Part shown: one piece after another, positions 1 through 64,000 of the stretch
Numbering within the stretch: position 1 is the stretch's first letter
Layout of the letters: each line of letters begins with the position of its first letter
Assembly (NCBI GenBank): GCA_905178155.1
Contig: CAJINV010000001.1
Span: forward strand, 4,816,747-4,880,746
DNA from: Amoebophrya sp. A120
Lineage: Eukaryota; Protista; Dinoflagellata
Length of the DNA stretch: 64,000 nt
Direction: 5' to 3'
Made by a program: the position numbers and the translations under genes
Notes under the pieces: model-generated
Seen by the model: the letters and a program-made list of their open reading frames with translations, nothing else
The model's database searches: none
Told to the model about the DNA's origin: nothing

Positions 1-3000
1 GCGAAGACGAAAAGGAAGATCCTGCTTCCACCACCGGCGGACAAAAAAAGCTGTCTTGTGCAACAAGTAGTAGCGAGGTGAACTACACTTGTAATAAACA
101 CACGACTTCTGGTCCTGCTGAGGCAGAGAACTACTGCTCCAGGCTGCACTCGTCCCTTTGGCAGTCGGCGTCGGCACCGTTTTTGTCAGATTGGAAGCAG
201 AAGTCTGCTGGAGTTCTTGTCTGCCCACAACGGGCTCGGTTGAAGTGTTGTAATCGTCGAGACGACACCAGGGTCGACGAACCGTCTACGAAGAGTAATG
301 CACCCAGCATTTTTGCCAGTACTGCTCACGGAAGCGGCAGTAATCTAGCGGCTTGTCCAAAACACGAGGATGATGCGCCACCAACAACACGGGCGCAGCA
401 CCAGGATCCTTTACTTCTCGGAGGAGGATTCTTGTCGGCTGCGACGAGCGATACTGGCGCGCCCTTCAACTCCGGCTCTAGTCTTCGCAAGAGGCACGGT
501 AGTAGAGCTACTGCCTTAACAAGTACAGCAGCTTCTTCAAAAATAACCAAGCAAGCGAGATACAGTGAGGCCGTGAAGATGGTCGATCATAGTCCAAGTA
601 CAACAATGCTGTCATCGTTGTCTCCGATGAACTATCCGATGAAGCGTGCGCAGAGCTGTCCCAGCAGCCTTCACGAGCTTCCCAGGCAGTTTCGCAGAAG
701 CAAACGAGAGGAGCTTCCCGCCGGCCCCAAGCTGATCCACAAAGGGACGCCAGAGGCAAAAATCCCGTGGAATTTCCAGGAGTTTCGGCTCAACGACTGG
801 ACCTTCCAGGAGCGGTACCAGGAGGTGTTGCAGCGCTATCAGAATCTCTGGACCCTGGCGACAAAGAACTTCGATTTATTTGCGATGTCGTTTCAGTCTG
901 GGCTAGGTTTTTTCGGAGAAGAATCTTCCGCGAAGAATTTTTCAGAAGAAGAAGAAGAACCGGGTCAACGTCATCAAGGCCAAACCAGTAAACCTGTTGC
1001 CGCTGCTGGTTCCGAATCCGAACAGCGCTTTTTCGACGGGCTGATAAAGAGTGTCTACGATATCTCGATGAAACCCCACGGTCATGACTTTGTCCAGCAG
1101 TCGCAAAGGACCGTCGTAGATAAAATGAATCTTGTTCGGAACGAAAACGATTTTCCTGCCCGAGGCCGAGACGACACGACCCGGGTCGCGGGTTTTGTGA
1201 ATGAAATTGAGCTTCATTGGGGAAGCGTGCAGGCAGACTTTGCGTTCTTTGTGCAGGACGAGATGAGGTCACAGATGGAAAGTCTAGTCCCTGATTACAT
1301 CACGGACAACCCGGACGAGGACGAGATTGACGCTGTGGAAGACGAGACTGGGGGATTCGACAGTACGAGGACGTCATACGACAACTCTGACCACCTGCAT
1401 GCGAAGGATCTTCCGCGTCATGCTGAACCTACAGCTTCTGCGCAAGCGCATCTACGCACTGGTAGCCTGTATGATGACCTCGAGGAGGACGAGAAGGATT
1501 TCGGAAAGCTCTCACAGTCCCGCAAGGGAATTTTGCGATCCAAACTGAGCTTGATGGCCAAGAAGTTACCGTTCAAAAAAGGTGCTTCATCTTCTTCGGC
1601 GCAACTGGGAGCTACAGGTTACCAGCATGATGATCTCGTCGCACAAGCAACTACAGGCTCTGGTCCCGGGGGAAACAAGAAATCAACCACGAGCACTAGA
1701 AAAATTTCTTCTAGCGACACGACCATTTTTTCCGAAGATCATGCTACGGCCGCCCAGAATCAGGCACAGGCTCGAAATAAAGTACAGCACATCAATCTTC
1801 ATCCGCAAGAGCTGAAGCAGCTGCGGCAGCGGTTTGAAGAGAAAATCCTCGGTTTCTTGAATCCGCGGTTTCAAGCGGAATTGCAGCGGTGGAGCAGCTT
1901 GTTCAACTTGGAGCACACGCGGATCGTCGAGGAGGAATCCGCTGCTTACAAGCAAAACGGATGGACCTACTTCTTGATCGAATACGGCGACTATGAGTCC
2001 TCGCGGATCTTTTTACCCCGCATGTTTCCCGTGTGGACGAAGAAGTTTGGGCGCGTCGGAGTGAAGCACACTGCCGTAATGAAGTGCGTTCGGGCCATTA
2101 CACCTCAGGAGGATTTTGTGACGACTAATTCGCAGGCAGATAATGTGCAAGAAGTGCCAGTTGTACAGATCAAGAAAGCGACGTTTCCTTTTCAAGATGC
2201 TGTTCGTACGACGCGGGTCAATGAGGACGACAATGAAGGCGAAGGAGCTCCTGGAGTTTTGGGCAACGCCTCGCGCACTCCAGAGCCGCCTGCTGGGCTG
2301 AACGAACAAGGATCGTTGTTGCCGAGTCCTCTTCCAGGAGTACATGCTAGTATCAGCGCGGAAAACGTAAGAACTTCTTGGCCGCGGTTTCTTAGCTGCG
2401 GGCGGCGGTGCAGAGCTAGCCGCGGCACGTCCGCGGAAGAAACGGATAGAACCGTGAGTGCGCACGAGGAAGACGAATCTCTTCTCGATAAAATGGAGGC
2501 GCTGTCACTAGGCAGTAAGTCCACCAATGGCCGCGACGGTGCACTAGATCCCCGGTGGTCCTCCTTTCAGCGGCAGCAAATGAGCAACGAGATGGCGCAG
2601 CAGCCTGTAGTGGCGAAAGATCTTCAGCAAACGGGGATGACCGTGCGCACGGCAACGACACCGCAAGAAGCCGCACTGCGACTGAATTCTCCGTTGCTCC
2701 CCAGCACAACTTACAGGAATGCTCCGGCTTTTGGAATCCCCCGGACTGACAGCCGCAGCAGCGTAGCGAGCAGTCTGCCTAGTAGCGCTTCGTGCGGTAG
2801 TCTGGTGAGCGAACCGGAAGAAAACCTTGACGATGTACTCGTTTTCGGGCGCCGCCTCGGAAGTAAATCACCCGCCCCGTGTACTACTAGTGGCACTGCT
2901 GGTGTCGTCCTCGAGCCTGCTGCAACGTTCGGCGGGACACCGTTGATCAAAAGCGAGCCGACGCTGAGTTCATCTACTTCTGCAGGCGTGCTGTTGAACA

Positions 3001-6000
3001 CAGTGGAGCATGACGACGCGGCCTCTGTCGCCTCCATGTCAACAACCACGGGAGGTCCGACGTTGAGCAGCACCTTCAGCTCTCCACACTCCTCTTTCAC
3101 GTCGCCCACGTCGCGGCCCTCGGAGAAGAACAGCAGCATGATTACTAGACTCAACACCACAGGAGCAGTTCGCCGCGGCACGACAGTACCCAGAAACCAA
3201 ACTAATCCGCTTCAGGAACCGGACTCACCGTCCGCCTTCGTTTTGCAAGAACCTGGTGCCTCACCGTCCGCCTCACCTTCTGCCTCTCCGTCGCCGGAAA
3301 CAGACGAGGAGGCAGCTGTTGCGGACACAACTTCTCTCAAAAATCGTGTGGAACGGACACGACAAAAAGCCGTAGCCGACGAGGAGCCCCGTGGTCCCGC
3401 CCGGGTCAACGTTTCACGATCCACAGTCCAGCTCCCCCCTGCTTCAGAGTACAGCAACACCAAGGATCCCACGTACATGCATTGCATGGAAGCGTACCAC
3501 GGCATTATTCCGCCGATCGAGGACGAGAACGATCTGCGGGGGTCCTACGCCAACCCGGGGTACATCACCGTGAACCCGTTTGGACTTTTCGCTTGTGGCG
3601 GCTGGCATTTCAAGCGCGTAGTCAAGGTCTTGGACCGCAGCTTCACGAAGGGCTTCAAAATGCAGGTGCCCATGATAGAGACTGCGGAAGAAGCAGACAA
3701 TTCCAACGAGTTCGCACCGGAACTGCGCGCGATGCTCGAGCCGGAGATGCTCGCGGCGGTGCCCGACTTGAGAGCTGCACGTGGTACGTATCATGCGTCT
3801 AGTACTTCGCACCGCGGACCGACGTCGCCAAGTTCATGCCAACTGTCGTCCGAAAGTCTGGCTTCCAGCACGCGAGGATTATACGAGGACAAAAACATCA
3901 GCAACGATGTCGGCGCAAGTCTCAAGAATCCCTGGGGAACAAGAAGTTCTAGTACTGCCGGAGCACCAGTTGGCGGGGTTCCTCTTGTTCCTGCACAGTT
4001 GTACCAGTCTAGTTGTACTTCGAGCACGAATTCCAGTCCCCGTGGCGGCTCTTCGGAAGAAAGTTTCCAGCAGTCTGCGGCGTTCGACCGCGTGTTATCC
4101 CCAATTTGCGAGTACGCCGAGCGGAGCACGGACTCTCTCCTGCAAAGTAGCCAAGAAGTTCGTAGTACTTCTTCCCCCCAAGAAGGACAAGGGCGTCGCG
4201 GTGGCTCTTTCCCCTCTTCTCCGCGTAGTTCTACTAGTCCCTCGCAGGGAGCAGAACGGGGTGACAAGCGAAATAGTACTCCGTCGGGATTATTGCGTCT
4301 CCAGCAGTTGTCGAACAGAGGCGATAGTGACGGCGGCGAGAGCACCAGCGAAAAGATTGCTGAAAAGAGCACCGCGTGCAATCCCACGACCCCTGAGCGA
4401 AAACAAAGATGGATGGAAGACGGGCAGTACATGAACACTCCTGCGCTCGAATGCCCCTTCCCCGCCCGGGCAGTAGAGCCTGCACGAATAGAGTTTGATC
4501 TTAGTTGGGAGGAGCACGATGTGCTGCCGCGTAGTGAAGAAACTGTAAGATATGCTGGTCTTGGTCCGAGAACTATTATGCCGGACGACCACGCCGCAAT
4601 CTCCTTGAGGGCCGCCGAAGTGCCTGCTTTAGAACCTGTCGACCAAAGCGCGTCGTCAGAGAGCCCGCAAGTGAGCCCAAGAACGACCACATCCGGAGGG
4701 GCGGGCACTAGTACTTTATTTCGGAAAAAGCCGTCCATTAGGCGGCAAGTCGTGAGCTGTCCAAGCAGAATTTTCGAAACGGGGGGCTCCGTGAGCCGCG
4801 GGGCGAGAGGGGGCGGAAGTGGATCTGTATCTTCGTTGTTTTCTAACAGTTCCTTGCTCACCAACGTGACCACTACGTTCAACGAGTGCAGTTCGCGATC
4901 GCCTTTCTTTGCGCGCCAAGACTTTCAGCCCTACTACCAACCGCTCGCCGTCGCGCCTCCGCCATTCGATTTCGGAGGCGTAGTGGGTTTGACGGGAGTA
5001 CAGCAACCTCCTTCATCTATGCCATCAACCGAGGAAAGTCTTGCAGAGAGTGGCACGAGTCGTGGCCCGCCGGAGCTCTTGACCGGAGCCAGTGCGAGTG
5101 TAGTTGATGGAAATACAGCAGAGGACTTCTTGCTTGACAACACCGGGGTAAGAAATGATGAACGTAAGAAAAGCAGCCCTGGCGTTCGTCTCGCGACGGA
5201 ACAAAGCTTTCTCGAAACGCTCCCCGATGCAGTCGTTGACGAACTGATCCTGAACACTCCTCATCCAGAGCGGCGTCGGTTTCAAAGTCAGTCTACCGGC
5301 ACGCCGTTGTCTTCCCCTCGTGACGATCCTCCGTCCCCGTCGTCAGCGAATGGTGCGCGAGGATTGGCGTTTCCGTTTATTTTCGATGGAAACACAAATA
5401 CTAAACGGAGGTCACCTCCTCCGCCACCGCTTCTTTTGTCTTCGTTGCCCACCTCTCCGACCCCTTCCGACGCGACCGTGGACGACGCGATGACAGCTGG
5501 GGAGCAGTTTGGGCATTTGTTGTCAGGACGAGGAGGCGGAGGAATCCGAGCAGTACCTCACCTCGACCCGACCGGCGCTGTTTCATCCGGGCCAACTTCC
5601 TCGCGGTGTCCTAGCCCGTGCTCTGATGCGTCCGCGTCGAGCAGTCACCACGTCGCACCGTCGGGTCCTGGAGAAGATCATAGCGAACCACCTGTACTAG
5701 AAGTCGCACCCGTAGATAAAGAACAATCACCAGCCTCCTCGCCGGAAGCAGGAGGAGAAAATGGTCCTCCACTGAAAGATACTACAGCTTCTAGCTCTAG
5801 ACATCAGAAAAAAACTACGTATCAAATTCCGGTGCTGATGACAAGCCCAGTCTGGTTTCCATTTAACGACGAGAAATCCTACCATGTTCTGCAGCACAAC
5901 TGCAATCACTTCTCCGAGTCCATGCTCGTGGTGCTTTTGGTGATGGAAGCCGTGGAGAAAGCGAAAACACTGAATAATTTCTCTGAAGACCAAAGAGACG

Positions 6001-6527
6001 AAGATCAAGATCTGCTGGCGCGGGAAAAAGAACCTGATCCCTCAAAAAATGCGGCGCAAATTATGGAAGAAGTGGCTGCGGCCCGGGACAACTACCGCAT
6101 GGAGAAGGAGAAGCAGGTAGCGCACGAGATCCGTGTGCTTTTGCACCGCGCACTGATTCTGAAATTGCTTTACTCGTCGTTTTCCCCCGACCAGGAGTCG
6201 TTCCACCTGGCGAAGCGGATACGCCCCCTGTTTCCCTTTCTGGACAGTAAAGTATCGCCGCTGGTCGCCGAGCAGGCTCTGCGGAATCCAGAAAACTGCG
6301 GCCTCCACTTCGTTCGACCCGTGCTCAAGGAGCTATTTCGGGCACTGCGGCACGAGATCGCGCTGGTGTCCTCTCCCGGGAGGGTACGGGGGACGGACGA
6401 ACAAAGCGGTCGCAGACCAGCAGACTGTGACCTGTTGGAGCAGCAGTATTCTTTTCCGCCTCCGTGGCAGCAACAGCAGGAGGAGCTGCTCAAGTTTACC
6501 CAAGACGTCGCCGCGAGGCTGGTGTAA
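1..6527 (+). CDS. Large low-complexity protein with a split PPPDE/DeSI-type peptidase domain (5' end outside window)
   Basis: Frame is open from the window start to TAA at 6525. Motifs GVKHTAV (His codon 2067) and YHVLQHNCNHFS (Cys codon 5901) resemble the PPPDE catalytic His and NCNHF motifs. Confidence 0.7.
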   Translation, partial: EDEKEDPASTTGGQKKLSCATSSSEVNYTCNKHTTSGPAEAENYCSRLHSSLWQSASAPFLSDWKQKSAGVLVCPQRARLKCCNRRDDTRVDEPSTKSNAPSIFASTAHGSGSNLAACPKHEDDAPPTTRAQHQDPLLLGGGFLSAATSDTGAPFNSGSSLRKRHGSRATALTSTAASSKITKQARYSEAVKMVDHSPSTTMLSSLSPMNYPMKRAQSCPSSLHELPRQFRRSKREELPAGPKLIHKGTPEAKIPWNFQEFRLNDWTFQERYQEVLQRYQNLWTLATKNFDLFAMSFQSGLGFFGEESSAKNFSEEEEEPGQRHQGQTSKPVAAAGSESEQRFFDGLIKSVYDISMKPHGHDFVQQSQRTVVDKMNLVRNENDFPARGRDDTTRVAGFVNEIELHWGSVQADFAFFVQDEMRSQMESLVPDYITDNPDEDEIDAVEDETGGFDSTRTSYDNSDHLHAKDLPRHAEPTASAQAHLRTGSLYDDLEEDEKDFGKLSQSRKGILRSKLSLMAKKLPFKKGASSSSAQLGATGYQHDDLVAQATTGSGPGGNKKSTTSTRKISSSDTTIFSEDHATAAQNQAQARNKVQHINLHPQELKQLRQRFEEKILGFLNPRFQAELQRWSSLFNLEHTRIVEEESAAYKQNGWTYFLIEYGDYESSRIFLPRMFPVWTKKFGRVGVKHTAVMKCVRAITPQEDFVTTNSQADNVQEVPVVQIKKATFPFQDAVRTTRVNEDDNEGEGAPGVLGNASRTPEPPAGLNEQGSLLPSPLPGVHASISAENVRTSWPRFLSCGRRCRASRGTSAEETDRTVSAHEEDESLLDKMEALSLGSKSTNGRDGALDPRWSSFQRQQMSNEMAQQPVVAKDLQQTGMTVRTATTPQEAALRLNSPLLPSTTYRNAPAFGIPRTDSRSSVASSLPSSASCGSLVSEPEENLDDVLVFGRRLGSKSPAPCTTSGTAGVVLEPAATFGGTPLIKSEPTLSSSTSAGVLLNTVEHDDAASVASMSTTTGGPTLSSTFSSPHSSFTSPTSRPSEKNSSMITRLNTTGAVRRGTTVPRNQTNPLQEPDSPSAFVLQEPGASPSASPSASPSPETDEEAAVADTTSLKNRVERTRQKAVADEEPRGPARVNVSRSTVQLPPASEYSNTKDPTYMHCMEAYHGIIPPIEDENDLRGSYANPGYITVNPFGLFACGGWHFKRVVKVLDRSFTKGFKMQVPMIETAEEADNSNEFAPELRAMLEPEMLAAVPDLRAARGTYHASSTSHRGPTSPSSCQLSSESLASSTRGLYEDKNISNDVGASLKNPWGTRSSSTAGAPVGGVPLVPAQLYQSSCTSSTNSSPRGGSSEESFQQSAAFDRVLSPICEYAERSTDSLLQSSQEVRSTSSPQEGQGRRGGSFPSSPRSSTSPSQGAERGDKRNSTPSGLLRLQQLSNRGDSDGGESTSEKIAEKSTACNPTTPERKQRWMEDGQYMNTPALECPFPARAVEPARIEFDLSWEEHDVLPRSEETVRYAGLGPRTIMPDDHAAISLRAAEVPALEPVDQSASSESPQVSPRTTTSGGAGTSTLFRKKPSIRRQVVSCPSRIFETGGSVSRGARGGGSGSVSSLFSNSSLLTNVTTTFNECSSRSPFFARQDFQPYYQPLAVAPPPFDFGGVVGLTGVQQPPSSMPSTEESLAESGTSRGPPELLTGASASVVDGNTAEDFLLDNTGVRNDERKKSSPGVRLATEQSFLETLPDAVVDELILNTPHPERRRFQSQSTGTPLSSPRDDPPSPSSANGARGLAFPFIFDGNTNTKRRSPPPPPLLLSSLPTSPTPSDATVDDAMTAGEQFGHLLSGRGGGGIRAVPHLDPTGAVSSGPTSSRCPSPCSDASASSSHHVAPSGPGEDHSEPPVLEVAPVDKEQSPASSPEAGGENGPPLKDTTASSSRHQKKTTYQIPVLMTSPVWFPFNDEKSYHVLQHNCNHFSESMLVVLLVMEAVEKAKTLNNFSEDQRDEDQDLLAREKEPDPSKNAAQIMEEVAAARDNYRMEKEKQVAHEIRVLLHRALILKLLYSSFSPDQESFHLAKRIRPLFPFLDSKVSPLVAEQALRNPENCGLHFVRPVLKELFRALRHEIALVSSPGRVRGTDEQSGRRPADCDLLEQQYSFPPPWQQQQEELLKFTQDVAARLV

Positions 6528-8020
6528 TTGTACGTAGAGAGGTAATTATATTTCGAAAGCTGTAGGAGAGGCACTGACTTAAGAAGTTTGTGATGAAGAT
6601 AAAAAAGTCAAAGTCTTTGTGTGAGCATAATCTTCCCATCGAGCTTTGTACTTAGGGTCAAACTACTACTACGATTGACCGTGTAACCAAAACCAGATGT
6701 TGATCACGAGTTCGGATAGTACTCGTTTTGCACGCAAAAGCGACGGCGAGTAAGGTAAAATAATCAACAAGAAGTACTACGCTCAGGTACAAGTTTCCAT
6801 TTTCTAGAGTTGTTTGAGTTGTTTTTGCAGGTGTAGTGCGCATGTCACAAAAAAGTTTGTTACTGTTGCGTATCATAATCAATCTGTTTTGCGCTTGCGT
6901 AGTACCGCGCAGCCACCGATTTGTTGAGTTCATCGACGACACTAGTGTGACGCTGACATTTTCCTTATCGCGCAGCACCTCTTCGACTTTTGAGAACATC
7001 CCGCCACGACGTTGACCATGTTGATGCGCGACATTCAACGGGCCTCGGTATCGGAAGTCAAGCGATCTCAAATACAAAGGAATAAAAGCCATAGTTCATG
7101 CAGATAGGAAAACTCAAAGTCAAACAAAGGTTCAACCAGCTGTATTTTTACGTAGACACACTATTTTTAGATTTAGAATGCGGTACGGATCCGCAGCTCG
7201 TTTTACACTATTTTTTTAACACAACCACACGGCTGAGTGCACACTACGGAATTTTTCAAATCAATGTTTAAAAATCGGAATGCGCACTGCAACCGATGCA
7301 GGCATAGTCAACATTGCTGTGTAATAAGGCGTACTTGTCTAGTACCTAGAAGTCCTGTATGTGTATTCTCGTGGTCTGCGTAATTGCAAAGTTCATCCTG
7401 GGATAAAAATCTTGTTCGTCGCCTTTTGAATTTTGCTTTTGTCAGCTTCTACCTATGTTGTTTTCTATTCGGGTCGGCGACGCGACAAGGTGAAACTGGC
7501 AGCATGTTGTTTTCTCTTTCTAACGTGCGAAAGCCAAAGGCAATAAAGCGAAACGAAACATAAAAGTATAGGCGACATCGTATTATATATCGGTTCCACA
7601 CTGTGGTGGCACAATCCTGTAAATTGGTAGGATCATTGTGTGGTTTTCGTTTTCTTCGGAGGTCCCTCTCACTTCTTTCTTCCGCCTCTGGCAGACTTCA
7701 AATTCGATCATTTTATTGATTCCGACGGCGAACTCGCCAGATTATCCTGTCGTTGCGCAGCAACGTCACATTCGGTTGACAGCTAAACCTCCGATTTGTC
7801 TGTCCCTTTCGCTTTCCTCTCGGTAAAGGAACAGAACTGACGTCGAGAATGAATGCCTTTGCACAACATAAAACCCTGTAGGATCGCTCTCTTCAAAAGT
7901 TTTCGAATGAATTTATATATCACCCTTTTTTTATGTTGTGTGACTTTATTCTGTTCTCACTAGGTGGACTTGTTGTATAGCCGTTGTCTCGTTTTGGGAA
8001 TGTATTAAAAAAAAAAGCCA

Positions 8021-8704
8021 ATGAAATTGAAGAGCTGCAAAATGAGGACGATTCTGCCATCACTCTTCGTGAAAATAAGTTTCACCTTGCTTTTCCACCC
8101 CCACTCCTACCATGTCCGCGCGTACTACGACAAGTGGACTCCGATGGAGCAGGGCATGACGCTTGGGTTTCCCCGCCTCTACAAGGCCCCACTGAATCCG
8201 CGGGAGGTGAAGCGCAAGAGAACGTTTTTCCCCGGTAACTTCGTCAATGTGTACGACGAGATCATGTTCGAGCCCGGGAATACGGACTGTTGGGACTTCG
8301 AGGTGAACTCGGAATTCGCAAAGTACATCGACGCACAGGTGATGCAAGACGAGAACGGAAACCTGGTGTATCTGCAACAAGAACAACATCAAAATGCTGA
8401 AGATCATGCGACTACAACTCCAGCACCTTCCTCAAACTTTCACAACTACCAGCGCTGTTGCAGTTTCACGGACATAGACGACGAGATCTTCCTGACCAAC
8501 TACAGCTCCTACACCGGGGAACCCTTGTGCTGGGACGACCTGAACGCCGCGTTGAAGCGGAAGTTCGAAAACTACGTGTATGGGACGAACGGGGAGGAAA
8601 TAATGGAAGCCAAGTATTCACGGAAAAACGTGCTCCTGGGACCACAAAGACAAAAATTAGAATGCTTTAATTATACATGGGCTAGCCCTAGCTCCTATTG
8701 CTAA
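8021..8704 (+). CDS. Coding exon, probably the 5' part of the downstream glycosyltransferase-like gene
   Basis: 227-codon ORF with GC3-rich codons over about 8110-8640; junction to the next exon not resolved. Confidence 0.5.
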   Translation: MKLKSCKMRTILPSLFVKISFTLLFHPHSYHVRAYYDKWTPMEQGMTLGFPRLYKAPLNPREVKRKRTFFPGNFVNVYDEIMFEPGNTDCWDFEVNSEFAKYIDAQVMQDENGNLVYLQQEQHQNAEDHATTTPAPSSNFHNYQRCCSFTDIDDEIFLTNYSSYTGEPLCWDDLNAALKRKFENYVYGTNGEEIMEAKYSRKNVLLGPQRQKLECFNYTWASPSSYC

Positions 8705-8857
8705 TTAATACTACCAGTGGCATCATCGTCATTCAACGGGCCTAATGCTGCCATTGAAATGAAGACGAAAAGTTTTTAATTTTATGTCCTGTCACATCGG
8801 TTATGGTTAACACGACAGACTGTCTGGCGGATTGGTTGTGACCTTCATTGGATCTTT

Positions 8858-11800
8858 GTGGTTCATCACTTGTTTTCGTTGAATGCCGGGGTGGAAGTAG
8901 AGCTAGAGCATCACCATCACGGAGAAAAAGCAAAAGGAGGGCCGTTGGATATCGAGGCCGAAGAGCTAGCCTGGATCCTTGGCGATGACCAGGAGCGGCC
9001 TGTGGAGGCAATAGCAGAGGAACTGGTGGTATCAAATGCAAAAATGTCTGGGTCTGGAAGGTTGGAACTTGTATGTAATGCTAACTTTGGACGCGGCTAA
9101 AAAAATCTTTATGTATTGCATGACCAGCAACAGCAAGAGGAGTCTAGTTTGTGCTACGCTGGGAAGGCATTTGTGATGCGGAGTAGGCATCAGGAAGCCC
9201 TCTAAAAATCTGTGATGCTAGGTCGTGCATTACAGACATCCCGGGCAATGCAAAATATGCAAAGAACCCCGGCAACATTCCAGACCCAGGCACTTTTGCA
9301 CTTGATAGGTGGGCTCGCAGTCGACCATCTTCCAACCCGCTGGAGGGGACGATGAAAACGAAAATAACGGGGGGAAAACCCCACCAGCAAGCGCCGCGCG
9401 CGTGTTCCGCAAGGACCAGTTTTTGAAGTTGGCACATCACTGGAAATGGTTGGAAAAACGGTTGGGAACCGCGGATGAACTTCCGTTCGAGAAAAAGCCT
9501 AAGCTGACCGCGAACTCCGTCCTCCGAGAGCTGCTGAAGTCGACGTCAGATCGAATCCCGTTGGAAAGGAAGAATCCCCACGGACTGCCCGCCGTTTTCA
9601 GCTACGATTTCTGCTGCCGGCGGGTGAAACGCACGAAATTGCCCTTTTTCGTCGTGGGAAACGAGATAAAAACTCTGCCAGAGAAGGAGAACAACACAAC
9701 CATTACGGGAAGTAGTGGCTATAAACAATCTGAACATGGACCAGAAAGTAGAACTACGCAGGAAGATATTCTGTCCAACATTAACTTCTGGAATCGAATG
9801 TTCGAAAAGAACACGAACCGTTTCGATTTTCCGGAGAAAACAGAGCGGTTGCTGACAGCAATAGGAAACTTCGGAAATAAAGTAGACATGGATGTTCTTT
9901 CCTCTGGGCGAGGCTTCCGCCACAAAGTAGAACAGAAAAATGGAAACGTTAACGCTGCACAAGAACTGAGCGCGGAGGACTCATCATCTTCACAAGTGAA
10001 AGTGTCAGCACCAACGGTCGTCAACATGTGGTCAAAGAACGAAATTGTGCGACACCGGCTGTTCCTACGTACGACTGCCCCGAGCATCTACGAGAAGAGA
10101 CTTCGGATCGTGGTCACCATTTCCACAGTGCCGACGAGACTCGAGCTATCGTGAGGAAAAATCCCCCCTCCCCATATCGAAACGAAGTTTCTGATGCTGG
10201 ATTTCCGTACACAAATCAGATTTGTCTTGCAGTAGAGGACTGCAGGCATGTGTCAAGCCTCAGCCGCGAGGTTTTGACGTAGGCGCCTAGCATGCCAAAC
10301 GTGTGTGCTTTAAGTCCAACAGCATCACAAACCGCCTGAAAGATGCGGGGCGCTCTCTGGACTTGCCTCCTTGCAAGACAGACAGGATTTGAGGTCACAA
10401 ATGCGCATCACAAATTTTCAGACCGATACGCTTTCAATATGGGGAGGGGGGATTTTTCCTTACGATACGAGCAGGTGAAGCCCGCCCTGATCTCGTGGTT
10501 ACGGCAGACCTACCCCTATCAAATGTAAAAATGTCTGGGTCTGGCAGAATGCAACTTGTCATGCTATATCTGAAGCATGCAAAAATCTGTGTTGCATGAT
10601 TACCAAAAGTCGTCCAGTTTTGACCAAGTCGCGAGGGAGTTTCTCATGCAGGATAGGCATGAGAGAGATCGCACAGAATCTGTCATGCTAGGTCCTGCAT
10701 TCCAGACCTCATGGGTCATGCAAAAGCTGCATGACAAATCGCGCATTCTTCCAGACCCAGACAGTTTTACATTTGATAACCCCATCGATCAGCTGTACCT
10801 GTTTCTCCCCACCCGGTTCGGTCGGGACGCCGTGCGGTACCGCATTCCAGACTGGCTCCACGAGCTGCAGGAGGAGCATAAACAAGTGCTGGTGCACTTC
10901 TGCCAGGAGTTTTTCGCCGCTACGGCGGTGCTGTGCGTGACCGACAAGGAGCAGGACCCGCAGACCAAAATTCTGCACGCCATGGACGATTCCATCGTGC
11001 ACCCGTGGCTGGTCGAGCGGATGCTGCGTGTCAGTCTCCTGCACCCACAGGCGAGCGGGGCGGTCGTCACCACCTACGCAGTCCACCAGTACTACCACCC
11101 CTACTGGTACGGATGCGTTGCGGGCTACTACTGCCTCCATGAGCGCAGACATTTAGATCACCGGCTTTTCGACGTTGACGGACTCCTACCCTTTCGAGCG
11201 AAGGGAGTGGTTGTAGACGGAGGAAGTGCCTCTGGTGCTTCCAGTGCCGCGGGAGAAAGAACTAGTAACGCCGCTAAAAAGGAGAGCCACAGCGTCGAGA
11301 GGACCGCCACACAACTGTGGAAGAACCAAGCGGCTGTGATCAGGGGTTGCAAAGCAAACGGCGATGATGCGCTGGTGCAGTCTTTTTTGCGTGCAAACGC
11401 AGTTCCGTACGTTGAGCTGCACACAGAATTGGAGGCGGAGCTAAACGAAATCGAGACGGCAGTGATAGCGAAATTACAACATTCTGTGTTCGAAGATCAT
11501 ATCACGAACTCCGAGTGGTTCAAAACTAGAAATACGCAGCAGAAGTTGGGCCACAACTACAATAAAGAACTGCTGCAAGAAGATGAACCGCCACGACCCA
11601 TGGAGAGCCAGGTGCTGTCTTTTCAAAAGGCGAAGCCCGGGCAGATGAATTTGCAGCTGGATTTCGCGCGGCGCCCTGATTCCGGCGGGGAGGGCGGCCA
11701 GAGCCTGCAGGATTTAAACAACAAGAAACTCCAGCGCAGCCGCAGACTGTGCATGCAACAGGACGAAAGCAGCTACTATGGGGAAAAAATAGCTGCGGAA

Positions 11801-13228
11801 AAAGTGCCGCCCAACTACTTCTGTGTCCTCCACTGCTGGCAAGCGCTGGGGATCTCGGACGCCCTTGTGCGCGGCGGAGCAGAAGATCAGGGAAATATTA
11901 AGGGCATGATCAAGCTTCCAGCGCCGTTTCCTGGTGACGTATTCGTTGGCCGGCCGCCGGAAGACCGCGTCTGGCCAGAGCTGGACATGCATGCACGGCA
12001 GCAGGAGCAGGACGGGGTGATGGAGTGGGTCGTAGACGTCGGCACCAGCGAGGTCATCAACAAGGCAGCGAGTTTTTCCCCAGCTACGCTCCCCATCAAG
12101 GGTGGAGCCGAACGCATGGGCCGGTTTTTGTCGAGTTTGAAGCTGCTAGATGACGAGTTTGCGCGAACGTACCGGTTTGGCATGGCGTTTCACGAGCGCC
12201 ACCGCGACCGCCTCTACCCTAATGTGGTGCGGCTGGTGCTGTTGGTGGATGGGTGTCATAGCAGATTCACCCCCTCGCTGCTCGACTTCCTGACCAGCCA
12301 GGAAACTCGCGGGCCGCATCTGGTCTACATACGATTTTGCGACACCACGCCACCGGAAGAGGAAGAGATGTTGATGGGAGTACTAGAGGGCTCATCTGGC
12401 GGCACCACGACGACTCAACAAGTCATCTCGAAAGACGTGGCTCCTGAACAAATGAAAGTAGAGGTCCGCAATCGGCTGGCCAAGATTGCTGCTGCTGTGC
12501 ACGACGTTATCGACGAGGGTGAGAATCGATTCATTGGACAAATGCAATACCGCAAGGCGTATTTGCCCACCAACATGGAGCTCCTTCGTTTCGAGTCCTG
12601 GTACGCGACCGGTGCGGAGACGCGCCGGTTGCGCCCCTGGCTGCAACAGGACTGGCGTGAAAACTACAGTGTTTGGACAACAGATACAGAGACCACTTCG
12701 GAGGGCGGCCAAGATGAGGATTTACCGGAAGAAAAAAAGCGCCATAAAAATCGGACAACCAGCGTGCTTTTTGATACCCCGATACAGCTGATTCGTGCCA
12801 TATCTATGCGAGAAGCCATGCAGGTGGTGCTCCAGCTGGAGACCACTTTTAATACTGTCATTGCAGCTTGGGTACATCATCGAACCCCAAAAGATGAACC
12901 AGCGACGGGCGAAAGTGCTGACAACGGCGAGTCCTCAGAAGGGCAGAACTTGCTAAGTGCAAGAACTTTTTGGAAGGACCTTGCGGCCGATCCTGATTGC
13001 GATCTGGGGTACGGAAGTAGACCTTGCAAAGTCAAGACCACTTCAGCAGGAGGTAGTACTAGGAGTCGACGTAAGAACGAGAAGCAGGTCAAGCAGGATA
13101 GAAGATATTTTCCTGCCAATCTTGTTTTTGGCAAGCGAAGATATTGGCGAACCCTCTTGGAAAAAGAGTATCCATTTTCTCCTTCCCAAGAAGAAGACAC
13201 ATGGTGGGATGAAATGCTGCAACATTGA
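8858..13228 (+). CDS. GT-A fold (GT2-like) glycosyltransferase-domain protein, interrupted by 3 introners
   Basis: Removing the IEs at 9030, 10147 and 10517 gives a continuous frame, including VVTISTVPTRLEQVKPALISWLRQTYPIDQLYLFLP and later KILHAMDD (GT2-like N-terminal strand and DD motif). Start uncertain. Confidence 0.65.
9030..9307. mobile_element. Introner element, family A (278 bp)
   Basis: TIR tatcaaatgcaaaaatgtctgggtctggaa; DR ggtgg; removal gives EELVGSQ; can be read as GT-AG intron 9026-9308. Confidence 0.95.
10147..10467. mobile_element. Introner element, family B (321 bp)
   Basis: TIR tatcgtgaggaaaaatcccccctccccatat; DR cgagc; removal gives RLEQVK. Confidence 0.95.
10517..10778. 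mobile_element. Introner element, family A (262 bp)
   Basis: Family A TIRs; DR acccc; removal gives TYPIDQ. Confidence 0.95.
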
Positions 13229-13891
13229 CGGGGGTGAAGAAGAACGTAAGTACTTTCTACAGCATCAAGCGAAAACGGTACTATGCACATGATGATGAAC
13301 GTACTAGTTAGTAGCGCACCTGCTCGTTGTTGTCTGTTCTTTTTTGTTCAGTTTTCTTTCCGGGCCCGCTGCGACGAGACCGAGAGCTTTCTGGATCAAG
13401 TACATAAATCGAAATCGTGCACGATCACGACAACGTATCTGTCTCCTGGCGGTCTCCTGGAGTTCAATTGTGTCGTTAATCCCCCCTGTCGTTTACCACT
13501 CTGCAATGTTGTCATTATTCGTGCACTCTTATATAGCATCGGAAAGCCGGAGCAAGTCAGGTCTCTGTGCGTGATGTGTAGATATCGTGTGAAGACGCTG
13601 AGATCTTAGCCGACATAAGTAAGTAAGTAGCAGCACAGTAGTAAGAGTAACATCAAATGGTCAACATGAGGTCATCCCTGACTTGGAAAGTAGTGAGAGT
13701 TGCTCGCACTTTTTTTTCCCGCGCACTGAAAGCAGTATAGCAGAATCGTCATTTTTGCATCGCTGTGCTACTTTGGTTTTTTTCATAAGTCTTCTTTAGT
13801 CAGAATCGCTGCGCATGGATCAATACCGATCTATCAGTTTTTGCAAAGTTTGTTCGATTGATTTTTTCCCAAAGAAGAAGACTTAAAGAAC

Positions 13892-16800
13892 ATGAGCTCC
13901 GCATTTAACTTTGTCCCGTGTATCATGCATCACCGGAGGGAAGCAGTGTTGTTTCTTTTTGCAGCGGTGGCCTGCGTTGTTTCTGTTTCTGGTCAACACG
14001 TTGATGCTGAGAAAGGTGCCTCACTTCCCGCGGATGCTGATTTCATTGCGAACAAGAACAGCCTTCGGCGAAGAATTTTCCGCGACAGAGAAGGCCATGG
14101 CAAGCCAAGTCTACGCATTTCCGCTTGCGAATCGTCCGCGGAATGGCGATGGTATCTGGAAACCACGCGCCGCTGGAGTCACGCGCAAAGGCCGTGGGCG
14201 GCCCTTGTGGGCGGTGTTGAGACGGCCACGACTTCTACGTCTGATGGAATATTAGAGGGCGATTCCATACAGCAGACGCAAAAAGACGGCGAGGATGTTC
14301 TCGATACCGTGAAGCAGCTCACCTTAGCTTTTGCCCAGGAGTTTGTCGCTTTGGTGCGGGAGTATCAGGGAAACATGCGCGCGATCTCGGAAAAGTTCTT
14401 CGGCGCGCTGGCGGAGGGGCGCATCGAAACCTCCACTCTTGATGGCGGATCAACGCGTGCTGCGCAAGAATCGGCTGCTACTGACGACGAAGGAAATAGT
14501 TTCACCGAACTTCCTTCCGTGACCTTGAACGTGGACTATGAATACTGCTTTTACGGCTACCACACGGCCGTGTATTTGTACGCCTGGATGACGCTCGGTT
14601 CGCAGGAAGTAGAGGGTGGTACAATTATGGACGAAGTCGAAGACCAGCACAATTCGTCGTCGCGTATGGCAGAGAGGGAGATGGCCGTGGCGCTGTTGGA
14701 AAACGTAAACAAAATGACGATGATGGACCTATCCCATGTAGAATTTCTCTGTGCCGCGACGGCCACGCAAGGATAATTACTCCTCGTTTACCACATAGCG
14801 AAATCTTCAGCTGATGCAGCATTTGCCTTTTTCATATACAATCTCTTGTCCTGGTGTTTCTCGGGTAGGTGAAAGTCACACATTGTATAGTTGATGAAAT
14901 GTATGCCGCCAACGGTGGGAGATTGATATTTTCCCTGGGATAGGGCCAGCTTGATTTCCTGGAGGAATTCGATTCTCCGGTGACCACGTGGGATCTGTTG
15001 GTGAACCTGTGGCGGTATCAAATGTGAAAATGTCTGGGTCTGGAAGCTTGTGATGCAAGTCCGTGAACAATAAGTGCTCTGTAATGCGCCGCCAAGCATG
15101 ACAAGTTTTTTCGTGCTTCTGTGATGCGTATTTCGTATGAGAAACTGCGCTTTTGCATGACAGGCAAGAGGATCTCTTGGTGGCCGCGCAATACAGAGTG
15201 CAGAGTCATGCCAGACTAGCATGACAATCTTCCAGACCCAGACATTTTTGCATTCGATAGGCGGCTGGAGCAACGCCCCCCGCTGCGGTTTCTGCTTTCC
15301 CCGGACAGGAAGGAAGAACAGCGCATGCGGCAGTACTCACACGAAGGAGCGTGCCTCAACAGTCCATCACTGCAGGAGTGCCGTCGTGAAGATTCCACTT
15401 CTCCGTCGTATTCAGGTCGAGACCTCCCAGACCCAGAGTCGTCACCATCTTTTTCTACGACTTGGTGGCAGTCTCCTACGGATCTAATCAGAGTTGTGGG
15501 GAAGAACAAGAACAACATCAGGAGTAGGATTCGCAGCAGCGAAGAGAATAAAATGGAAGAAGTTTCGCTTGCTATCGCACACACGGCGTCGGATCGACAT
15601 GGGTTTTCCTGCCTCGTCCGACAGGCAACGTTTCCTGAGTTCACGTCGCCGCACGTACAAATTCTTTTTCATCAACTTGATGCAACTCCTGGAACAAGCA
15701 GCAAAAGCTTCGCAGGAGGTGCACGGGCCGCAACTACAGAGCACGAGCAGCGGCAGATGCAAGTGCTGTACCTGAGCGGGCACTTTGGTCACTTGTATGA
15801 CCCTATGCACGTCATTGAGACGGAATTCGGTGACTGGAAGCTTCACCTGCATGGGGTGCTCTCCTACCACAAAGCCTACTTTCCGCATCTGCAGTCCGGC
15901 GACGCCGAGCTGGTCGAGATGCTCGGGCAGATCCACAAAACGAAGGCCAAGTTGCATGAAGACTGGGAGACGTTGCAGGCCTGGTTTGGCGCGTGGCTCG
16001 AGCGGACCTTCCCGACATCAAGTGCTGCTGGGGAGTCTTCACCACTAGAAAGAACGCGATCAAGAACTAGTCGGAGCATAAATCTCGATGTGGTGCTGTG
16101 TGGACACCCAGTGCTCTGGTGCAAACTGTTTGCGGACTATCCTGCGTCGGAGATCTCGGTGGTGGCCAGTTACGATAACCCCTTCCACTTTCTCGTGCCG
16201 CAAGGGCAAATCGAGCAGTGGCGCCATGAGCTTCGTGATCTAATTCGGCGCCGAAATTACTTTTTCGTCAGTTACACCGCTTACGCCAGCATTCAGCTGC
16301 ACTACATAGCCGACGCAGGGATCGTACCTTGGCAAGCCGTCATGGCCCTGCCGCTCGGAGAGCACTACGCGAAAAAAATGGCAAAAGAAGTGGACGAGCA
16401 TCAAAAAGACCGCGAAGTCGTGCTGGTTCATCCAGGCTCGACTCGTCTATCCGTCGCACGGCGATCCGGACAAGGGGAGCATTTTCAGTTTTCGAGAAAC
16501 TTGAAAATAATAGAGCTCGACTCCACAGGCGGGAACTGGCACGGACCGTCCATCATGCTGCGGAAGATGATCGAAGAGAGCGTGCTATCCTGCGTAGAAA
16601 CGACGTCTCGATTTTATGGTTTTGAGAATTGGATGTTGTAGGCAAGCAGAACTTCCGTGCCACTTACTTATCATGGGATCTAAACAGATTCGTTTTTACG
16701 TAGGATATGGGCCGGGATCCAGGGTGGCTTGCGCCGAGATTGCCGTATCCTGCGTAGAAGATCCGGACTGGCAGGAGTTTCGAACGAACGCTGTGGAACT

Positions 16801-17891
16801 ACTTGGCGCAGCCGCGACGAACAAGGAGGTCCCCGCCTCCGGTCCGCAAGCCAAGAGATTCCGAAAAATGATGGCCCAGACGTTGTTTTTCGATTTCGTT
16901 ATCCTGTGGCCCTACGACATAACGAATATGAAGCTTTCGGAATACTACGCGCTGCGCTTGCCCTATGGCAGTGTCAGGATTGAAATCGTCAAAGTTGAAA
17001 TAGTTTGTCATGCAGAAAATGCAACGCAGAGATTGCCTCTATTGAATTGCAGAGGACGCAAGGGAGGCAGATTGTAGTGCTGGTAAGGGTCGAGAATTGG
17101 GCTGCTGACTAGCATCACAGAGGGGAGCCCCTGCCCTGAACAGCATGACAAACTGGCTTCCGGTACGGACAAGATTTGTCATGCACCGACTAGACACTGC
17201 GGGTCCAGCTGGTATCCATTTTATGCATGACAAACTTTGTCGATTTCAAACCTGACGCTTCCATATGCCCATCTTTGTACACCGGGAATTGTGGCGATAC
17301 ACCCGGCGGGGAAGCCATGCGCTGGGCCCCGGAGGCGTGGACCCGCGGCCGGAGGTGAATGCGAGACTCGAAGACAGGGTCGCAAATTGCAAGCGAGAGC
17401 GAGAAGCGAGTCTAGAACTGCGGATTTCCTCCTCGGATGAACTGTTCGGAAAAGAAGACTCGAGAAAATCATCCTGCACGGACGCTGCACTGTTTGATAT
17501 TTCCCTGACCGGCACCGACGTGGTAGCTAGCGCCTTTGCTGATATTAACGAGAAAAATAACGTCTCAGAAACGCTAGAAGGAACAAGCGCCTTTCCGTAC
17601 GCATTCACCCCGTTCGAGTGGCAGGGCCGGTTTCGCATGGATCCCTACGCGGGCTGGTTCTACGCACGGATCGCCGAATTCGCGCTGCGTCCGCACCTCC
17701 AATACTACCGCAGCGTGCGCGAGCTCGCGGAGGTTGCTTTCGTGCTCGCGGAGGAGAAAAAGCGCACGGGGAGGATAGCACCTCTGGAGAGGATACGAGA
17801 ACAGATGGAAACCTGGTACAGAGATGCAGCGGCAAACACCAAGTCCTTCTGGAAGAAGCTGTTCACGGCTGCGGAGAGAAATTTGGACTAG
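13892..17891 (+). CDS. Secreted or membrane-anchored protein, putative glycosyltransferase-like, interrupted by 4 introners
   Basis: N-terminal hydrophobic segment; frame continuous after removing IEs at 14730, 15016, 16586 and 16964; C-terminal FVILWPYDITNMKLSEYYALRLPIFV resembles the GT-B-like E..A...P motif. Confidence 0.65.
14730..14942. mobile_element. Degenerate introner element, type X (213 bp)
   Basis: tatccca...tgggata termini; DR ggacc/gggcc; removal gives MMDQLDFLEEF. Confidence 0.75.
15016..15259. mobile_element. Introner element, family A (244 bp)
   Basis: Family A TIRs; DR ggcgg; removal gives NLWRLEQ. Confidence 0.95.
16586..16707. mobile_element. Short degenerate introner element, family E-like (122 bp)
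   Basis: tatcctgcgtagaaacg...cgtttttacgtaggata; decayed DR cgtgc/tgggc; removal with 5 nt gives ESVPGSRV. Confidence 0.75.
16964..17265. mobile_element. Introner element, family H (302 bp)
   Basis: TIR tatggcagtgtcaggattgaaatcgtcaaagtt / aactttgtcgatttcaaacctgacgcttccata; DR tgccc; removal gives RLPIFV. Confidence 0.93.
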
Positions 17892-18279
17892 GCGTGGCAA
17901 TAGTGTTGTGCTGAGGCTGACCCACCCGCACCGATGGTGCACCAAGCGCAGGATGAACAAGTGGCAGCAAAGCTTGAGCCCTCGTCACTGGCCGAGCGTA
18001 GGTTTTACACTGTTCATGTCCGGAATATTGAATGCGGTCTGCGTGTTCGGTCAAAAGTCTCACCGTCTGAACAAGTAAGTAAGTACCTAATTTATTACTT
18101 TGGTCGACTTGCTGCTTTCTTCGCGCTGCTGCATCTGGTGACATTGTGATGTCTTCGGTATTTTTTCACTTTTCTTTCTGTTAGTTTTTCTCGTCGTGTC
18201 ACTGTGGTACATGGTAGACGTACAACTTCAGAAGTATGCTCTTGTAGATTTGTGTACGGCCGGAAGAGGAAAAAAGAGC

Positions 18280-20640
18280 ATGTCTGGACGAATCAATTGT
18301 TTTTGTTCAGCGAAGCTCCTAGCTCTTCTGAATTTTCTGCTGCTCGGCATCGTCTCGCGACGAGGTGTTGTATTTGTGTTTTCGGCAGGGGCGAGTGAGC
18401 AGCTGCCTCCGTCTTCTCAGGAACAACATACTGAGGAAGAAGATCAACATGGTCGTCAGCGTGCGGAAGATCATGTTGATGAGGCGTCAGGCCCTGGAGA
18501 TGACGAACATGAAGCCAGACATAATCCGCCGGTGCTCCCCTGGGGGCAGTGTCGTGCTTCGGGGCACCACGACCAGCAGAAAACGACAGACCAGCACACC
18601 GAGGGTGCCGGACGAGAAGATCCGAGAGCCTCGCAGTTCCAGGCTTGGTTTGAGGGCTCACCACAGTGGAACAAAGTGGTGCAGGAGGAGGAATTCGCGT
18701 CTAGTGTCAACACCCGGGACCTGGTCACGGGGAAGCTAAAAAATGTGGGAGGTTCCTCCGCCGAGCTGCGCCGGCAGTTCCTCGACCTGTTCGACCGGCT
18801 GGGACCGCAGCACCGGCGGAAATATTTGGAACTAGGCTGCGGCGTTGGGGAGTCCGTGCGGCTGGCCACCCAGTTTTTCTCTCACGTGTACGTGATCGAG
18901 GGCTTCCGGGACCAGCTGCAATTGTGCAAAAAAGTGGTGGAAAAATCGGCGCCACGGAGCGACCACGTGATCTGGATGCCGATGGACCTTTACGAAAACC
19001 CGGAAGGCTGGGAGGGCGTGCGCGAAAACGGACCCTACGGCGTCATTTTTGTGGACGCCAACCACGGCGCCCGGTGGGTGTGGAGCGACGCGATCAACGT
19101 GCTCGAGATGATCGCAAGAACGACTCCTAGCGCCAATGGTTCGACACCACGTGAAGATCAGGTAGTAAAGCCCTTGGTCATCTTCCACGACTACTGCCTC
19201 CATGGAAGTTCCGAAGTCAAGCGAGTCGTTGACGCATTGCTAGACGAGAGAACTACGACCACGGTGGGCGGCCCCCCGCAAGGTGGAAATAAAGAACATG
19301 GAAGTACGACCAATCATAATGGCAGCACGTCGAGGTCCAAGAAGGTCGGCCTTGGTCTGCTGAATTGTAAGGGCATAGGGGCGATTTGCGACGGCGGTGA
19401 ATACGAAGCAGTGATCTGCGAGCCATCGGATATGCTGCTGCAGAAAGATTGGAAAGAGTTGGGTAGAAGGCTGTCGCTCGTCGAGGTTTTCGACGACGAG
19501 GCCACCCGACACGACGGCAGTCCCTTCGTGGGAAATGAACCGCCGATGCTGAACAAGCTGTCGTCAGGTTCTACTTCAGGGAACGATCATAGTAGTACTT
19601 CTACTGCACCAGCCTTCGGTGACGAGGAGTCCTCGCTTATTCAGTCGTTCGACGACTACTTCCTATCGTGAGGAAAAATCCCCCCTCCCCATATTGAAAG
19701 CGCATCCATCTGAAAATTTGTGATGCAGATTTGTGACCACAAATCGCGTCTGTCTTGCAAGAAGGCAAGTCCAGGCTGCCCGGCACGTTATGCGGGCGAT
19801 TTGTAATGTTGTAGGGCCTACAGGGCAGCCGTCTACCATGCTAGGCGCCTACACCAAAAGGCCCCTACCTAGGCTTGCGAGCTGCGTGCAGTGCTCTACT
19901 GCAGCACAGATTTGATTTGTGTACTGAAATACAGCATCACAAATTTCGTTTTCGATATGGGGTGGGGGCTTTTTTCACTTTGATACTTCCGCTTGCTGCG
20001 ACTCCACTTCCTTGCGAGCTTCTGGCCGATGGAGTACCTGGTGTACCACAACCCGAAGACTTCCACCGCGGACCCGGACAACCTGGGCTTGGTCCTGTGG
20101 CCCAACGACCTCACCGACGTGGCCCGCCACACGGACGGCCGGGACTTTTTGTTTCCGTTGCGCAGCATCAACGAGCTGATGGGCGGGACCCGGGAGTACA
20201 ACAGCGACCTGTCCCACGGGCACCAGTCAGTGGTGTACTTCAACGGCATTGCACGCCACGCCGACCGGTGGAAGATCGCGCGGGAGCACAAAGTCCATTG
20301 GGTGGCCTCGCGGCTGTCCCCCCTGCAAGATGATGTTGACAACGATGTTGACGGGAAGATGAAACCGACCGACAGCGAGGTTAGAAACCAGCCCACGGGA
20401 GCCGTGCGGTTCGAGCACTTTGGGCTGCTGTTTTCGCCGGATTTGGTTTCGGTCGAGATGATCGACCTAGAAACGCGGAAAAAAGTAGGCACCGGGGTTT
20501 GGAGACAGGCATTGAAGAACCAACTCAAGCGGTGGCGCCGGCAGGGCTACTTGGATCAACACGGCCTGCACACGCCCACCAGCTTCCAAGAAGCAAGCAG
20601 AAGGTTTACTGGACTCTTCGAAGTAGCGGACGGGAACTAG
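18280..20640 (+). CDS. Class I SAM-dependent methyltransferase-domain protein with N-terminal hydrophobic segment, 1 introner
   Basis: Motifs YLELGCGVGES, VIFVDANH and LVIFHDY (Methyltransf_24-like); frame joins across the IE at 19664. Confidence 0.75.
19664..19985. mobile_element. Introner element, family B (322 bp), opposite orientation to the other B copies
   Basis: Family B TIRs; DR cttcc; removal gives DYFRLLR. Confidence 0.95.
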
Positions 20641-21575
20641 TCGCTGTAGTAAGTTGTGCCCGCAAACAAATTGAAGTGAGTGAATAATCGCGCCGACGAA
20701 GATGCTGGGATCTTCTGTCATCGTAATGTAAGTATCCATTCTTCATGCCGCTTACTGAAAAAATAGAAATGTCGGACGAACAGCCACTCGTGGGCTGATA
20801 GATACTTAAGTAGTACTTTTTGCGAGAATGTTCCTGATCCATTTTCCTGTTTTCCGTGTTGGCCCGTGCTGTGTGTCCCTTAAGTTCAATTTTCTGCGCA
20901 AGCGAACAAGGATCTGACGCACTTCTGGTGAACCTGAAAACGAACTTTTTCGATCTTGATACTTTTAACTGCGACTTAGTTTGATAAGCGAATTCTTTTC
21001 GAGCTTGATCGTGCGATAGTCTGGTACAAGCGAACGCCACTGCAATCTACAGATCGTGGCCATGGCGATTTCGTCCGATCTGGCTCTCTTGGCAGCGTAG
21101 CAAGCGTAAATCAGAAGTACTGCATGAAAATACTTGCATCAAGATGAACCAATTATTGAAACTTTGACAGTGACTACAGAAATAGTAAGTGACGAAAACG
21201 AAATTCTGCATTTTCACCGTGAACTCACGTCACGAGCCTTGATTGAGCACGTCTCTAGGGCAGTATCTTCAATGAATAAGACCTACTAACTTGCATCAAT
21301 AAGAAAAAAAAAAATGAGAACGTACTAACTCGCCCGATTTAAAGTTGCTTTAGTGATCATGATCTTTGTAAGTTTGAGGCTAAGACTACGTATCTATTCA
21401 AAAAATGAACTTCTAGCTACTAACTTCAACTTGCATCATTCAACTTCTAAAAGAAAGGTAGTATTAGCTGCGGCTTGGTTATAGTTCGGGAAATCGCTCT
21501 ATGGACAGTAAAAAAAAATGTAACCCTAAACCCATTTGACTGGTCCTGCTCCGTAAAAGAATCTAGTATGTGAAA

Positions 21576-24500
21576 ATGAATTTCAGATTTCTACTCTCGA
21601 GTGTGTCTCTCGCCGTCTTGGTGGAAACCTCCGGCCGCAGCATTTTTGGCCTTGGGGCGTCTTTGCGAAGCCGGAGTTGGCCTCCGTACGAGCATGTGAT
21701 AGAACAACACGACGACGATGAAGAGGGGCTACAGTTACTGCAGACACAACAGGCCGAGCCGTTTCCTGTTGACGCTAGTACCGGCGCAGCGGCAGCGGCC
21801 CATCGTCCTGGGCTTGAGGAAGGTGATCCGCTCCTACCACTAGAACAACGCCGTCCGCCGCCACTGCAGGAGCTGCACGCCGCCGCCGGGTGGGAGAGTC
21901 CACAGCCCTGTTATGAGTACGCCGGCGCTTCTCCGATAGAATTACAGCAGGCATTGTTACAACATCAAATAGGACCCCACCACAACATCAGTTTTAATTA
22001 TACCCCTGCTGTGCAGGAACATCTTCGTTTTCCAAACTTTCAACAGACTGGCTACGACGCAATCGGGCCCGGATTTATTCAACCTCCGCAACAAGGCTCT
22101 CCCAGTTCCGACACACGCCATGCTGTGCCTGGTGCAGCCACCACTTCTGCGACACCTGCGGCAGGACAGTATCCTTGCTACGTGTACTCACCCCCGGGCT
22201 ATACCGGCGAATATTGCTACTACATGGTCGCGAGCACACCCACAGGAGAACAAAGAATATCCCCGGTCGGGGGCCCGCATAGTGCGGGTGCGCCTTTCCT
22301 GTCGCCCTGTGGAGGTGGTGCTTTTGTCCCTCCCAGTCAAGTAGGAGCTACCACGATTTTACCGCCCCTGCAATCTGCTCCTGCTCAATCACAGGTGACA
22401 GCACAGCAGCAGACCGTGAGAAATCCCAATCCTCTAGGTGATGGCACCACAAGCCAGGATAAAAATGCTAGTCCTTTCACGACGTCGCCCAACACTCGCG
22501 CACCCCCAGCCGACCCTTTCGCATCGCAGCAAGTAGAACAGCAGGCACATCAGCACCCTACTTCCTCACAACAGATCGGTCGGCCGGGCTTCTTGGGGCT
22601 GCAACCGATTCCAGTATCCGAGAACCAGCTACGGGAACTAGCTCCAGGTTTGATGTCAACATTTGTGCCAACAAAAAATGATCCGGATCGTGATCTTCAA
22701 GCCGCAAGAGCGTCGCCTGCACCGCTGGAGGACGATATTAACACCAGGGATCTGCAGCAGAATCGTAGCGACAAAAATAGAACTATGCTGCATCTCCCGG
22801 CAACTCGTGGTCCTAAAGGCAACTACAAGCCATCCGCAGGCAGCCTTGGCCCGAGCCCACCGATTCCAATTCCCAGGTGGAACAGCAGCGAATGGATCTT
22901 CGGGACGAACCGTAGTGTAGTGTCCTGGCCCCGTATGGAGAGAAAAAAACTGTGTAACTGTAACTTTTTTGCAGGAACAGCATCACAGATTTGTTTTGCA
23001 TGACAGAAGACCTGTCATGCGTAGCTAGTACGCGAAAACACGTATTAAAATCGCCTCTGATGCATATCCGGCATGACAAGTGTAACTGTATTGCAACATC
23101 TGCCAGACAAAGTTACACTTACACAGTTTTTTTCTTGCATACCCCGCGGCGCTGGTAGTGATCTTGTGACGCCTCCTGGGACGAAAACCACTCGGCAAGT
23201 TGGAAGTAGTCCTAAAAGAAGCGACGTCTTCACGACACATCATGAGTTCGTCGACCTGGACAACGACCAAGAGCGTCATCTAGCAGGATCTTCACACAAC
23301 TCAAGCAGGGCTCCGAGTCGTGAAACACAAAGCAGCTCCGGAACAAACTGGAGCGAAATAGTGAACGACCCAAATCCCCCACTCCTGCCCGTTGATCAAG
23401 GACCACGCGAACGAACAGTCCGTGAAAACAAGCCGGTCGGAAATAATCCCGCCGTCGCGGTTCTGCGGTTACCGTCATCCGATGCCGCTGAAGCAGTTGT
23501 ACAACCGAGTGGCAAGAGATATGAAGAAAAGGAGAGTCTTCAGGAGACTCGAGCGCACGATCACGATCCGGAGACTAATGATGAAGATGATGTTGCCGCC
23601 GCGTTGCTGTCATCTGGCTGGAATAAAGTGCAGAGGAGAAAAATGCTCGTTACGGCGCACGAAAAGAAACCAGCATTCCTTGCCGGCGATGAATTGGAAG
23701 GACCACAGGTGCGGAATAGCAGTGGCGAAGAAGTAGATGGCACTACCGGTGATCCAGGGATTCCTCCGGAAGATGATGAAAGCGGACCCAAGAATGCCGG
23801 AGAAGATAGTCCTGCAAGGCCTAAAAATGCCGAGAAGGAAGCTCCAGCTTCTTCTTCTTCTTCCCAAGAATCGGATGGAGGATCAGCGCACCAAAGGCGT
23901 AGTGCCGATGGTGCTGGAGATGTGGAAGATGAAGATCATGGCAGCGAGAGGCAAGAGGGACACACCAAGCCGGAGGAAAGCAAAAGTAATTTCATTTCCA
24001 TGGGGGCAGCCCCAGCCGCAGCGCCGCTTGCGGGGGAAGATCTTCATGCTGCTAGTGACGTCGCGCCCGCGGTGGCAGGGACGCCACCGCCAGCCAAAGC
24101 TTTATCGAAGAGGCAGAAAAAAATGGCTGCTGCGAAGCGTCGTGCCAAAGAGTTCGAAGCCGCGCAGGAGGAAGACAATGACAAGAACGGAAAAAAAATG
24201 GACAGCACAAAGGAATTGCCCGAGATCACCACTACAGGAGCAGCAGAGGCGGAAACGACAAACGATCCGCACGAAAATAAAGGTTCCGCTCCCGGTGCGG
24301 TCGCTGTAAGCGAAGTTGTACCAGTGGATCTTGGTCCAGAAAGAACTAACGAGCCCGGAGAAGAAGATCTCGTGCCAGTTTCGAAAGGAGCAGCCCAAAC
24401 TTCCGTTAAGGAAAGAACAAGAAGCGAAGTGCTACCGGCTACAGAAGCCGATGACCCCCCCGGCTCGTCCCGACCACCTGCGGGAAACAAGAGTAAAGGG

Positions 24501-25476
24501 AATAAAGGTGGGAAGAACAAGAATAAAGGTACTAAAAATAAGCAACAGGTGGAACAACAGACAGACGAAGCTTTTGACGAGATCCTGGCAGATTTTCAAG
24601 GCGACTTAAAGAGTCCGGGGTGTCAGGACGTGCTTGATGGACTGCAAGATGCGATCGACACGTACTCGGCTGTGAAGTGCAAGATCAAGAAGGCGTGTCT
24701 GCAGCGCCCCGACAGCAGCGCGCACCTACAGCGATGGCTGCAGTCGATCGAGCAGCGGCGCGACTTCTTCCTGCAGTACTGCAAGACGGACAGCGATTTG
24801 AAGCAGATTCGCGGCATTTTGAACGACAAAATCTCGTCCCACCTGCCAAGCGACACGGCGGATTTTGTCGTCTGGAAAATTCTCCTGGAAGAGTATCCCG
24901 ACAAGGCTATGCAATGGCAAAGTCTAATGCTGCCCCGTCGAGAACGCCCCGGGATGGAATACCTATACTTTTGTTTGATGTTGTTCTGTTCGAGATTCAT
25001 TCCAAATCCAAATCATGTAAACGTTTTGTGCTGTACGGTAGGACTAAGACCACCGTTTCTGTTTCTGCATCGAAAATTTGTGTTGTGAGCACATGAGCAT
25101 TGTTGCGCGTTTGTTTATTCGTCCATGGGAAAGTTTTGCGAGCACAAACTGTTTCAGTACCGAGTTGAGTTCGTCCGGGGTTGGCGCAATTCGCAGTTTC
25201 ATAAAAGCCTTCTTCCGCGTTGATTGGCTGCAGTACATGGAGTATGGGTTGCGCTACTTTCTGCTCAGTGCGGGGCTGGCCAACCAACAGCACGCGGCTT
25301 TTCCCATGTCTCTCGATCTGGTGTCGGACTTTTTGCAGCACGTCCTGCGGCGCAAAAGGAGCCAGCAAAAGGTGGGAAATAGCGGCGCAACACCACCATC
25401 CGGTGCTGCGCAGGCAGCGAGACAGCAGGGCAGCGAAGGGGCAGGGGCGGATGCAGCACAAGTAGAGAAGCAATAG
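21576..25476 (+). CDS. Low-complexity protein with predicted signal peptide; possibly the 5' part of the gene continuing to 37225
   Basis: ORFs 21570 and 23073 join across the IE at 22934; one junction near 24960-25130 unresolved; candidate in-frame GT-AG intron 25462-25805 would link it to the next block. Confidence 0.6.
22934..23141. mobile_element. Introner element, family D (208 bp)
   Basis: TIR tatggagagaaaaaaactgtgtaactgtaact / agttacacttacacagtttttttcttgcata; DR ccccg; removal gives SWPRGAG. Confidence 0.95.
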
Positions 25477-25805
25477 AGCTTTTTGTTTTGCAGCTTGAAC
25501 GAACTCGAGCCCAAACCTCCGCACGCCCCCCCCTAGTGCAGGATAAATGATGATGATGATGATGCTGAAGTACAACTTCCGGATGCGTTTAGTTTAGGTT
25601 TCAGGATTTAGGTGGATATGATCCACTTAAGTACAACTTACTCGAGTCTGGGACTTGGTCTTCTTAAACGTCGCAGTCCTTGTCAAATCTCTTTCTATCG
25701 GACCTGGAGAGCAGTACTTCTATGTGGGCAAGTTTGATGATGATGACGGCACCCTCCTCAACATGCACGTTCATGAACAAATACTTACTTAATTATCTCC
25801 TTCAG

Positions 25806-28800
25806 GTTGAGTCCGAAAGAAGCGCGCCGCCGCGGCGGGCCAGCGTAATAGTTCGCCATTTGTCCACGAAATTTGACGCAGAGGCCTTCGAAAAGGCCAT
25901 TGAAAAGTCGTTGCAGAAGCAAAGTCCGCAGCAGGCACCGGAAAGCCTAGCCTACTGCTGCACGCTGAAGGGGCCGAAAACAACTTCTAGGAAACAAGAA
26001 TCAGGGGGACAACACCTACATCAACAACGGGAGCAGCCTTTTTCCCCTCTCGCTTCTCCTGCCGGAGCTGCGGGACTTCCCGGCTCTTACCTGCAGCCGA
26101 GGTCGAGCGTGATTCTGCAGGTTTTGCACTTCAACCAGTGGAGCTACAAGACTTTTGGGTTTCTGCTGCAGAAACTGCACAGCTCCTTTTCCACCACCGG
26201 GTTTTTCAACACGATCTCCGGGTACCGGCAAGTGTTTTCGGACCACCAGGGGGACTTTATCACGAGCCTGGCGGACGCGGGCGTGAAGCGTTTAGCGGTG
26301 GAGGTGCGGGGGAACACGTACAAGCACGATTTTTCCGCGGAAACCACACTGGAGATGCTATCGTATTTAAAAACGTCCGCACCCCAGAGTTGTAAATGCA
26401 AATCGGCATGCTGAAAATGTTTCTCATACGGATCCCCATGAGAAGCATTTGCTATTCGCGTTTTGAAATTTGTCATGCTCCAATCAGCATGATATCCTAG
26501 ACTTGTGATGCTGCTGAACTACCGCAAACAGCACTACACTACGAGTCCGAATTTGTCATGCAAAACAGCCACAAGCTTAGCTTGTGGATTTGTCTAGCCG
26601 ATTCCCCATCTTGACTATGGTGTGGGGACGTTTTTACATAGGATAGATGCACGCGGGCCGGATGTACACGCCGCAAATGCAGAACGTGATCAACGATGCC
26701 GTTGCGATGGCCATCGGGGACCCCCTGTTTCAGGCCTCCGTCGCCGCGGACAAAAAGAATCCGCTGCTGCGCAAGGGGAGGAATGGCAGAGCAGCAGCTC
26801 CGCAGAGAACAATCGTCGAAGAGGATGAGGAGATGCAAGAACCAGGAGAAAACTACGCTGCGACCGGTAAAAATTCTACCGGTAATCTCGTCATTGACAA
26901 GGACTACAAGCGTCGGACCGGCAACATTCTCGTGGAGTTCGAAGATGTGGTTGATATGACGACACCAGCATACCACAAGTGCGAGGCGATGGAGAGAACT
27001 CACATGAGGTACAGCACCGCGGACAGCAGTGATTCGCCTTCTTCCCTCCCGTCCGCAGAAGGCGTGGAGTCGGACTACTTTCTGGCCTCCCCGGCGGCCT
27101 TCGGGAAGGGCAGCAACGTCGTTTGGACTGGTACTGGTACAACAGGTGTTGAGACGTCATCTGCAGGTCGTGGGGCAGACAAGCAAGAGGAAGCTGGCCA
27201 GAATGGAATTGGAGCCGCGAAAAGAACGGAAAGGAATGAAGCCACCCCTGATTCAGATTCATCTCGGCAGCCGAATCCTGCAAGTAGAACAAGCGAGGAA
27301 TCTTTTGATCATACAGGCGAACGTAGCAAGAAGAATCCAGCCATGAAGAAACTGATGGAGATTTTCGATCTCGGGGACCACGTCGACCACTTGTTAACCA
27401 AAGACGACATGGCCCAGCTGCGCGCCGACATTTTTGCCCGCGTCCTGGGCACCCTGGGGTTGCCGGAGTACTTGCAGCACTGGGGGAAGGAGCAGCAAAT
27501 GACGTTTCACGCGGTGTCGGGCCTGGAGCTCCCCAGCGACGTGCCGCAAGCCTTGTGGGTGCCGAACCTGAGTCCGGGGAACATGGCCACGCAGGTGTTT
27601 CGCCACCTGATTCAGGAAAAGATGCGCAACATATGACAGTGCACAACTCCCCCTCCCCCTCATTTGTGATGCAAAATACCCAATCCATTCTTTGCCTCTT
27701 GGCAATGTTTGCATGACAAGTTCTCGTAGCCCAAATAGCACTGCACTCCAGTGCAAATTTGTCATGCAAAACCGGCACTCTTTCTCTTGCTGATGCTTGT
27801 ATTGCCGTTCATGCTATACAAATGAGGGGGAGGGGGAGTTGTGCACTGTCATACAACATCGACGTGCAGGTGGCGGGGTTTCTGCGTCGCGTGTTTCTGC
27901 GGGACCCGGATGGGTTCATGCGAGAAACGCCCTTTCCGCGGCTCGTGGACAAGTGGCTGAGCATGGAAAAAGCGGCGATTATCCTGAGCAAAAACGTCCC
28001 CACACGACCAGAATCAAGATGGGAAATTTGCTATACAAATCAACCAGCTCTGGTTGTTTCGCATGACAAGTTTGTCCTCCTAATGTAATCCTGTTCAGCT
28101 AGTTCAGCAGCATCACAGATCTAGCGCATCGCGCTGATTGGAGCATGGCAAATTCCGAGACACGACGAGAAATCTCCTCTTATGGGGCTCCGCATGAGAA
28201 ATTATGAAGGGACAAAATACCCAAACCTCACTCATAAACCACCTTATTACTTTTTCAAAAAAAGCATTACCGAAACATTGCATTTTCAGAATTCAAACAT
28301 TGCACTTTTGCAAAAATGAAATGCTCTTTTGCATTTTTGGGTAGGACCGAAAAACTCACATCCGGGATCGAAAAAACCGAAGGTCGAACTGCAAAGCCTC
28401 GATCTCGAACTTCAAAGCCTCGATCTGCGAATTTCAAAAGCCGATCTGCGAATTTCTATTCCGATCTGCGAAGTTTCAACCTCCTTCGCAACCGTCCGCA
28501 GTTTCACTTTTTTACCGAAATAGCAAAATCGAAAACCTGTGGTCTAATAAAAAACCACAACTCTGCGCCCCTTCTCCCCAGTGACAGACTTTCCCGCCTG
28601 CGCGCAGCGCGCGCGGGTATTCTCTCGAAGCCCAGCGGACAAAATCCTCCATGCGGGAGATAAAATCCGCCATCCCGGAGAAAAAACATCGCCGGCTAGG
28701 AGAAAAAATCGGCTGGCTCAGGACGCCAAAAATCTGGCAACGGCGGATAAAATCTGAAAGCCTGTCATTTTGGGCCAAAACTCCCAAAATATCCGGAAAT

Positions 28801-31800
28801 TGTGGCCCGAATTCCGGATTTTTTGGCGAAAAGTGGCGAAAGTGACGGGTTTGCTGACTTTGTCCGGCAGTCGCCGATTTTCTGGGCCCCCAAGGAGGCA
28901 GATTTTTTCTCCGAGACAGCGGATTTTTTCTCCGGGATGGCGGATTTTATCTCCCGCATGGAGGATTTTGTCCGCTGGGCTTCGAGAGAATACCCGCGCG
29001 CGCTGCGCGCAGGCGGGAAAGTCTGTCACTGGGGTGAAGGGGCGCAGAGTTGTGGTTTTTTATTAGATCACAGGTTTTCGATTTTGCTATTTCGGTAAAA
29101 AAGTGAAACTGCGGACGGTTGCGAAGGAGGTTGAAACTTCGCAGATCGGAATAGAAATTCGCAGATCGGCTTTTGAAATTCGCAGGTCGAGGCTTTGAAG
29201 TTCGAGATCGAGGCTTTGCAGTTCGACCTTCGGTTTTTTCGATCCCGGATGTGAGTTTTTCGGTCCTACCCAAAAATGCAAAAGAACATTGCATTTTTGC
29301 AAAAATGCAATGTTTGAATTCTGAAAATGCAATGTTTCGGTAATGCTTTTTTTGAAAAAGTAATAAGGTGGTTTATGAGTGAGGTTTGGGTATTTTGTCC
29401 CTTCATATGAGAAATATTTTCAGCATGCAGATTTGCATCGCACCTATGGGGTGGGAACGGAACGTTTTTACATAGGATACCGATGGGCGGGGCGTATCTG
29501 AGCGGATCGGGCTGCAAACTGTTTTTCCACGCCTCCTTGGAGATGGCCAAGGCCTTCCATTTGGGGTCCCCGCAGCAAAAGGCCTACTTCTTTCTCGAAG
29601 GCGGGTTCAGACCGAACATGCTCGTCCAGCAAGAGGTGGGGGCTGCTGCGCCGTCGGTGCGGGTTCCGCTGCTCCTGCGGTTGGGAGTGGAGAGCGACGG
29701 AACGGCGGAGCGTGTCGTCGTCCAGGCACAGCTGGCTCCGCCGGATGTGGACGTGAGTTCGTGGGAGGACAGCGCAAAAGCAGGCGGTCTTGCAAATGAC
29801 CCAGGAGCGCTGGTAACAGGTGAGCAGCCGGAAGTAGCACCAGGAGCATCTGCATCAGGCGGAAAGAAGAAGAAAGGCAAGCAAGCAAAAGCGAATAGTA
29901 AAGCGGGCACATCCGCAGCGGGTGCTGCGGGTGGGGCAGAGACAGCGATGTCAACATCCGCATCCTCGTGTATAGACATGAAAGCAGTACCAGTGGGAAA
30001 TGATGCAAATAATCCTGCAGGTTCAGTTGGTCACCACATCGAGAGATGGTTCAAAACCAATGGCATCGCCCAAGACGGCAGTGTCGGGCTAGATCCACAG
30101 GTTTGTGTTGCAAAGGGCGTCGATAGACTGGCGTCGGCGACAGGAGATGCACAACCAGCTTTCGTCGGATCACAACTTCCACGGTCCCCCGAAGAGAACC
30201 GGGATGGAGAAGACGTATCACAGAATACATATCTCTGCACTCTTGTGGTGACTTCGCCTCGTCTGTCAGGCACGAAAGAGATGGGCGCAAAACCACCAGC
30301 GGAACAAGCTGAGTCTTTCCGCGCCCCATACGCAGATCGACGTTTGCGCGTCGCGAATCTTCTAGGCGCGGGCCGCTCAGATTTGCTGTACACGTTCTTG
30401 GGTGCGAGTAGCTTTCCGACATTGTTCCAAGCTCCAGCTCTTCCAGCAGGGACGCCGAAATCAGTTACACTTCCATCTAGCACGGCTGCAGGTGCCGCTG
30501 TTCCTGGTAAGAAAAACAATCCCCGGTCTGCTGCCTTTTTCGCGCCCTCTTCTTCTTCGAAGACACCAGTTGACCTGATCCCGTGGGAGGACTACCCGAA
30601 GCTGCAGGAAATTTTCTCCTTGGAGTCTGCACTGAAGGAAGAGGTGCGCTCGGCGCTCTTAGAATTCGCGTCCCAGTGGACCCTGGAGAAGGAAGAATTC
30701 GATGACGACCTGACGACGGACCCTATCAAGCAGAATGTCATGAGGAACAGTACTCAGTGGTACGCCGGGCTTTCCAAGAAGTTTGGCGTTTCACGTGCAG
30801 GCACAGAAAGTGGCGGGGGTGGAGAGGATGATCCTACTACTTCACCGACCTGTGCTGCTCCTGGAGGTCGTGGTGCTTCTTCTACAACTACAGAACAAGC
30901 GAAGAAGATGTCCTCCAAGAAGAAGTCGTCTCCTGGCGGAAATATTTCTCCCAGCACTTTGTACCAAGCAACCACTCCGGACGTGAGCACCGTTCCACAC
31001 TGGCTTTCCGGAAAACCGGTGTACAGCGGCGAACTCCCGGACTTCGACCCCAGCAGCGTCTTGCTCTACGTTCTCCCGGAAGACGCTGCCATGGTCGTCG
31101 ACGAGGCCAATCGCCTGCGGAAACTCGCAAATCCCGGAGGTAGAAAAAAGAATCGGATTTTTGCAATTCTTTTTCTTGAACTCAAGAGGATCAACAGGTG
31201 TTTTACTTTTAGGATTTTGGGTTTGTCGTCCCCACCTCGATTCAAAAGCATACCCAGTCATGTGTTGCAAAGTACGTCGCGCTTCTAGCAATTAATAGAC
31301 TTTATGGAATATGAGAGACTGGGGGCGCTGGCTTTGATTTCGTGTTGACTTATTTAACGGCGTCAGTCCTGCTACTGCTTCATGTATAATCTCCAACCAG
31401 GCACAATACCGAACCCCCGCGTTTCTTACGTCGCGTGTGATTGGCAACCGGAAGAGTTGGGTGAAAGTTGGCGAGACAATTTCGGTGGTGATTCGCGGAA
31501 TAACTGGCACATCTTGAATCCCTTTCCCCACTGTGGAGCGCACGAAACCCAATCCAACTTGGTCATCGAGGAAAATCCGACCTTTGCCGGGAAGCAGATG
31601 TTGCGCACGTTTGCGTTGTTTCCGAGTCTGGCGAATTTAGTGGCCATGAAACTGGACTTGTTCGCGAAGTATATCGCTGTCGTAGAGGAATTGCGCCACT
31701 GGATGTTTCAGAAGACACTGCAGTTGATGAAACAACACGTGAAATTTCCCAATTTTCTGTGGGACTTCGAGGAGGACGAAGATGCAGACTTTCGCGAAGA

Positions 31801-34800
31801 TAGTGCTAGCACCGCATCTTCCCAAGAGCTAGCGTTGCTTGTGACGCGACTGTACGAAATCGAGCAGCAAAATCTGTCGCCTTGCAGCAAGGCCAGAATG
31901 CAGGCTGCGCAGGGCATGACCTTGTTGGAGCGGCAAGCTTCCGCGGAGGACAATATTAAATGCGCTACGACAAAAACGGGCACAGGAGAAGGAGCTGACG
32001 CGGTACCAGAAGAGAAAAAGCAGCAGACAGATGACGAAGAGGAGCCACCTTCGCAGCCAATCATGGACAAGAACGGCATCCGGGCGCACGCAATGATAAA
32101 TTTTATCCGTACCAGCAGTGCCAGCATCAACTCCTTTAGCGACCTCCACAGTCTGCTAAACGCAAAGAAGGTCAGAGTCCCCGGGATGAGCAGAAGCACC
32201 ACACCGACCGCTTCGTCAGGTAGTCCCCCACAGAAGGAAGCCGCAACAGGCTTGCTGGCCGGATCCCTGTCGCGTGCGTCTGCCATTGGATCTGGAAATA
32301 GGACATCAGGAACAAGCGGACCGGCTTTTGGCTATGCGCAGCTACACGGAGCAGGAGGCGTGTCCTCGAGTGGACCATCGATCAATGTTGCATCAAGCGA
32401 CGGTCTGAACAAATGTCCCGCCAACATGCGGGACGCAGAGGCGGTGGAAACGCTGGTCAGCTTCTTCTTTGAGACCGAGATCGCCATGAAAAATCGCGTC
32501 CTCGAGATCGAAGACGGCGAGACGCACGCGAAGCGCGTCGTTTCGGAGGACCGAGTGCAAAACATCCTTGCGTGGGCAGCGATTCCCGGGTTCGAGACGC
32601 TGGCGGCGCGGTGGGTCGGCCCGGGGCAGTTTGCGAAACCGGCGCAAGCGCAACACGACCGGGAGGCGCTTCATCTCCGCCGGCTGGCTACGCATTTGGA
32701 AATCCGGAGGGAGTACGTCCGTAAGTTGGTCGAGTCCGCCGCCGCGGAGGCCAATTTCTTCGAAAATCGCCCCGATTTGGTGTACAGCGCGCAGCAGGCC
32801 CGGGCCGGTAATACTATGTCCGCTTCTTTGGGCAGGCAAACTACATCGCATTTTGATTTCTCCGGGCGCCAGCTCCTGTCCGGCGGCGGCTCGTTCCCGT
32901 CGGACGCCGACGGGTTGCCCGGACAGCCAAAATTCGCGCGGGAGCTGACCACGCTGTCGCGCGTGCACGTCAATGCGGTCTCCTTCTTGTTCGGCTCCGC
33001 AGTGACCAACCACCAGGAGGAAGTGCTGGCTTGGTACGAGTTGGATCAGATCTGCAGCTTGAATAGGAGAGCGCTGCTGACGAGCGGGACGACGAGCAAG
33101 GAACACCAGTTGCGTGAGGCGGTAATACAAAACCGGAACACGAACAAGCAACTCGCCAAGTTTGTCGTCGGCACTCCGCAACGCCCGCGGGACTTTTCGC
33201 ATATAACGACGTCTTTGTTTTTGAAATCCCTACGGAAACGCAACTTCTTCCATCACCGCGTTGAGCTGTGCAAGTACGTGACAAATGCGCAGAGCCCGAA
33301 GCGGCAGCAGCAGCTGGAGGCGGAGCAGGCAGAGATCGTTGGAAAGCTCCTGCAGGAGCAACCTAGTAGTAGGTGCAGCTCTAAGAGCTCTGCGTATAAT
33401 TCTGAAGACGATGCGTCAACGACACTGTTGGCGAACAGTTTACGGCTGATCAACTTGCAATGGGAGCGGAAGGCGGGGAACGCGTTTGGCAGGTTTTCCT
33501 TGCGCACCATGGGCGAGTTGCTGCAAACGATCGACGAGGTTGACAGCGGCACGACGACCGGACCAACAACTGTTCAAAATACTGGAGGCCCCGCGGCCGT
33601 TTCTACTTTGTCATCTGCACTACCCCCGGGCTCCTCGTGCACTGCTAATCCTGACTACAGTACTATGAATCCGGTTTTGAAGATGAATCCAAACGCGAGA
33701 CAGGAGGTACAGCAGGATTTGCGGGAAGCTTTGCTGGATTTCCTGCAAAACTTCGGGTTGGTAGCGGAGCTGGTGCACAGTCGGGAGCGTTACCTGCAAA
33801 CTGATTTCATTCAACTCGCGAAAGCCGGTGTGTGGTGGCTGTGGCTAGCCCAAAAAACAGACGAGGCTGGCGTGCGGCCGCTCAGCCCCCGCGCACTGCT
33901 GGAGCCCATTCTTGGGTCCGGGCTGCACCAGTTCCGGGACGAGCAGCACGTTAGGAGCGCGAGTGCATCAACAGCCTCGACAAGCGAGGGCCGTTGTTCT
34001 CGGGGACCGTCCGCAAACGAAAAGACCCGAGTACAAGCTGCCCATAAAGTCGCTCATTCCAGGAAATCTTCTTCGAAGCGCCAGGATCCCACTGGCCGTG
34101 GCGAAGGTGCTACTACCTACGGCATGGAAGTGGACCAGGAACTACACGAGGGGGGTAGCAGTAGCAATAGCATGGTAAATAGCGACGATATGGACGTGGA
34201 TGAGGAGCAGACGAATGCGCCCCCGGGAGATCTGGACGATGTTATCGACGATGATGTTGAAGCCGGGACGGCTGGCACAGACGTGGAATCCACACAGGCC
34301 GGATCGACTCCTCCGGTTACGCCGCGCGGCAGTGCCGCAGTGCCTCTCCAAGAGGATCATGCGCTTGGGGGTGAGGACGGCGAAATGGTAGACGAGCACC
34401 AGGCCTCGAGCCTGCCTAGTTCAAAACCTGGCGACATCGTGGAGCAGGACTGTCAAGGGCTCCATCGGCAGGTTAGTTCTTCCTCTGCAGCGTCCGTCGG
34501 CACGTGCGACGAGCTGGTCGAGCAGCTTTTTGCGCCGGACCGAACGGACTGCAGGATCATTGACGGCTTGCACGAGAATGACCTGGACTTCAGTGAGGAG
34601 TTCCTCGCAAAAGATGAGTCCCAGGAGCTTCACGCGGCTAGCGAGACTGCGCGAGAATATAATCGTCTTCAAGGGGAGCAAGGAAATGGCGGTGCTGCTA
34701 CTACGAACGGAACTACGAGCGCCCCGCCGACGCTGCTCTTGTACCGGCTCTCCCCTATGATGTCCTCAGCTGGGTCATCCGGGTCTCTGGCATCATCAAC

Positions 34801-37225
34801 ATCCTCTGGACAAGGAGGCGGTGCGGCCGAACAGGGTGCTCGAAGCGATACTGCAAATGATATGGAAGTGGATCTAGGTGCACTAGATCATCACGAAGTA
34901 GAGGGTGGCCAGCATGTGCAGAACAGCCACGGAACGCCGGCAACAGGTAGCGTTGAAATAAAAGAGCCTGTGAAGACGGGCACCGCCAGTGCTCTACCTG
35001 TCGCGATCGAACCTACTGGTTCTCTAAACACAGCAGATGCACAACACCTGCCACTGAAAGTCCAGCTCGATCCGAACCATCTAGAAGGGCTGTGTATCGT
35101 TCGCGTGAATCCGGAAGTACAAGAGGATCTTCATGGAGAGAAAACCGATAGTCACGTTGGCGACGCCATCGTGATTCGACACGAGCTCTTCCCGCGCCCG
35201 TACACGGAAGTGCGGTTTCTGCAGACCGGCATCCAGACGCAAATCGACCCCAGAAGAATCACGGTCGTTGCAAACGGGGAGCTGTTTTTTCCTTTGGTAG
35301 AAGTGGAAAGAGACGTGGGATTCGACCAGACAGTGCGGTATCAGGCCTACTTGCTAAAACCAGTCGTGGTGAGCAACCTGACTCAGAACACAGAGGAGGT
35401 CCAGCACAACTCTAAGTCGTCTCCCACAGGACGATCTTCGACGTCCAAGAAGTTTTTGTCCAAAAAATCCGGGAGGTCTGAGAAAGAAGACCTCGGCACA
35501 GCACGCGCCGAGGGTATGCGTTTCAGATTTCTCGTGGCGGACAGCCACTTCACCACCAGTTTCTCTGAAGTCGACGCTCTGGACATCACCGTCTTGAAAG
35601 TGCCCATGGCAGTCGCCGGAAGTTCCTCGCCATCTCAAGCGAACAGAAATATAGCCACGACCACCGCGCAGGAGCTACAGCCGACTACAGGCGAAATAAA
35701 CACCGCCGCCACCACGGCACCGACCTCGTTGGCAAACTTTTTGATGCAACACCTACCGAAATTCGCCGTGAGCACCGAGTTCCGGGTCGTGCGGGTCCAT
35801 CGATTTTTTTCTGCGGAGCAACGGCAACCTATTGACGTCGAGGAACTCGTTGACGACACGATCAAATTCAGCAGCGCCTCGGTGGACGAATCCGGGAATA
35901 AAGAGTCCTGTAACGCGTGGATCAGCTCCCTGCAACTGTCCACGAACGCGGTGGCAAAGTGGTTTTTTCCGTTTTTCGACTTGGAGACGGTGAAGCTCCA
36001 CTACAAAACCGCGGGTATGGGGGCCAAGGGACCGACCGTGCGGGTGAAGTGCGCCACGGACGAGGAAAAGCACGCCGTGATGCGCATGAAGGCGGAATAC
36101 GAGGAGACGGAGCGAGTCGCGGCACAAATAGCAGAAAACCGGATCCATGAGCTCGCCGAGAACGTTTTGCAAGCGCTGCGCAGCATCGGGGTGCACCCGT
36201 TTTTGCAGCTTCCGCCGGAACTGGTCACCAGGCTGTACTACGGCGGTGATAGTACGACTACGATTTCAACTGCACAAGCAAGGCGTGCAATTCATCCGGA
36301 ACAATCAAAAGCGTTACCGCAGCAAGGCGCAATACGTCCGAGCGGGCCGACGCCGAGTGCAACTTCTATTCCTCGCAACCACGGTAATACAACTGGCGGA
36401 ATCAAAGGAAATAACGCTGGTGGTGCTTCATCTCCCAAGAACGGTACACGAAATGTTGATCCAAAAGCCTCCGAGCACCAGGTGTTCGGGATGGTGGGCC
36501 GCAAGAACGTAACGGGGGGGAGGGCAGCCCCAGCGCCAGAGGAGGACCCAGCGGAGCAAGACCTTGACGCCGTATCCAAACTTCTCTTCACCTTGGGTGG
36601 CCGCGCAACGAACGCGGCTTTAGTCAAGCGCCCCGATTTCTTGGCGAAGAGGCGAACCAGGCCCCACAATTCCCACGTCGGGCCGTTGTTTCTGCGTATG
36701 CTGCAGCTCGGGGACCTGGAGCGACAAGCGGCCGCAGGAACGGATGTCCGATTGCACCGCGATACCTACAGAAGTCAGCTGGGTACTGATAGATCACTTT
36801 CTGCTTGTCCTTGTTGTGTCAAGAAGAATGCTTTCGCTTTTATTAAAGGTAGCTCTACTTGTATTTCTCCTCGTCGTCGTCCTCGCGGCCTCTCCTAGTT
36901 TTTCATCGGGCCGTTCTGACGGAGAGTGAAAGAAACGCATTTATGAAGACCTGCTGAAAATCACACAACAGAGGATGTCTTCCGCGAGACAAAATACCCC
37001 CACATTCGCGACCGGATTCTACGGGAATTGGACTCGCACGAGCTCGGCGCGGACCCGGAGGCCGCCGCACCTGGCGCCGTTCAGATTGCGCACTGGGCGT
37101 TAAATTTTGCTATTAGCAACCTCTACCTCCTGGCCGCACAGGAAGAACACGAGTCCGCGCTCTTTCCGGTTGGTGTGTCCCATGCCATGGTCATCAACGG
37201 GGAGCCGGACGATTCCATGGGTTAG
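25806..37225 (+). CDS. Very large hypothetical protein, 3 introners plus conventional introns
   Basis: Frame continuous after removing IEs at 26359, 27632 and 27980 and GT-AG intron 31140-31400; a further probable GT-AG intron near 36774-36971; no domain recognised. Confidence 0.7.
26359..26645. mobile_element. Introner element, family E (287 bp), opposite orientation to copies at 27980 and 57469
   Basis: TIR tatcgtatttaaaaacgtcc / ggacgtttttacataggata; DR gatgc; removal gives LEMHAG. Confidence 0.95.
27632..27853. mobile_element. Introner element, family F (222 bp)
   Basis: 36-bp perfect TIR tatgacagtgcacaactccccctccccctcatttgt; DR caaca; removal gives MRNIDVQ. Confidence 0.95.
27980..29479. 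mobile_element. Introner element, family E, expanded to 1500 bp by a nested foldback element
   Basis: Family E TIRs; DR gcgat/ccgat; removal gives KAAMGG; length without insert and one TSD is 287 bp, equal to the copy at 26359. Confidence 0.93.
28203..29407. mobile_element. Non-autonomous foldback (long-TIR) DNA element, 1205-bp palindrome with 8-bp TSD
   Basis: 28203-~28686 is a near-perfect inverse of ~28923-29407; imperfect pairing continues to a short loop near 28801-28810; TSD tgagaaat at 28195-28202 and 29408-29415; internal 21-22 bp tandem subrepeats. Confidence 0.93.
31140..31400 (+). other. Conventional GT-AG intron
   Basis: ggag|gtagaa...ccaaccag|gcac joins two ORFs in phase and removes an in-frame stop. 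Confidence 0.7.
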
Positions 37226-38501
37226 AAAATTGCGCGTAATAGTAAGCAGAGAGACTGTAGTCATGACGAGATGTGATGGAATGGGAACCACATCATGCAA
37301 GTATCCACAAGTGTGAGGCGTAGTTCTGAGACACATACTTTCTCATGGTAGAAAGATATTTTTCCTGCTTGAGACCTTTTCCATTGATTCTGTTTGACAA
37401 AAGTGAGTCCAGATTTTTTCTCCTTTGCGATGTAGCGTGCGCGCCCATACGCATACGTAGTAGGAAGTTTTAGAGAATACAACAAAGATGACAATATGAT
37501 TGCGTACCACCTCCGCGAAGGGCAAGGGTGAAGATACATAGTGCCACCACGTCAAATTTTCCAATTGTCACTAATCTTTGACACAAGTTTGATGTCTCCT
37601 TATGGTGTGGCGTTGTATGCACTATTTTTTGAGGGAATACAGTAAATTCTACACGTTGCTTGCTTGCATTTTAGCACTTCGTACGTTCAATTTTGGAAAT
37701 GGTTAGATAAAAATGATGTAACTTTCTTGCTTTTCTTGGATCGAAGTAGCCAGGAAAGCTCTAAGCATCGGATTTTCAGCCAATGACAATGCTGAATTCC
37801 TCTTTCGTTTTTCTGTTGTGATCCCGGAAGATTCACATCTTGATTATTTCGACCTCGGATGGAAACACATTCAGTGAAAGGATGATTTGGTAGTAGTTTT
37901 GCATGGTAAAACAATGAATGAAAATAATTCTCAAGAGATGAACTTGTATGTAGGAAAATGCACTAGGGAATATAAATTGTCTTCCCGGAGAACACGACAA
38001 CGCCACGTCTAGAAAAAGCTAGCTTGCCAAACGGAAATACTGTACCTGCTGCGATTTGGTTCCGAGCAAAGCCATGATGTCGGCGATCGCCATGCGTCAT
38101 TCCCGGTCTTTTTCTTTTCGCCGGCTCGTTGCGAGAGGCGGTTCTCGAGAAGGGAACCAAGTAAGTATTTTTTTGCGTACTACTTGTTGGCCGCTTCGCT
38201 TTCGCATTCACATTTATTACGACGAGCAAAGGCGAACTTGTTTCACCGCGCTGACAAAAGTGCACGTCTGAGGGAAGCTTCAGAAGCGGAGAGGTCTGCA
38301 AATTTCAACGAGAGCTGCGCATAGCGAGAGTGTAGTCGCTTGAGCTCCCGCACTGGTACTCATGGGCGCCTAGGTAGTTGTAGTCCACCCTTGACAGCCT
38401 TAGACTATTCCGCAGCTTCCAGTCCAATGTGCGCGACACGGATTCAGGCGTCTGCGGGTAAGTGCATTTAGAACCTCTGAAGCACCAAAAGATCCTGCAT
38501 T

Positions 38502-39907
38502 ATGGAGAGCCTGGACGACCTGCTCGGAGAAACCGCCACCTTGGGCGAGTCCCGGTCGCAAAACAAAAACCGCCGTCCGCGGCCGGAGGGAAATGACAAG
38601 GCCAAATCCGGGTGGGGCTTTGGGGACTCGTCAAGCGGCAGCACAAGAAAAATGGAGACGCCACGTAAGGATCATATCACGAACTATTGATTTAGATTTT
38701 TCACTTGGCCCATTGCTTGTATTTTTGATGATAAGGAGAAGGAGATGAAATAAAACAATATCATGCTCGTGCCACAACTATTTTTCGGGACGGAGTGTCG
38801 TTGCCCGCCTGCTTCTGCCCCCGCTTTTAGATCCTTTTTGTAGAAGTAGATATAAACGAGTTGAAATAACTTGATCGCCTCCGCAACCCTCGCAAAATTC
38901 TACCTGTCGCTCTGGGTTCTTGTTAAGCGGAACAAAAGTAATAGTAAAATCGTTCGCGGTTGCTGTAGTAGCTTCGGAAAAAAAATGACGTTTCTTTACT
39001 CTAGAAGTACCGTGAATCATGATGAGAAAAATTTAGACGTGTCTCCTTGCACCGAGGTTTGCTTTCGCGAAAGCTTTCCAGTGCGGATTCACTAAAAAAC
39101 TTCTCGATGCTGACACTTTGCCAGTAAGTTGTGAATCTTCAGCACTTCGATCAAGAAAATATATACACAAGACGTACCCGCCGACCATGACGGATCCAAG
39201 TATTGATTCTTGTAGTGCACATAGCGAGTACAATCGTTCTTGCAGTGGCGCCCCAAGTCGTCATGTCGAACATGGAAGTCCTCACTTCGTTGATCAGTGC
39301 TGACTTCGATAATTCTCCGTTGCAAAAATTCAGAAAGTTCTCAAAACAGAGCCTGCCACGGAGCAGATACGGCAGCACATTGACGATAAGGATGACGATG
39401 TTGGGGACGCGATCCCGGTGATCCCCGATTTGGAGGACGACCAAGATGAGGATCTTTCGAAGCAGGTGGCAGCGCCACCACCAACCAGCATGGACCAGGA
39501 TTTCAGGTCACTCCGCGAACTCGAGCCGGATAACGCAGAGAAAAAGCTCCTGGTAATGTCATGTACTATGCGTTGCACATCATTTTTGTCGGATTTACAC
39601 CCCCCTAGTCCTAGCGCCAGGACCCATCACGCACAAATAATAGATCTTTACAAAGATGAGAAAGAGAAGTACTTGTCCTGAAGATGCAACTTTCGCTAAT
39701 GTACCTGCACACATGATGCATCAACAGCAAACGGCTTCCGCGGGGCAACAGGGGATCGATCTGTCGAGCCTGATGAGCGTGATGAGTCCCTATCAGATGG
39801 TAACGGAATCTGACGACATCTGGGACTATAATTTGCTCTTCCAGGAGGTGGTGTCCCATGTCAACGAAGTCGCGGCCGCGAAAAAAGCGAATGAAGTAAA
39901 TTCATGA
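38502..39907 (+). CDS. IFT43: Intraflagellar transport protein 43 (multi-exon, conventional introns)
   Basis: KSGWG in exon 1, IPDLEDDQDEDLSKQVAAPP..SLRELE and IDLSSLMSVMSP..VTESDDIWDYNLLFQEV match IFT43 signature blocks; donors gtaagg near 38665 and gtaatg near 39553. Confidence 0.88.
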
Positions 39908-40794
39908 TGCTGACAAGTGGCAGCAGGAGGCTGCATATAAAGATAAACCGAATGAAAATGAATGCGCTTATGTGTGTGCCGCCCCTCTGGAAGCCGATTC
40001 CGTTTTCAACTGTTTTCGCTGCACGATGAATACGTGAAGAAAGCGTGATTTTGATTGTAGAATCCGACCGCTTTATACGCGAAACATGGGTGTTGTTCCC
40101 CACATGGGTGTTCGCATTGTACGGGAGACCACCCGATGTTGCTACACCAGAGTTTGTTCTCTACGGATCTCTGTCCTAGTTTTGGTAGTGCATCGATCGC
40201 CTTTGACGGGGTGATACATAGGAATCTTCAGGATCGGATTTTATTTGGAAGATCCCGATATAGTGGCCATTTAAGTGGAAGTGGGAGAGCTGTTTCTTCC
40301 TGATGGGATCTCTAATGCCATACAATAGAACTACATTGACGGCGCTTTGTGCGGTTGCATGTTTTTTTCTAGTCTACTACTCATACAAACAAGCGCTTTT
40401 CGTTTTGCATGTGTTTCCACTTTGTACAGGAGTATCCTGTTCCTGCTAGATAAGTTGCATTTTTGTTGTGACCATAACTGGTCTCTGGCCGGAATATTTT
40501 GCTCCGTGTAGCCAATTTCATTTTGTGAAGTAGTTGTGTCGGCCACTGAAGTAGATAATCTATTGATAAGATGGTTTTGAAGAGTATGTGACGTTTTGTT
40601 TCGACTTTCGAAACGGAGGGGTACTAGATCAGTTTTACGACCACTTGATTTCTGTTCTGTGTGCATACAATATGGATGTTGTTGCCGACGAGAACGGTTA
40701 CTGCTATAATCCGCAGAGGGTGTTGATGTTCCAAGAACGGAAAGAGGACGATGCCACGATGAATACGCCCTCTTGCTTGGGAACATCAGCAAAA

Positions 40795-43700
40795 ATGCCG
40801 ACACAAGAACTACCCGCATCAAGATCAAAACAGAAAGGCCGAGCTCGTCCACACCGCAGTTCCTTCTTTGTTCGAACAACTTTTGCGACCCTTGCTGCGG
40901 CAGCGACCGCGACCGCCACTTCGTCGATATGTTTACTTCTTGGAGCTGCAACCACAGCCGCTGCCTATGCGGGAACAAATAGTTTGCAACCCGGTAATAC
41001 TAACATTTTCGCCAACGCCCGCAACCATTTCTGGCTGTATTCGGGCATTTTCTTGACCACCCAGGCGCAGTCCATCCGCGCGGCGAAGAAGAAGAGGCGG
41101 CCGTACTACGAGGTTCTGGATATCAGTGAAAACGCCTCCGTATGGATTGTAAAAATGTCTGGGTCTGGAAGGTTGGGACTTGTAGTGCTAGCTTTCCATA
41201 CCTAGAAAATCTGTATTGCATAACCAACAAAAGTCGCAGCCTCTTTTGTCATGCAAAAACGCAGCTTCTCATGCGGATTGCCTATGAGAAAGCGTTTTGG
41301 GAAGTTGTCATGCCGGACAGCATTCGGAAGTGTTTTCATCATGCACATTTTAGCATCACAAGTTTCCAGACCCAGACATTTTTACATTTGATACTCCGAC
41401 TCGGAAATCAAAAAGGCGTACCGGGAAAAATCGAAGGAGTACCATCCGGACAAGTGTCCCGAGGAAAAGTCCGCCGAGTGCCAGTCGAAGTTCATCGAGA
41501 TATCGCAGGCAAATGAAGTTTTGTTGGACGAGAAAAAGCGGAAACTCTACGACCAAGGGGGGGAGGAGGCTCTGAAGGAAAGTGGACAGGGCGAATTCGA
41601 CGCCGCCGCCATGTTTCGCCAGCACTTTGGACGAGAACCAAACGGAAAAGTCCACGTCAGAGTTATGCAGTTTCCGAATGGGCAGCAACAGTAAGTTAGT
41701 AAAGTACGTTGGTGATTTTCATTTTGCGTATCATCTCAGCAGCAAGTTGTAGTTTCGAAACGAAATTTGAAGGTATTTTGGTGGATGACACGAAGCAAAG
41801 TTGATGTCTTTTCAGGTTTCAATTCTTCGAGGAGCCGGAGGCAGGTCCAGAGGAAAATCTCTTCGATGAGAGCAAGGACCAAATCTACGAAGTAGCAGCG
41901 CATGGCGGCAGCACGGTGCTCACAGACCGAGACGAGCCATGGGCGGTATCAATGGATTGAAAATAATCGAGGAATGATGATCAAGTGTCGGACAACCACA
42001 CGCAGGAGCATTTGGTCTTCTCCTGGGTGGCTCGTCTATTGAAGATTTGATATACAACTTCGCCTTTCTATACGGTTTTGCCATGCTAAATTATCGATCT
42101 TCCCCTCCTCAGGTATTTTTCTACTCCCCGAAGTGCATCAAGAAGGAGTGCCGTGACAAGGCCAAGGAGTACAAGGCGGTTGCGAAGGTTTTCGGTTCCT
42201 TCACCAAAATAGCGGCGGTGAACTGCTTCAAGAACCAGCTATCAAATGTAAAAATGTCTGGGTCTGGAAGATTACGAGATTTGTCATGCATGTTTCGGAT
42301 CACGCATATGGCGTCTGATGCAGGCAAAAGCATCACAGGTTTTCAGCACGCCTTATGATGCCTGTCCCGCATGAGAAACTTCCTACTTGCGGACCAAGAA
42401 ATGGACAGCTTTTGGCGCTCATGCAACACAAGTTTCTGCGGATTCCAGAGTTTGCATCACAAGTTCCAACTCTTCCAGACCCAGACACTTTTGCATTTGA
42501 TACCAGCAGCTGTGCGTTCATTTCGGGATCACCCAGAACGGGAAAACAGAGCCCGAACTCCGCTGGCTTCCGGAGCAGAAGAACTCGGGAACCGAGCCGT
42601 ATGAGGGCGAGTTCAGCAGCAAGATGATCCAGAACTGGATGAGCAAAAACATACCCAACCACGCCGCAGAGTTGGTCACCAAGCGGAACCTGCGGGAGTT
42701 CGTCGACAAGGCCGTGGAAAAAAACCGCCCGCCTATAGTTCTCTTCACGGACAAGAAGGAAGTATTTTTGAACATATTCAGCGAGTGCTGTCACGTTGAT
42801 GCTGCAATGTGCTTCTTTATCACCAAGAACAAATAATTTGGATGTGCGTTCTTGCCGACAAAGTCAAAATGCAAGAGTCATGAACCACAGCCAAGTTTTT
42901 GGACCAGACCTCATGCACGAGGACCCCCCTCAGTGTCAGTGCGTCGGCTGCGGTTCAACTGATACTCTGTATCCCATGCTCATGATGCATAATCTCAGGT
43001 ACCCGTGATTTGGCGGGCGGTATCGCGGGAATTTCAAAACCGGGCAGAGATCGGCGTGGTGCTGCGATGCGACAAACAGGGCTTGTTCAAAAACGAGATC
43101 CAGCAGCACTTTGGCGTCGACCTGAATCGCATACCGTCCGTATTACAGTGAAAAATGCCCCCAGCCCCAGCGTTGCAAAAATTTGTGATGCGAAGTTTCC
43201 AAATGAAAACTTTTTGTCATGCATGAAAGGAGTATGAATCTTTCTGATGCAGAGTCTAGGCGTGTATCGCATCGCTTGCATGACAAGCGCCGCTGTTGCT
43301 GGGGTCTTTTGCAGTACAAATTTTTGCTACTCACGATTGGAAACCTGTGATGCTGATAGATGCAAGAGGGCGAATGTTTCATTTGGAAAGGTTTGCAATA
43401 CAAATGCTCCCAAGTTCGGGGTTGGGGCGTTTTTCATTGTAATAGTTCGTTGCCGTTCTGGACAACAAGCTGAAACTTTCCGAATTTTACAACGGCAAGG
43501 AATTTACCAAAGACAAGCTCGCCCTTTGGTCGCAGAAACACATTGCGGTCTTCCGCAAAGCGGGGCCGCAGGGAAGTTTCAAGCAGCTTGACGGCGAAGA
43601 CTGCGTGGACAAGAGCGACTCGAACTTCTGTCTGCTTTGGCTGCGCTACGGAAAGGACCACAGTGAGGCGATCACGGCCGCAATGCAGGAGCTGGCAGAT

Positions 43701-44111
43701 TCGTATTTTTTTGCCGCTACTTTTCTTGATGAGATCATCGTCCGTCCGCTTGTTGAACTTGGAAATTTTGCAATTGATGTCAACGTTGTCCCCTATATGC
43801 CAAAGCAAAAACTCTACAGATACAAAACGGACCCTGTGAAGCTTCGATGGGTGGCCGCAGCGCAAAACCCCGGAATCGCTGAGGCCTTCGGGCTTAAAGC
43901 CCCGCCAGCGAACGGACTTGCTTTTGTGCTCTACCGCCCAAAGCGAGACAAGTTCAAGGTTTTCGATTCCGCGCAGGTGGAGATAGCCGGACTGCAGGCT
44001 CGTCTAAAGGAATTCGTGGATACGGCTGCCTTCGAGGGTGCGCAGCTCCCAGATAGGATACACAAACCGCTTACTGCAGCAAAAATTAGCTCCAGCAGGG
44101 AGGAACTGTAG
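40795..44111 (+). CDS. DnaJ-domain plus thioredoxin-fold protein (ER co-chaperone-like), 3 introners plus conventional introns
   Basis: After IE removal: [32 protein letters not shown]...LYDQGGEE (J domain with HPD); [10 protein letters not shown] and IAAVNC thioredoxin-like blocks; C-terminus REEL (ER-retention-like); GT-AG introns 41691-41815 and 41946-42112. Start uncertain. Confidence 0.88.
41141..41393. mobile_element. Introner element, family A (253 bp), inside the J domain
   Basis: Family A TIRs; DR ctccg; removal gives NASDSEIKK. Confidence 0.96.
42240..42502. mobile_element. Introner element, family A (263 bp)
   Basis: Family A TIRs; DR ccagc; removal gives KNQQLC. Confidence 0.95.
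43141..43444. mobile_element. Introner element, family C (304 bp)
   Basis: TIR tattacagtgaaaaatgccccca / tggggcgtttttcattgtaata; DR gtccg/gttcg; removal gives RIPSVAV. Confidence 0.94.
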
Positions 44112-44950
44112 GAAAGGTTTTGTGGTTTTTTTTCTTGTTCCTAGTACACCGTCCTGTGATCCGGTTGGATTGGAGCTTGTCTCGGTGTGCGCGGGGTAGA
44201 GAGGCTGTTTTTCTGCGTACATCTATCATTTTTACATTTCCAAGGCCACCTACATGCGTTCACTAGCGACAAAACCACGACTGACGCGACGAGGACTACT
44301 GATTTTAAGTAGTATGACCATCGCCCCCTCGTATCCCGAGGCAATAACCCTTCAAAACGATGGCTTGGATGAATCGCGACAGCTGTCATTTTGTAGAAGA
44401 AAAAGCCTCTTGTTCTGTTTTTCCGCATGTGTTCCGAGAAGGAAGTGGCAAATAACAATAAGTAGGGACATACCTTGTTGGAGCGGACGATCCCTCTCGC
44501 CACTGATCAAAAGAATCTGCAGATCACGAAACGAACTTTTTTTTCGTTTCTCACACACACATGAGGCTGCCACTGCAAAACGACATACAGATAGCGTCAA
44601 AAATGATACTTCAAATCATGCCCCAATTTTGTCAGCGTTTCACAAGAAAGAGGACGTCTTTCAAGTTTTGTCAACATTTTAGTCTTCAAATGTGACTCAA
44701 TCTCGACGTGTATGATGGGCGAGGGCAACTACCGAAACCGAATACAAATTAAAAACCAACGTGCGTGCGTTTCTGCCTGCGCATCGATACTACATTCACG
44801 TGTGTCTCGTTTCGAATAGAGCTACTGTTTCAACAAAAGGAAAAAAGACCAAGTTTCAACACGCGTGCGGAAGTTTCGCTTTCAGCTTCTTCAAGGTATA
44901 ATAGCGAAGTTCAACACAAAAAGTGAGTTGAAAAAAGATAATTTTCGAGA

Positions 44951-47179
44951 ATGGCCACTACCGGTAGTTCCTGCTACGCTCTGACCTACCGGCTGTACGC
45001 CATCGGTTTTTGGCTGGTTATGATCGGCGGTGGATTGCATGGGTTGACGCTTAAGGGGCCGGTGTGGTTCGGTTACCAGTTGTCCTGTCAATCAAGAAAA
45101 GACGAGTACAAGCAGCAGTGCATACAGGACGGCGCGGCGGGGTCCACGTACGACTGCGCCAACAGTGAGGAAGAAGTGTACCGGTACATGCGGGACAAGA
45201 TCAATTGCCACCCGCAGGCGCGAAGTCCGGAGATGTTCAAGGGGCCATACCAGTGGTGGGATCACGGCATTTTGCTCTTGATTGTTGCCTTCTTCTGCGT
45301 CTGCGAGGGCTATCGCGGATTCCAGAAAATGTTCTCCCCGATGCTGATCAAGCGCAGTTTGGAGTACGCGGATTTATACGTCGACCGAGCTAGTACTTCT
45401 TGTGACACGACGGGGAGTAGAACAATTGTGGAGAACAACGGGATAACTAGAGAAGATGACTTCCCGATTGCGCATACCGTCGAAGAGAGTACAGAAACTG
45501 CTGCTGTGCCTGATTTGGAGAAAGGTCCCGATGCTGTGACAGTTCGGGAAACGTCGGGCGATTCGAAAGACACGACGGCCGAGTCCTCCTCCGCCGCTCT
45601 TCTGGTGGACGATGCGGCGATCACTTTTGATGTACATTTAAAATGCTTTTGCTTCTGCTGATTCATGCCTTTTCATACACCGCGTACGTCTCTTTCTGTG
45701 CAAAAGAATTTTTTTTCACCATCCTGTTCTGTCGTTTAGTGTGGTTCTTCTACACCGATCCTGCTTCGGTTTCGGAAATGGAACCATTTGACAACCCGCA
45801 CAAAGAGGCGGGAACAATATATTTTGATAAAAAATCTTGAAACAACAATCCAGGTGTCGCAGAAAAACCGAACAGCCCAGGTCGAGTATGGCAGCTGCCT
45901 GAAGAGTCGGGATGACGAAGAAACAACTTTAGAGAAAACAACACCAAGCCTGCTCCCGCCCTACATTTACTTCAACAAGTTCCAAAGCCCCTTCCTCGAC
46001 CTCGTCCTCGCGCCCTTGCTGGTCGGCGGGTTTTACTACGGGAGCAAACGGCGACTGATCGTGTCGTGGTGCCTCTTAATCTTCATTTTGCTGTGCATTC
46101 TCGTGCTCGCGCTCATTCGCAAGTATGCCCCGGCGTCTTTCGTGCCGGAGTTTACCAACATCGGTCTGGTCGCGGGTCTGGGCTTATTACAATGAAAAAT
46201 GCCCCCACCCCCGAACTTGGGAGCATTTGTATTGCAAACCTTTCCCAATGAAACACTCGCCCTTGTGCATCTATCAGCATCACAGGGTTCCAGTCGAGAA
46301 TAGCAAAAACTTGTATTGCAGAAGGGCCCAGGAAGAGCGGCGCTTGTCATGCAAGCGATGCTACAGACGCCTAGACTCTGCATCAGAAAGATTCATAATC
46401 TTTTCATGCATGACAAAAAGTTTTCATTTGGAAACTTCGCATCACAAATTGTTCCAACTCTGGGTGAGGGGGTATTTTTCACTACAATAAGGCTGGGGCT
46501 GGATCTCCCTCCTCTGCTGGACGGTCCGGGCGTATTGTCACTGCTACAGGAGTATCAAATGTAAAAGTGTCTGGGTCTGGAAGAGTCATGCTGTTTTTGC
46601 ATGACACAGGAGGTCTGGCATGGAAGCTCTAGCATCACAGGTTTCGAGAAGCTTCCGCCATGCCGAATCCGCATGACAAGTCCCCCATTTTGGTGACAGA
46701 AAGTGGGCAGCTTTTGCTAACTATGCATCAGAGATTTTTCTGTGTTCTGAAATGCGCATCACAAGTTTGTATTCTTCCAGATCCAGACTCAGACATTTTT
46801 GCAATGCATAAGGAGCCAGCATGCCGCTCTTGCGATGGAACTGCGTAGGACAAGACCAGGAGGCGTAGTCGTGCTACCACATCAAGATAAGGACACCAGC
46901 ACTTCCAAAGACAATACCAGGACGAGCAGCAGAACAACCGCACAACATCAGCAGGCAGCTGTGACAAACCGCGTAATGGCAGTGGAGGACGAGGAAGCTG
47001 GAGCAAGGCGAACTGAGCAAGCGGCGCCCGAAGTGGACGTACCTGTACCCGAAACTCCGACAAGTATCTACCACACGACTGAGCAAGTGGATGCCTACAA
47101 CAAAAAACTGCACGCCGACCGGGCAGCGGACGGGCTCTACGACTTCTTGATTCCGAAGTCGTGCGAATGGGGGTTGTAG
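44951..47179 (+). CDS. Multi-pass membrane protein of unknown function, 2 introners plus one other intron
   Basis: Hydrophobic helices; motifs CEGYRGFQKMFSP and LAPLLVGGFYYGSKRRLIVSW; frame joins across IEs at 46185 and 46553; one intron near 45630-45860 not resolved. Confidence 0.7.
46185..46489. mobile_element. Introner element, family C (305 bp), opposite orientation to the copy at 43141
   Basis: Family C TIRs; DR gggct/aggct; removal gives GLGWGWI. Confidence 0.94.
46553..46810. mobile_element. Introner element, family A (258 bp)
   Basis: Family A TIRs; DR aggag; removal gives CYRSQH. Confidence 0.95.
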
Positions 47180-49336
47180 TAACTACGGAATGCTTGGTGT
47201 ATGTAGTTGTATCACGAGGAAGATGAACCTCCAGGATGCTTTCGTAACAAACAAGAGAAACTTTCAGTTAATCTAGATCGCTTTATGCTTTGCTTTGCAT
47301 GCGATTATTTGATGAGAATACAGGCGACATAGGACCTTCTTTCGATTTCTAGAGAGGGGGGACAATTTTAGCAGTGTGTTATAAGTACGGGTGGATGAAC
47401 AACCACAAGAACTACTATTACCTTGATGGGCTCCAATCGGACTCATACTGTAAGGCCCTCCGTTTATGTCTTTTCATAGCTTATTTTGCGACTGCAGCTT
47501 GCGAAAGAATCTGGAAAACTTTTCGAATTGACGGCGCTCCTGAAGATGGTACTCAGAAGAGGAGAAGCGTACTTCACAATTTAGCTTCCGTGCTTGTTTC
47601 TCGGAATAGATTTCTGCAATGGATCGACGTTATGTCTTGATGCGAAACAGCGAAAGTAAAAAACTCGGGACGGAATGAAATGTTGAGTCAAAAGTTGGAT
47701 TTTTCCATTTCTGTAGCAAAAAGATGCGTCAAAAGCCTCACCCAAGAATGCAATTATGAATCGGAAACCTGCTCGCGACCTGCGACGACCGATACTTTTT
47801 CTTACTCTGTGCGATAGCGATGCAACAGCAGCCAAGCGACTTGATGACGTCGGTTTCGGTTGACACCAAGATCTCCTTCTGTAAGGTCTTCCAGCAAGGA
47901 TGCTTCATGTTTGACGATGATGGATCTTTCTTGACGATACTCAAGTTTTTTTCTTCATTCTACGTAAGTCAAGAACAGATATCGAGAAGTGGACCGCCAT
48001 TCTTTACAGATGCAGCAGGAACCCGGCCCCGATTGGATCGATCCCCATTCCACTTTGAGATCAGTATGCCGCTGATCCAAAATATTTTGAAAGTAGTATT
48101 AAATTAGAGAACGGAGATTTGTTGAAGGTGTGCTAAAGGTTGTGAGACAAAATGTTTTGACCACAAACGGTCACGCTCTTTTTGTTTTGGAATTTTGCAT
48201 TTTTCTTCCCCACGATTTTTTTCAGGATGATCAACGATGTATCTATCGTAAGGCACTTGCATATACCAACTAGTATCCAAGGGTCATCGTCGCGGTGATC
48301 TTGACGACACTCAGAACGAGAGCGTCATCTGTCGTTCCTATTATTCCAATTTTTTCGTATTCCTTTTCCTATTGAAAATTTAAGTCGTGCTGCAAGCAGC
48401 ATTTCCATTCGCAGCGCAACAAGCGTGGTATTCAATTTGATTTGCGCGTGGTTTGTACTAGATATGGTGTTTTTTCGACGTGGTTATTTGAAAAAATATT
48501 AGCTACAGGCCGGTACTATCGTGAGAGTAGTGCATTCCTGTTGCAAAGCGAAGCCCGACACAGATATTGATCTTTCCATGTGTGGCTTGAAATAAAGTTG
48601 ATTCCCTGTAGTATCATTCAGAAAGGCAAGGAAGGGTGAACATCAAGGCCGTTCACGGAATAAAATACGTGTGATCCAGCTTTTTTTTGAGTTTTGAGCA
48701 AAGCACTGATTTTGAAAGAAACGACTTTCTGCTGCTATAGACCACATGGAGCTTGGCAATGGCAGAACTTGAACTATACTTACTAGGACCTGTTGGTATC
48801 GACACTCGACGAATCGTGAAGGTGAAGCGATGCCTGCTATGTTATTGCAGTAGCGGATGAGACTGGTAACAACACAAGACGAGAGCTCGAATATCGACAA
48901 GCTGTGCAGTGGTCTTAGGGACGAAGTTGATTTATTTTAACGCTTAGTTGTATCCATCGATAAAAACCTATGATTTTATTTCACTGAAAAATGTACATTA
49001 CGCCTTTGTCTTTGACTTTGTATGATACGGAAAAATTATGCACTCGAATATGAATATGATCCTCGAATACGAATTCAGAGAAGTAAACCGGCCGAAAGTT
49101 CTGATTTGCCTATATCGGCTGTAGTAATCAGAAACTGGCGCGGCTTCGGCTCCGAACCGGTAATTGGCCGCTTCAAGCAGCAGGGCGAGCGATAGAAGGG
49201 CGGAACAATAACTACCTAGATTGGAGGAACCAATCGGCTGCAGGTGGATGTGCGACGACGACAAGAAGCAAAAACCTGACGAAGATTTCTCGCCCTTCCT
49301 GCTACTAAATTAAAGTCTTTCAGCACTCGTCCGATC

Positions 49337-52300
49337 ATGGCCGCTGCATCCCAGGAAACAGTTGCACGGAGAACAAATAGTTGTCCCGGCCCGCCGGACA
49401 TCGAGGTTCCACGTATACCCAGCAGCTCAACATCGTCTGCAGATGAGAGGACCGCTACTGGTGACTCGAATTCGAAAAGCACAACGTCGAGCAGCTCGGG
49501 GCCTCCGGAGCAGCCGCAGCAGGCGCAGGGGCACGATCATGTTGAAATAGCACAAAACAACTCATCTGCCGCTGCTGGGAGCACAACAAGAAGGTCTACG
49601 AATGCTGAGGCTCCTGGCGCGTCGGTAAACGATGAACTACAGGCCCCATCCGTAGTTGCACCAGGGGGAGGTGGAACAACGACGAGCACAACAGCTACGT
49701 CCTCTACTAGTAACGCGACCGGAGGGGCAATCATGACGTCGACGGATGTGGCACGAGGACAACAGCAGCGACCCCCAAGCGCACCTCCCCCTGTTGTGGC
49801 TGTGACCGCACCCCCGTTTATTCCCGGAGCCATGCAGCACAACGTCCAAAATATGACTACACTTGTTGGTGGAAACGTCGCAAACAGTGCGGCCACGAAC
49901 GTACTACCGGGTAGTTCGCACCTCCAGCAAGTTGCCCCTGCTTTGCAGCAGCACAGCCTGGTTTCGTCCGTGGTTCAAAGCGCGCACCAGCAGTACTTTG
50001 CCCAACAGGTCGTGCAGCAGCACCAGCAACAAATCATGCAACAGCAATTTCTCGCGCAGCAGCACCACCAGCAGTCTCAACAGCAGCAGATGTTCGCACC
50101 GCAGCAGTCGCACCATCAACTGTTTTTGCAGCAGGCCGCCGCCGGGGTCGTGCGCGGACCAGCCGTCGGCAGTGCGAATTTTGGTGGTGCGCCGCAGCTA
50201 CCCGCAGCACCGGCGTTTCCACCTTTCGGGGACCACCAGCATCTTGTCCCGCCGATGGCGCCAAGACCACCTTCAAATAACTCGATGCAGCCGACGGGTC
50301 CATCCCCGCCAACGGCTTCCGTGGCCAGTATGTTTGCAGCCCCGCCCCCAATCGGTGCAATGGGCGGAGGTGGCGCGAGTAGTACGACAACAACCGGAGG
50401 CGCGAACGCCTCCGTTATTTCCCCGCACCCGTCGATGTTTCCCTCACACATAGGAGGTGGACCACCTCCGGGCATGCTAAGCACCATGGGAATGCCCACT
50501 TCCTCTGGGGGCGGTCCAAGTAGGACTTCTACAGGAATCATAATTGGTGCACCAAACGGGGGAACATCTTCTACATCAATATCCAATGCAGCGATTCCGT
50601 ACTTCCCTACTCCGCCGTGTGGCATGCCTCCCGCGATATTTCAGCCGCAAGCGGCCGGTGGATCGTTATTTCCAGCCGCCCCTACAGCACCGCCTCCTAG
50701 TAACGGACCTATCGGCGCAGCGGATGTGGATAAGGCTCCTCTTCTAGGGCATGGGCAGCAAAACGACAGCAGCACGTCCTCGTGCTCCTTCCGTCCGACT
50801 GCGGTCGAGTTTATTCCTCACCAGATTACATACCCACCGGTCCTGCCTCCAGCTGCCAACACGACAATCGTGAGTAATCTTAACAGCACGACGACCCTAA
50901 ATTACGGAACAAACCGCGATGATCTGAAGGGAATACCTAAAGATATGCCAACAGCGCAACCGACCCTGGGTTCTATGATAATCGGCTCGGAAGCTTCATC
51001 AAGCAATCAAAACGTTGTATCTACGTCTTCGCAGCAGGAGAACAGCAATCACCCGCAGCCGCTTGCCTTGAAGATATCGACCGGAGAAATCAAAAAATTC
51101 GTCCAACCCGCACTACGTCCTCAGTGCAGCCCCGGTGGAGGCCCGACCACGAGCTCTAGCAAGCAGAAGAACGACAACAAGAGTTCGTCGCAAACCTCAG
51201 TTACCGGTGCTAGTACCGCAGGCTCAAGCAATGCCGCAAGTAGCCAGTCTTCCGGTTCCAAGCTTTCTTCTACGTCTCCACAGCGAAGACCACAACTCGT
51301 GGCAGGGGCTGTGTCCTCAACCTCTTTCGGCAACGAACACTCCATGCCGCCACCGCCCCCGGCGCCCGGTCATCGGACCGGGGAAATGAAGACGCAACAG
51401 CAGCATCAGGATACACGACCTGCGACCTTCACCAACTTTAATGCGCAAGCCATATACCAGCACCAGCAGCAGCAGCGACCGCACCTCGCTGGCGGGGCAG
51501 CGGCGACTGGTACTAGTACCGCGGGGATGAACACCGCGTCTTCGCACAGTACTAGTAGTTCCTATCACCCAGCTGGTCCTGGTCCCAGCGCTTCGTCGTC
51601 GAGCATGCAGATGCAACATAATTGTTCCGGATCCGGCACCAGTGGTAATAGTTACATCGGGCAGCAGCAACATCAAAACCAACAGCAACAGCAATATCAC
51701 CAGAGCAACATGCCCCCGAATAAACAATTGATGCATCAAGCGCAGCGGTCGCAGGTGCGGAAATTCCAGGAAACGTCGAGTGAGTACAACGACTTTTGCC
51801 GCGAGTTTTCGGGGGTGATGAAACTCCAGAACGAAAATCTCTACGGCACCGGGCGCGACCTGAACATCACGGAACGGGCCGTCGCCCGGTGGACGGAAGT
51901 GAACGCCACCGACGAGTTCGTGCAGAATTGGCACGACCAGACCATTTTGATGATCCAAAACTCGCACTACTACCGCAGCCGCGTCGACTATCCCGCGAAA
52001 AAAGTGTTACAGTTACACATTTGTTGTCAATTTAGCAACACAAATTTCTCTGCATAAGAGAGAAAACTTGTAATGCAGAAATCCTACGGGAAAACACCTA
52101 TGAAACGAGGCTCCTATGCATATCCGGCATGAAAGAGCTTGTCTGTCTTGCTTGGCCTGCAACACAATGTGTAACTGTAGCACTTTTTTCTTGCGATATC
52201 GACGTGGATAGCATTCGCCTGCAGGTGCTCAAGGGCGACGCGCGGAACCGCGATTTGATGCCGATGAACAACAGGGGGGGCATGGATCAGCACAACGAGT

Positions 52301-55300
52301 TATCAAAAGGAAAAATCCCCCCTCCCCATATCGAAAGCGAAATTTGTGATGCTGGATTTGAGAACACAAATCAGATTTGTCTTGCTGAAGAGGACTGCAG
52401 GCCTACATCAAGCCTGAGTAGAGAGGTTTTGGCCTAGGCGCTTAGCATGAGAAACGTCTGCGCTGTAGGCCAAACAGCATCACAAACCGCCTGCATAATG
52501 CGGCGGAGCCTGTGTAATTGCCTTCTTGCAAGACAGAGGCCGTTTGTGATCGCAAATCAGCATTGCAAACTTTCTGCGACGTGCCTTTTCGATATGGGGA
52601 GGGGGGATTTTTCCCCTGGATACGAGTGGGGCAGCGCCGAGTGGAGCGGCGACCAGCAGGGAGGAGGAGGTGTCGGGCCGGGGGCGTCCTCAAGTACCTG
52701 CTGGAATAACCGTAGTGGTGCTGGTGGCGCAGGCGCACCCCATAATTGTGCGCCTTACCAAGACAACGCTAGTACACCGCAACGCTTTCGTGCGGTGTTT
52801 CTGGCGGACGACTGGCAGGACGAGCGTGTGTCACACAAGCTGAGCCTGCTCGACTTCGATCCGCAAGAAAAAGAGCTCACCCTGATCAACTACTCGTCCG
52901 TGCTCCCCCCGCGGGCCTTTGCGGCGGGGCACACGGGGAACGAGAAACTCGGCCAGCACCAGAAACGCGCCAAGGGCAAGTTTGGCGATGGCTTGCAGTC
53001 GGCGTGCTCCGTTTTTGCCCGGAAAGGAAAACACATCCGGATCGACAGCGCACCTGGATACCAGTACACCTTTCAGTATCAACTGCAGGCCGGCCTCGAT
53101 AGCGTATTCACTTTGATGAATTTTTTTGGTGGTGCATTTTTGTTTTCATTTCGTTTTCGTCGTTTTTATGTGGGCACTCGCACCTCGTGTTTGTGAGTTG
53201 TACAAACACTGAGTCCAGCAAAGGCTAGCTGATTGTATTTCAACGAAAGTATTTTTCGGAGCAGCCTGCGTTTGCGTATTACATACCTACGTATACCACG
53301 TTGATCTCGTAGAAGGAAACAGAGAAGCTTTACTTCGTCACCAAAAAAAAAACCAGGTTTACACGCTGCATTACAAGTTGTCCGGGACCAGCGAAGTGTG
53401 CACCGCGGGTGGCGGCGATGGGTTTGGCCTCGATTGCGGGGACGACTTCAACTCGGCAACCGACACGCGCGTGCGGCTCCGGGGCGCCAACTTCGATCGG
53501 CAGCGGTACCTCTTTCTGAATCCCGAGGACATGAAAGACCGGTGCTTTCGCCCATTTCTGCGCCAAAAGGAAATGCCCAACAAGTACGAGATCCTCCGGG
53601 GTCCCTGTCTGCGGAATCGGATCTACGTCAAGGGCATGCTGGTGCAGCAGCCGCATTTGGACGACCACGGTGTATGGGGGTGTTTTCAAACGTTTTACTT
53701 TGTCACCTCTGTCACATGAATTCGTGATGCAAGTAAGGCAAAAGTGCAAAGCAAAACAAGGGCGATAAAGCTTGCGCCCCTTCTTGCATTAAAAACTCCT
53801 GACTTCTGCCGTGCTAGTAAATACGTCGAGCACTTGTCACGCGAAGTCGCTTGGTTTTGTGGAGTCTCGGGCTGATCGCAATTTTGCATGGCAAATCGTG
53901 CGACAGAAGACAATGTAAATAACATTTGAGAATCCCATACTCCGCGCGCATTGCCTTGAGCAAAACAGACAAGTACTTCGGGTACAACCTGCTCGAGTTT
54001 GACATGAAAAGCCGCGACCGGGAAAACAGTATCGACATGAGCCAGGAACGCCACGCCATCGTGCACGCCTGGCACGAGGTGCTGTGCAAGGCGTACGTGG
54101 ACAAGAGCGAACGGAGCCAGCGGGAGCACGAGGAGCGCGCCCGGGTGCTGTTCCGCGCGTTCGAACGCGCGCCGGAGTGCTTTGAGTGCAGCGTGATCGG
54201 CAGCTGCCCCGACCGGTATGGAAACGAGATCCGCCAAAAAATGTGGGAGTACTTCAAGAGCTACTACCAGGATCCGAAAAGATGCGCGGCGCCGGGGATG
54301 CCCGTTGCCCACGGAAACGACAGCAGGAAAAAGTACTTCAGAATAAAGCTGAACTTATGTTTAGAAGAAGGTAGCTAGACACGGCTGCAGCACGCGTGGC
54401 CCGTGCTGTTTGGGTCTGATGGATGCGCAACGTTGTTGCATAAAGCGTACTGGAGACAGATGTTGCATAAAGCGTACTGGAGAGTTCTTGTACTGGAGAC
54501 AGATGCAGTTCTCGACATACAAAATGTGAATTTTCTCAAAATCAAAAACAAGAAACCTGCAACAAAAATAAATAACTGCTGCTACCTAAATAGGTTGATC
54601 AAACGGTGTGGATACAATCCGGTGCAATTTCACTCTTCTTTGTGCAACATGCTGGCCTCCTTTCTCCCCGACCTGGAGCAGGAGTGGTTATCCAAGCGCG
54701 CAGTCCTGCTAGAACAGGAGAGCGAGGACGTGTCCCAAAGCGGCAAGATGATAAAGGACATAGCGACCGGGCTGTTCGGGGAGTTTTTTCGAAAACGCAT
54801 CGAGGAGGCGAAGCATGCCTGGAACGTGAAGATGCCCCCAGATGTTGCGAAAAGCGTCCGCGTCAGGGGCGTCGGGATGAAGCTGCAGGGTGGCGGTGGT
54901 ATTAACAGTTCTTCCGGCTCAACAACATCTGCTTCCTCCTCCATGTGGGGTGGCGGCCCCGCAACATCGGCTGCTTTCAGCCCGGTGAATCTGACCGTGA
55001 AAGTGGTCCACAGCCGGAATCGGGAGTGCCGCAGCGAGGTGGCGAGCCTGAGCGGTGACTCGTTGAACTACTTTTCGCTGAGCGGGTTTCCGACCCGGGG
55101 GGAGCGACTCGACGGTGTGTATGAGGTGCGCGAGAACTATGCAAGAAAAAAAAATGTGTTAGTGTAACTGCATCACAAATTTGCTCTACATGACAGAGAA
55201 AATCTGTCATGCGTGGCTTGTAAGGGAAAACACACATGAAAAGAGGACTTCATGGTTGTCTGGCATGACAGTTGTAACGTTGTTGCATGTTCTGCATTAC

Positions 55301-58300
55301 AGAGTTACACTTACACAGTTTTTTTCTTGCATAAGAACCAGGTAATGAACAATGTTTTCACCGCGTGGCAGATCACGAATCCGTACACGTATTACAGTAA
55401 AAAATGCCCCCACTCCCAAACAAGTCGCAAAGATTTGCGATGCGAAGTTTCCAAATGAAAACTTTTTGTCATGCATGAAAGAAGTGCGAATCTTTCTGAT
55501 GCAGATTCTAGGCGTGTATTGCATCGCTTGCATGACAAGCGCCACTCTTTCTGGGGTCTTTTGCAATACAAATTTTTGCTATTCACGATTGGAAACCTGT
55601 GATGCTGATAGATGCAAGAGGGCGAATGTTTCATTTGGAAAGGTTTGCAATACAAATGCTCCTAAGTTCGGGGGTGGGGGCATTTTTCACTTTGATAACA
55701 CGAAACAGAAGTTTCCCGTGAACCCGCAGGGCAATGCTGCCGGCACGACCATGAGCCACACCTACGTCCACAACGAACAACACTTTTTGTACAATGACTA
55801 CGGTAAGTGGCACCTGAACTACGCGAACAAGTTCAGCCGGCTGGGAAACTTCCGCGATTCCCGCCCGCTGGCTTCGTGCATCATGGGATTCTGCTATGAT
55901 TGTGTACAAGTGCAGCTTTTGGTTCCAACTCGTGTGGGTCCCCCTCATTAATTTGCAAATGCAAAAAACCAAATCATAATTAACTTTACTATAGGCACTG
56001 TCTGTTGGGCAAAGAACAGTACAACTTCTCCAATCTTCCGTGCGCAGATTCATTTTCTGTCGTTTCTGGTTTGTTTTGGTTACAGCTGCTGGTCGTCTTG
56101 CTGCTCATGCCATAAGCATCGATCGATGAGGGGCCGCGACGGCTTAGGACCACACGAGTTCTTTTGCACTCTTCGATATCTGGCACAGCAAAGACACCAA
56201 TGGGTGGATCGAGAACACGGCCCCCGTCGGTAACACTTTCAAGGGCAACAATGCGAAGGGGAAGGGAAAGCAGCAAGGCGGTGGTGGGGTTTATAATTTC
56301 GGAACAGCAAATAATGGCGGCGCCGGGGGTGAGCTGAATTCCATTTCAAACAGTAATCAGCGAGGGCAGAATATCCCACGAAAAAAGTGGTCTATGTATA
56401 GTTACACATTTGTTGTCAGTTCAGCAACACAAATTTTCTCTGCACCATGAGAGAGAAAACTTGCAATGCAGAGACCATAAAGGTGGCCAAGAAGACGTAC
56501 GAAATGAGGCTCGAAAGCATTTTGCGCATGACAGAGAGTGTCTCTGTTGCTTCGTCTGCAACAGCACAGTGTGCAACTGTAACATTTTTTTCTTTGCATA
56601 CAGAAGGAGGTGAAAATCGACGTGTGCAGCATGTTCGACCCGAACACGACCGCCCACTTTATGGCGTTCTCAAACGTTACATTCTCAACTGTCACATGAA
56701 TTTGTAATGCAAGACTAGCACAGGTGAGAGGGAGAACCTTGCGCGTCTTGCATTACAGGTTTGATCCGGATTACAGTGCTATTTAGCCTTCCGAGAATTT
56801 GTCATGCGAAGCAGCTTGATCGTCTGGCGGGTCATGGTCATTTTGCATGACAAATCATGTAACAGGTGAGAATGTAACGCTTGAGAACCCCATACACTTC
56901 TGCCTGACGATCAACACCAGCAACGCGAACGGGCGGGAGGACGATTACATCGCGGAGTTCAACCAGAAATTCGTAGGGGCGCAGCACCAGCAGCAGTCGT
57001 CCGCCGTGCACACGGTATGAACTGCAAATATGTCTGGGTCTGGAAGATTGCAGATGTTTGTGATGCAGAGTCTGCGTAAGTAACCCAGAAGAACTAGCAT
57101 GCAAGCCTCAGCATCACAGGTTTGGAGCAGGTTCCTCAATGCCTAATCCGCATGACAAATCCCCTTTGTCGGTGACACGAAAAAGGGGTACTGTTTCTGC
57201 CCATGCATGGCAGATTTTTCTATCACGTAAAATGCGCATCATAAGTTGCAACCTTCCAGACCCAGACATATTTGCAATTCATACACGGTCCCCAGCTACC
57301 AGATGTTTTGGCAGGAGATGGTGAACCAGGTGGAAATCGAGTGCGGCCGCCTACGGTGGTACATGAGCAAGGAGGAGAAGAAGTGCCTGATGCACACCGG
57401 GCTGTCGCAGTTGTGCCAGGGACTCGGGATTCAGACCACCGTGCAAATACAAACGATGCAGGATCTGTTATTCTGAGTAAAAACGTCCCCACCCCATAGT
57501 CAAGGAATTTCTCTGTGCTTTAAATTTGGTCTTTTCCAGTACATAAACACCCCATAGTCAAGATGGGAAAACTGCTAGACAAATCTACGAGCTTAGGTTG
57601 TTGCGCATGACAGGCTTGGCCTCATATTGTAATGCTGTTGAGCTCGTTCGGAAGCATCACAAATCTGGCCCACCGTGCTGATTGGAGCAGTACAAATTCC
57701 AAAACACGACTAGAAGTTGCTTCTCATGGGGCTCCGCATTAGAAACATTTTGAGCATGCGTTTTTGCATTACAACTATGGGGTGGAGACGTTTTTACATA
57801 GGATATCTGTTGAAGGAGCAGGACCTGGACAAGGACGACCAGGATCTTCAAAACGACATATCAAAATGAAAAATCCCCCCACCCCATGTCAAATCGAAGT
57901 TTGTGATGCTGGATTTGCGTACACCAATCAGATTTGTCTTGCTGGAGAGGACTGCAGGCCCATACCAAGCCTGAGCATAGAGGTTTTGGGCTAGGCTCTT
58001 AGCATGAGAAACGTCTGCGCTGTAGGCCCAACAGCATCACAAATCGCCTGCCTAGAGCGGCGGTTGTCTGTGGAGGTGCCTTCTTGCAAGACAGAGATGA
58101 TTTGTGGTCGCAAATCAGCATTGCAAATTTTCTGCTACGTACCTTCTCGATATGGGGAGGGGGGATCTTTCCTCACAATACGACATGTACTACAACGAGG
58201 ACGACGATAATTACCCGCCCGAGGTTCCGCCGTGCTGGGACGACGATGACTACGATGACGAGTTTCCGGTCGGACCGCAGGAGCAAGCCTCCTCGTCCTC

Positions 58301-61300
58301 GCGGATCCCCACCGGAGCCAATAACGCAAACAGCAAGGAGCAGAACACGACCAGTGGCAACAAGAAAGATCTCAATAAAGTAGACCACGACGAAGCACTG
58401 GATCAGCCGCGGCGAACGGCAAGCAACGCAAATGAGGCAATGCACGACAGCAGCAATCCGCTGTTCGAAATTCCGAACATGAAAGACGCGAACGGCAAAC
58501 CGCTGGTTCTTATGCATTGCAAATATGTCTGGGTCTGGATCTGGAAGGTTGCAACTTGTGATGCTGCATGTGGATACTACAAAAATCTGTATTGCATGAA
58601 CAGCAAAAGAGGTCCAGTTTATGCCACGGCGAGAGGGCATTTCTCATGCGGTATAGACATGAGGAAACCCTCACAAAATCTGTGATGCTACGGCATGCAT
58701 CACAGACGTCAGGAGTCATGCAAACTGCGCATGACAAACCTTGCATCCTTCCAGACCCAGACATATTTGCATTTGATAGTTCTGACCAGGGAGCAGCTGG
58801 AAAAGAAGAAGGTCGTCCGGTTTCCCATCAACGACGGAACAGCAGGCGCCGGAACGACCGCCGCGGACGCAGACAAAAAGAAAATCACCTCCAGTATGGG
58901 ATTCTCAATTGTTACATTCTCAACTGTTAATTTAACAGTGTTACATGAATTTCTGATGCAAGAATGGCAACAGGGAAAGGGCGGATCTTGCAACTCTGGC
59001 ATTACAAGTTAGGCACAAACTCCCATGCTGTTTAGCCCTTCCAAAATTTGTCATGCGAGGTAGCTTCACTGTGTGGACGTCGACGTGGACGTCGATGCCC
59101 ATTTTGCATGACAAATCATGTAACAGTTGAGAATGTAACATTTGAGAACGCCATATCCAGCCAGCGGCACGCGTACGAGAGCTACGACCTCGCCCAGACG
59201 CTAGCGGACACGAAATACAACCACAAGAATATTACAATGAAAAATGCCCGCACCCCCGAACTTGGGAGCATTTGTATTGCAAACCTTTCCAAATGAAACA
59301 TTCGCCCTCTTGCATCTATGTATCAGCATCACAGGTTTCCAATCGTGATGAATAGCAAAAATTTGTATTGCAAAAGACCCCAGCAAGAGCGGCGCTTGTC
59401 ATGCAAGCGATGCGATACACGCCGAGATTCTGCATCAGAAAGATTCATACTCCTTTCATGCATGACAAAAAGTTTTCATTTGCGAACTTCGCATCACAAA
59501 TTTCAGCGGTGGGGGGCACTTTTCACTGTAATAAAGAACGATCTGCTAGGGGAGAACGAACAAGACAACGGCTCTGAAGATGCAAACAACTCCGAGGTGA
59601 TCGACCGAAACAAGATGAACTCGTTGAACGTGCCTCACATGAACAAGTGCACACGCGAGCTTTTCTATCCCACGAAAAAACTGTTTCACTGTGAACTTGT
59701 GATGCATGGAATGGAACACAAAGCTATTTCTATTTGTCTTGCTACACGTGCAAGACATTGGATTTTTAAGGGTGTTTCCCCTTGGGAAGTGCGCATGGCA
59801 AATTTTCTGTGCCATGTGTGACAAACTTGTGATGCACATCTTGCAAAATCATCACAGTGAAACAGTTTTTTCCTGCGATATTCTCCGCAGTATCTTTAAT
59901 TTTGACCCTACCCGCCCCACGTGGAACGTAGTCAGTGCGAAGACCGTACGCGTGCAGGGAGAGAATTTTGATGCCGGTGTTGGAGAAGGTACAGCAACTG
60001 GAAGTGCAAGTTCCGCCGCTGTGACTGCTGGAGCTGCAAGTTCATCAAGCAGTAGCAGCTCCTCCTACTTATCGACCAACAATAAATGCGGAAATATTAG
60101 TAAAGGTGCAGATGATGACCCAAGGGTCCCGGGGTCGTCCTCCTACATTGAGTTGGACGTGATTCCCGCGGAGGGCAAGCCGTTCTGGCAGAATACCATG
60201 CTGGACGTCCTGCGGGCGGGACAGGGAAAGCCGATTCTGCTATCAGAAGGAAAAATCCCCCCTCCCCATATCGAAACGAAGTTTCTGATGCTGGATTTGC
60301 GTACACAAATCAGGTGTGTCTTGCAGTGAAGGACTGCAGGCCCATATCAGACCTGAGTAGAGAGGGGCTAGCCTAGGCGTTTAGCATGAGAAACGTCCAT
60401 GCTGTAGGCCCACCAGCATCACAGACCGCAGGCATAATGCGGCGGAGCCTGTAGAGTTGCCTTCTTGCAATACAGACGCGACTTATGGTCACAAATCCGC
60501 ATTACAAATTTTCGGAGGCGTGCCGTTTCGATATGGGGAGGGGGGATTTTTCCTTTTGATATCTGCGGAACCCGCAGGAGCAGGAGGAGTTCCGCAAAGA
60601 GCAGCTCGCTATCAAATGCAAAAATGTCTGGGTCTGGAAATTATCTAGACTTGTCATGCATGTTTTCCATGCCCCATGACGTCTGTGATGCATGCCGTAG
60701 CGTGACAGATTTGTAGAGCGCTTTGTGATACCTCTACCGCATGAGAAACGCCCTCTCCGCGTAGCACAAACTGGAGTCCTCTTCCCTGGTCATGCAATAC
60801 AATTTTTTTCAGAATCCAGCGACATTAGCACTTCCGGTTGGTAGAGCGATCGGCTACCGAGGCACGTCAGGGGGCGTCGCTACTTCAATTCAATTCAATC
60901 CAGCGACAGCATCACAAGTTTAGAATGTTCCAGACCCAGACATATTTGCATTTGATACTTGCCCAGCTTGACGAAGCGCTCCGCGTCCTGAACGCGTGGC
61001 GGGAGCAGATTGCCGACGGCGCCTGCATGGAGGCGGGGGGCTCAAAGGGAAAAGGGAAGAAGTCCTCTGCTTCGACCATCGCCAGTCGCATGGGCATGGG
61101 GATCCCCGACGGCGAGCAGCGGTGGCATACGGAAATAGGGCTACGCGACGATCGCAGTCGCTATCCCGCGGGGTACGAGCCGGAGAGCGACGAGGAGGAC
61201 GAGCAGGACGACACTTCTGATGAGGAAGAGGACGAGGAAGAAGAAGATACTATTACCTCTGCAGAAGAGGATATCACAAATACTACGAGTCAGAAGCTGC

Positions 61301-62157
61301 AACATCAAAGCACTGTGGTCAACATCGACGCAGAAGAAATTACTTTACCCGCAAGAACATCAAACGGAAAGAACGCCGGAGCAACTGCAAACGGAGATGT
61401 TGCGCCTTGTGACTCGCTACAGCACGACGGAGGAGGGCCTCCAAATACAGCACGCTCAAGTTGTAGTAGACCAAAGGAATTATCCCCAGTGGCTATGACG
61501 TATGCCGACCGACTGAAGATGTCAAGAAGCAAGACAACCACGACTAGCAGTAAAACTTCGACTATCAAAAGTACTTAAAAATGTCTGGGTCTGGAAGAAG
61601 AGAAATTTGTCGTGCACATTTTCCATGATCCATGATGTCTGTGACGTATACCATAGCATAACAGATTTTTTGAGCGCCTATCGATGCACATCCTGCATGA
61701 CAAATGCCCTCTACGCGTAGGCAAATTTGACTCATCTTGCTGCTCATGCAATACAGATTTTCTGAGCATCCAAATGCAGCATAACAAGTTTGGCTCTTCC
61801 AGACCCAGACATTTTTGCATTTGATATCGACGTCGGCCTCCAACGCACCGCCCGCTTCCGTGCCAAAAGCGAACGTCCGACCAAACACCAATAGAATCAC
61901 AAAGGAAGATCTCTATGCAAGAAAAAAACTGCGTAAGTGTAAATCTGTGATGCAGAAAATGCAAAACAGTTACACTTGTCATGCTCGACATGCATGATCG
62001 GCTCGCTTCCTCTGTGTTTTCCCTTTCTATCTGCGCATAACAAGTTTTTCCTGTCATAGCAGACAAACTTTCGTTGCAGTTTTCCCAAACGACTTACACT
62101 AACACAGTTTTTTTCTTGGATAATCTCGGCGCTTGGGGTAATCCGGACAGCGACTAA
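49337..62157 (+). CDS. Giant gene: Q/P/S-rich N-terminus plus GHKL (HATPase_c-like) ATPase domain; 18 introners plus at least 3 other introns
   Basis: Frame can be followed across all 18 IEs, GT-AG introns 53104-53356 and 55910-56147 and one intron near 54328-54592, to TAA at 62155; motifs KGKFGDGLQSA, RIYVKGMLV and YFGYNL...SRDR. Confidence 0.75.
51989..52198. mobile_element. Introner element, family D variant (210 bp)
   Basis: TIR tatcccgcgaaaaaagtgttacagttacacatt; DR tcgac; removal gives RVDVDS. Confidence 0.94.
52301..52622. mobile_element. Introner element, family B (322 bp)
   Basis: Family B TIRs; DR cgagt; removal gives HNEWGS. Confidence 0.95.
53673..53939. mobile_element. Introner element, family G-like (267 bp), DR not preserved
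   Basis: tatggg..ttttcaaacgttt / aacatttgagaatcccata; flanks cggtg/ctccg; removal with 5 nt keeps frame. Confidence 0.8.
55138..55333. mobile_element. Introner element, family D (196 bp)
   Basis: TIR tatgcaagaaaaaaa; DR agaac; removal gives RENQVM. Confidence 0.95.
55390..55697. mobile_element. Introner element, family C (308 bp)
   Basis: Family C TIRs; DR acacg; removal gives PYTKQK. Confidence 0.95.
56372..56600. mobile_element. Introner element, family D variant (229 bp)
   Basis: tatcccacgaaaaaagtg...ttttttctttgcata; DR cagaa; removal gives GQKEVK. Confidence 0.92.
56660..56894. mobile_element. Introner element, family G (235 bp)
   Basis: TIR tatggcgttctcaaacgttacattctca; DR cactt; removal gives TAHFCL. 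Confidence 0.95.
57016..57283. mobile_element. Introner element, family A (268 bp)
   Basis: Family A TIRs (tatgaa variant on both arms); DR cacgg; removal gives VHTVPS. Confidence 0.95.
57469..57805. mobile_element. Introner element, family E (337 bp, with a 43-bp insert)
   Basis: Family E TIRs; DR tctgt; removal gives QDLLKE. Confidence 0.94.
57859..58180. mobile_element. Introner element, family B (322 bp)
   Basis: Family B TIRs; DR cgaca; removal gives NDMYY. Confidence 0.95.
58511..58778. mobile_element. Introner element, family A (268 bp)
   Basis: Family A TIRs; DR gttct; removal gives PLVLTR. Confidence 0.95.
58895..59155. mobile_element. Introner element, family G (261 bp)
   Basis: Family G TIRs; DR tccag; removal gives ITSSQR. 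Confidence 0.95.
59230..59533. mobile_element. Introner element, family C (304 bp)
   Basis: Family C TIRs; DR aagaa; removal gives HKNDLL. Confidence 0.95.
59666..59880. mobile_element. Introner element, family D-like (215 bp)
   Basis: TIR tatcccacgaaaaaactgtttcactgtga / tcacagtgaaacagttttttcctgcgata; DR ttttc/ttctc; removal gives ELFRSIF. Confidence 0.92.
60241..60561. mobile_element. Introner element, family B (321 bp)
   Basis: Family B TIRs; DR tctgc; removal gives PILRNP. Confidence 0.95.
60610..60957. mobile_element. Introner element, family A (348 bp, with a 72-bp insert)
   Basis: Family A TIRs; DR ctcgc/cttgc; removal gives EQLAQL. Confidence 0.94.
60825..60896 (+). mobile_element. 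Short nested insert with 12-bp duplication and (TTCAA)n tail; possible truncated non-LTR/SINE copy
   Basis: aatccagcgaca at 60813-60824 and 60897-60908; host length without it is 264 bp, typical of family A. Confidence 0.55.
61563..61826. mobile_element. Introner element, family A (264 bp)
   Basis: Family A TIRs; DR tcgac; removal gives KTSTSAS. Confidence 0.95.
61914..62122. mobile_element. Introner element, family D (209 bp)
   Basis: Family D TIRs; DR atctc; removal gives EDLGAWGNPDSD-stop. Confidence 0.95.
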
Positions 62158-64000
62158 ATACAGACGAGGCCGCAATACTACATATAAGGACTTCGACGAC
62201 TAATTGATATTGAAGATGATGCAACGTAACTACTAGAAATTTTTGAGATCATACTTCTACTGCAGGTTGAGCAGTTAGTTTCCAGGTGAGAATATGCGGT
62301 TTTATTTTTCAAATCATACGATCGATAATTTAATCAACAACGCAAGAGCAGCAGGGCTCGCACCGAACCCGATGCGAACAGAGCAGGAAAGAAAGAGACA
62401 TGCTGGGCCTCTCTTAGAACTAGATGACGGAGAGTAGACGTCAGACGATAGATAGAAAACTACTGGAACTACGCAGAAAAATATAATGAGCAGACGACAA
62501 TGAAAAAAGAATAAACAAGCATCATGGTTGATGTGATCGATTGCGCTCGAATCGTCGCGCGATTGTTACTAATATTCCTGGTGTCCTCTTTGGCCAAGCA
62601 ACAAGCAAGCGAGCACCGATAAGCGATAAAGCGTGTTCCTTCACGCGTCCTATCAGCAGTCCGAATATCATCGCTTCTTGCACAAAACCTATCAATGATC
62701 CTCAGCGCGTATTCCTCATGCATCCGCCTTCCATGCGGAATTCACGTCCTCAGCGCGTATTACGACTGGACTTAACATCCCACGCGCTTTGCAAGTGCGA
62801 ATTTTTTGGCTTATGTTTTACAGTGTGAAGAAGGGGGGTACCTGGGATCCGCTTCTTTTCCTGTTTGGTATCGGCCGCTGCTTACCGCCGGATCAGCGCA
62901 TTGATACGAAACTCAAGAATATAGAGAAATAGATATGAATCTAAGAACAAACCAGGCTAAAATCGGTGAAGTGACTTTATCGATTTTAGCATAGTTGTCA
63001 ACTTTTTGCGTCTCAGAGCCACGTAATGCTAAGAGATCTTTTTCGCGCAGCGGCAGCCAATTTCTTTTTTTCATTCGCATTTGTGATTTTCTTTCCGCAT
63101 AGGGATAAGTCAAAAACAAATAAGGTGAAAAACATCCTCCAGAGCACACAGGTGAAAAAAGAGCCTTGACAGACCAACATTTGTACAAACGTAATGCTTG
63201 TCACAAAGGTGCTACTTCTGCTCTAGCAAGATGAAGAGAAATTCAATGTCTCAATATGTTCGTTTCCACTGCCAAGAATAATTATATTATAATTCTTTTT
63301 GGATGAGGCTTTTTGTTTTTTTGGGACTTGAGAGGCTCTCTTTGGGACTTGGTCGCCAGGCTCTCTTTTTTTCCCCTCGTGATTCGCAAAAAAGGACGGG
63401 TGGACCCCTTTCCGGGACTTGAAGTAGCCAGAATACCACCGGAGGAGCTCGGAAATTAAAGGAAAAGGCCCCCGCTTGATGCTGCTGTTTCTTCATGGAC
63501 CGGAAAAGGCAAGCGGCGAAAAATCTTCATGGACCGCGTCGGCGAAAAATCAGCTGCAACGCAAAACCCTGGGGGCTGGAGCGACGCACAACCTTACCAC
63601 TTGCCGCCCACACAACCACAACGCTTTTGGTTTCGCAGACGCATAGTGACTGCTTCAAACATGCATGGATAAGTTGGAGGGGGTTGGAGAATCTCTTTAA
63701 TTGACATACGCATCTGATCTCCGGCTATTGATTAGTCGCTCGGGCTCAGCGATGGGAGAGCGCGAGAATCGATCGGGCGAACGGGAACAGTTTTCGTCGT
63801 GCGCGCCCGCGTTGGGCGGCTGCGAAGCGGAAAGAATCCGCGTGAGGCTATCCCACCGAGGCCCGAGCGAGGATTCTCCCAACGCTGCCAAGTCCTTGTG
63901 AGGGCAGAGGGCTGCGTGCGTGAAAAGGTCCCGGGCGCGTTGCCATTGACCCGCGCGAGCAAACTCGCACGAAGAAGTGCGAGGCTGTATCTAATGTGAA

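Follow-up and report, generated by a model that had tools for sequence, protein, structure and literature searches.

Transposon-like introns of Amoebophrya sp. A120 appear to follow a single cut register in the window studied here (the whole 64,000-nt stretch of contig CAJINV010000001.1). The elements belong to a MITE-like type of short DNA transposon and are flanked by target duplications of 5 bp; the intron would have the form N-TAT...ATA-NNNN, comprising the last base of the upstream duplication, the element and bases 1-4 of the downstream duplication. This register is well supported, although by few junctions. The elements themselves were already published; what is new is the register, read from mismatched duplications, and an asymmetric conservation of the element ends. 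The likeliest reading, to which we give a probability of roughly 55%, is that the spliceosome takes N-UA(U) as the donor and cuts 7 nt past a branch-point A, as in Giardia.

Elements in the window

Scans of the window gave 35 TAT...ATA elements between positions 9030 and 62122 (Table 1), and an earlier note on this sequence had tallied them exactly: in 27 the 5-bp direct repeat (DR) is perfect, six have one mismatch (14730, 27980, 43141, 46185, 59666 and 60610) and two are decayed (16586 and 53673). Two further decayed copies, 55895-56178 and 24908-25203, bring the total to 37 sites. With a perfect DR and at least 15 of 25 matching arm positions required, the real window yields 25 matches and each of 100 first-order Markov simulations of it yields none. 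When elements were called blind to the DR, 342 of 459 calls had a perfect 5-bp repeat, as against 3, 0, 1 and 2 calls for 4, 6, 7 and 8 bp. The nine sequence types previously proposed are about right, since BLAST places 29 of the 34 tested copies in six groups and leaves five unlinked. The elements carry terminal inverted repeats (TIRs) and a target duplication of fixed length, are short, non-coding and multi-copy, occur in both orientations, and have an internal motif, GCAT(G/C)ACA, common to the families. No ORF-bearing long copy that could encode a cognate transposase was recognised in the window or in 786 kb of related loci; integrase-like ORFs are reported for an A120 TIR family (PMC12130899). 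Searches of the family A end against viral contigs, and of Rfam, returned no matches. TAT...ATA pairs at 13921, 42734, 44313, 48240 and elsewhere were at chance level and were rejected, and an apparent concentration of DR mismatches on bases 1 and 3 did not hold up in a larger set (18, 14, 14, 18 and 14 at the five bases).

The identification of the elements as Amoebophrya introners held up: the A120 elements of Farhat et al. 2021 (PMC7789003) likewise begin with TAT and then an A-run, have inverted repeats, DRs of 3-5 nt and many families, measure about 240-260 nt, and are RNA-supported and non-GT-AG. One copy interrupts a J domain, as had been noted, with Pfam DnaJ at E 1.3e-16 on the downstream exon. 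An exon in the window is 100% identical to GSA120T00003588001.1 of A120, the host of 19 introners; Pfam at its cut-off gave no family for the proteins P0001 and P0003 or for 24 exon pieces.

Table 1. Features of the window. Introner coordinates run from TAT through ATA; the inferred intron extends from start-1 to end+4.
Feature	Positions	Strand	Evidence
Introner, family A	9030..9307	+	direct RNA joint, skip 283
Introner, family B	10147..10467	+	direct RNA joint, skip 326
Introner, family A	10517..10778	+	direct RNA joint, skip 267; fold z -8.6
Introner, unlinked type, DR mismatch base 3	14730..14942	+	scan; no RNA joint among those listed
Introner, family A	15016..15259	+	scan; no RNA joint among those listed
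Short decayed introner, DR mismatches bases 1, 3	16586..16707	+	direct RNA joint 16583-16711, skip 127, retaining upstream duplication bases 1-3
Introner, unlinked type	16964..17265	+	direct RNA joint, skip 307
Introner, family B, orientation opposite to 10147	19664..19985	+	direct RNA joint, skip 327
Introner, family E	22934..23141	+	scan; no RNA joint among those listed
Candidate 37th introner, strongly decayed, DR mismatch base 3	24908..25203	+	element+5 joins two coding frames; no RNA joint among those listed
Introner, family C	26359..26645	+	direct RNA joint, skip 292
Introner, type unlinked in window	27632..27853	+	scan; no RNA joint among those listed
Introner, family C (287 nt), 1500 nt through nested element, one DR mismatch	27980..29479	+	scans, BLAST
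Nested fold-back element, TAT...ATA, 484-bp arms, 8-bp target duplication; transposon family different from the introners	28203..29407	.	sequence
Host gene with DnaJ domain, 3 introners and several canonical introns	40570..44111	+	
Introner, family A, inside J domain	41141..41393	+	sequence, Pfam
Introner, family A	42240..42502	+	scan
Introner, family D, DR mismatch base 3	43141..43444	+	scan
Canonical GT-AG intron (control)	45632..45853	+	absent from RNA-like contigs, kept in X1
Introner, family D, DR mismatch base 1	46185..46489	+	RNA length sum
Introner, family A	46553..46810	+	RNA length sum
Host gene GSA120T00003588001.1, 2347 aa, 19 introners	49337..62157	+	annotated protein, sequence
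Introner, family E	51989..52198	+	exact RNA length sum; P0001
Introner, family B	52301..52622	+	exact RNA length sum; P0001
Canonical GT-AG intron	53104..53356	+	contig comparison
Decayed introner, family F, DR mismatches bases 2, 3, 4; arms 3 nt out of register	53673..53939	+	RNA piece from 53944; length sum
Introner, family E	55138..55333	+	RNA length sum; P0001
Introner, family D	55390..55697	+	RNA length sum; P0001
36th introner, decayed, DR mismatch base 5	55895..56178	+	RNA length residual; P0001; AT5.2 ortholog
Introner, family E	56372..56600	+	RNA length sum; P0001
Introner, family F	56660..56894	+	RNA length sum; P0001
Introner, family A	57016..57283	+	RNA length sum; P0001
Introner, family C	57469..57805	+	RNA length sum; P0001
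Introner, family B	57859..58180	+	RNA length sum; P0001
Introner, family A	58511..58778	+	RNA length sum; P0001
Introner, family F	58895..59155	+	RNA length sum; P0001
Introner, family D	59230..59533	+	RNA length sum; P0001
Introner, DR mismatch base 3, upstream base retained	59666..59880	+	RNA piece from 59884; P0001
Introner, family B	60241..60561	+	exact RNA length sum; P0001
Introner, family A, DR mismatch base 3, upstream base retained	60610..60957	+	RNA piece from 60961
Introner, family A, arms 4 nt out of register	61563..61826	+	P0001
Introner, family E	61914..62122	+	P0001

Removal from RNA and the cut register

Element plus 5 nt is missing from RNA-like contigs at 26 of the 37 sites, by seven direct joints and 19 exact length sums, and for both element orientations. 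All seven element joints among those listed skip exactly the element length plus 5, as predicted, a single contig lacks 14 consecutive elements, and the annotated A120 protein P0001, which is a gene model, agrees with 19 of 19 junctions. DNA contigs retain the elements. The RNA-like sets X3, X5 and X6 are Logan contigs presumed to be RNA; they were taken as spliced since two GT-AG introns still present in X1 are missing from them, and X3 and X5 leave the exons of 8800-28150 uncovered. Two raw-read runs (X9 and X10, with 101 and 45 reads) match element sequence only and no exon. An RNA joint from 9061 to 15225, which links two TIR copies, was discounted as an artefact of repeated sequence. The element at 55895, which the first reading of the sequence had missed, accounts for a 289-nt residual in the RNA length sum; the alternative source, a GT-AG intron at 56019-56307, does not hold because its removal leaves a stop.

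Cutting the element plus 5 nt places all 35 junctions within plus-strand ORFs of at least 150 aa, in agreement with the claim that it restores the frame every time. Cutting the element plus 2 or 8 nt, which keeps the same frame, does so at 34 of 35 junctions, and plus 3, 4, 6 or 7 nt at 19-27 of 35, so the frame alone cannot set the 5, and it is the RNA that does. The further claim that GT-AG is not used is borne out. Any GT/GC-AG register is available in only 3 of the 37 window elements and in 24 of 315 copies of a larger set. Some spliceosome-like signal is nevertheless present, as in the inferred register the donor shares U+2 and A+3 with standard donors.

Mismatched target duplications place the cut after duplication base 4. 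Each bound rests on one junction: the RNA piece from 53944 puts the cut at 53673 after base 4 or 5, and that at 55895 falls after base 4 or earlier. The upstream base is retained at duplication positions 1-4 (joints or pieces 16711, 59884, 60961 and 53944), and the downstream base at position 5 of 55895, where it yields the Trp shared by P0001 and the AT5.2 ortholog. Table S4 of PMC7789003 gives NT-NN for nine of nine predominant A120 motifs and TT-NN, with TTA ends, for A25, although the preference of the aligner may have shaped these motifs. Codon modelling did not tell which duplication base is retained at positions 1, 4 and 5, and homolog searches aimed at further position-4 and position-5 junctions in two related loci (L052 and L003) found no homologs. 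A cut in the inferred register leaves the sequence as it was before the insertion, at any target.

Directional conservation of the element ends

We then compared 362 oriented copies of the same families (75-95% identity) from loci L001-L150, DNA of only possible A120 origin in which some variants may be shared by descent; copies lacking an orientation (75 of 437 and 127 of 489) were excluded from directional counts. Variants at the 5' versus the 3' end number 0 and 9 at position 1, 2 and 4 at position 2, and 9 and 2 at position 3 (Fisher p 0.0003). The asymmetry persists in non-seed families (0:6, 1:3 and 4:0; n=209) and among private changes (0:8 at position 1, 4:1 at position 3). The background is close to 8.6 private changes per position, and depletion is confined to four bases: the 5' U (0), the 5' A (2), the inner A at the 3' end (1) and the base that follows it (3), which is C in three of four variants. 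On sequence grounds, these bases are the profile of a donor with U+2/A+3 plus A-Y at -7/-6. The putative branch A is lost, or is G in a coding context, in 3 of 362 copies (2 oriented). A U lies two bases before it in only 171 of 362, the 3' end being no more conserved there, and no U2-pairing signature beyond A-Y was seen in the 362 copies. A U-run near the 3' end is no more conserved than its 5' mirror, and there is no sign of selection on duplication identity, GT/AG or arm pairing. The first intron base is G in 98, C in 84, A in 79 and T in 54 of 315 copies, which is not a GT/GC donor, and AG ends the intron in 29 of 315; neither G at +1 nor a terminal AG is enriched (GT-AG 11 observed, 9.7 expected). 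The base composition at the exon start is flat.

Mechanism and alternatives

Under the spliceosomal reading, the host spliceosome would cut one base upstream of the 5' TAT and four bases downstream of the 3' ATA, with the inner A of ATA as the predicted branch point. The donor N-U-A-U would be read like the GUAU donors of the genome minus the G, and an acceptor without any dinucleotide would be placed by counting 7 nt from the conserved A. Since the TIR gives TAT and ATA at both ends, insertion in either orientation brings both signals; the arms and the shared motif would serve transposition, not splicing. Among GT-AG introns predicted ab initio, a noisy set in which no branch consensus was seen, GTAT is the most frequent start (13 of 56). 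Spliceosomes normally require pairing of the terminal intron bases, which counts against a spliceosomal reading here. According to PMC7789003, A120 retains U2, U4, U5, U6 and nearly all spliceosomal proteins, and its U1 snRNA was not found. A stronger version, to which we lean a little less than evenly, holds that a spliceosome apparently without U1 snRNA needs only U-A at +2/+3 and a branch A 7 nt before a sequence-free acceptor, both supplied in either orientation by the families with the shared motif.

The earlier note attributed the junctions to the TIR stem together with the TAT/ATA ends. The role of the ends is borne out; that of the stem is not supported. A hairpin that itself places the junctions, for the spliceosome or another enzyme (compare Fig. 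4 of Farhat et al.), is improbable: arm mismatches show no excess of G-U over A-C (204 versus 222, p 0.41), and over arm positions 4-30 both ends diverge at a nearly neutral rate, about 2.8% per site, comparable to the unconstrained bases of the duplication (4.7% per pair). Copies with decayed or out-of-register arms (53673, 55895 and 61563) are still removed exactly as element+5. These observations stand against a predicted pairing of the arms in most copies, which mostly fold as strong end-to-end stems, with 346 of 362 oriented copies in register; even 55895, whose ends lack in-register pairing, retains a shifted subterminal stem. The stem may still help by drawing the ends together. A more serious competitor, though still an unlikely one, is removal without the spliceosome, by an endonuclease/ligase of the Euglena kind or one domesticated from a transposon, which would recognise the terminal triplets in the RNA and cut in the same register at 1- and 4-nt spacers. 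The Euglena code N3-CDG...CHG-N5-6 has such fixed spacers and probably non-spliceosomal machinery (PMC12501133), and the strong stems, the missing U1 and the absence of selection on any terminal dinucleotide fit this as well. In Euglena, however, the triplets are needed as a complementary pair, whereas here the constraint is crossed: 5' position 1 is invariant but its partner is not, and position 3 shows the opposite pattern; the fixed bases match donor U+2/A+3, and a candidate enzyme was not found.

Excision from DNA before transcription, as with ciliate IESs, has very little in its favour. The TA(T/C) ends and TIRs do resemble transposase substrates, and IES ends are comparable to them; moreover, Logan contigs lose rare variants and the joints are known only among those listed. 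Yet eight listed X1 pieces, which include intergenic DNA and canonical introns, run unbroken through duplications into TIRs, and the end conservation follows transcript direction, to which excision of double-stranded DNA is blind. Least probable of all are reverse-transcriptase template switches, for which a hairpin with a short direct repeat is the classic substrate: one contig would have to skip 14 elements in a row, the skip at 53673 is exact with only two of five duplication bases matching and the upstream bases kept, retained elements would break the reading frame in two thirds of cases, and the protein read from the spliced sequence lines up with its ortholog from AT5.2.

Relation to known systems

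In the text of PMC7789003 the border is 'unknown' and the splice sites 'variable' relative to the hairpin (legend of Fig. 3). The strict 5-bp duplication, the single register, the directional end conservation, the lack of selection on pairing and the one internal motif across families differ from that text, although its figures S19-S25 may show part of this. In a search with subscription journals mostly outside its coverage, no later work on the register or the mechanism of A120 splicing came up. Non-conventional introns of Euglena share a MITE-like origin, TIR triplets at fixed spacers, DRs that blur the border and the lack of GT-AG (PMC12501133, PMC11282704), but theirs are paired CAG/CTG triplets with 3- and 5-6-nt spacers, a purine exon start and circles, whereas A120 has TAT/ATA, 1 and 4 nt, no exon-start bias and the crossed constraint. 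No full-length circle joint is among the joints listed, and low-depth contigs could not show one. Giardia and Trichomonas come closer, with V-T-A-T donors (VTATGTT in Giardia) whose first base is free, as in N-TAT here, and an invariant distance from branch A to acceptor (PMC6679479); they differ in a full CTRAC branch motif fused to an AG end, with the A at -8 by consensus, where A120 has only A-Y at -7, no AG, and signals from a transposon end. Fritillaria borealis also has MITE-derived introns with target duplications and TIRs that escape GT-AG, thought to be handled by an adapted U2 spliceosome (PMC13326754, PMC11282704); it prefers AG-AC and AG-AT ends, keeps U1 and has a duplicated U2AF, whereas in A120 three of the four terminal bases are free. 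In Micromonas and Aureococcus, non-autonomous TIR transposons likewise become introns on insertion, but they carry one canonical site and take the other from the target duplication, so they need particular targets (PMC11282704, PMC7789003), as the A120 elements do not.

The A120 elements are published; the removal route of more than 60% of the introns of A120 is not. One register and four constrained bases predict the branch nucleotide, the donor bases, and arms and a duplication that can be scrambled, and the register is an exact rule for annotating introner-bearing A120 genes. If removal is not spliceosomal, they define the substrate of an RNA cutter-ligase convergent with that of Euglena. 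If it is spliceosomal, both terminal dinucleotides are dispensable, showing how a host can neutralise transposon insertions wholesale. Should U-A and a counted branch A indeed suffice, no known splicing code would be simpler, its substrates would number in the tens of thousands, and any insertion anywhere in a gene would be removed without trace.

Introners of the window

A search for TAT...ATA pairs whose arms match, with follow-up of its matches, returned the same 35 elements as the earlier note, with an identical tally of 5-bp direct repeats (27 perfect, 6 with one mismatch and 2 decayed); two additional decayed copies are listed in the table. Requiring a perfect repeat and paired arms gave 25 matches in the window and none in 100 simulations. 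The elements are 122-348 nt long, apart from one of 1500 nt, which is a 287-nt copy enlarged by a nested fold-back element that has its own 8-bp duplication. All genes of the window lie on the + strand. Deletion of the element plus 5 nt left 35 of 35 junctions within long ORFs and rebuilt the J domain, as had been proposed. The claim that GT-AG or GC-AG borders are mostly impossible was also borne out, with any GT/GC-AG register in just 3 of the 37 elements.

These elements are real, and as a class they are already known in A120. A window exon matches protein GSA120T00003588001.1 of Amoebophrya sp. A120 at 100%, and the elements of this same organism, which the earlier note had assigned to a described Amoebophrya class, are published: the accessible text of Farhat et al. 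(PMC7789003) gives inverted repeats starting with TAT, direct repeats of 3-5 nt and 29,850 members. In that text U1 snRNA was not found in A120, the introner borders are given as unknown and the removal mechanism as open.

All 37 elements lie inside ORFs, which make up ~75% of the non-element sequence (P ~2e-5). Insertion is very uneven among genes: some hold as many as 19 elements, next to very long ORFs that have none. Two element-free ORFs, 3-6524 (2174 aa) and 31358-36895 (1846 aa), matched no Pfam family at cut-off. In 41141, 57016 and 58511 the two arms of one copy often come from different subfamily variants (positions 4-10), which suggests recombination or conversion between families. 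A short repeat after a stop codon (25489-25566) reaches high depth in RNA-like contigs that derive from other loci and was not recognised as an introner by the element scans.

A second TAT...ATA transposon family, with an 8-bp duplication, has related TIRs, and each of the two copies lies within a 5-bp introner, the pattern to be expected should this family not be cleanly removable from exons. Probable GT-AG introns at 41947-42113 and 42763-43000 have starts or ends resembling decayed elements, which suggests that some canonical introns are introner-derived. Many putative GT-AG introns of the window have A-rich, not pyrimidine-rich, 3' tracts.

Additional introners and 8-bp-duplication copies (L013 and L056 are related loci)
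Feature	Sequence	Coordinates	Strand	Remark
Additional decayed element	window	55895-56178	+	36th element
Additional decayed element	window	24908-25203	+	candidate 37th element
Second TAT...ATA family	window	28203-29407		8-bp target duplication
Second TAT...ATA family	L013	1610-2132		8-bp target duplication
Third 8-bp-duplication case	L056	10329-10608		

Removal from RNA and its register

Two contig runs, X3 and X6, lack two GT-AG introns that the DNA contigs (X1) retain and were therefore treated as spliced RNA, their RNA nature being a guess. Among the joints listed for 8800-28150, 7 of 12 whole elements have an RNA joint, the skip being exactly element length plus 5 in 7 of 7; the remaining five have low depth and none of the joints listed. 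Within 42200-62199, 19 of 23 elements are accounted for by length sums that balance to the nucleotide at element length plus 5 for each; two sums additionally require a GT-AG intron starting exactly at the end of a contig piece, and one pointed to the 36th element (55895-56178). The gap that the earlier note had predicted, element length plus 5, thus held at the 7 listed joints and, by length sums, for 19 elements. The annotated A120 protein agrees with 19 of 19 junctions of its gene, and family B is removed in either orientation (10147 versus 19664). The elements insert with a 5-bp duplication and leave the RNA as element length plus 5, independently of orientation and of GT-AG. By a rough measure in 42200-62199, element bins exceed unique bins in depth ~2000-fold in X1 and only ~4-10-fold in X3, a rough pointer to copies in the thousands with strong depletion from RNA, depth being no copy number.

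A perfect duplication hides the cut, and mismatched duplications expose it. The upstream base is retained in RNA at duplication positions 1-3 (16586, 59666 and 60610) and at position 4 in 53673, where the RNA piece starts at 53944. In 55895 a mismatch at position 5 distinguishes Cys from Trp, and the A120 protein, like the aligned AT5.2 ortholog, has Trp, the downstream base. The cut thus falls after base 4 in a single register, N-TAT ... ATA-NNNN, each bound resting on one junction. In Table S4 of PMC7789003 all nine predominant A120 motifs are NT-NN, and the motif of A25, whose elements begin TTA, is TT-NN; these agree with the register, though aligner preference may explain them. A protein search for further informative junctions gave no usable match.

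Selection on ends, arms and internal motif

We then used 150 loci (786 kb, overlaps included; DNA only, and possibly not A120) fetched by pattern scan, which carry the same families at 75-95% identity. Calling blind to the repeat, we obtained 459 elements, of which 342 have the 5-bp repeat in perfect form; a codon model oriented 315. Among these 315, duplication mismatches spread evenly over the five positions, flanking bases showed no bias, any GT/GC-AG register occurred in 24, and GT-AG in the inferred register was not enriched (11 observed, 9.7 expected). At duplication positions 2-3 a codon-model test preferred retention of the upstream base, and at 1, 4 and 5 it showed no clear preference. 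Third codon positions hold 48 of 78 duplication mismatches against roughly 41 expected with one copy free; the register could occasionally wobble. Insertions are unevenly distributed over the three phases (146:96:73, p 2e-6), and the inferred register would put 46% in phase 0.

With the terminal triplet unconstrained (489 elements, 362 oriented), the two ends differ: variants at the 5' and 3' ends number 0 versus 9 at position 1, 2 versus 4 at position 2 and 9 versus 2 at position 3 (Fisher p 0.0003; also present in non-seed families). Simple strand-biased mutation is incompatible with this crossed pattern, because positions 1 and 3 carry the same base within each end. Private changes run at ~8.6 per site over arm positions 4-30, alike at both ends, and only the 5' U, the 5' A, the 3' inner A and the base following it fall below this background.

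The motif GCAT(G/C)ACA occurs 86 times in the 10.3 kb of elements of the window versus 0 in the remaining 53.7 kb, is found in 440 of 489 elements and is oriented outward near both ends. Since RNA-supported copies 16586, 53673 and 55895 lack it, it likely serves transposition. No ORF-bearing long copy and no transposase was recognised in the window and the 786 kb of loci. Integrase-like ORFs are compatible with a 5-bp duplication. Such ORFs, reported for one A120 TIR family in the accessible part of PMC12130899, are a candidate lead to the transposase.

Mechanism of removal

Judging from sequence, we favour removal by the spliceosome, at a probability of about 55%. The element ends would act in the RNA as single-stranded signals, with intron positions +2/+3 supplying U-A and positions -7/-6 supplying A-Y; the donor would be a standard donor minus its G, and the acceptor would be placed by its distance from a putative branch A. 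The accessible portions of two reports offer precedents: VTATGTT donors with an invariant branch-to-acceptor distance in Giardia (PMC6679479), and a spliceosome no longer using GT-AG in Fritillaria (PMC13326754). Against the spliceosome, we found no U2-pairing context around the putative branch A, no selected pyrimidine tract and no terminal-base preference. A non-spliceosomal cutter like that of Euglena (PMC12501133, in part), reading the same cis-code, is a possible though clearly weaker candidate.

The earlier note had placed the junctions by the TIR stem together with the TAT/ATA ends. The ends stand, through their directional conservation, and the stem is not supported: cutting stays exact where the arms are displaced by 3-4 nt or do not pair in register, and arm mismatches show no G-U excess. 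A shifted subterminal stem does remain in 55895, its stability not significant (z -1.1); positioning by the stem is unlikely. Excision at the DNA level is highly improbable, as X1 contigs pass from flank into TIR without a break (8 among the pieces listed) and so reveal no common element-free DNA form, rare forms being below the reach of contigs. That the joints reflect template switching we consider more improbable still.

The accessible literature text that was searched describes neither the fixed register nor the directional end code, and neither the lack of selection on the stem nor the shared internal motif. With these four features, the question of how introners are removed becomes directly testable.

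Follow-up and report, generated by a model that had tools for sequence, protein, structure and literature searches.

An octamer, TGTNWTGC, recurs in both directions inside the introners of the window (the whole 64,000-nt stretch of DNA that was analysed), and with a probability of about 0.65 it is a site on double-stranded DNA at which one or several transposases, mobilising these introners in trans, would dock by their DNA-binding domain. This reading is favoured because of the helical spacing of the octamers, their strand symmetry and their pattern of decay.

The introners themselves are already published, Amoebophrya A120 being credited with approximately 30,000 introners in approximately 1,950 families (PMC7789003), most of which are filed as 'TIR DNA, Unknown' and handled separately (PMC12130899). 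In the window, 33 introners belonging to eight families were delimited between 9030 and 62122 (the family letters may differ from those of the original prediction), and these are listed below with three relics and a nested foldback (strand. throughout).

9030..9307, introner, family A, 5 exact octamers
10147..10467, introner, family B, 4 exact octamers
10517..10778, introner, family A, 4 exact octamers
14730..14942, relic, TAT..ATA ends, duplication with 1 mismatch, no octamer even at 1 mismatch
15016..15259, introner, family A, 7 exact octamers
16586..16707, relic, E-like ends, no octamer even at 1 mismatch
16964..17265, introner, family G, 5 exact octamers
19664..19985, introner, family B, 3 exact octamers
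22934..23141, introner, family D, 6 exact octamers
24908..25203, relic, 0 exact octamers, 3 at one mismatch
26359..26645, introner, family E, 4 exact octamers
27632..27853, introner, family H, 4 exact octamers
27980..29479, introner, family E, split by the nested foldback, 2 exact octamers
28203..29407, nested foldback of 1,205 bp, a different transposon, 8-bp target duplication, 0 octamers
41141..41393, introner, family A, 4 exact octamers
42240..42502, introner, family A, 4 exact octamers
43141..43444, introner, family C, 5 exact octamers
46185..46489, introner, family C, reversed relative to 43141, 6 exact octamers
46553..46810, introner, family A, 4 exact octamers, 0 sense
51989..52198, introner, family D, 4 exact octamers
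52301..52622, introner, family B, 4 exact octamers
53673..53939, decayed introner, F-like, duplication with 3 mismatches, 1 exact octamer
55138..55333, introner, family D, 4 exact octamers
55390..55697, introner, family C, 6 exact octamers
56372..56600, introner, family D, 2 exact octamers, 0 sense
56660..56894, introner, family F, 4 exact octamers
57016..57283, introner, family A, 3 exact octamers
57469..57805, introner, family E, 4 exact octamers
57859..58180, introner, family B, 4 exact octamers
58511..58778, introner, family A, 5 exact octamers
58895..59155, introner, family F, 3 exact octamers
59230..59533, introner, family C, 6 exact octamers
59666..59880, introner, family D, 4 exact octamers
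60241..60561, introner, family B, 4 exact octamers, gap length in the X3 contig fits exact removal
60610..60957, introner, family A, 4 exact octamers, gap length in the X3 contig fits exact removal
61563..61826, introner, family A, 4 exact octamers, 0 sense
61914..62122, introner, family D, 4 exact octamers

All 33 introners have TAT..ATA termini, TAT ends being a criterion of the element search, with an A-tract at positions 11-15 from the ends (A at 11-14 in 77-91%, group-weighted) and a 5-bp target duplication that was perfect in 27/33, carried one mismatch in 5/33 and three mismatches in 1/33. Short, non-coding, bounded by inverted terminal repeats and a target duplication and present in many scattered copies in both directions, they have the features of MITEs, while the inverted repeat of TAT, about seven loose bases and an A-run, together with the 3-5 nt direct repeat at the boundaries, is that of the A120 type. 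Published A120 introners likewise have inverted repeats starting with TAT and containing an A-run, with non-canonical exon insertions (PMC7789003, PMC12130899), and short direct repeats, 5 bp long according to the legend of Fig. S19, and the lengths found here (approximately 109, 150, 209, 235, 260, 280, 305 and 321 bp) are lengths in the A120 family table. Matched by anatomy alone, the window elements are probably Amoebophrya A120-type introners. Exact excision restores plus-strand reading frames at all 33 sites, with an in-frame GT-AG alternative in only seven. In a contig from run X3 (guessed to be RNA) 46 nt separate two pieces, equal to the prediction for exact skipping, and a larger gap fits within 6 nt. 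The raw RNA runs X9 and X10 placed 88 and 0 reads, respectively. Read depth over introners in run X1 exceeded that of unique DNA by a factor of hundreds to thousands, a ratio that gives no copy number, and Rfam had no matches in the window.

Across the window 146 exact octamers were counted on both strands against an expectation of 20.67 ± 4.42 (maximum 33) in 100 dinucleotide shuffles. Within the 33 introners, which total 9,008 bp, there were 137 of these (15.2/kb), leaving nine in the 54,992 bp outside (0.16/kb), and shuffled introner interiors held 5.0 ± 2.1 (maximum 11), such that the real count is approximately 27-fold higher. Each introner carries between one and seven exact copies, about four being typical. 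The original prediction, that the word recurs across introner families and looks sparse in exons, is borne out, with the word present in 33/33 elements and eight families. The four copies it had placed in the family B introner at 52301 all lie at the positions given (52345, TGTGATGC; 52378, TGTCTTGC; 52477, GCATCACA; 52528, GCAAGACA), and the decayed introner at 53673 carries a single exact octamer. No octamer was found in two GT-AG introns (54333-54593 and 55803-56085) or in three further intron-like gaps with approximate bounds. With its flanks the core reads approximately AAA-Y-Y-TGT-V-A-TGC-W, and TCTNWTGC (n = 28) and TGCNWTGC (n = 13) are frequent variants.

The set was enlarged to 352 elements in 14 end-type groups by adding 319 elements from a second assembly to the 33 of the window. 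Motif discovery across these groups ranked TGTNNTGC first among all gapped hexamers, and the octamer was present in 351/352 elements and in every group. Once the octamer was masked, the interiors of different groups failed to align, with only one cross-group match of 18 bp, which excludes simple homology as the cause; the possibility that all families align as one, which would have undone the earlier claim, was not seen. Mismatch at the six fixed bases was 2-9% against 19% in the remaining interior and 22% at the free N4, and the fixed bases were less variable than other interior bases in 15/15 clusters. The number, order and direction of copies vary between families.

The copies follow a spacing grammar, for which the spacing windows were picked on the 33 window elements that are themselves among the 352. 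Same-direction octamers lie 30-33 bp apart in 12/14 groups (null mean 1.4, maximum 5), typically at 31-32 bp or about three helix turns, with back-to-back octamers 33-35 bp apart in six groups (null 0.6, maximum 3) and facing octamers 46-49 bp apart in five (null 0.7, maximum 4). In 268/352 elements the first inward octamer lies 33-35 or 41-45 bp from an end, the inward first octamer being mostly missing in groups I, K and M. Measured from the element end, inward octamers show phasing with a 10.5-bp period (R 0.41, P 0.018, group-level shifts), a modest helical phase with its amplitude maximum at 9.5 bp, while phasing of outward octamers to the end was non-significant (P 0.25). Being selectively conserved and holding a set distance and orientation relative to the ends, the octamer has the character of a subterminal repeat. 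Other arrangements did not hold up: a facing pair at 15-16 bp seen in the window failed across groups (two groups, null maximum 3), a back-to-back pair at 15-17 bp was non-significant across groups, and a 12/23-like rule between ends was ruled out, with ends pairing 34/34, 43/34 or 43/43.

Strand symmetry and helical spacing would suit any protein that binds double-stranded DNA, including a host protein on octamer DNA or chromatin that, from either strand, marks the introner for exact co-transcriptional removal. Octamer-free insertions would then break the gene and be purged, so that the octamer would be kept in every family. In keeping with this, all 33 young elements lie in plus-strand frames restored by exact removal, U1 snRNA has been reported missing from these genomes (PMC7789003) and the octamer-free relics all possess canonical-type splice options. 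These three relics (14730, 16586 and 24908) retain their ends and have no exact octamer; exact removal opens 289+481, 464+290 and 1042+89 codons, respectively, with in-frame GT-AG, GC-AG and GY-AG alternatives. Because all three have such options they may have been converted into canonical introns. Against a host mark, the decayed introner at 53673 still appears to be skipped, the X3 contig (X3 being presumed RNA) departing from the genome at the right duplication, despite its one exact octamer. Single octamers are also lost at about the rate of free decay after insertion. Fixed-base differences between nearest neighbours at first increased with divergence, being 2.6% at 3.5% divergence, and then reached a plateau near 5%, whereas the target duplications diverge by about half as much per site (2.4%), and octamer loss was 3.9% with mismatched and 3.6% with perfect duplications in a comparison of low power (p 0.75). 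A constant distance between a repeated word and the element end is the usual hallmark of transposase sites, as in Hermes, and this also speaks against the host mark, which we regard as unlikely.

A further possibility is that UGUNWUGC is recognised in pre-mRNA by an RNA-binding protein, which would thereby license splicing of the non-canonical type. At least one exact sense octamer is indeed present in 132/148 strand-called elements, but there was no sense excess (296 sense against 275 antisense, p 0.40) and sense slots were retained no better than antisense ones (259/338 against 240/318, p 0.78). An exact sense octamer is missing from 16/148 elements, and 13/148 have none even when variants are counted, and because of these a strand-specific RNA mark is disfavoured. 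In addition, all four octamers of the group E consensus lie on one strand, yet family E is inserted in both orientations, making such a reader highly improbable.

Alternatively, opposite octamers might pair in the RNA to lengthen the hairpin that joins the element ends. Predicted pairing reaches 0.77 for octamer bases and 0.45-0.70, depending on the element, for the rest of the interior, with 72/137 octamers pairing chiefly with another copy, but predicted pairing is a trivial outcome of complementary words. Opposite copies showed no covariation (1500 against 1498 ± 11 expected), while it was present between left and right terminal repeats. Opposite pairs consisted of identical octamers less often (21/73) than same-direction pairs did (28/71), 65/352 elements have exact octamers confined to one strand and a stem would need no common sequence across families, such that octamer pairing is very hard to credit. 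The lack of strand bias and covariation, together with the octamer-free relics, fits a double-stranded DNA site for transposition better than an RNA splicing mark. That the octamer merely survives, with no function, from a single ancestral element made up of a 32-bp repeat unit is largely refuted and scarcely probable since, although the end pattern TAT-S...AAAA common to all groups makes a distant common origin likely and the 31-32 bp spacing could be inherited, the flanks cannot be aligned across groups while the fixed bases hold and N4 is free, and the arrangement of copies differs by family.

Of the original prediction of a common binding site, serving either mobilisation or removal, the site is supported, if putative, and mobilisation is the favoured role. 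Under this transposition reading, one transposase or a set of close relatives would mobilise all octamer families in trans, with several subunits on the octamers of one helix face perhaps assisting end pairing. Only elements with intact octamers would continue to transpose, which is proposed to maintain the octamer while the remaining interior diverges, and the octamer would decay freely once an element has inserted. What would count for removal from RNA is the pairing of the ends and the target duplication, not the octamer. The single transposase of the original prediction is less secure, several related enzymes being equally possible and none having been found. It is improbable that one protein reads the octamer over tens of thousands of introns, both spreading them and licensing exact removal independent of U1 and GT-AG; if so, this dual-role protein would amount to a domesticated transposase-like splicing code, too diverged for recognition in annotation.

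Judging solely by the element ends and the length of the duplication, a DDE transposase is the probable enzyme, either integrase-like (of the IS3EU/GingerRoot kind) or of the hAT5 kind. IS3EU/GingerRoot elements have an integrase-like transposase and TA..TA ends (TAYGG in fungal IS3EU), as do the window introners in their ends, but their duplication is usually 6 bp rather than the 5 bp found here, and the term 'subterminal' is not used in the IS3EU/GingerRoot literature searched for it. The 5-bp duplication is shared with hAT5, no hAT transposase with a BED finger being seen in the frames examined. In A120 itself, an 810-bp introner with a 5-bp duplication and TA/TA ends has been filed as Ginger-like (PMC12130899 supplement file 8), and family 38, with the same duplication length and ends, has integrase-like homology (PMC12130899). 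No transposase was found, Pfam giving no match of any kind in 27 of the window's 50 long frames or in five frames inside long elements. Among 173 loci, in the part of the records searched, there was no autonomous element, the long end-bounded stretches in those loci being nested insertions or chance pairings, and viral contigs scanned with the family A end pattern gave no matches. In the account of Farhat et al. an A120 transposase was not found and general mobilisation by transposase was ruled out (PMC7789003).

The closest parallels come from other transposons. Hermes subterminal repeats are bound by BED domains (10.1101/2022.09.16.508221) and, like the octamer, are short words repeated inside the ends in both directions and asymmetric between ends. 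The Hermes word is contacted by the DNA-binding domain of its transposase; it is 4 bp and dense, in contrast to a site of 8-13 bp at a fixed 31-32 bp spacing, and, unlike it, the octamer is common to families with different inner terminal repeats. Lemi1, which is pogo-like, binds subterminal motifs of the Emigrant MITE (PMC1636448), a non-autonomous element whose terminal and subterminal repeats are bound cooperatively by a transposase acting in trans, as proposed here, although Emigrant is a single family of a different superfamily and forms no intron. In the parts covered of Farhat et al. 2021 (PMC7789003) and Gozashti et al. 2025 (PMC12130899) no shared internal word or spacing is reported, and the titles and abstract openings from literature searches give no description of the octamer, such that the octamer and its spacing appear to be new within the literature searched. 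Being common to every family examined, the octamer suggests that the introners belong to one transposon system rather than to many unrelated ones. Its array could serve as bait for pull-down and as a search signature for a full-length mobiliser element, and mutating the array apart from the ends would distinguish the signals for spreading and for splicing.

The nested foldback at 28203..29407, being another transposon and octamer-free, serves as a negative control. At the element ends, the terminal heptamers TATCACA, TATGACA and TATTACA make up 17% of introner ends (group-weighted), which is suggestive of the terminal heptamer itself being an octamer variant.

The window contains 146 copies of the octamer TGTNWTGC (reverse GCAWNACA), 67 of them plus-strand and 79 minus-strand, against a chance level of 20.67 ± 4.42 in 100 dinucleotide shuffles. 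The word is sparse outside introners, with 137 of the 146 copies inside 33 elements (9,008 bp), compared with 5.0 ± 2.1 in shuffled element interiors. The octamer observation is real, lying far above both shuffled backgrounds, and the four copies first reported for element 52301 sit at precisely the positions given. The fuller site approximates to AAA-Y-Y-TGT-V-A-TGC-W, with the variants TCTNWTGC and TGCNWTGC. A motif-independent search for inverted ends and flanking direct repeats identified 29 of the elements, with four (22934, 27980, 53673 and 61563) added by hand from uncovered motif clusters or sequence reading. All 33 start with TAT, end with ATA and carry a 5-bp duplication (27 perfect, five with one mismatch and one with three).

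A metagenome scan with the family A end pattern yielded at least 173 loci in one other assembly (614 kb including overlaps), with flanking sequence taken for 80. Ends and duplication alone gave 325 candidates in these loci, trimmed to 319 by setting aside five longer than 450 bp and dropping one weak candidate (179 bp, ends unlike, motif absent). Among the loci listed, the exact octamer was present in 318 of 319 elements, or 318 of 320 counting the dropped candidate. Together with the window's this gave 352 elements in 14 end-type groups, with group A contributing 183 by ascertainment and three groups having only one or two members. Octamer density was 15.3/kb within called elements vs 1.8/kb outside, where 499 of 680 copies align to some called element. 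End types I, J, K, M, N and P (L003-L165; 109-244 bp) are missing from the window, and the octamer was present in all six.

Judged from alignment, sharing of the octamer is not simple homology: cross-group matches between unmasked interiors are short (up to 79 bp), and with the octamer and its two variants masked the interiors barely align, leaving a single 18-bp match. Among all gapped hexamers TGTNNTGC ranked top and was present in 14 of 14 groups. In 15 aligned clusters mismatch to the consensus was 2-9% at the six fixed bases, 22% at N4 and 19% at other interior positions, and copy number, order and direction of the octamer vary among families.

Spacings first noticed in the window were tested on all 352 elements, the window's included. 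In 12 of 14 groups, a quarter or more of the elements have same-direction copies 30-33 bp apart (null mean 1.4, maximum 5); back-to-back copies at 33-35 bp hold in six groups and facing copies at 46-49 bp in five; a facing 15-16 bp pair failed when tested across groups. Inward-reading copies cluster at 33-35, 41-45, 53-56, 63-65 and 70-78 bp from an end, with a phase at 10.5 bp (R 0.41, P 0.018, group-level shifts) and maximal amplitude at 9.5 bp; outward copies showed no significant phase to the element end. Of the 352 elements, 268 have their inward-reading copy 33-35 or 41-45 bp from an end, whereas most elements of groups I, K and M lack one there.

The elements appear to behave as introns. 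Excising the element and one duplication left at least 15 open codons on either side at 33 of 33 sites, the shorter open side having a median of 189 codons vs 39-49 for out-of-frame cuts, and a single 787-codon frame crosses 13 element sites once these are excised. The frame restored across introner 41141 (window 41100-41560) we take to resemble a DnaJ-type J domain with its HPD motif. Each of the 33 young elements (9030-62122) sits in a reading frame on the plus strand; such frames make up about 76% of the window once the elements are excluded, and the long genes are all on one strand. In a sequencing run guessed to be RNA (X3), one contig skips a GT-AG intron, and exactly the expected 46 nt separate its pieces that flank elements 60241 and 60610. 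Across 11 further elements and one canonical intron this contig fits only to within 6 nt, and it departs from the genomic sequence at the right-hand duplication of 53673, a decayed F-like introner.

The original prediction proposed a common binding site, either for a transposase or for a factor marking the introns for removal. The first is favoured: the octamers most likely form an array of transposase-binding sites, both subterminal and internal (probability roughly 0.65), for which the transposase-binding subterminal array of Hermes (10.1101/2022.09.16.508221) and motifs of Lemi1/Emigrant (PMC1636448) offer precedents. The second survives in its DNA-level form, a host mark for element removal, as a serious if rather unlikely rival. 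Under the transposase reading, selection on the octamer would act through lineages that go on transposing and splicing would depend on paired element ends; we infer octamer binding, the enzyme and this division of labour between spreading and splicing. Pfam comparison of 27 among the 50 long frames of the window, and of five frames within long elements of the second-assembly loci, revealed no transposase. Many termini begin with seven bases similar to the reverse motif (TATCACA, TATGACA, TATTACA), and position 4 is never A; the element end may be a degenerate octamer site.

Reading frames indicated the transcript strand for 148 of 352 elements, in which octamers number 296 sense vs 275 antisense, motif slots are retained equally in either transcript orientation and 13 elements have no sense copy, variants included. 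In predicted folds, 72 of the 137 copies in the window's elements pair with another copy, but opposite octamer copies showed no covariation (1500 vs 1498 ± 11). The left and right terminal repeats do covary (5808 vs 5682 ± 13), to which subfamily structure and selection for matching ends may contribute. Within families this includes loose positions 4-10 (1592 vs 1547 ± 13; window and L001-L173), a pattern consistent with pairing of the ends or with gene conversion.

Divergence between target duplications arises only after insertion. At four invariant bases, nearest-neighbour differences rise initially with divergence before a plateau near 5%, about twice duplication divergence; a low-powered direct contrast showed no difference in motif decay between elements with mismatched and perfect duplications (p 0.75). 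Three relics (14730-14942, 16586-16707 and 24908-25203) keep their ends and have long frames restored by exact removal with zero exact octamers. Since a GT/GC-AG option is available in frame in every one of them, they serve as evidence for both readings. Their interiors are scrambled, and they are possibly introners converted into canonical introns.

As described by Farhat et al. (PMC7789003), A120 introners have the same anatomy as the window elements, and a mobiliser of this intron class was declared absent. In Gozashti et al. (PMC12130899; 58 A120 rows, supplement file 8) the A120 families are mostly unknown TIR elements, with one 810-bp family (5-bp duplication, TA/TA ends) classed as Ginger-like. 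From excerpts of three papers (PMC10045372, PMC12730594, PMC6839031), IS3EU/GingerRoot share the TA..TA ends but usually make a 6-bp duplication rather than 5 bp, while hAT5 makes a 5-bp duplication; the elements are assigned to neither. The elements are already known, as are subterminal repeats as a kind, and no description of the octamer was found in the published literature searched; the apparent novelty is a single spaced word common to every sampled family of this intron class.

Several introners carry nested insertions, as follows.

Nested insertions in introners
L010:9473-10727, retroelement-like insert inside a family A introner, 21-bp duplication
L073:3862-4492, retroelement-like insert inside a family A introner, 13-bp duplication
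Window 28203-29407, near-perfect foldback element of 1,205 bp, TAT..ATA ends, 8-bp duplication, octamer absent
L035:632-1465, further insert
L039:6314-6770, further insert
L002:4142-6029, further insert

The L010 and L073 inserts represent one family (70% alike over 249 nt), both beginning at the second base of a motif copy in reverse orientation, in different slots; with two copies seen, they may represent a retroelement targeting the octamer and leaving the mRNA together with the intron. The foldback element is inserted in a motif variant of introner 27980, giving a 1.5-kb composite. Two of the three further inserts terminate in an (ATG)n run joining at a motif copy or variant and one has an 11-bp duplication whose end adjoins a motif copy.

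Follow-up and report, generated by a model that had tools for sequence, protein, structure and literature searches.

In Amoebophrya sp. A120, an introner of 287 bp harbours a foldback-type element of 1205 bp. On balance it is likely to be a very low-copy, non-autonomous foldback cut-and-paste transposon that uses an introner-related transposase and is removed passively with the 1505-nt intron that contains it. The preliminary description proposed a foldback-type DNA transposon, non-autonomous and nested in an introner. This is upheld by a clean 8-bp duplication, by a host that is restored when the insert is taken out, by long arms containing tandem repeats and by a further arm in sequencing run X1. 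Positions are those of the window, the whole 64-kb stretch of DNA that was analysed. The element and its parts are:

28203..29407, no strand: foldback-type non-autonomous TIR element, 1205 bp (8-bp register), ends TATG...CATA, without coding signal
28203..28686, + strand: left arm, 484 bp, 6 mismatches against the right arm
28924..29407, - strand: right arm, 484 bp
28687..28923, no strand: centre, 237 bp, a decayed palindrome into which the inner 21-bp array continues
28384..28479, + strand: outer tandem array of the arm, with a 21-bp unit in about 4.5 copies, mirrored at 29131-29226
28641..28723, + strand: inner 21-bp tandem array, spanning the arm/centre boundary, mirrored at 28901-28969
28195..28202, + strand: target-site duplication, left copy, 8 bp
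29408..29415, + strand: target-site duplication, right copy, 8 bp

The element had been called almost wholly self-complementary, which is correct for the arms (mismatches at 28305, 28319, 28324, 28424, 28542 and 28575) and only loosely so for the centre, where 84 of 122 aligned columns self-match, a score reached by none of 2000 shuffles. Self-matching drops sharply from 99% to 69% at the arm/centre boundary. Each arm holds two 21-bp tandem arrays, the outer of which are candidate transposase-binding repeats, and the arms show no similarity to flanking DNA in the 64-kb window. No credible ORF had been seen in the foldback, in agreement with the lack of Pfam matches at E ≤ 1 for all seven reading frames inside it or across its edge. 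None of the 23 long frames of the 64-kb window matched Pfam at E ≤ 0.001, with no transposase among them, and a search with 11 local frames gave one sub-threshold match, located in an exon. Rfam returned five matches over 26000-31500, all scoring below the gathering score, which were taken as generic hairpin matches.

The foldback is flanked by a perfect 8-bp direct repeat, TGAGAAAT, at 28195-28202 and 29408-29415, which its inverted ends directly adjoin. This site is present once in both uninterrupted sister copies of the host introner. The host and the related introners are:

27980..29479, no strand: host introner, family E, TAT...ATA ends, 287 bp without the 1213-bp insertion
27975..27979, + strand: host 5-bp duplication, left copy, matching the right copy (29480-29484) at 4 of 5 letters
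26359..26645, no strand: uninterrupted 287-bp family E sister copy, in opposite orientation to the host
27632..27853, no strand: neighbouring introner of a different family in the same gene, with a 36-bp perfect TIR and a 5-bp duplication, removed as 227 nt

The 1500 bp of the host thus comprise 287 and 1213 bp, with the insertion point 64 nt from its right end. Across that point the host is collinear with 26359-26645 (76% over 285 nt) and with a second sister copy at 57552-57805 (80% over 259 nt); these copies bear out the earlier statement that removal of the foldback restores a 287-bp family E element of the same length as the copy at 26359. Both the 8-bp repeat and the alternative 9-bp register described earlier were found, the latter giving asymmetric element ends, and a third register of 10 bp, with one mismatch and ATG ends, is also consistent with the sequence. 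The terminal contig of run X1, which starts at 28203, weakly favours the 8-bp register. A 5-bp duplication with three extra terminal bases was rejected, the extra bases being identical to the next host bases.

The host has the features of A120 introners: a TAT-ended TIR, a 5-bp repeat, membership of a repeated family and an exon interrupted at non-canonical ends. Its left part reaches a summed contig depth of > 40,000 in run X1. Among the 29 introners of the 64-kb window the duplication is a perfect 5 bp in 24 and matches at 4 of 5 letters in five, and none has an 8-bp duplication; the foldback's duplication does therefore differ in length from that of introners (8 bp versus 5 bp), as had been claimed. 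Three of the 29 carry a second insertion, so nesting of insertions in introners as such is ordinary. The introner may have offered the foldback a safe site, with which these second insertions are consistent.

Removal of the whole composite as one intron was assessed from the following features:

27980..29484, + strand: composite intron as given by the public gene model, 1505 nt, in five equivalent registers (start 27976-27980), none of them GT-AG or GC-AG
27859..27979, + strand: upstream exon, 121 nt, its boundaries sliding within the duplications
29485..31139, + strand: downstream exon, from the gene model and the AT5.2 orthologue

The public model CAD7924076.1 (P0002/P0004) of Amoebophrya sp. 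A120 is reproduced only when exactly 1505 nt are removed, and the AT5.2 orthologue (P0003) aligns straight over the junction (37% over 111 columns, E 5e-17). Together they corroborate the earlier claim that the whole intron is removed and leaves its flanking exons in frame; this splicing evidence is a 96-aa partial gene model, and the junction was seen in no read or contig. Amoebophrya is a marine parasite, represented here by strain A120 and, for the orthologue, by AT5.2. The frame test at the host is ambiguous by itself, as removal of the element plus 3 nt leaves 190 open codons and of the element plus 5 nt leaves 189. It does not single out 1505 nt, hence the public model and the orthologue were relied on instead. 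Within 30 nt of the host ends there are four in-frame GT/GC-AG pairs, but using them would cost residues that the orthologue conserves. The canonical GT-AG alternative at 27953-29475 was judged unlikely, since it removes WLSM, which is conserved in the AT5.2 orthologue. A word-indexed search of exon 26647-27630 against longer proteins gave no match among 5363 candidates.

An RNA hairpin of roughly 600 bp had been expected, and folding predicts about 570 bp, with 480 of the 484 arm pairs forming; the small-RNA source or DNA cruciform suggested in the preliminary description would be a further, conjectural consequence of the palindrome. For the terminal pairs of the host, the predicted probability is 0.81-0.95 when the insert is present and 0.75-0.88 when it is absent. 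The insert is thus predicted to seal on itself while the terminal stem of the host stays paired. The whole 1505-nt piece is likely to be removed because the insert, as predicted, would fold on itself and spare the intron's paired ends.

Four of 11 candidate sequencing runs were compared, over 26650-28920 only, which takes in the left arm and the centre. Run X1 consists of contigs, likely of DNA, and may be the source of the assembly itself. In it the centre lies within a 297-nt contig at depth 46.1, with no differences over the 264 nt aligned; exon pieces have depths of 42.4-58.4, so the centre is at the single-copy level. Judging by its length, this contig reaches 30 nt into each arm, which is what two real arms would give. 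Left-arm pieces were found at depth 103.6 (28203-28513) and 66.2 (28484-28686). The terminal contig begins exactly at 28203 and has two letters absent from either arm in the window. A further arm contig (depth 62.3) carries two 1-nt insertions, and its match ends near 28563; its start at 28484 was obtained from bin arithmetic (166.12 computed, 166.1 reported). No piece among the listed X1 contigs spans the whole foldback stretch. The single-copy depth of the centre and the further, diverging arm make it probable that the foldback is a genuine transposon of foldback type with a very low copy number.

Run X9, of raw RNA, gave two reads that are less than 90% alike and likely come from another strain. 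Runs X3 and X4, which are RNA only by guess, left the foldback uncovered (depth 0) and reached a depth of about 4 on the exon, which is too thin, and the junction was not seen in them. There is no second foldback copy in the 64-kb window. The terminal 20-mer gave one match in metagenome_contigs (L001), of at most 21 letters and without an inverted partner, and the terminal 18-mer one in viral_contigs (L002), of at most 19 letters; both were put down to chance. The terminal 8-mer has no occurrence in the supplement text of PMC7789003, where the motif figures are images.

The end of the foldback fits the introner end profile well beyond the TAT noted in the preliminary description, despite an 8-bp rather than a 5-bp duplication, which is new here. 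It carries the motif described for A120 introner ends in section 11 of PMC7789003: TAT, about seven free letters, then an A run. The profile was built from 58 ends of 29 introners, and other TAT-starting 24-mers of the one 64-kb window served as control. None of 801 control 24-mers reached the score of the foldback end, for a test on one window with about 7.5 effective end types and with four further introner-like regions masked from the null. While the introner list was still incomplete, the score was reached at 12 of 869 sites, and 11 of these were ends of introners yet to be listed. The shuffle share was 0.001-0.002, and the best identity to a single introner end was 16 of 24. As judged from the letters of these ends, the foldback may therefore be related to introners. 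The likeness points to a related transposase lineage, for which hAT-like is the best guess, or to a common splice signal. One enzyme is not expected to produce both 5-bp and 8-bp duplications.

Long arms, internal tandem repeats and a non-coding middle mark the foldback class as described in PMC4079207. With the foldback TIR transposons Tetris of Drosophila virilis and type-2 Muta1 of Aedes aegypti (PMC4079207, PMC5225508) the A120 element has in common long TIRs, tandem repeats, a non-coding middle, an 8- to 10-bp duplication and few complete copies. In contrast to them, it has a decayed-palindrome middle, TATG ends fitting the introner profile and a non-canonical intron as its site. The hATm group resembles the foldback in its TA-starting ends, its 8- to 9-bp duplications and its long TIRs of 417 and 575 bp (PMC6004678). 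The hAT5 families, within the same superfamily, resemble introners in making 5-bp duplications (PMC12730594). However, the hATm terminal consensus TAGGGTG is matched by the foldback at 4 of 7 letters, with only the TA start in common, and both groups were described from lineages other than Amoebophrya. Merlin, which occurs in dinoflagellates, has an 8- to 9-bp duplication, TIRs of up to 462 bp and tandem repeats, and was rejected because its ends are GG and those of the foldback TATG (PMC8101967). Galileo/P has a foldback structure with extension of the TIR into internal sequence, as here, and was rejected because it duplicates 7 bp, whereas the net duplication here is 8 bp (PMC3573991).

A120 introners, as described in PMC7789003 and PMC12130899, are like the foldback in starting with TAT followed by an A run, in having TIRs and in lacking coding capacity, and some families are fully palindromic. 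The foldback is unlike them in its 8-bp rather than 3- to 5-nt repeat, its 484-bp arms, its very low copy number and its location in an intron rather than an exon. Supplement file 8 of PMC12130899 has 58 rows for A120, and by their listed dimensions, which often lack a length, no row combines about 1205 bp with a TIR close to 480. In euglenid nonconventional introns structure unites the intron ends, as is predicted here. Fungal stwintrons are nested introns, of the canonical U2 type, and inner excision at the foldback is only a rival reading.

In the favoured mechanism a DDE transposase acting in trans would have made an 8-nt staggered cut at the foldback site, with the 21-bp arrays as its putative binding sites. 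Its lineage may be hAT-like, because hAT includes lineages that duplicate 5 bp and others that duplicate 8 bp, besides a family with TA ends and long TIRs. Arm-to-arm recombination may have kept or made the outer 484 bp identical while the centre decayed, and splicing would rely on the host ends rather than on the continuity or length of the interior. Against this explanation counts the statement in section 16 of PMC7789003 that no transposase is known in A120. Against a hAT-like lineage counts an A120 family with a 5-bp duplication and TA ends that is classed as Ginger in supplement file 8 of PMC12130899.

The same file classes an A120 family (fam65) with an 8- to 9-bp duplication as Mutator, a further point against the favoured explanation and one for a Mutator/MULE element unrelated to introners, whose end likeness would be chance or convergence; such an origin is unlikely, though a serious contender. 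The GG/CC ends of fam65 speak against it. Mutator is where most foldback elements are placed, with duplications of 8-10 bp (PMC4079207), and those of Muta1 are 8 or 9 bp beside long TIRs with tandem repeats (PMC5225508), so that the long TIRs and duplication length of the foldback fit this group, as would its 9-bp and 10-bp registers. The TATG...CATA termini of the foldback do not, its end scores higher on the introner profile than all 801 control sites, and the start of the X1 terminal contig leans weakly to 8 bp. Less probably, the foldback and the introners form one clan, in which TAT-N7/8-AAAA ends and terminal pairing constitute a U1-less splice signal and the foldback is itself spliceable, as a non-canonical twintron. 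It is doubtful, more so than the clan itself, that the TAT-N8-AAAA end acts as a non-canonical splice signal by which the foldback is cut from the pre-mRNA first and the restored introner second. The fit of its end to the introner profile and the perfect union of its ends by the arms in predicted pairing speak for such two-step removal, as do the fully palindromic A120 introner families fam14, fam15 and fam56 (PMC12130899, supplement file 8) and the unexplained splicing mechanism of A120, in which U1 was not found (PMC7789003, section 10). Two steps are nevertheless unnecessary if the host stem forms with the insert in place, as predicted; A120 introner families of 700-1600 bp exist, so length is no barrier (PMC12130899), and the 8-bp duplication geometry departs from the 5 bp of spliced introners.

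A palindrome captured or formed by template switching during double-strand-break repair, which would have left the 8-bp repeat as a scar, is very improbable. It would suit the very low copy number, the lack of a second copy in the 64-kb window and the step from 99% to 69%, which implies a copying event. However, the inverted ends meet the duplication exactly, the arms hold tandem arrays typical of foldback TIRs and lack similarity to flanking DNA, and run X1 contains a further arm. Hardly credible at all is an assembly artefact, in which a fold-back chimera or gap-closing error turned a repeat into a palindrome. The published A120 assembly does retain Illumina scaffolds whose gaps were closed (PMC7789003), there are two places at which the X1 terminal contig departs from both arms, and the assembly itself may derive from X1. 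Against an artefact stand the unique centre at single-copy depth, with no differences and symmetric contig ends in X1, the six arm differences together with the diverged centre, and a duplication restoring a collinear host, which a chimera would not produce.

Sections 10 and 16 of PMC7789003 leave two questions on Amoebophrya: how its introns are removed although they lack GT-AG ends and U1 was not detected, and which transposase spread its introners. The locus is a natural experiment on non-GT-AG splicing in Amoebophrya: the intron was lengthened from 292 to 1505 nt, and a predicted duplex of about 570 base pairs breaks it 64 nt from its end, yet in the public model it is removed to the base. 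Such removal despite a large insert suggests, with the predicted folding, that the splice signal is located in the terminal stem. A young-looking (99% identical arms), low-copy foldback with introner-like ends may also have a findable autonomous partner, a lead on the introner transposase. Absent these leads on splicing and transposase, the locus would be one more transposon nested in an intron. If foldback and introners do form one clan, which would take in tens of thousands of A120 introners, an autonomous partner of the foldback family, which is low-copy, would identify the transposase lineage of introners that is still missing. Copies in exons would then be tolerated, since removal of the element plus 5 nt leaves three of the eight duplicated bases, which is one codon.

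The foldback is a 1205-bp palindromic element inside a family E introner (a small transposon-made intron with TAT...ATA ends). It is best filed among foldback-type non-autonomous TIR transposons, as a new and very low-copy member nested in an A120 introner. Its parts and relatives, in window positions on the forward strand, are:

27980-29479: host introner
28203-29407: foldback (8-bp register)
28203-28686: left arm, 484 nt
28924-29407: right arm, 484 nt
26359-26645 and 57469-57805: sister copies of the host introner (family E)

The near-perfect arms of the preliminary description were borne out, with six mismatches between them. Its 'almost wholly self-complementary' holds for the arms; the 237-nt centre is looser, self-aligning at 84 of 122 columns (a score reached by none of 2000 shuffles). 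Each arm carries two 21-bp tandem arrays and, since the inner array extends over the arm/centre boundary, the centre is an older, decayed portion of the same palindrome. A perfect 30-bp palindrome lies in the right arm (29285-29314), and its left-arm mirror (28296-28325) holds three of the six mismatches. The 8-bp direct repeat flanking the element is present; matching letters also allow a 9-bp register, with asymmetric ends, and a 10-bp register, with one mismatch. Removal of the foldback and one repeat copy does restore a 287-bp element, collinear with both sister copies. None of seven frames inside or across the foldback matches Pfam, in agreement with the claimed lack of a credible ORF, and five Rfam matches in the region all fall under gathering scores. 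There is no second copy within the 64-kb window. The element has the structural features given for foldbacks in the available text of PMC4079207, which upholds its earlier classification as a non-autonomous foldback-type transposon nested in an introner; as to dispersed copies, only a further arm was seen, in sequencing-run contigs.

The composite intron (host introner plus foldback, 1505 nt) appears to be removed whole, as had been proposed. When the downstream exon was searched exhaustively against proteins, three matched: P0001 (CAD7924077.1) and P0002 (cluster of CAD7924076.1), which are Amoebophrya sp. A120 records 100% identical to the window exons, and P0003 from Amoebophrya sp. AT5.2. 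P0002 is reproduced only if 227 nt are taken out where the neighbouring introner lies and the composite intron is removed as exactly 1505 nt; its five equivalent registers (CG-AC, GA-CC, AT-CG, TT-GA and TA-AT) include no canonical pair. A120 gene models were built from transcript alignments and from protein alignments assuming canonical sites (section available of PMC7789003), so a transcript is the most likely source of the 1505-nt junction. The orthologue P0003 aligns uninterrupted over this junction; thus, the full protein requires removal of the composite intron. Against this, P0002 is a 96-aa partial model, and four in-frame GT/GC-AG pairs lie ≤ 30 nt from the ends, yet their use would delete conserved residues. 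The match to P0003 (2844 aa) takes in exons between 27331 and 37192 (region about 25800-37222), so P0002 and P0001 are likely parts of one long gene, with no Pfam domain. A canonical GT-AG intron (31140-31400), used by the P0001 model, occurs in the same gene as the non-canonical introners. A second version of exon 26715-27195, about 7% different, is found in contigs of runs X1, X3 and X4 (at single-copy depth in X1) and is a host-gene paralogue elsewhere in the genome.

In the window, between 9030 and 62122, TAT...ATA introners number at least 29 and fall into about seven families; 17 lie within 51989-62122. In the 29 listed, all 58 ends begin TAT, matching the A120 motif in section 11 of PMC7789003; duplications are perfect 5-bp in 24 and four of five letters in five, and none is 8 bp. 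The foldback end fits the introner end profile although its duplication is 8 bp rather than 5 bp. Scored on positions 4-24 only, it surpassed 28 of 46 leave-family-out introner ends, in a test of one window with about 7.5 effective end types; shuffles reached its score at 0.001-0.002. In an initial null 12 of 869 TAT sites did so, 11 of them at the ends of introners that the list did not yet contain; once it was complete, and a further four introner-like regions were masked, the count was 0 of 801. This likeness suggests either a related transposase lineage or a shared splice signal. Internal motifs, TTTGTCATGC and GCATCACA among them, recur in both orientations in several introner families and may be protein-binding sites that these share.

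Contigs from four of 11 listed runs were compared over 26650-28920, the figures being among the matches listed. In X1 (likely DNA, and possibly the assembly's own source) a 297-nt contig of depth 46.1 contains the centre, without differences over the part compared; exon pieces have depths of 42.4-58.4. Depth is 66.2 for an inner arm piece and 103.6 for the terminal piece, whose first letter is 28203 exactly and which shows four differences, two of them absent from both window arms. A further contig (depth 62.3; 28484 to about 28563 by bin arithmetic) shows single-letter insertions following 28507 and 28548. Our reading is that the family has at least one additional arm at another genomic site, either truncated or with a different interior. 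From the depths, which are contig depths and not copy numbers, there is room for only about two elements with ≥ 85% identity. In X3 and X4, which may be RNA, depth was 0 on the foldback and about 4 on the exon, and X9 (raw RNA) yielded two reads less than 90% alike, likely of another strain.

It is somewhat probable that the foldback was inserted by a transposase acting in trans through an 8-nt staggered cut, that the 21-bp arrays are where this transposase binds (as suggested by Galileo and Muta1), that recombination homogenised the arms and that the insert, closing up on itself, leaves together with the host intron. The long hairpin is supported by prediction: the foldback is modelled as a single hairpin at -1042 kcal/mol, 480 of 484 arm pairs form in the whole-intron fold, and host terminal pair probabilities are 0.81-0.95 with the insert versus 0.75-0.88 without.

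An unrelated Mutator-type origin is unlikely: Mutator elements agree in TIR and duplication length (PMC5225508, in part), but the A120 Mutator family listed in PMC12130899 ends GG/CC, from which the foldback differs. A twintron is improbable and a repair product highly so. An assembly artefact is scarcely credible; the length of the X1 centre contig puts its ends 30 nt within both arms, the pattern expected if both arms exist.

With no transposase found among 23 long frames of the window, the element is placed in no superfamily. Nor is it classed as an introner; it works as foldbacks do. hAT has lineages with 5-bp and 8-bp duplications (PMC12730594) and a TA-ended long-TIR family (PMC6004678, whose hATm consensus agrees with the foldback end at four of seven letters), in the text available. 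Among A120 families, one that has TA ends and duplicates 5 bp is classed as Ginger in the accessible part of PMC12130899, which argues against a hAT reading of the introners. Merlin was rejected on its GG end (PMC8101967) and Galileo on its 7-bp duplication (PMC3573991), as described in the portions available.

No such element is reported for Amoebophrya in the titles and abstract openings searched, and none of the 58 A120 rows in supplement file 8 of PMC12130899, which gives descriptions only and many rows without length, combines a length of about 1205 bp with TIRs close to 480. The same source lists introner families that are palindromic as well as ones 700-1600 bp long, so the hairpin and length are less surprising. 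What sets the foldback above an ordinary nested insertion is that the public model still removes a composite non-canonical intron, together with the end fit despite a different duplication length.

Nesting in introners is common, since two other window introners hold insertions. Just inside its TIR, family E introner 57469-57805 carries 43 nt (57490-57562) flanked by a 15-bp duplication. Introner 60610-60957 carries 72 nt (60813-60908) with a 12-bp duplication. This insertion has a stretch that is tRNA-like by eye and a short tail of tandem repeats, and resembles a SINE-type retro-insertion; no second copy occurs within the window. A short imperfect 47-bp palindrome (81%) lies at 62950-62996, outside the listed introners.
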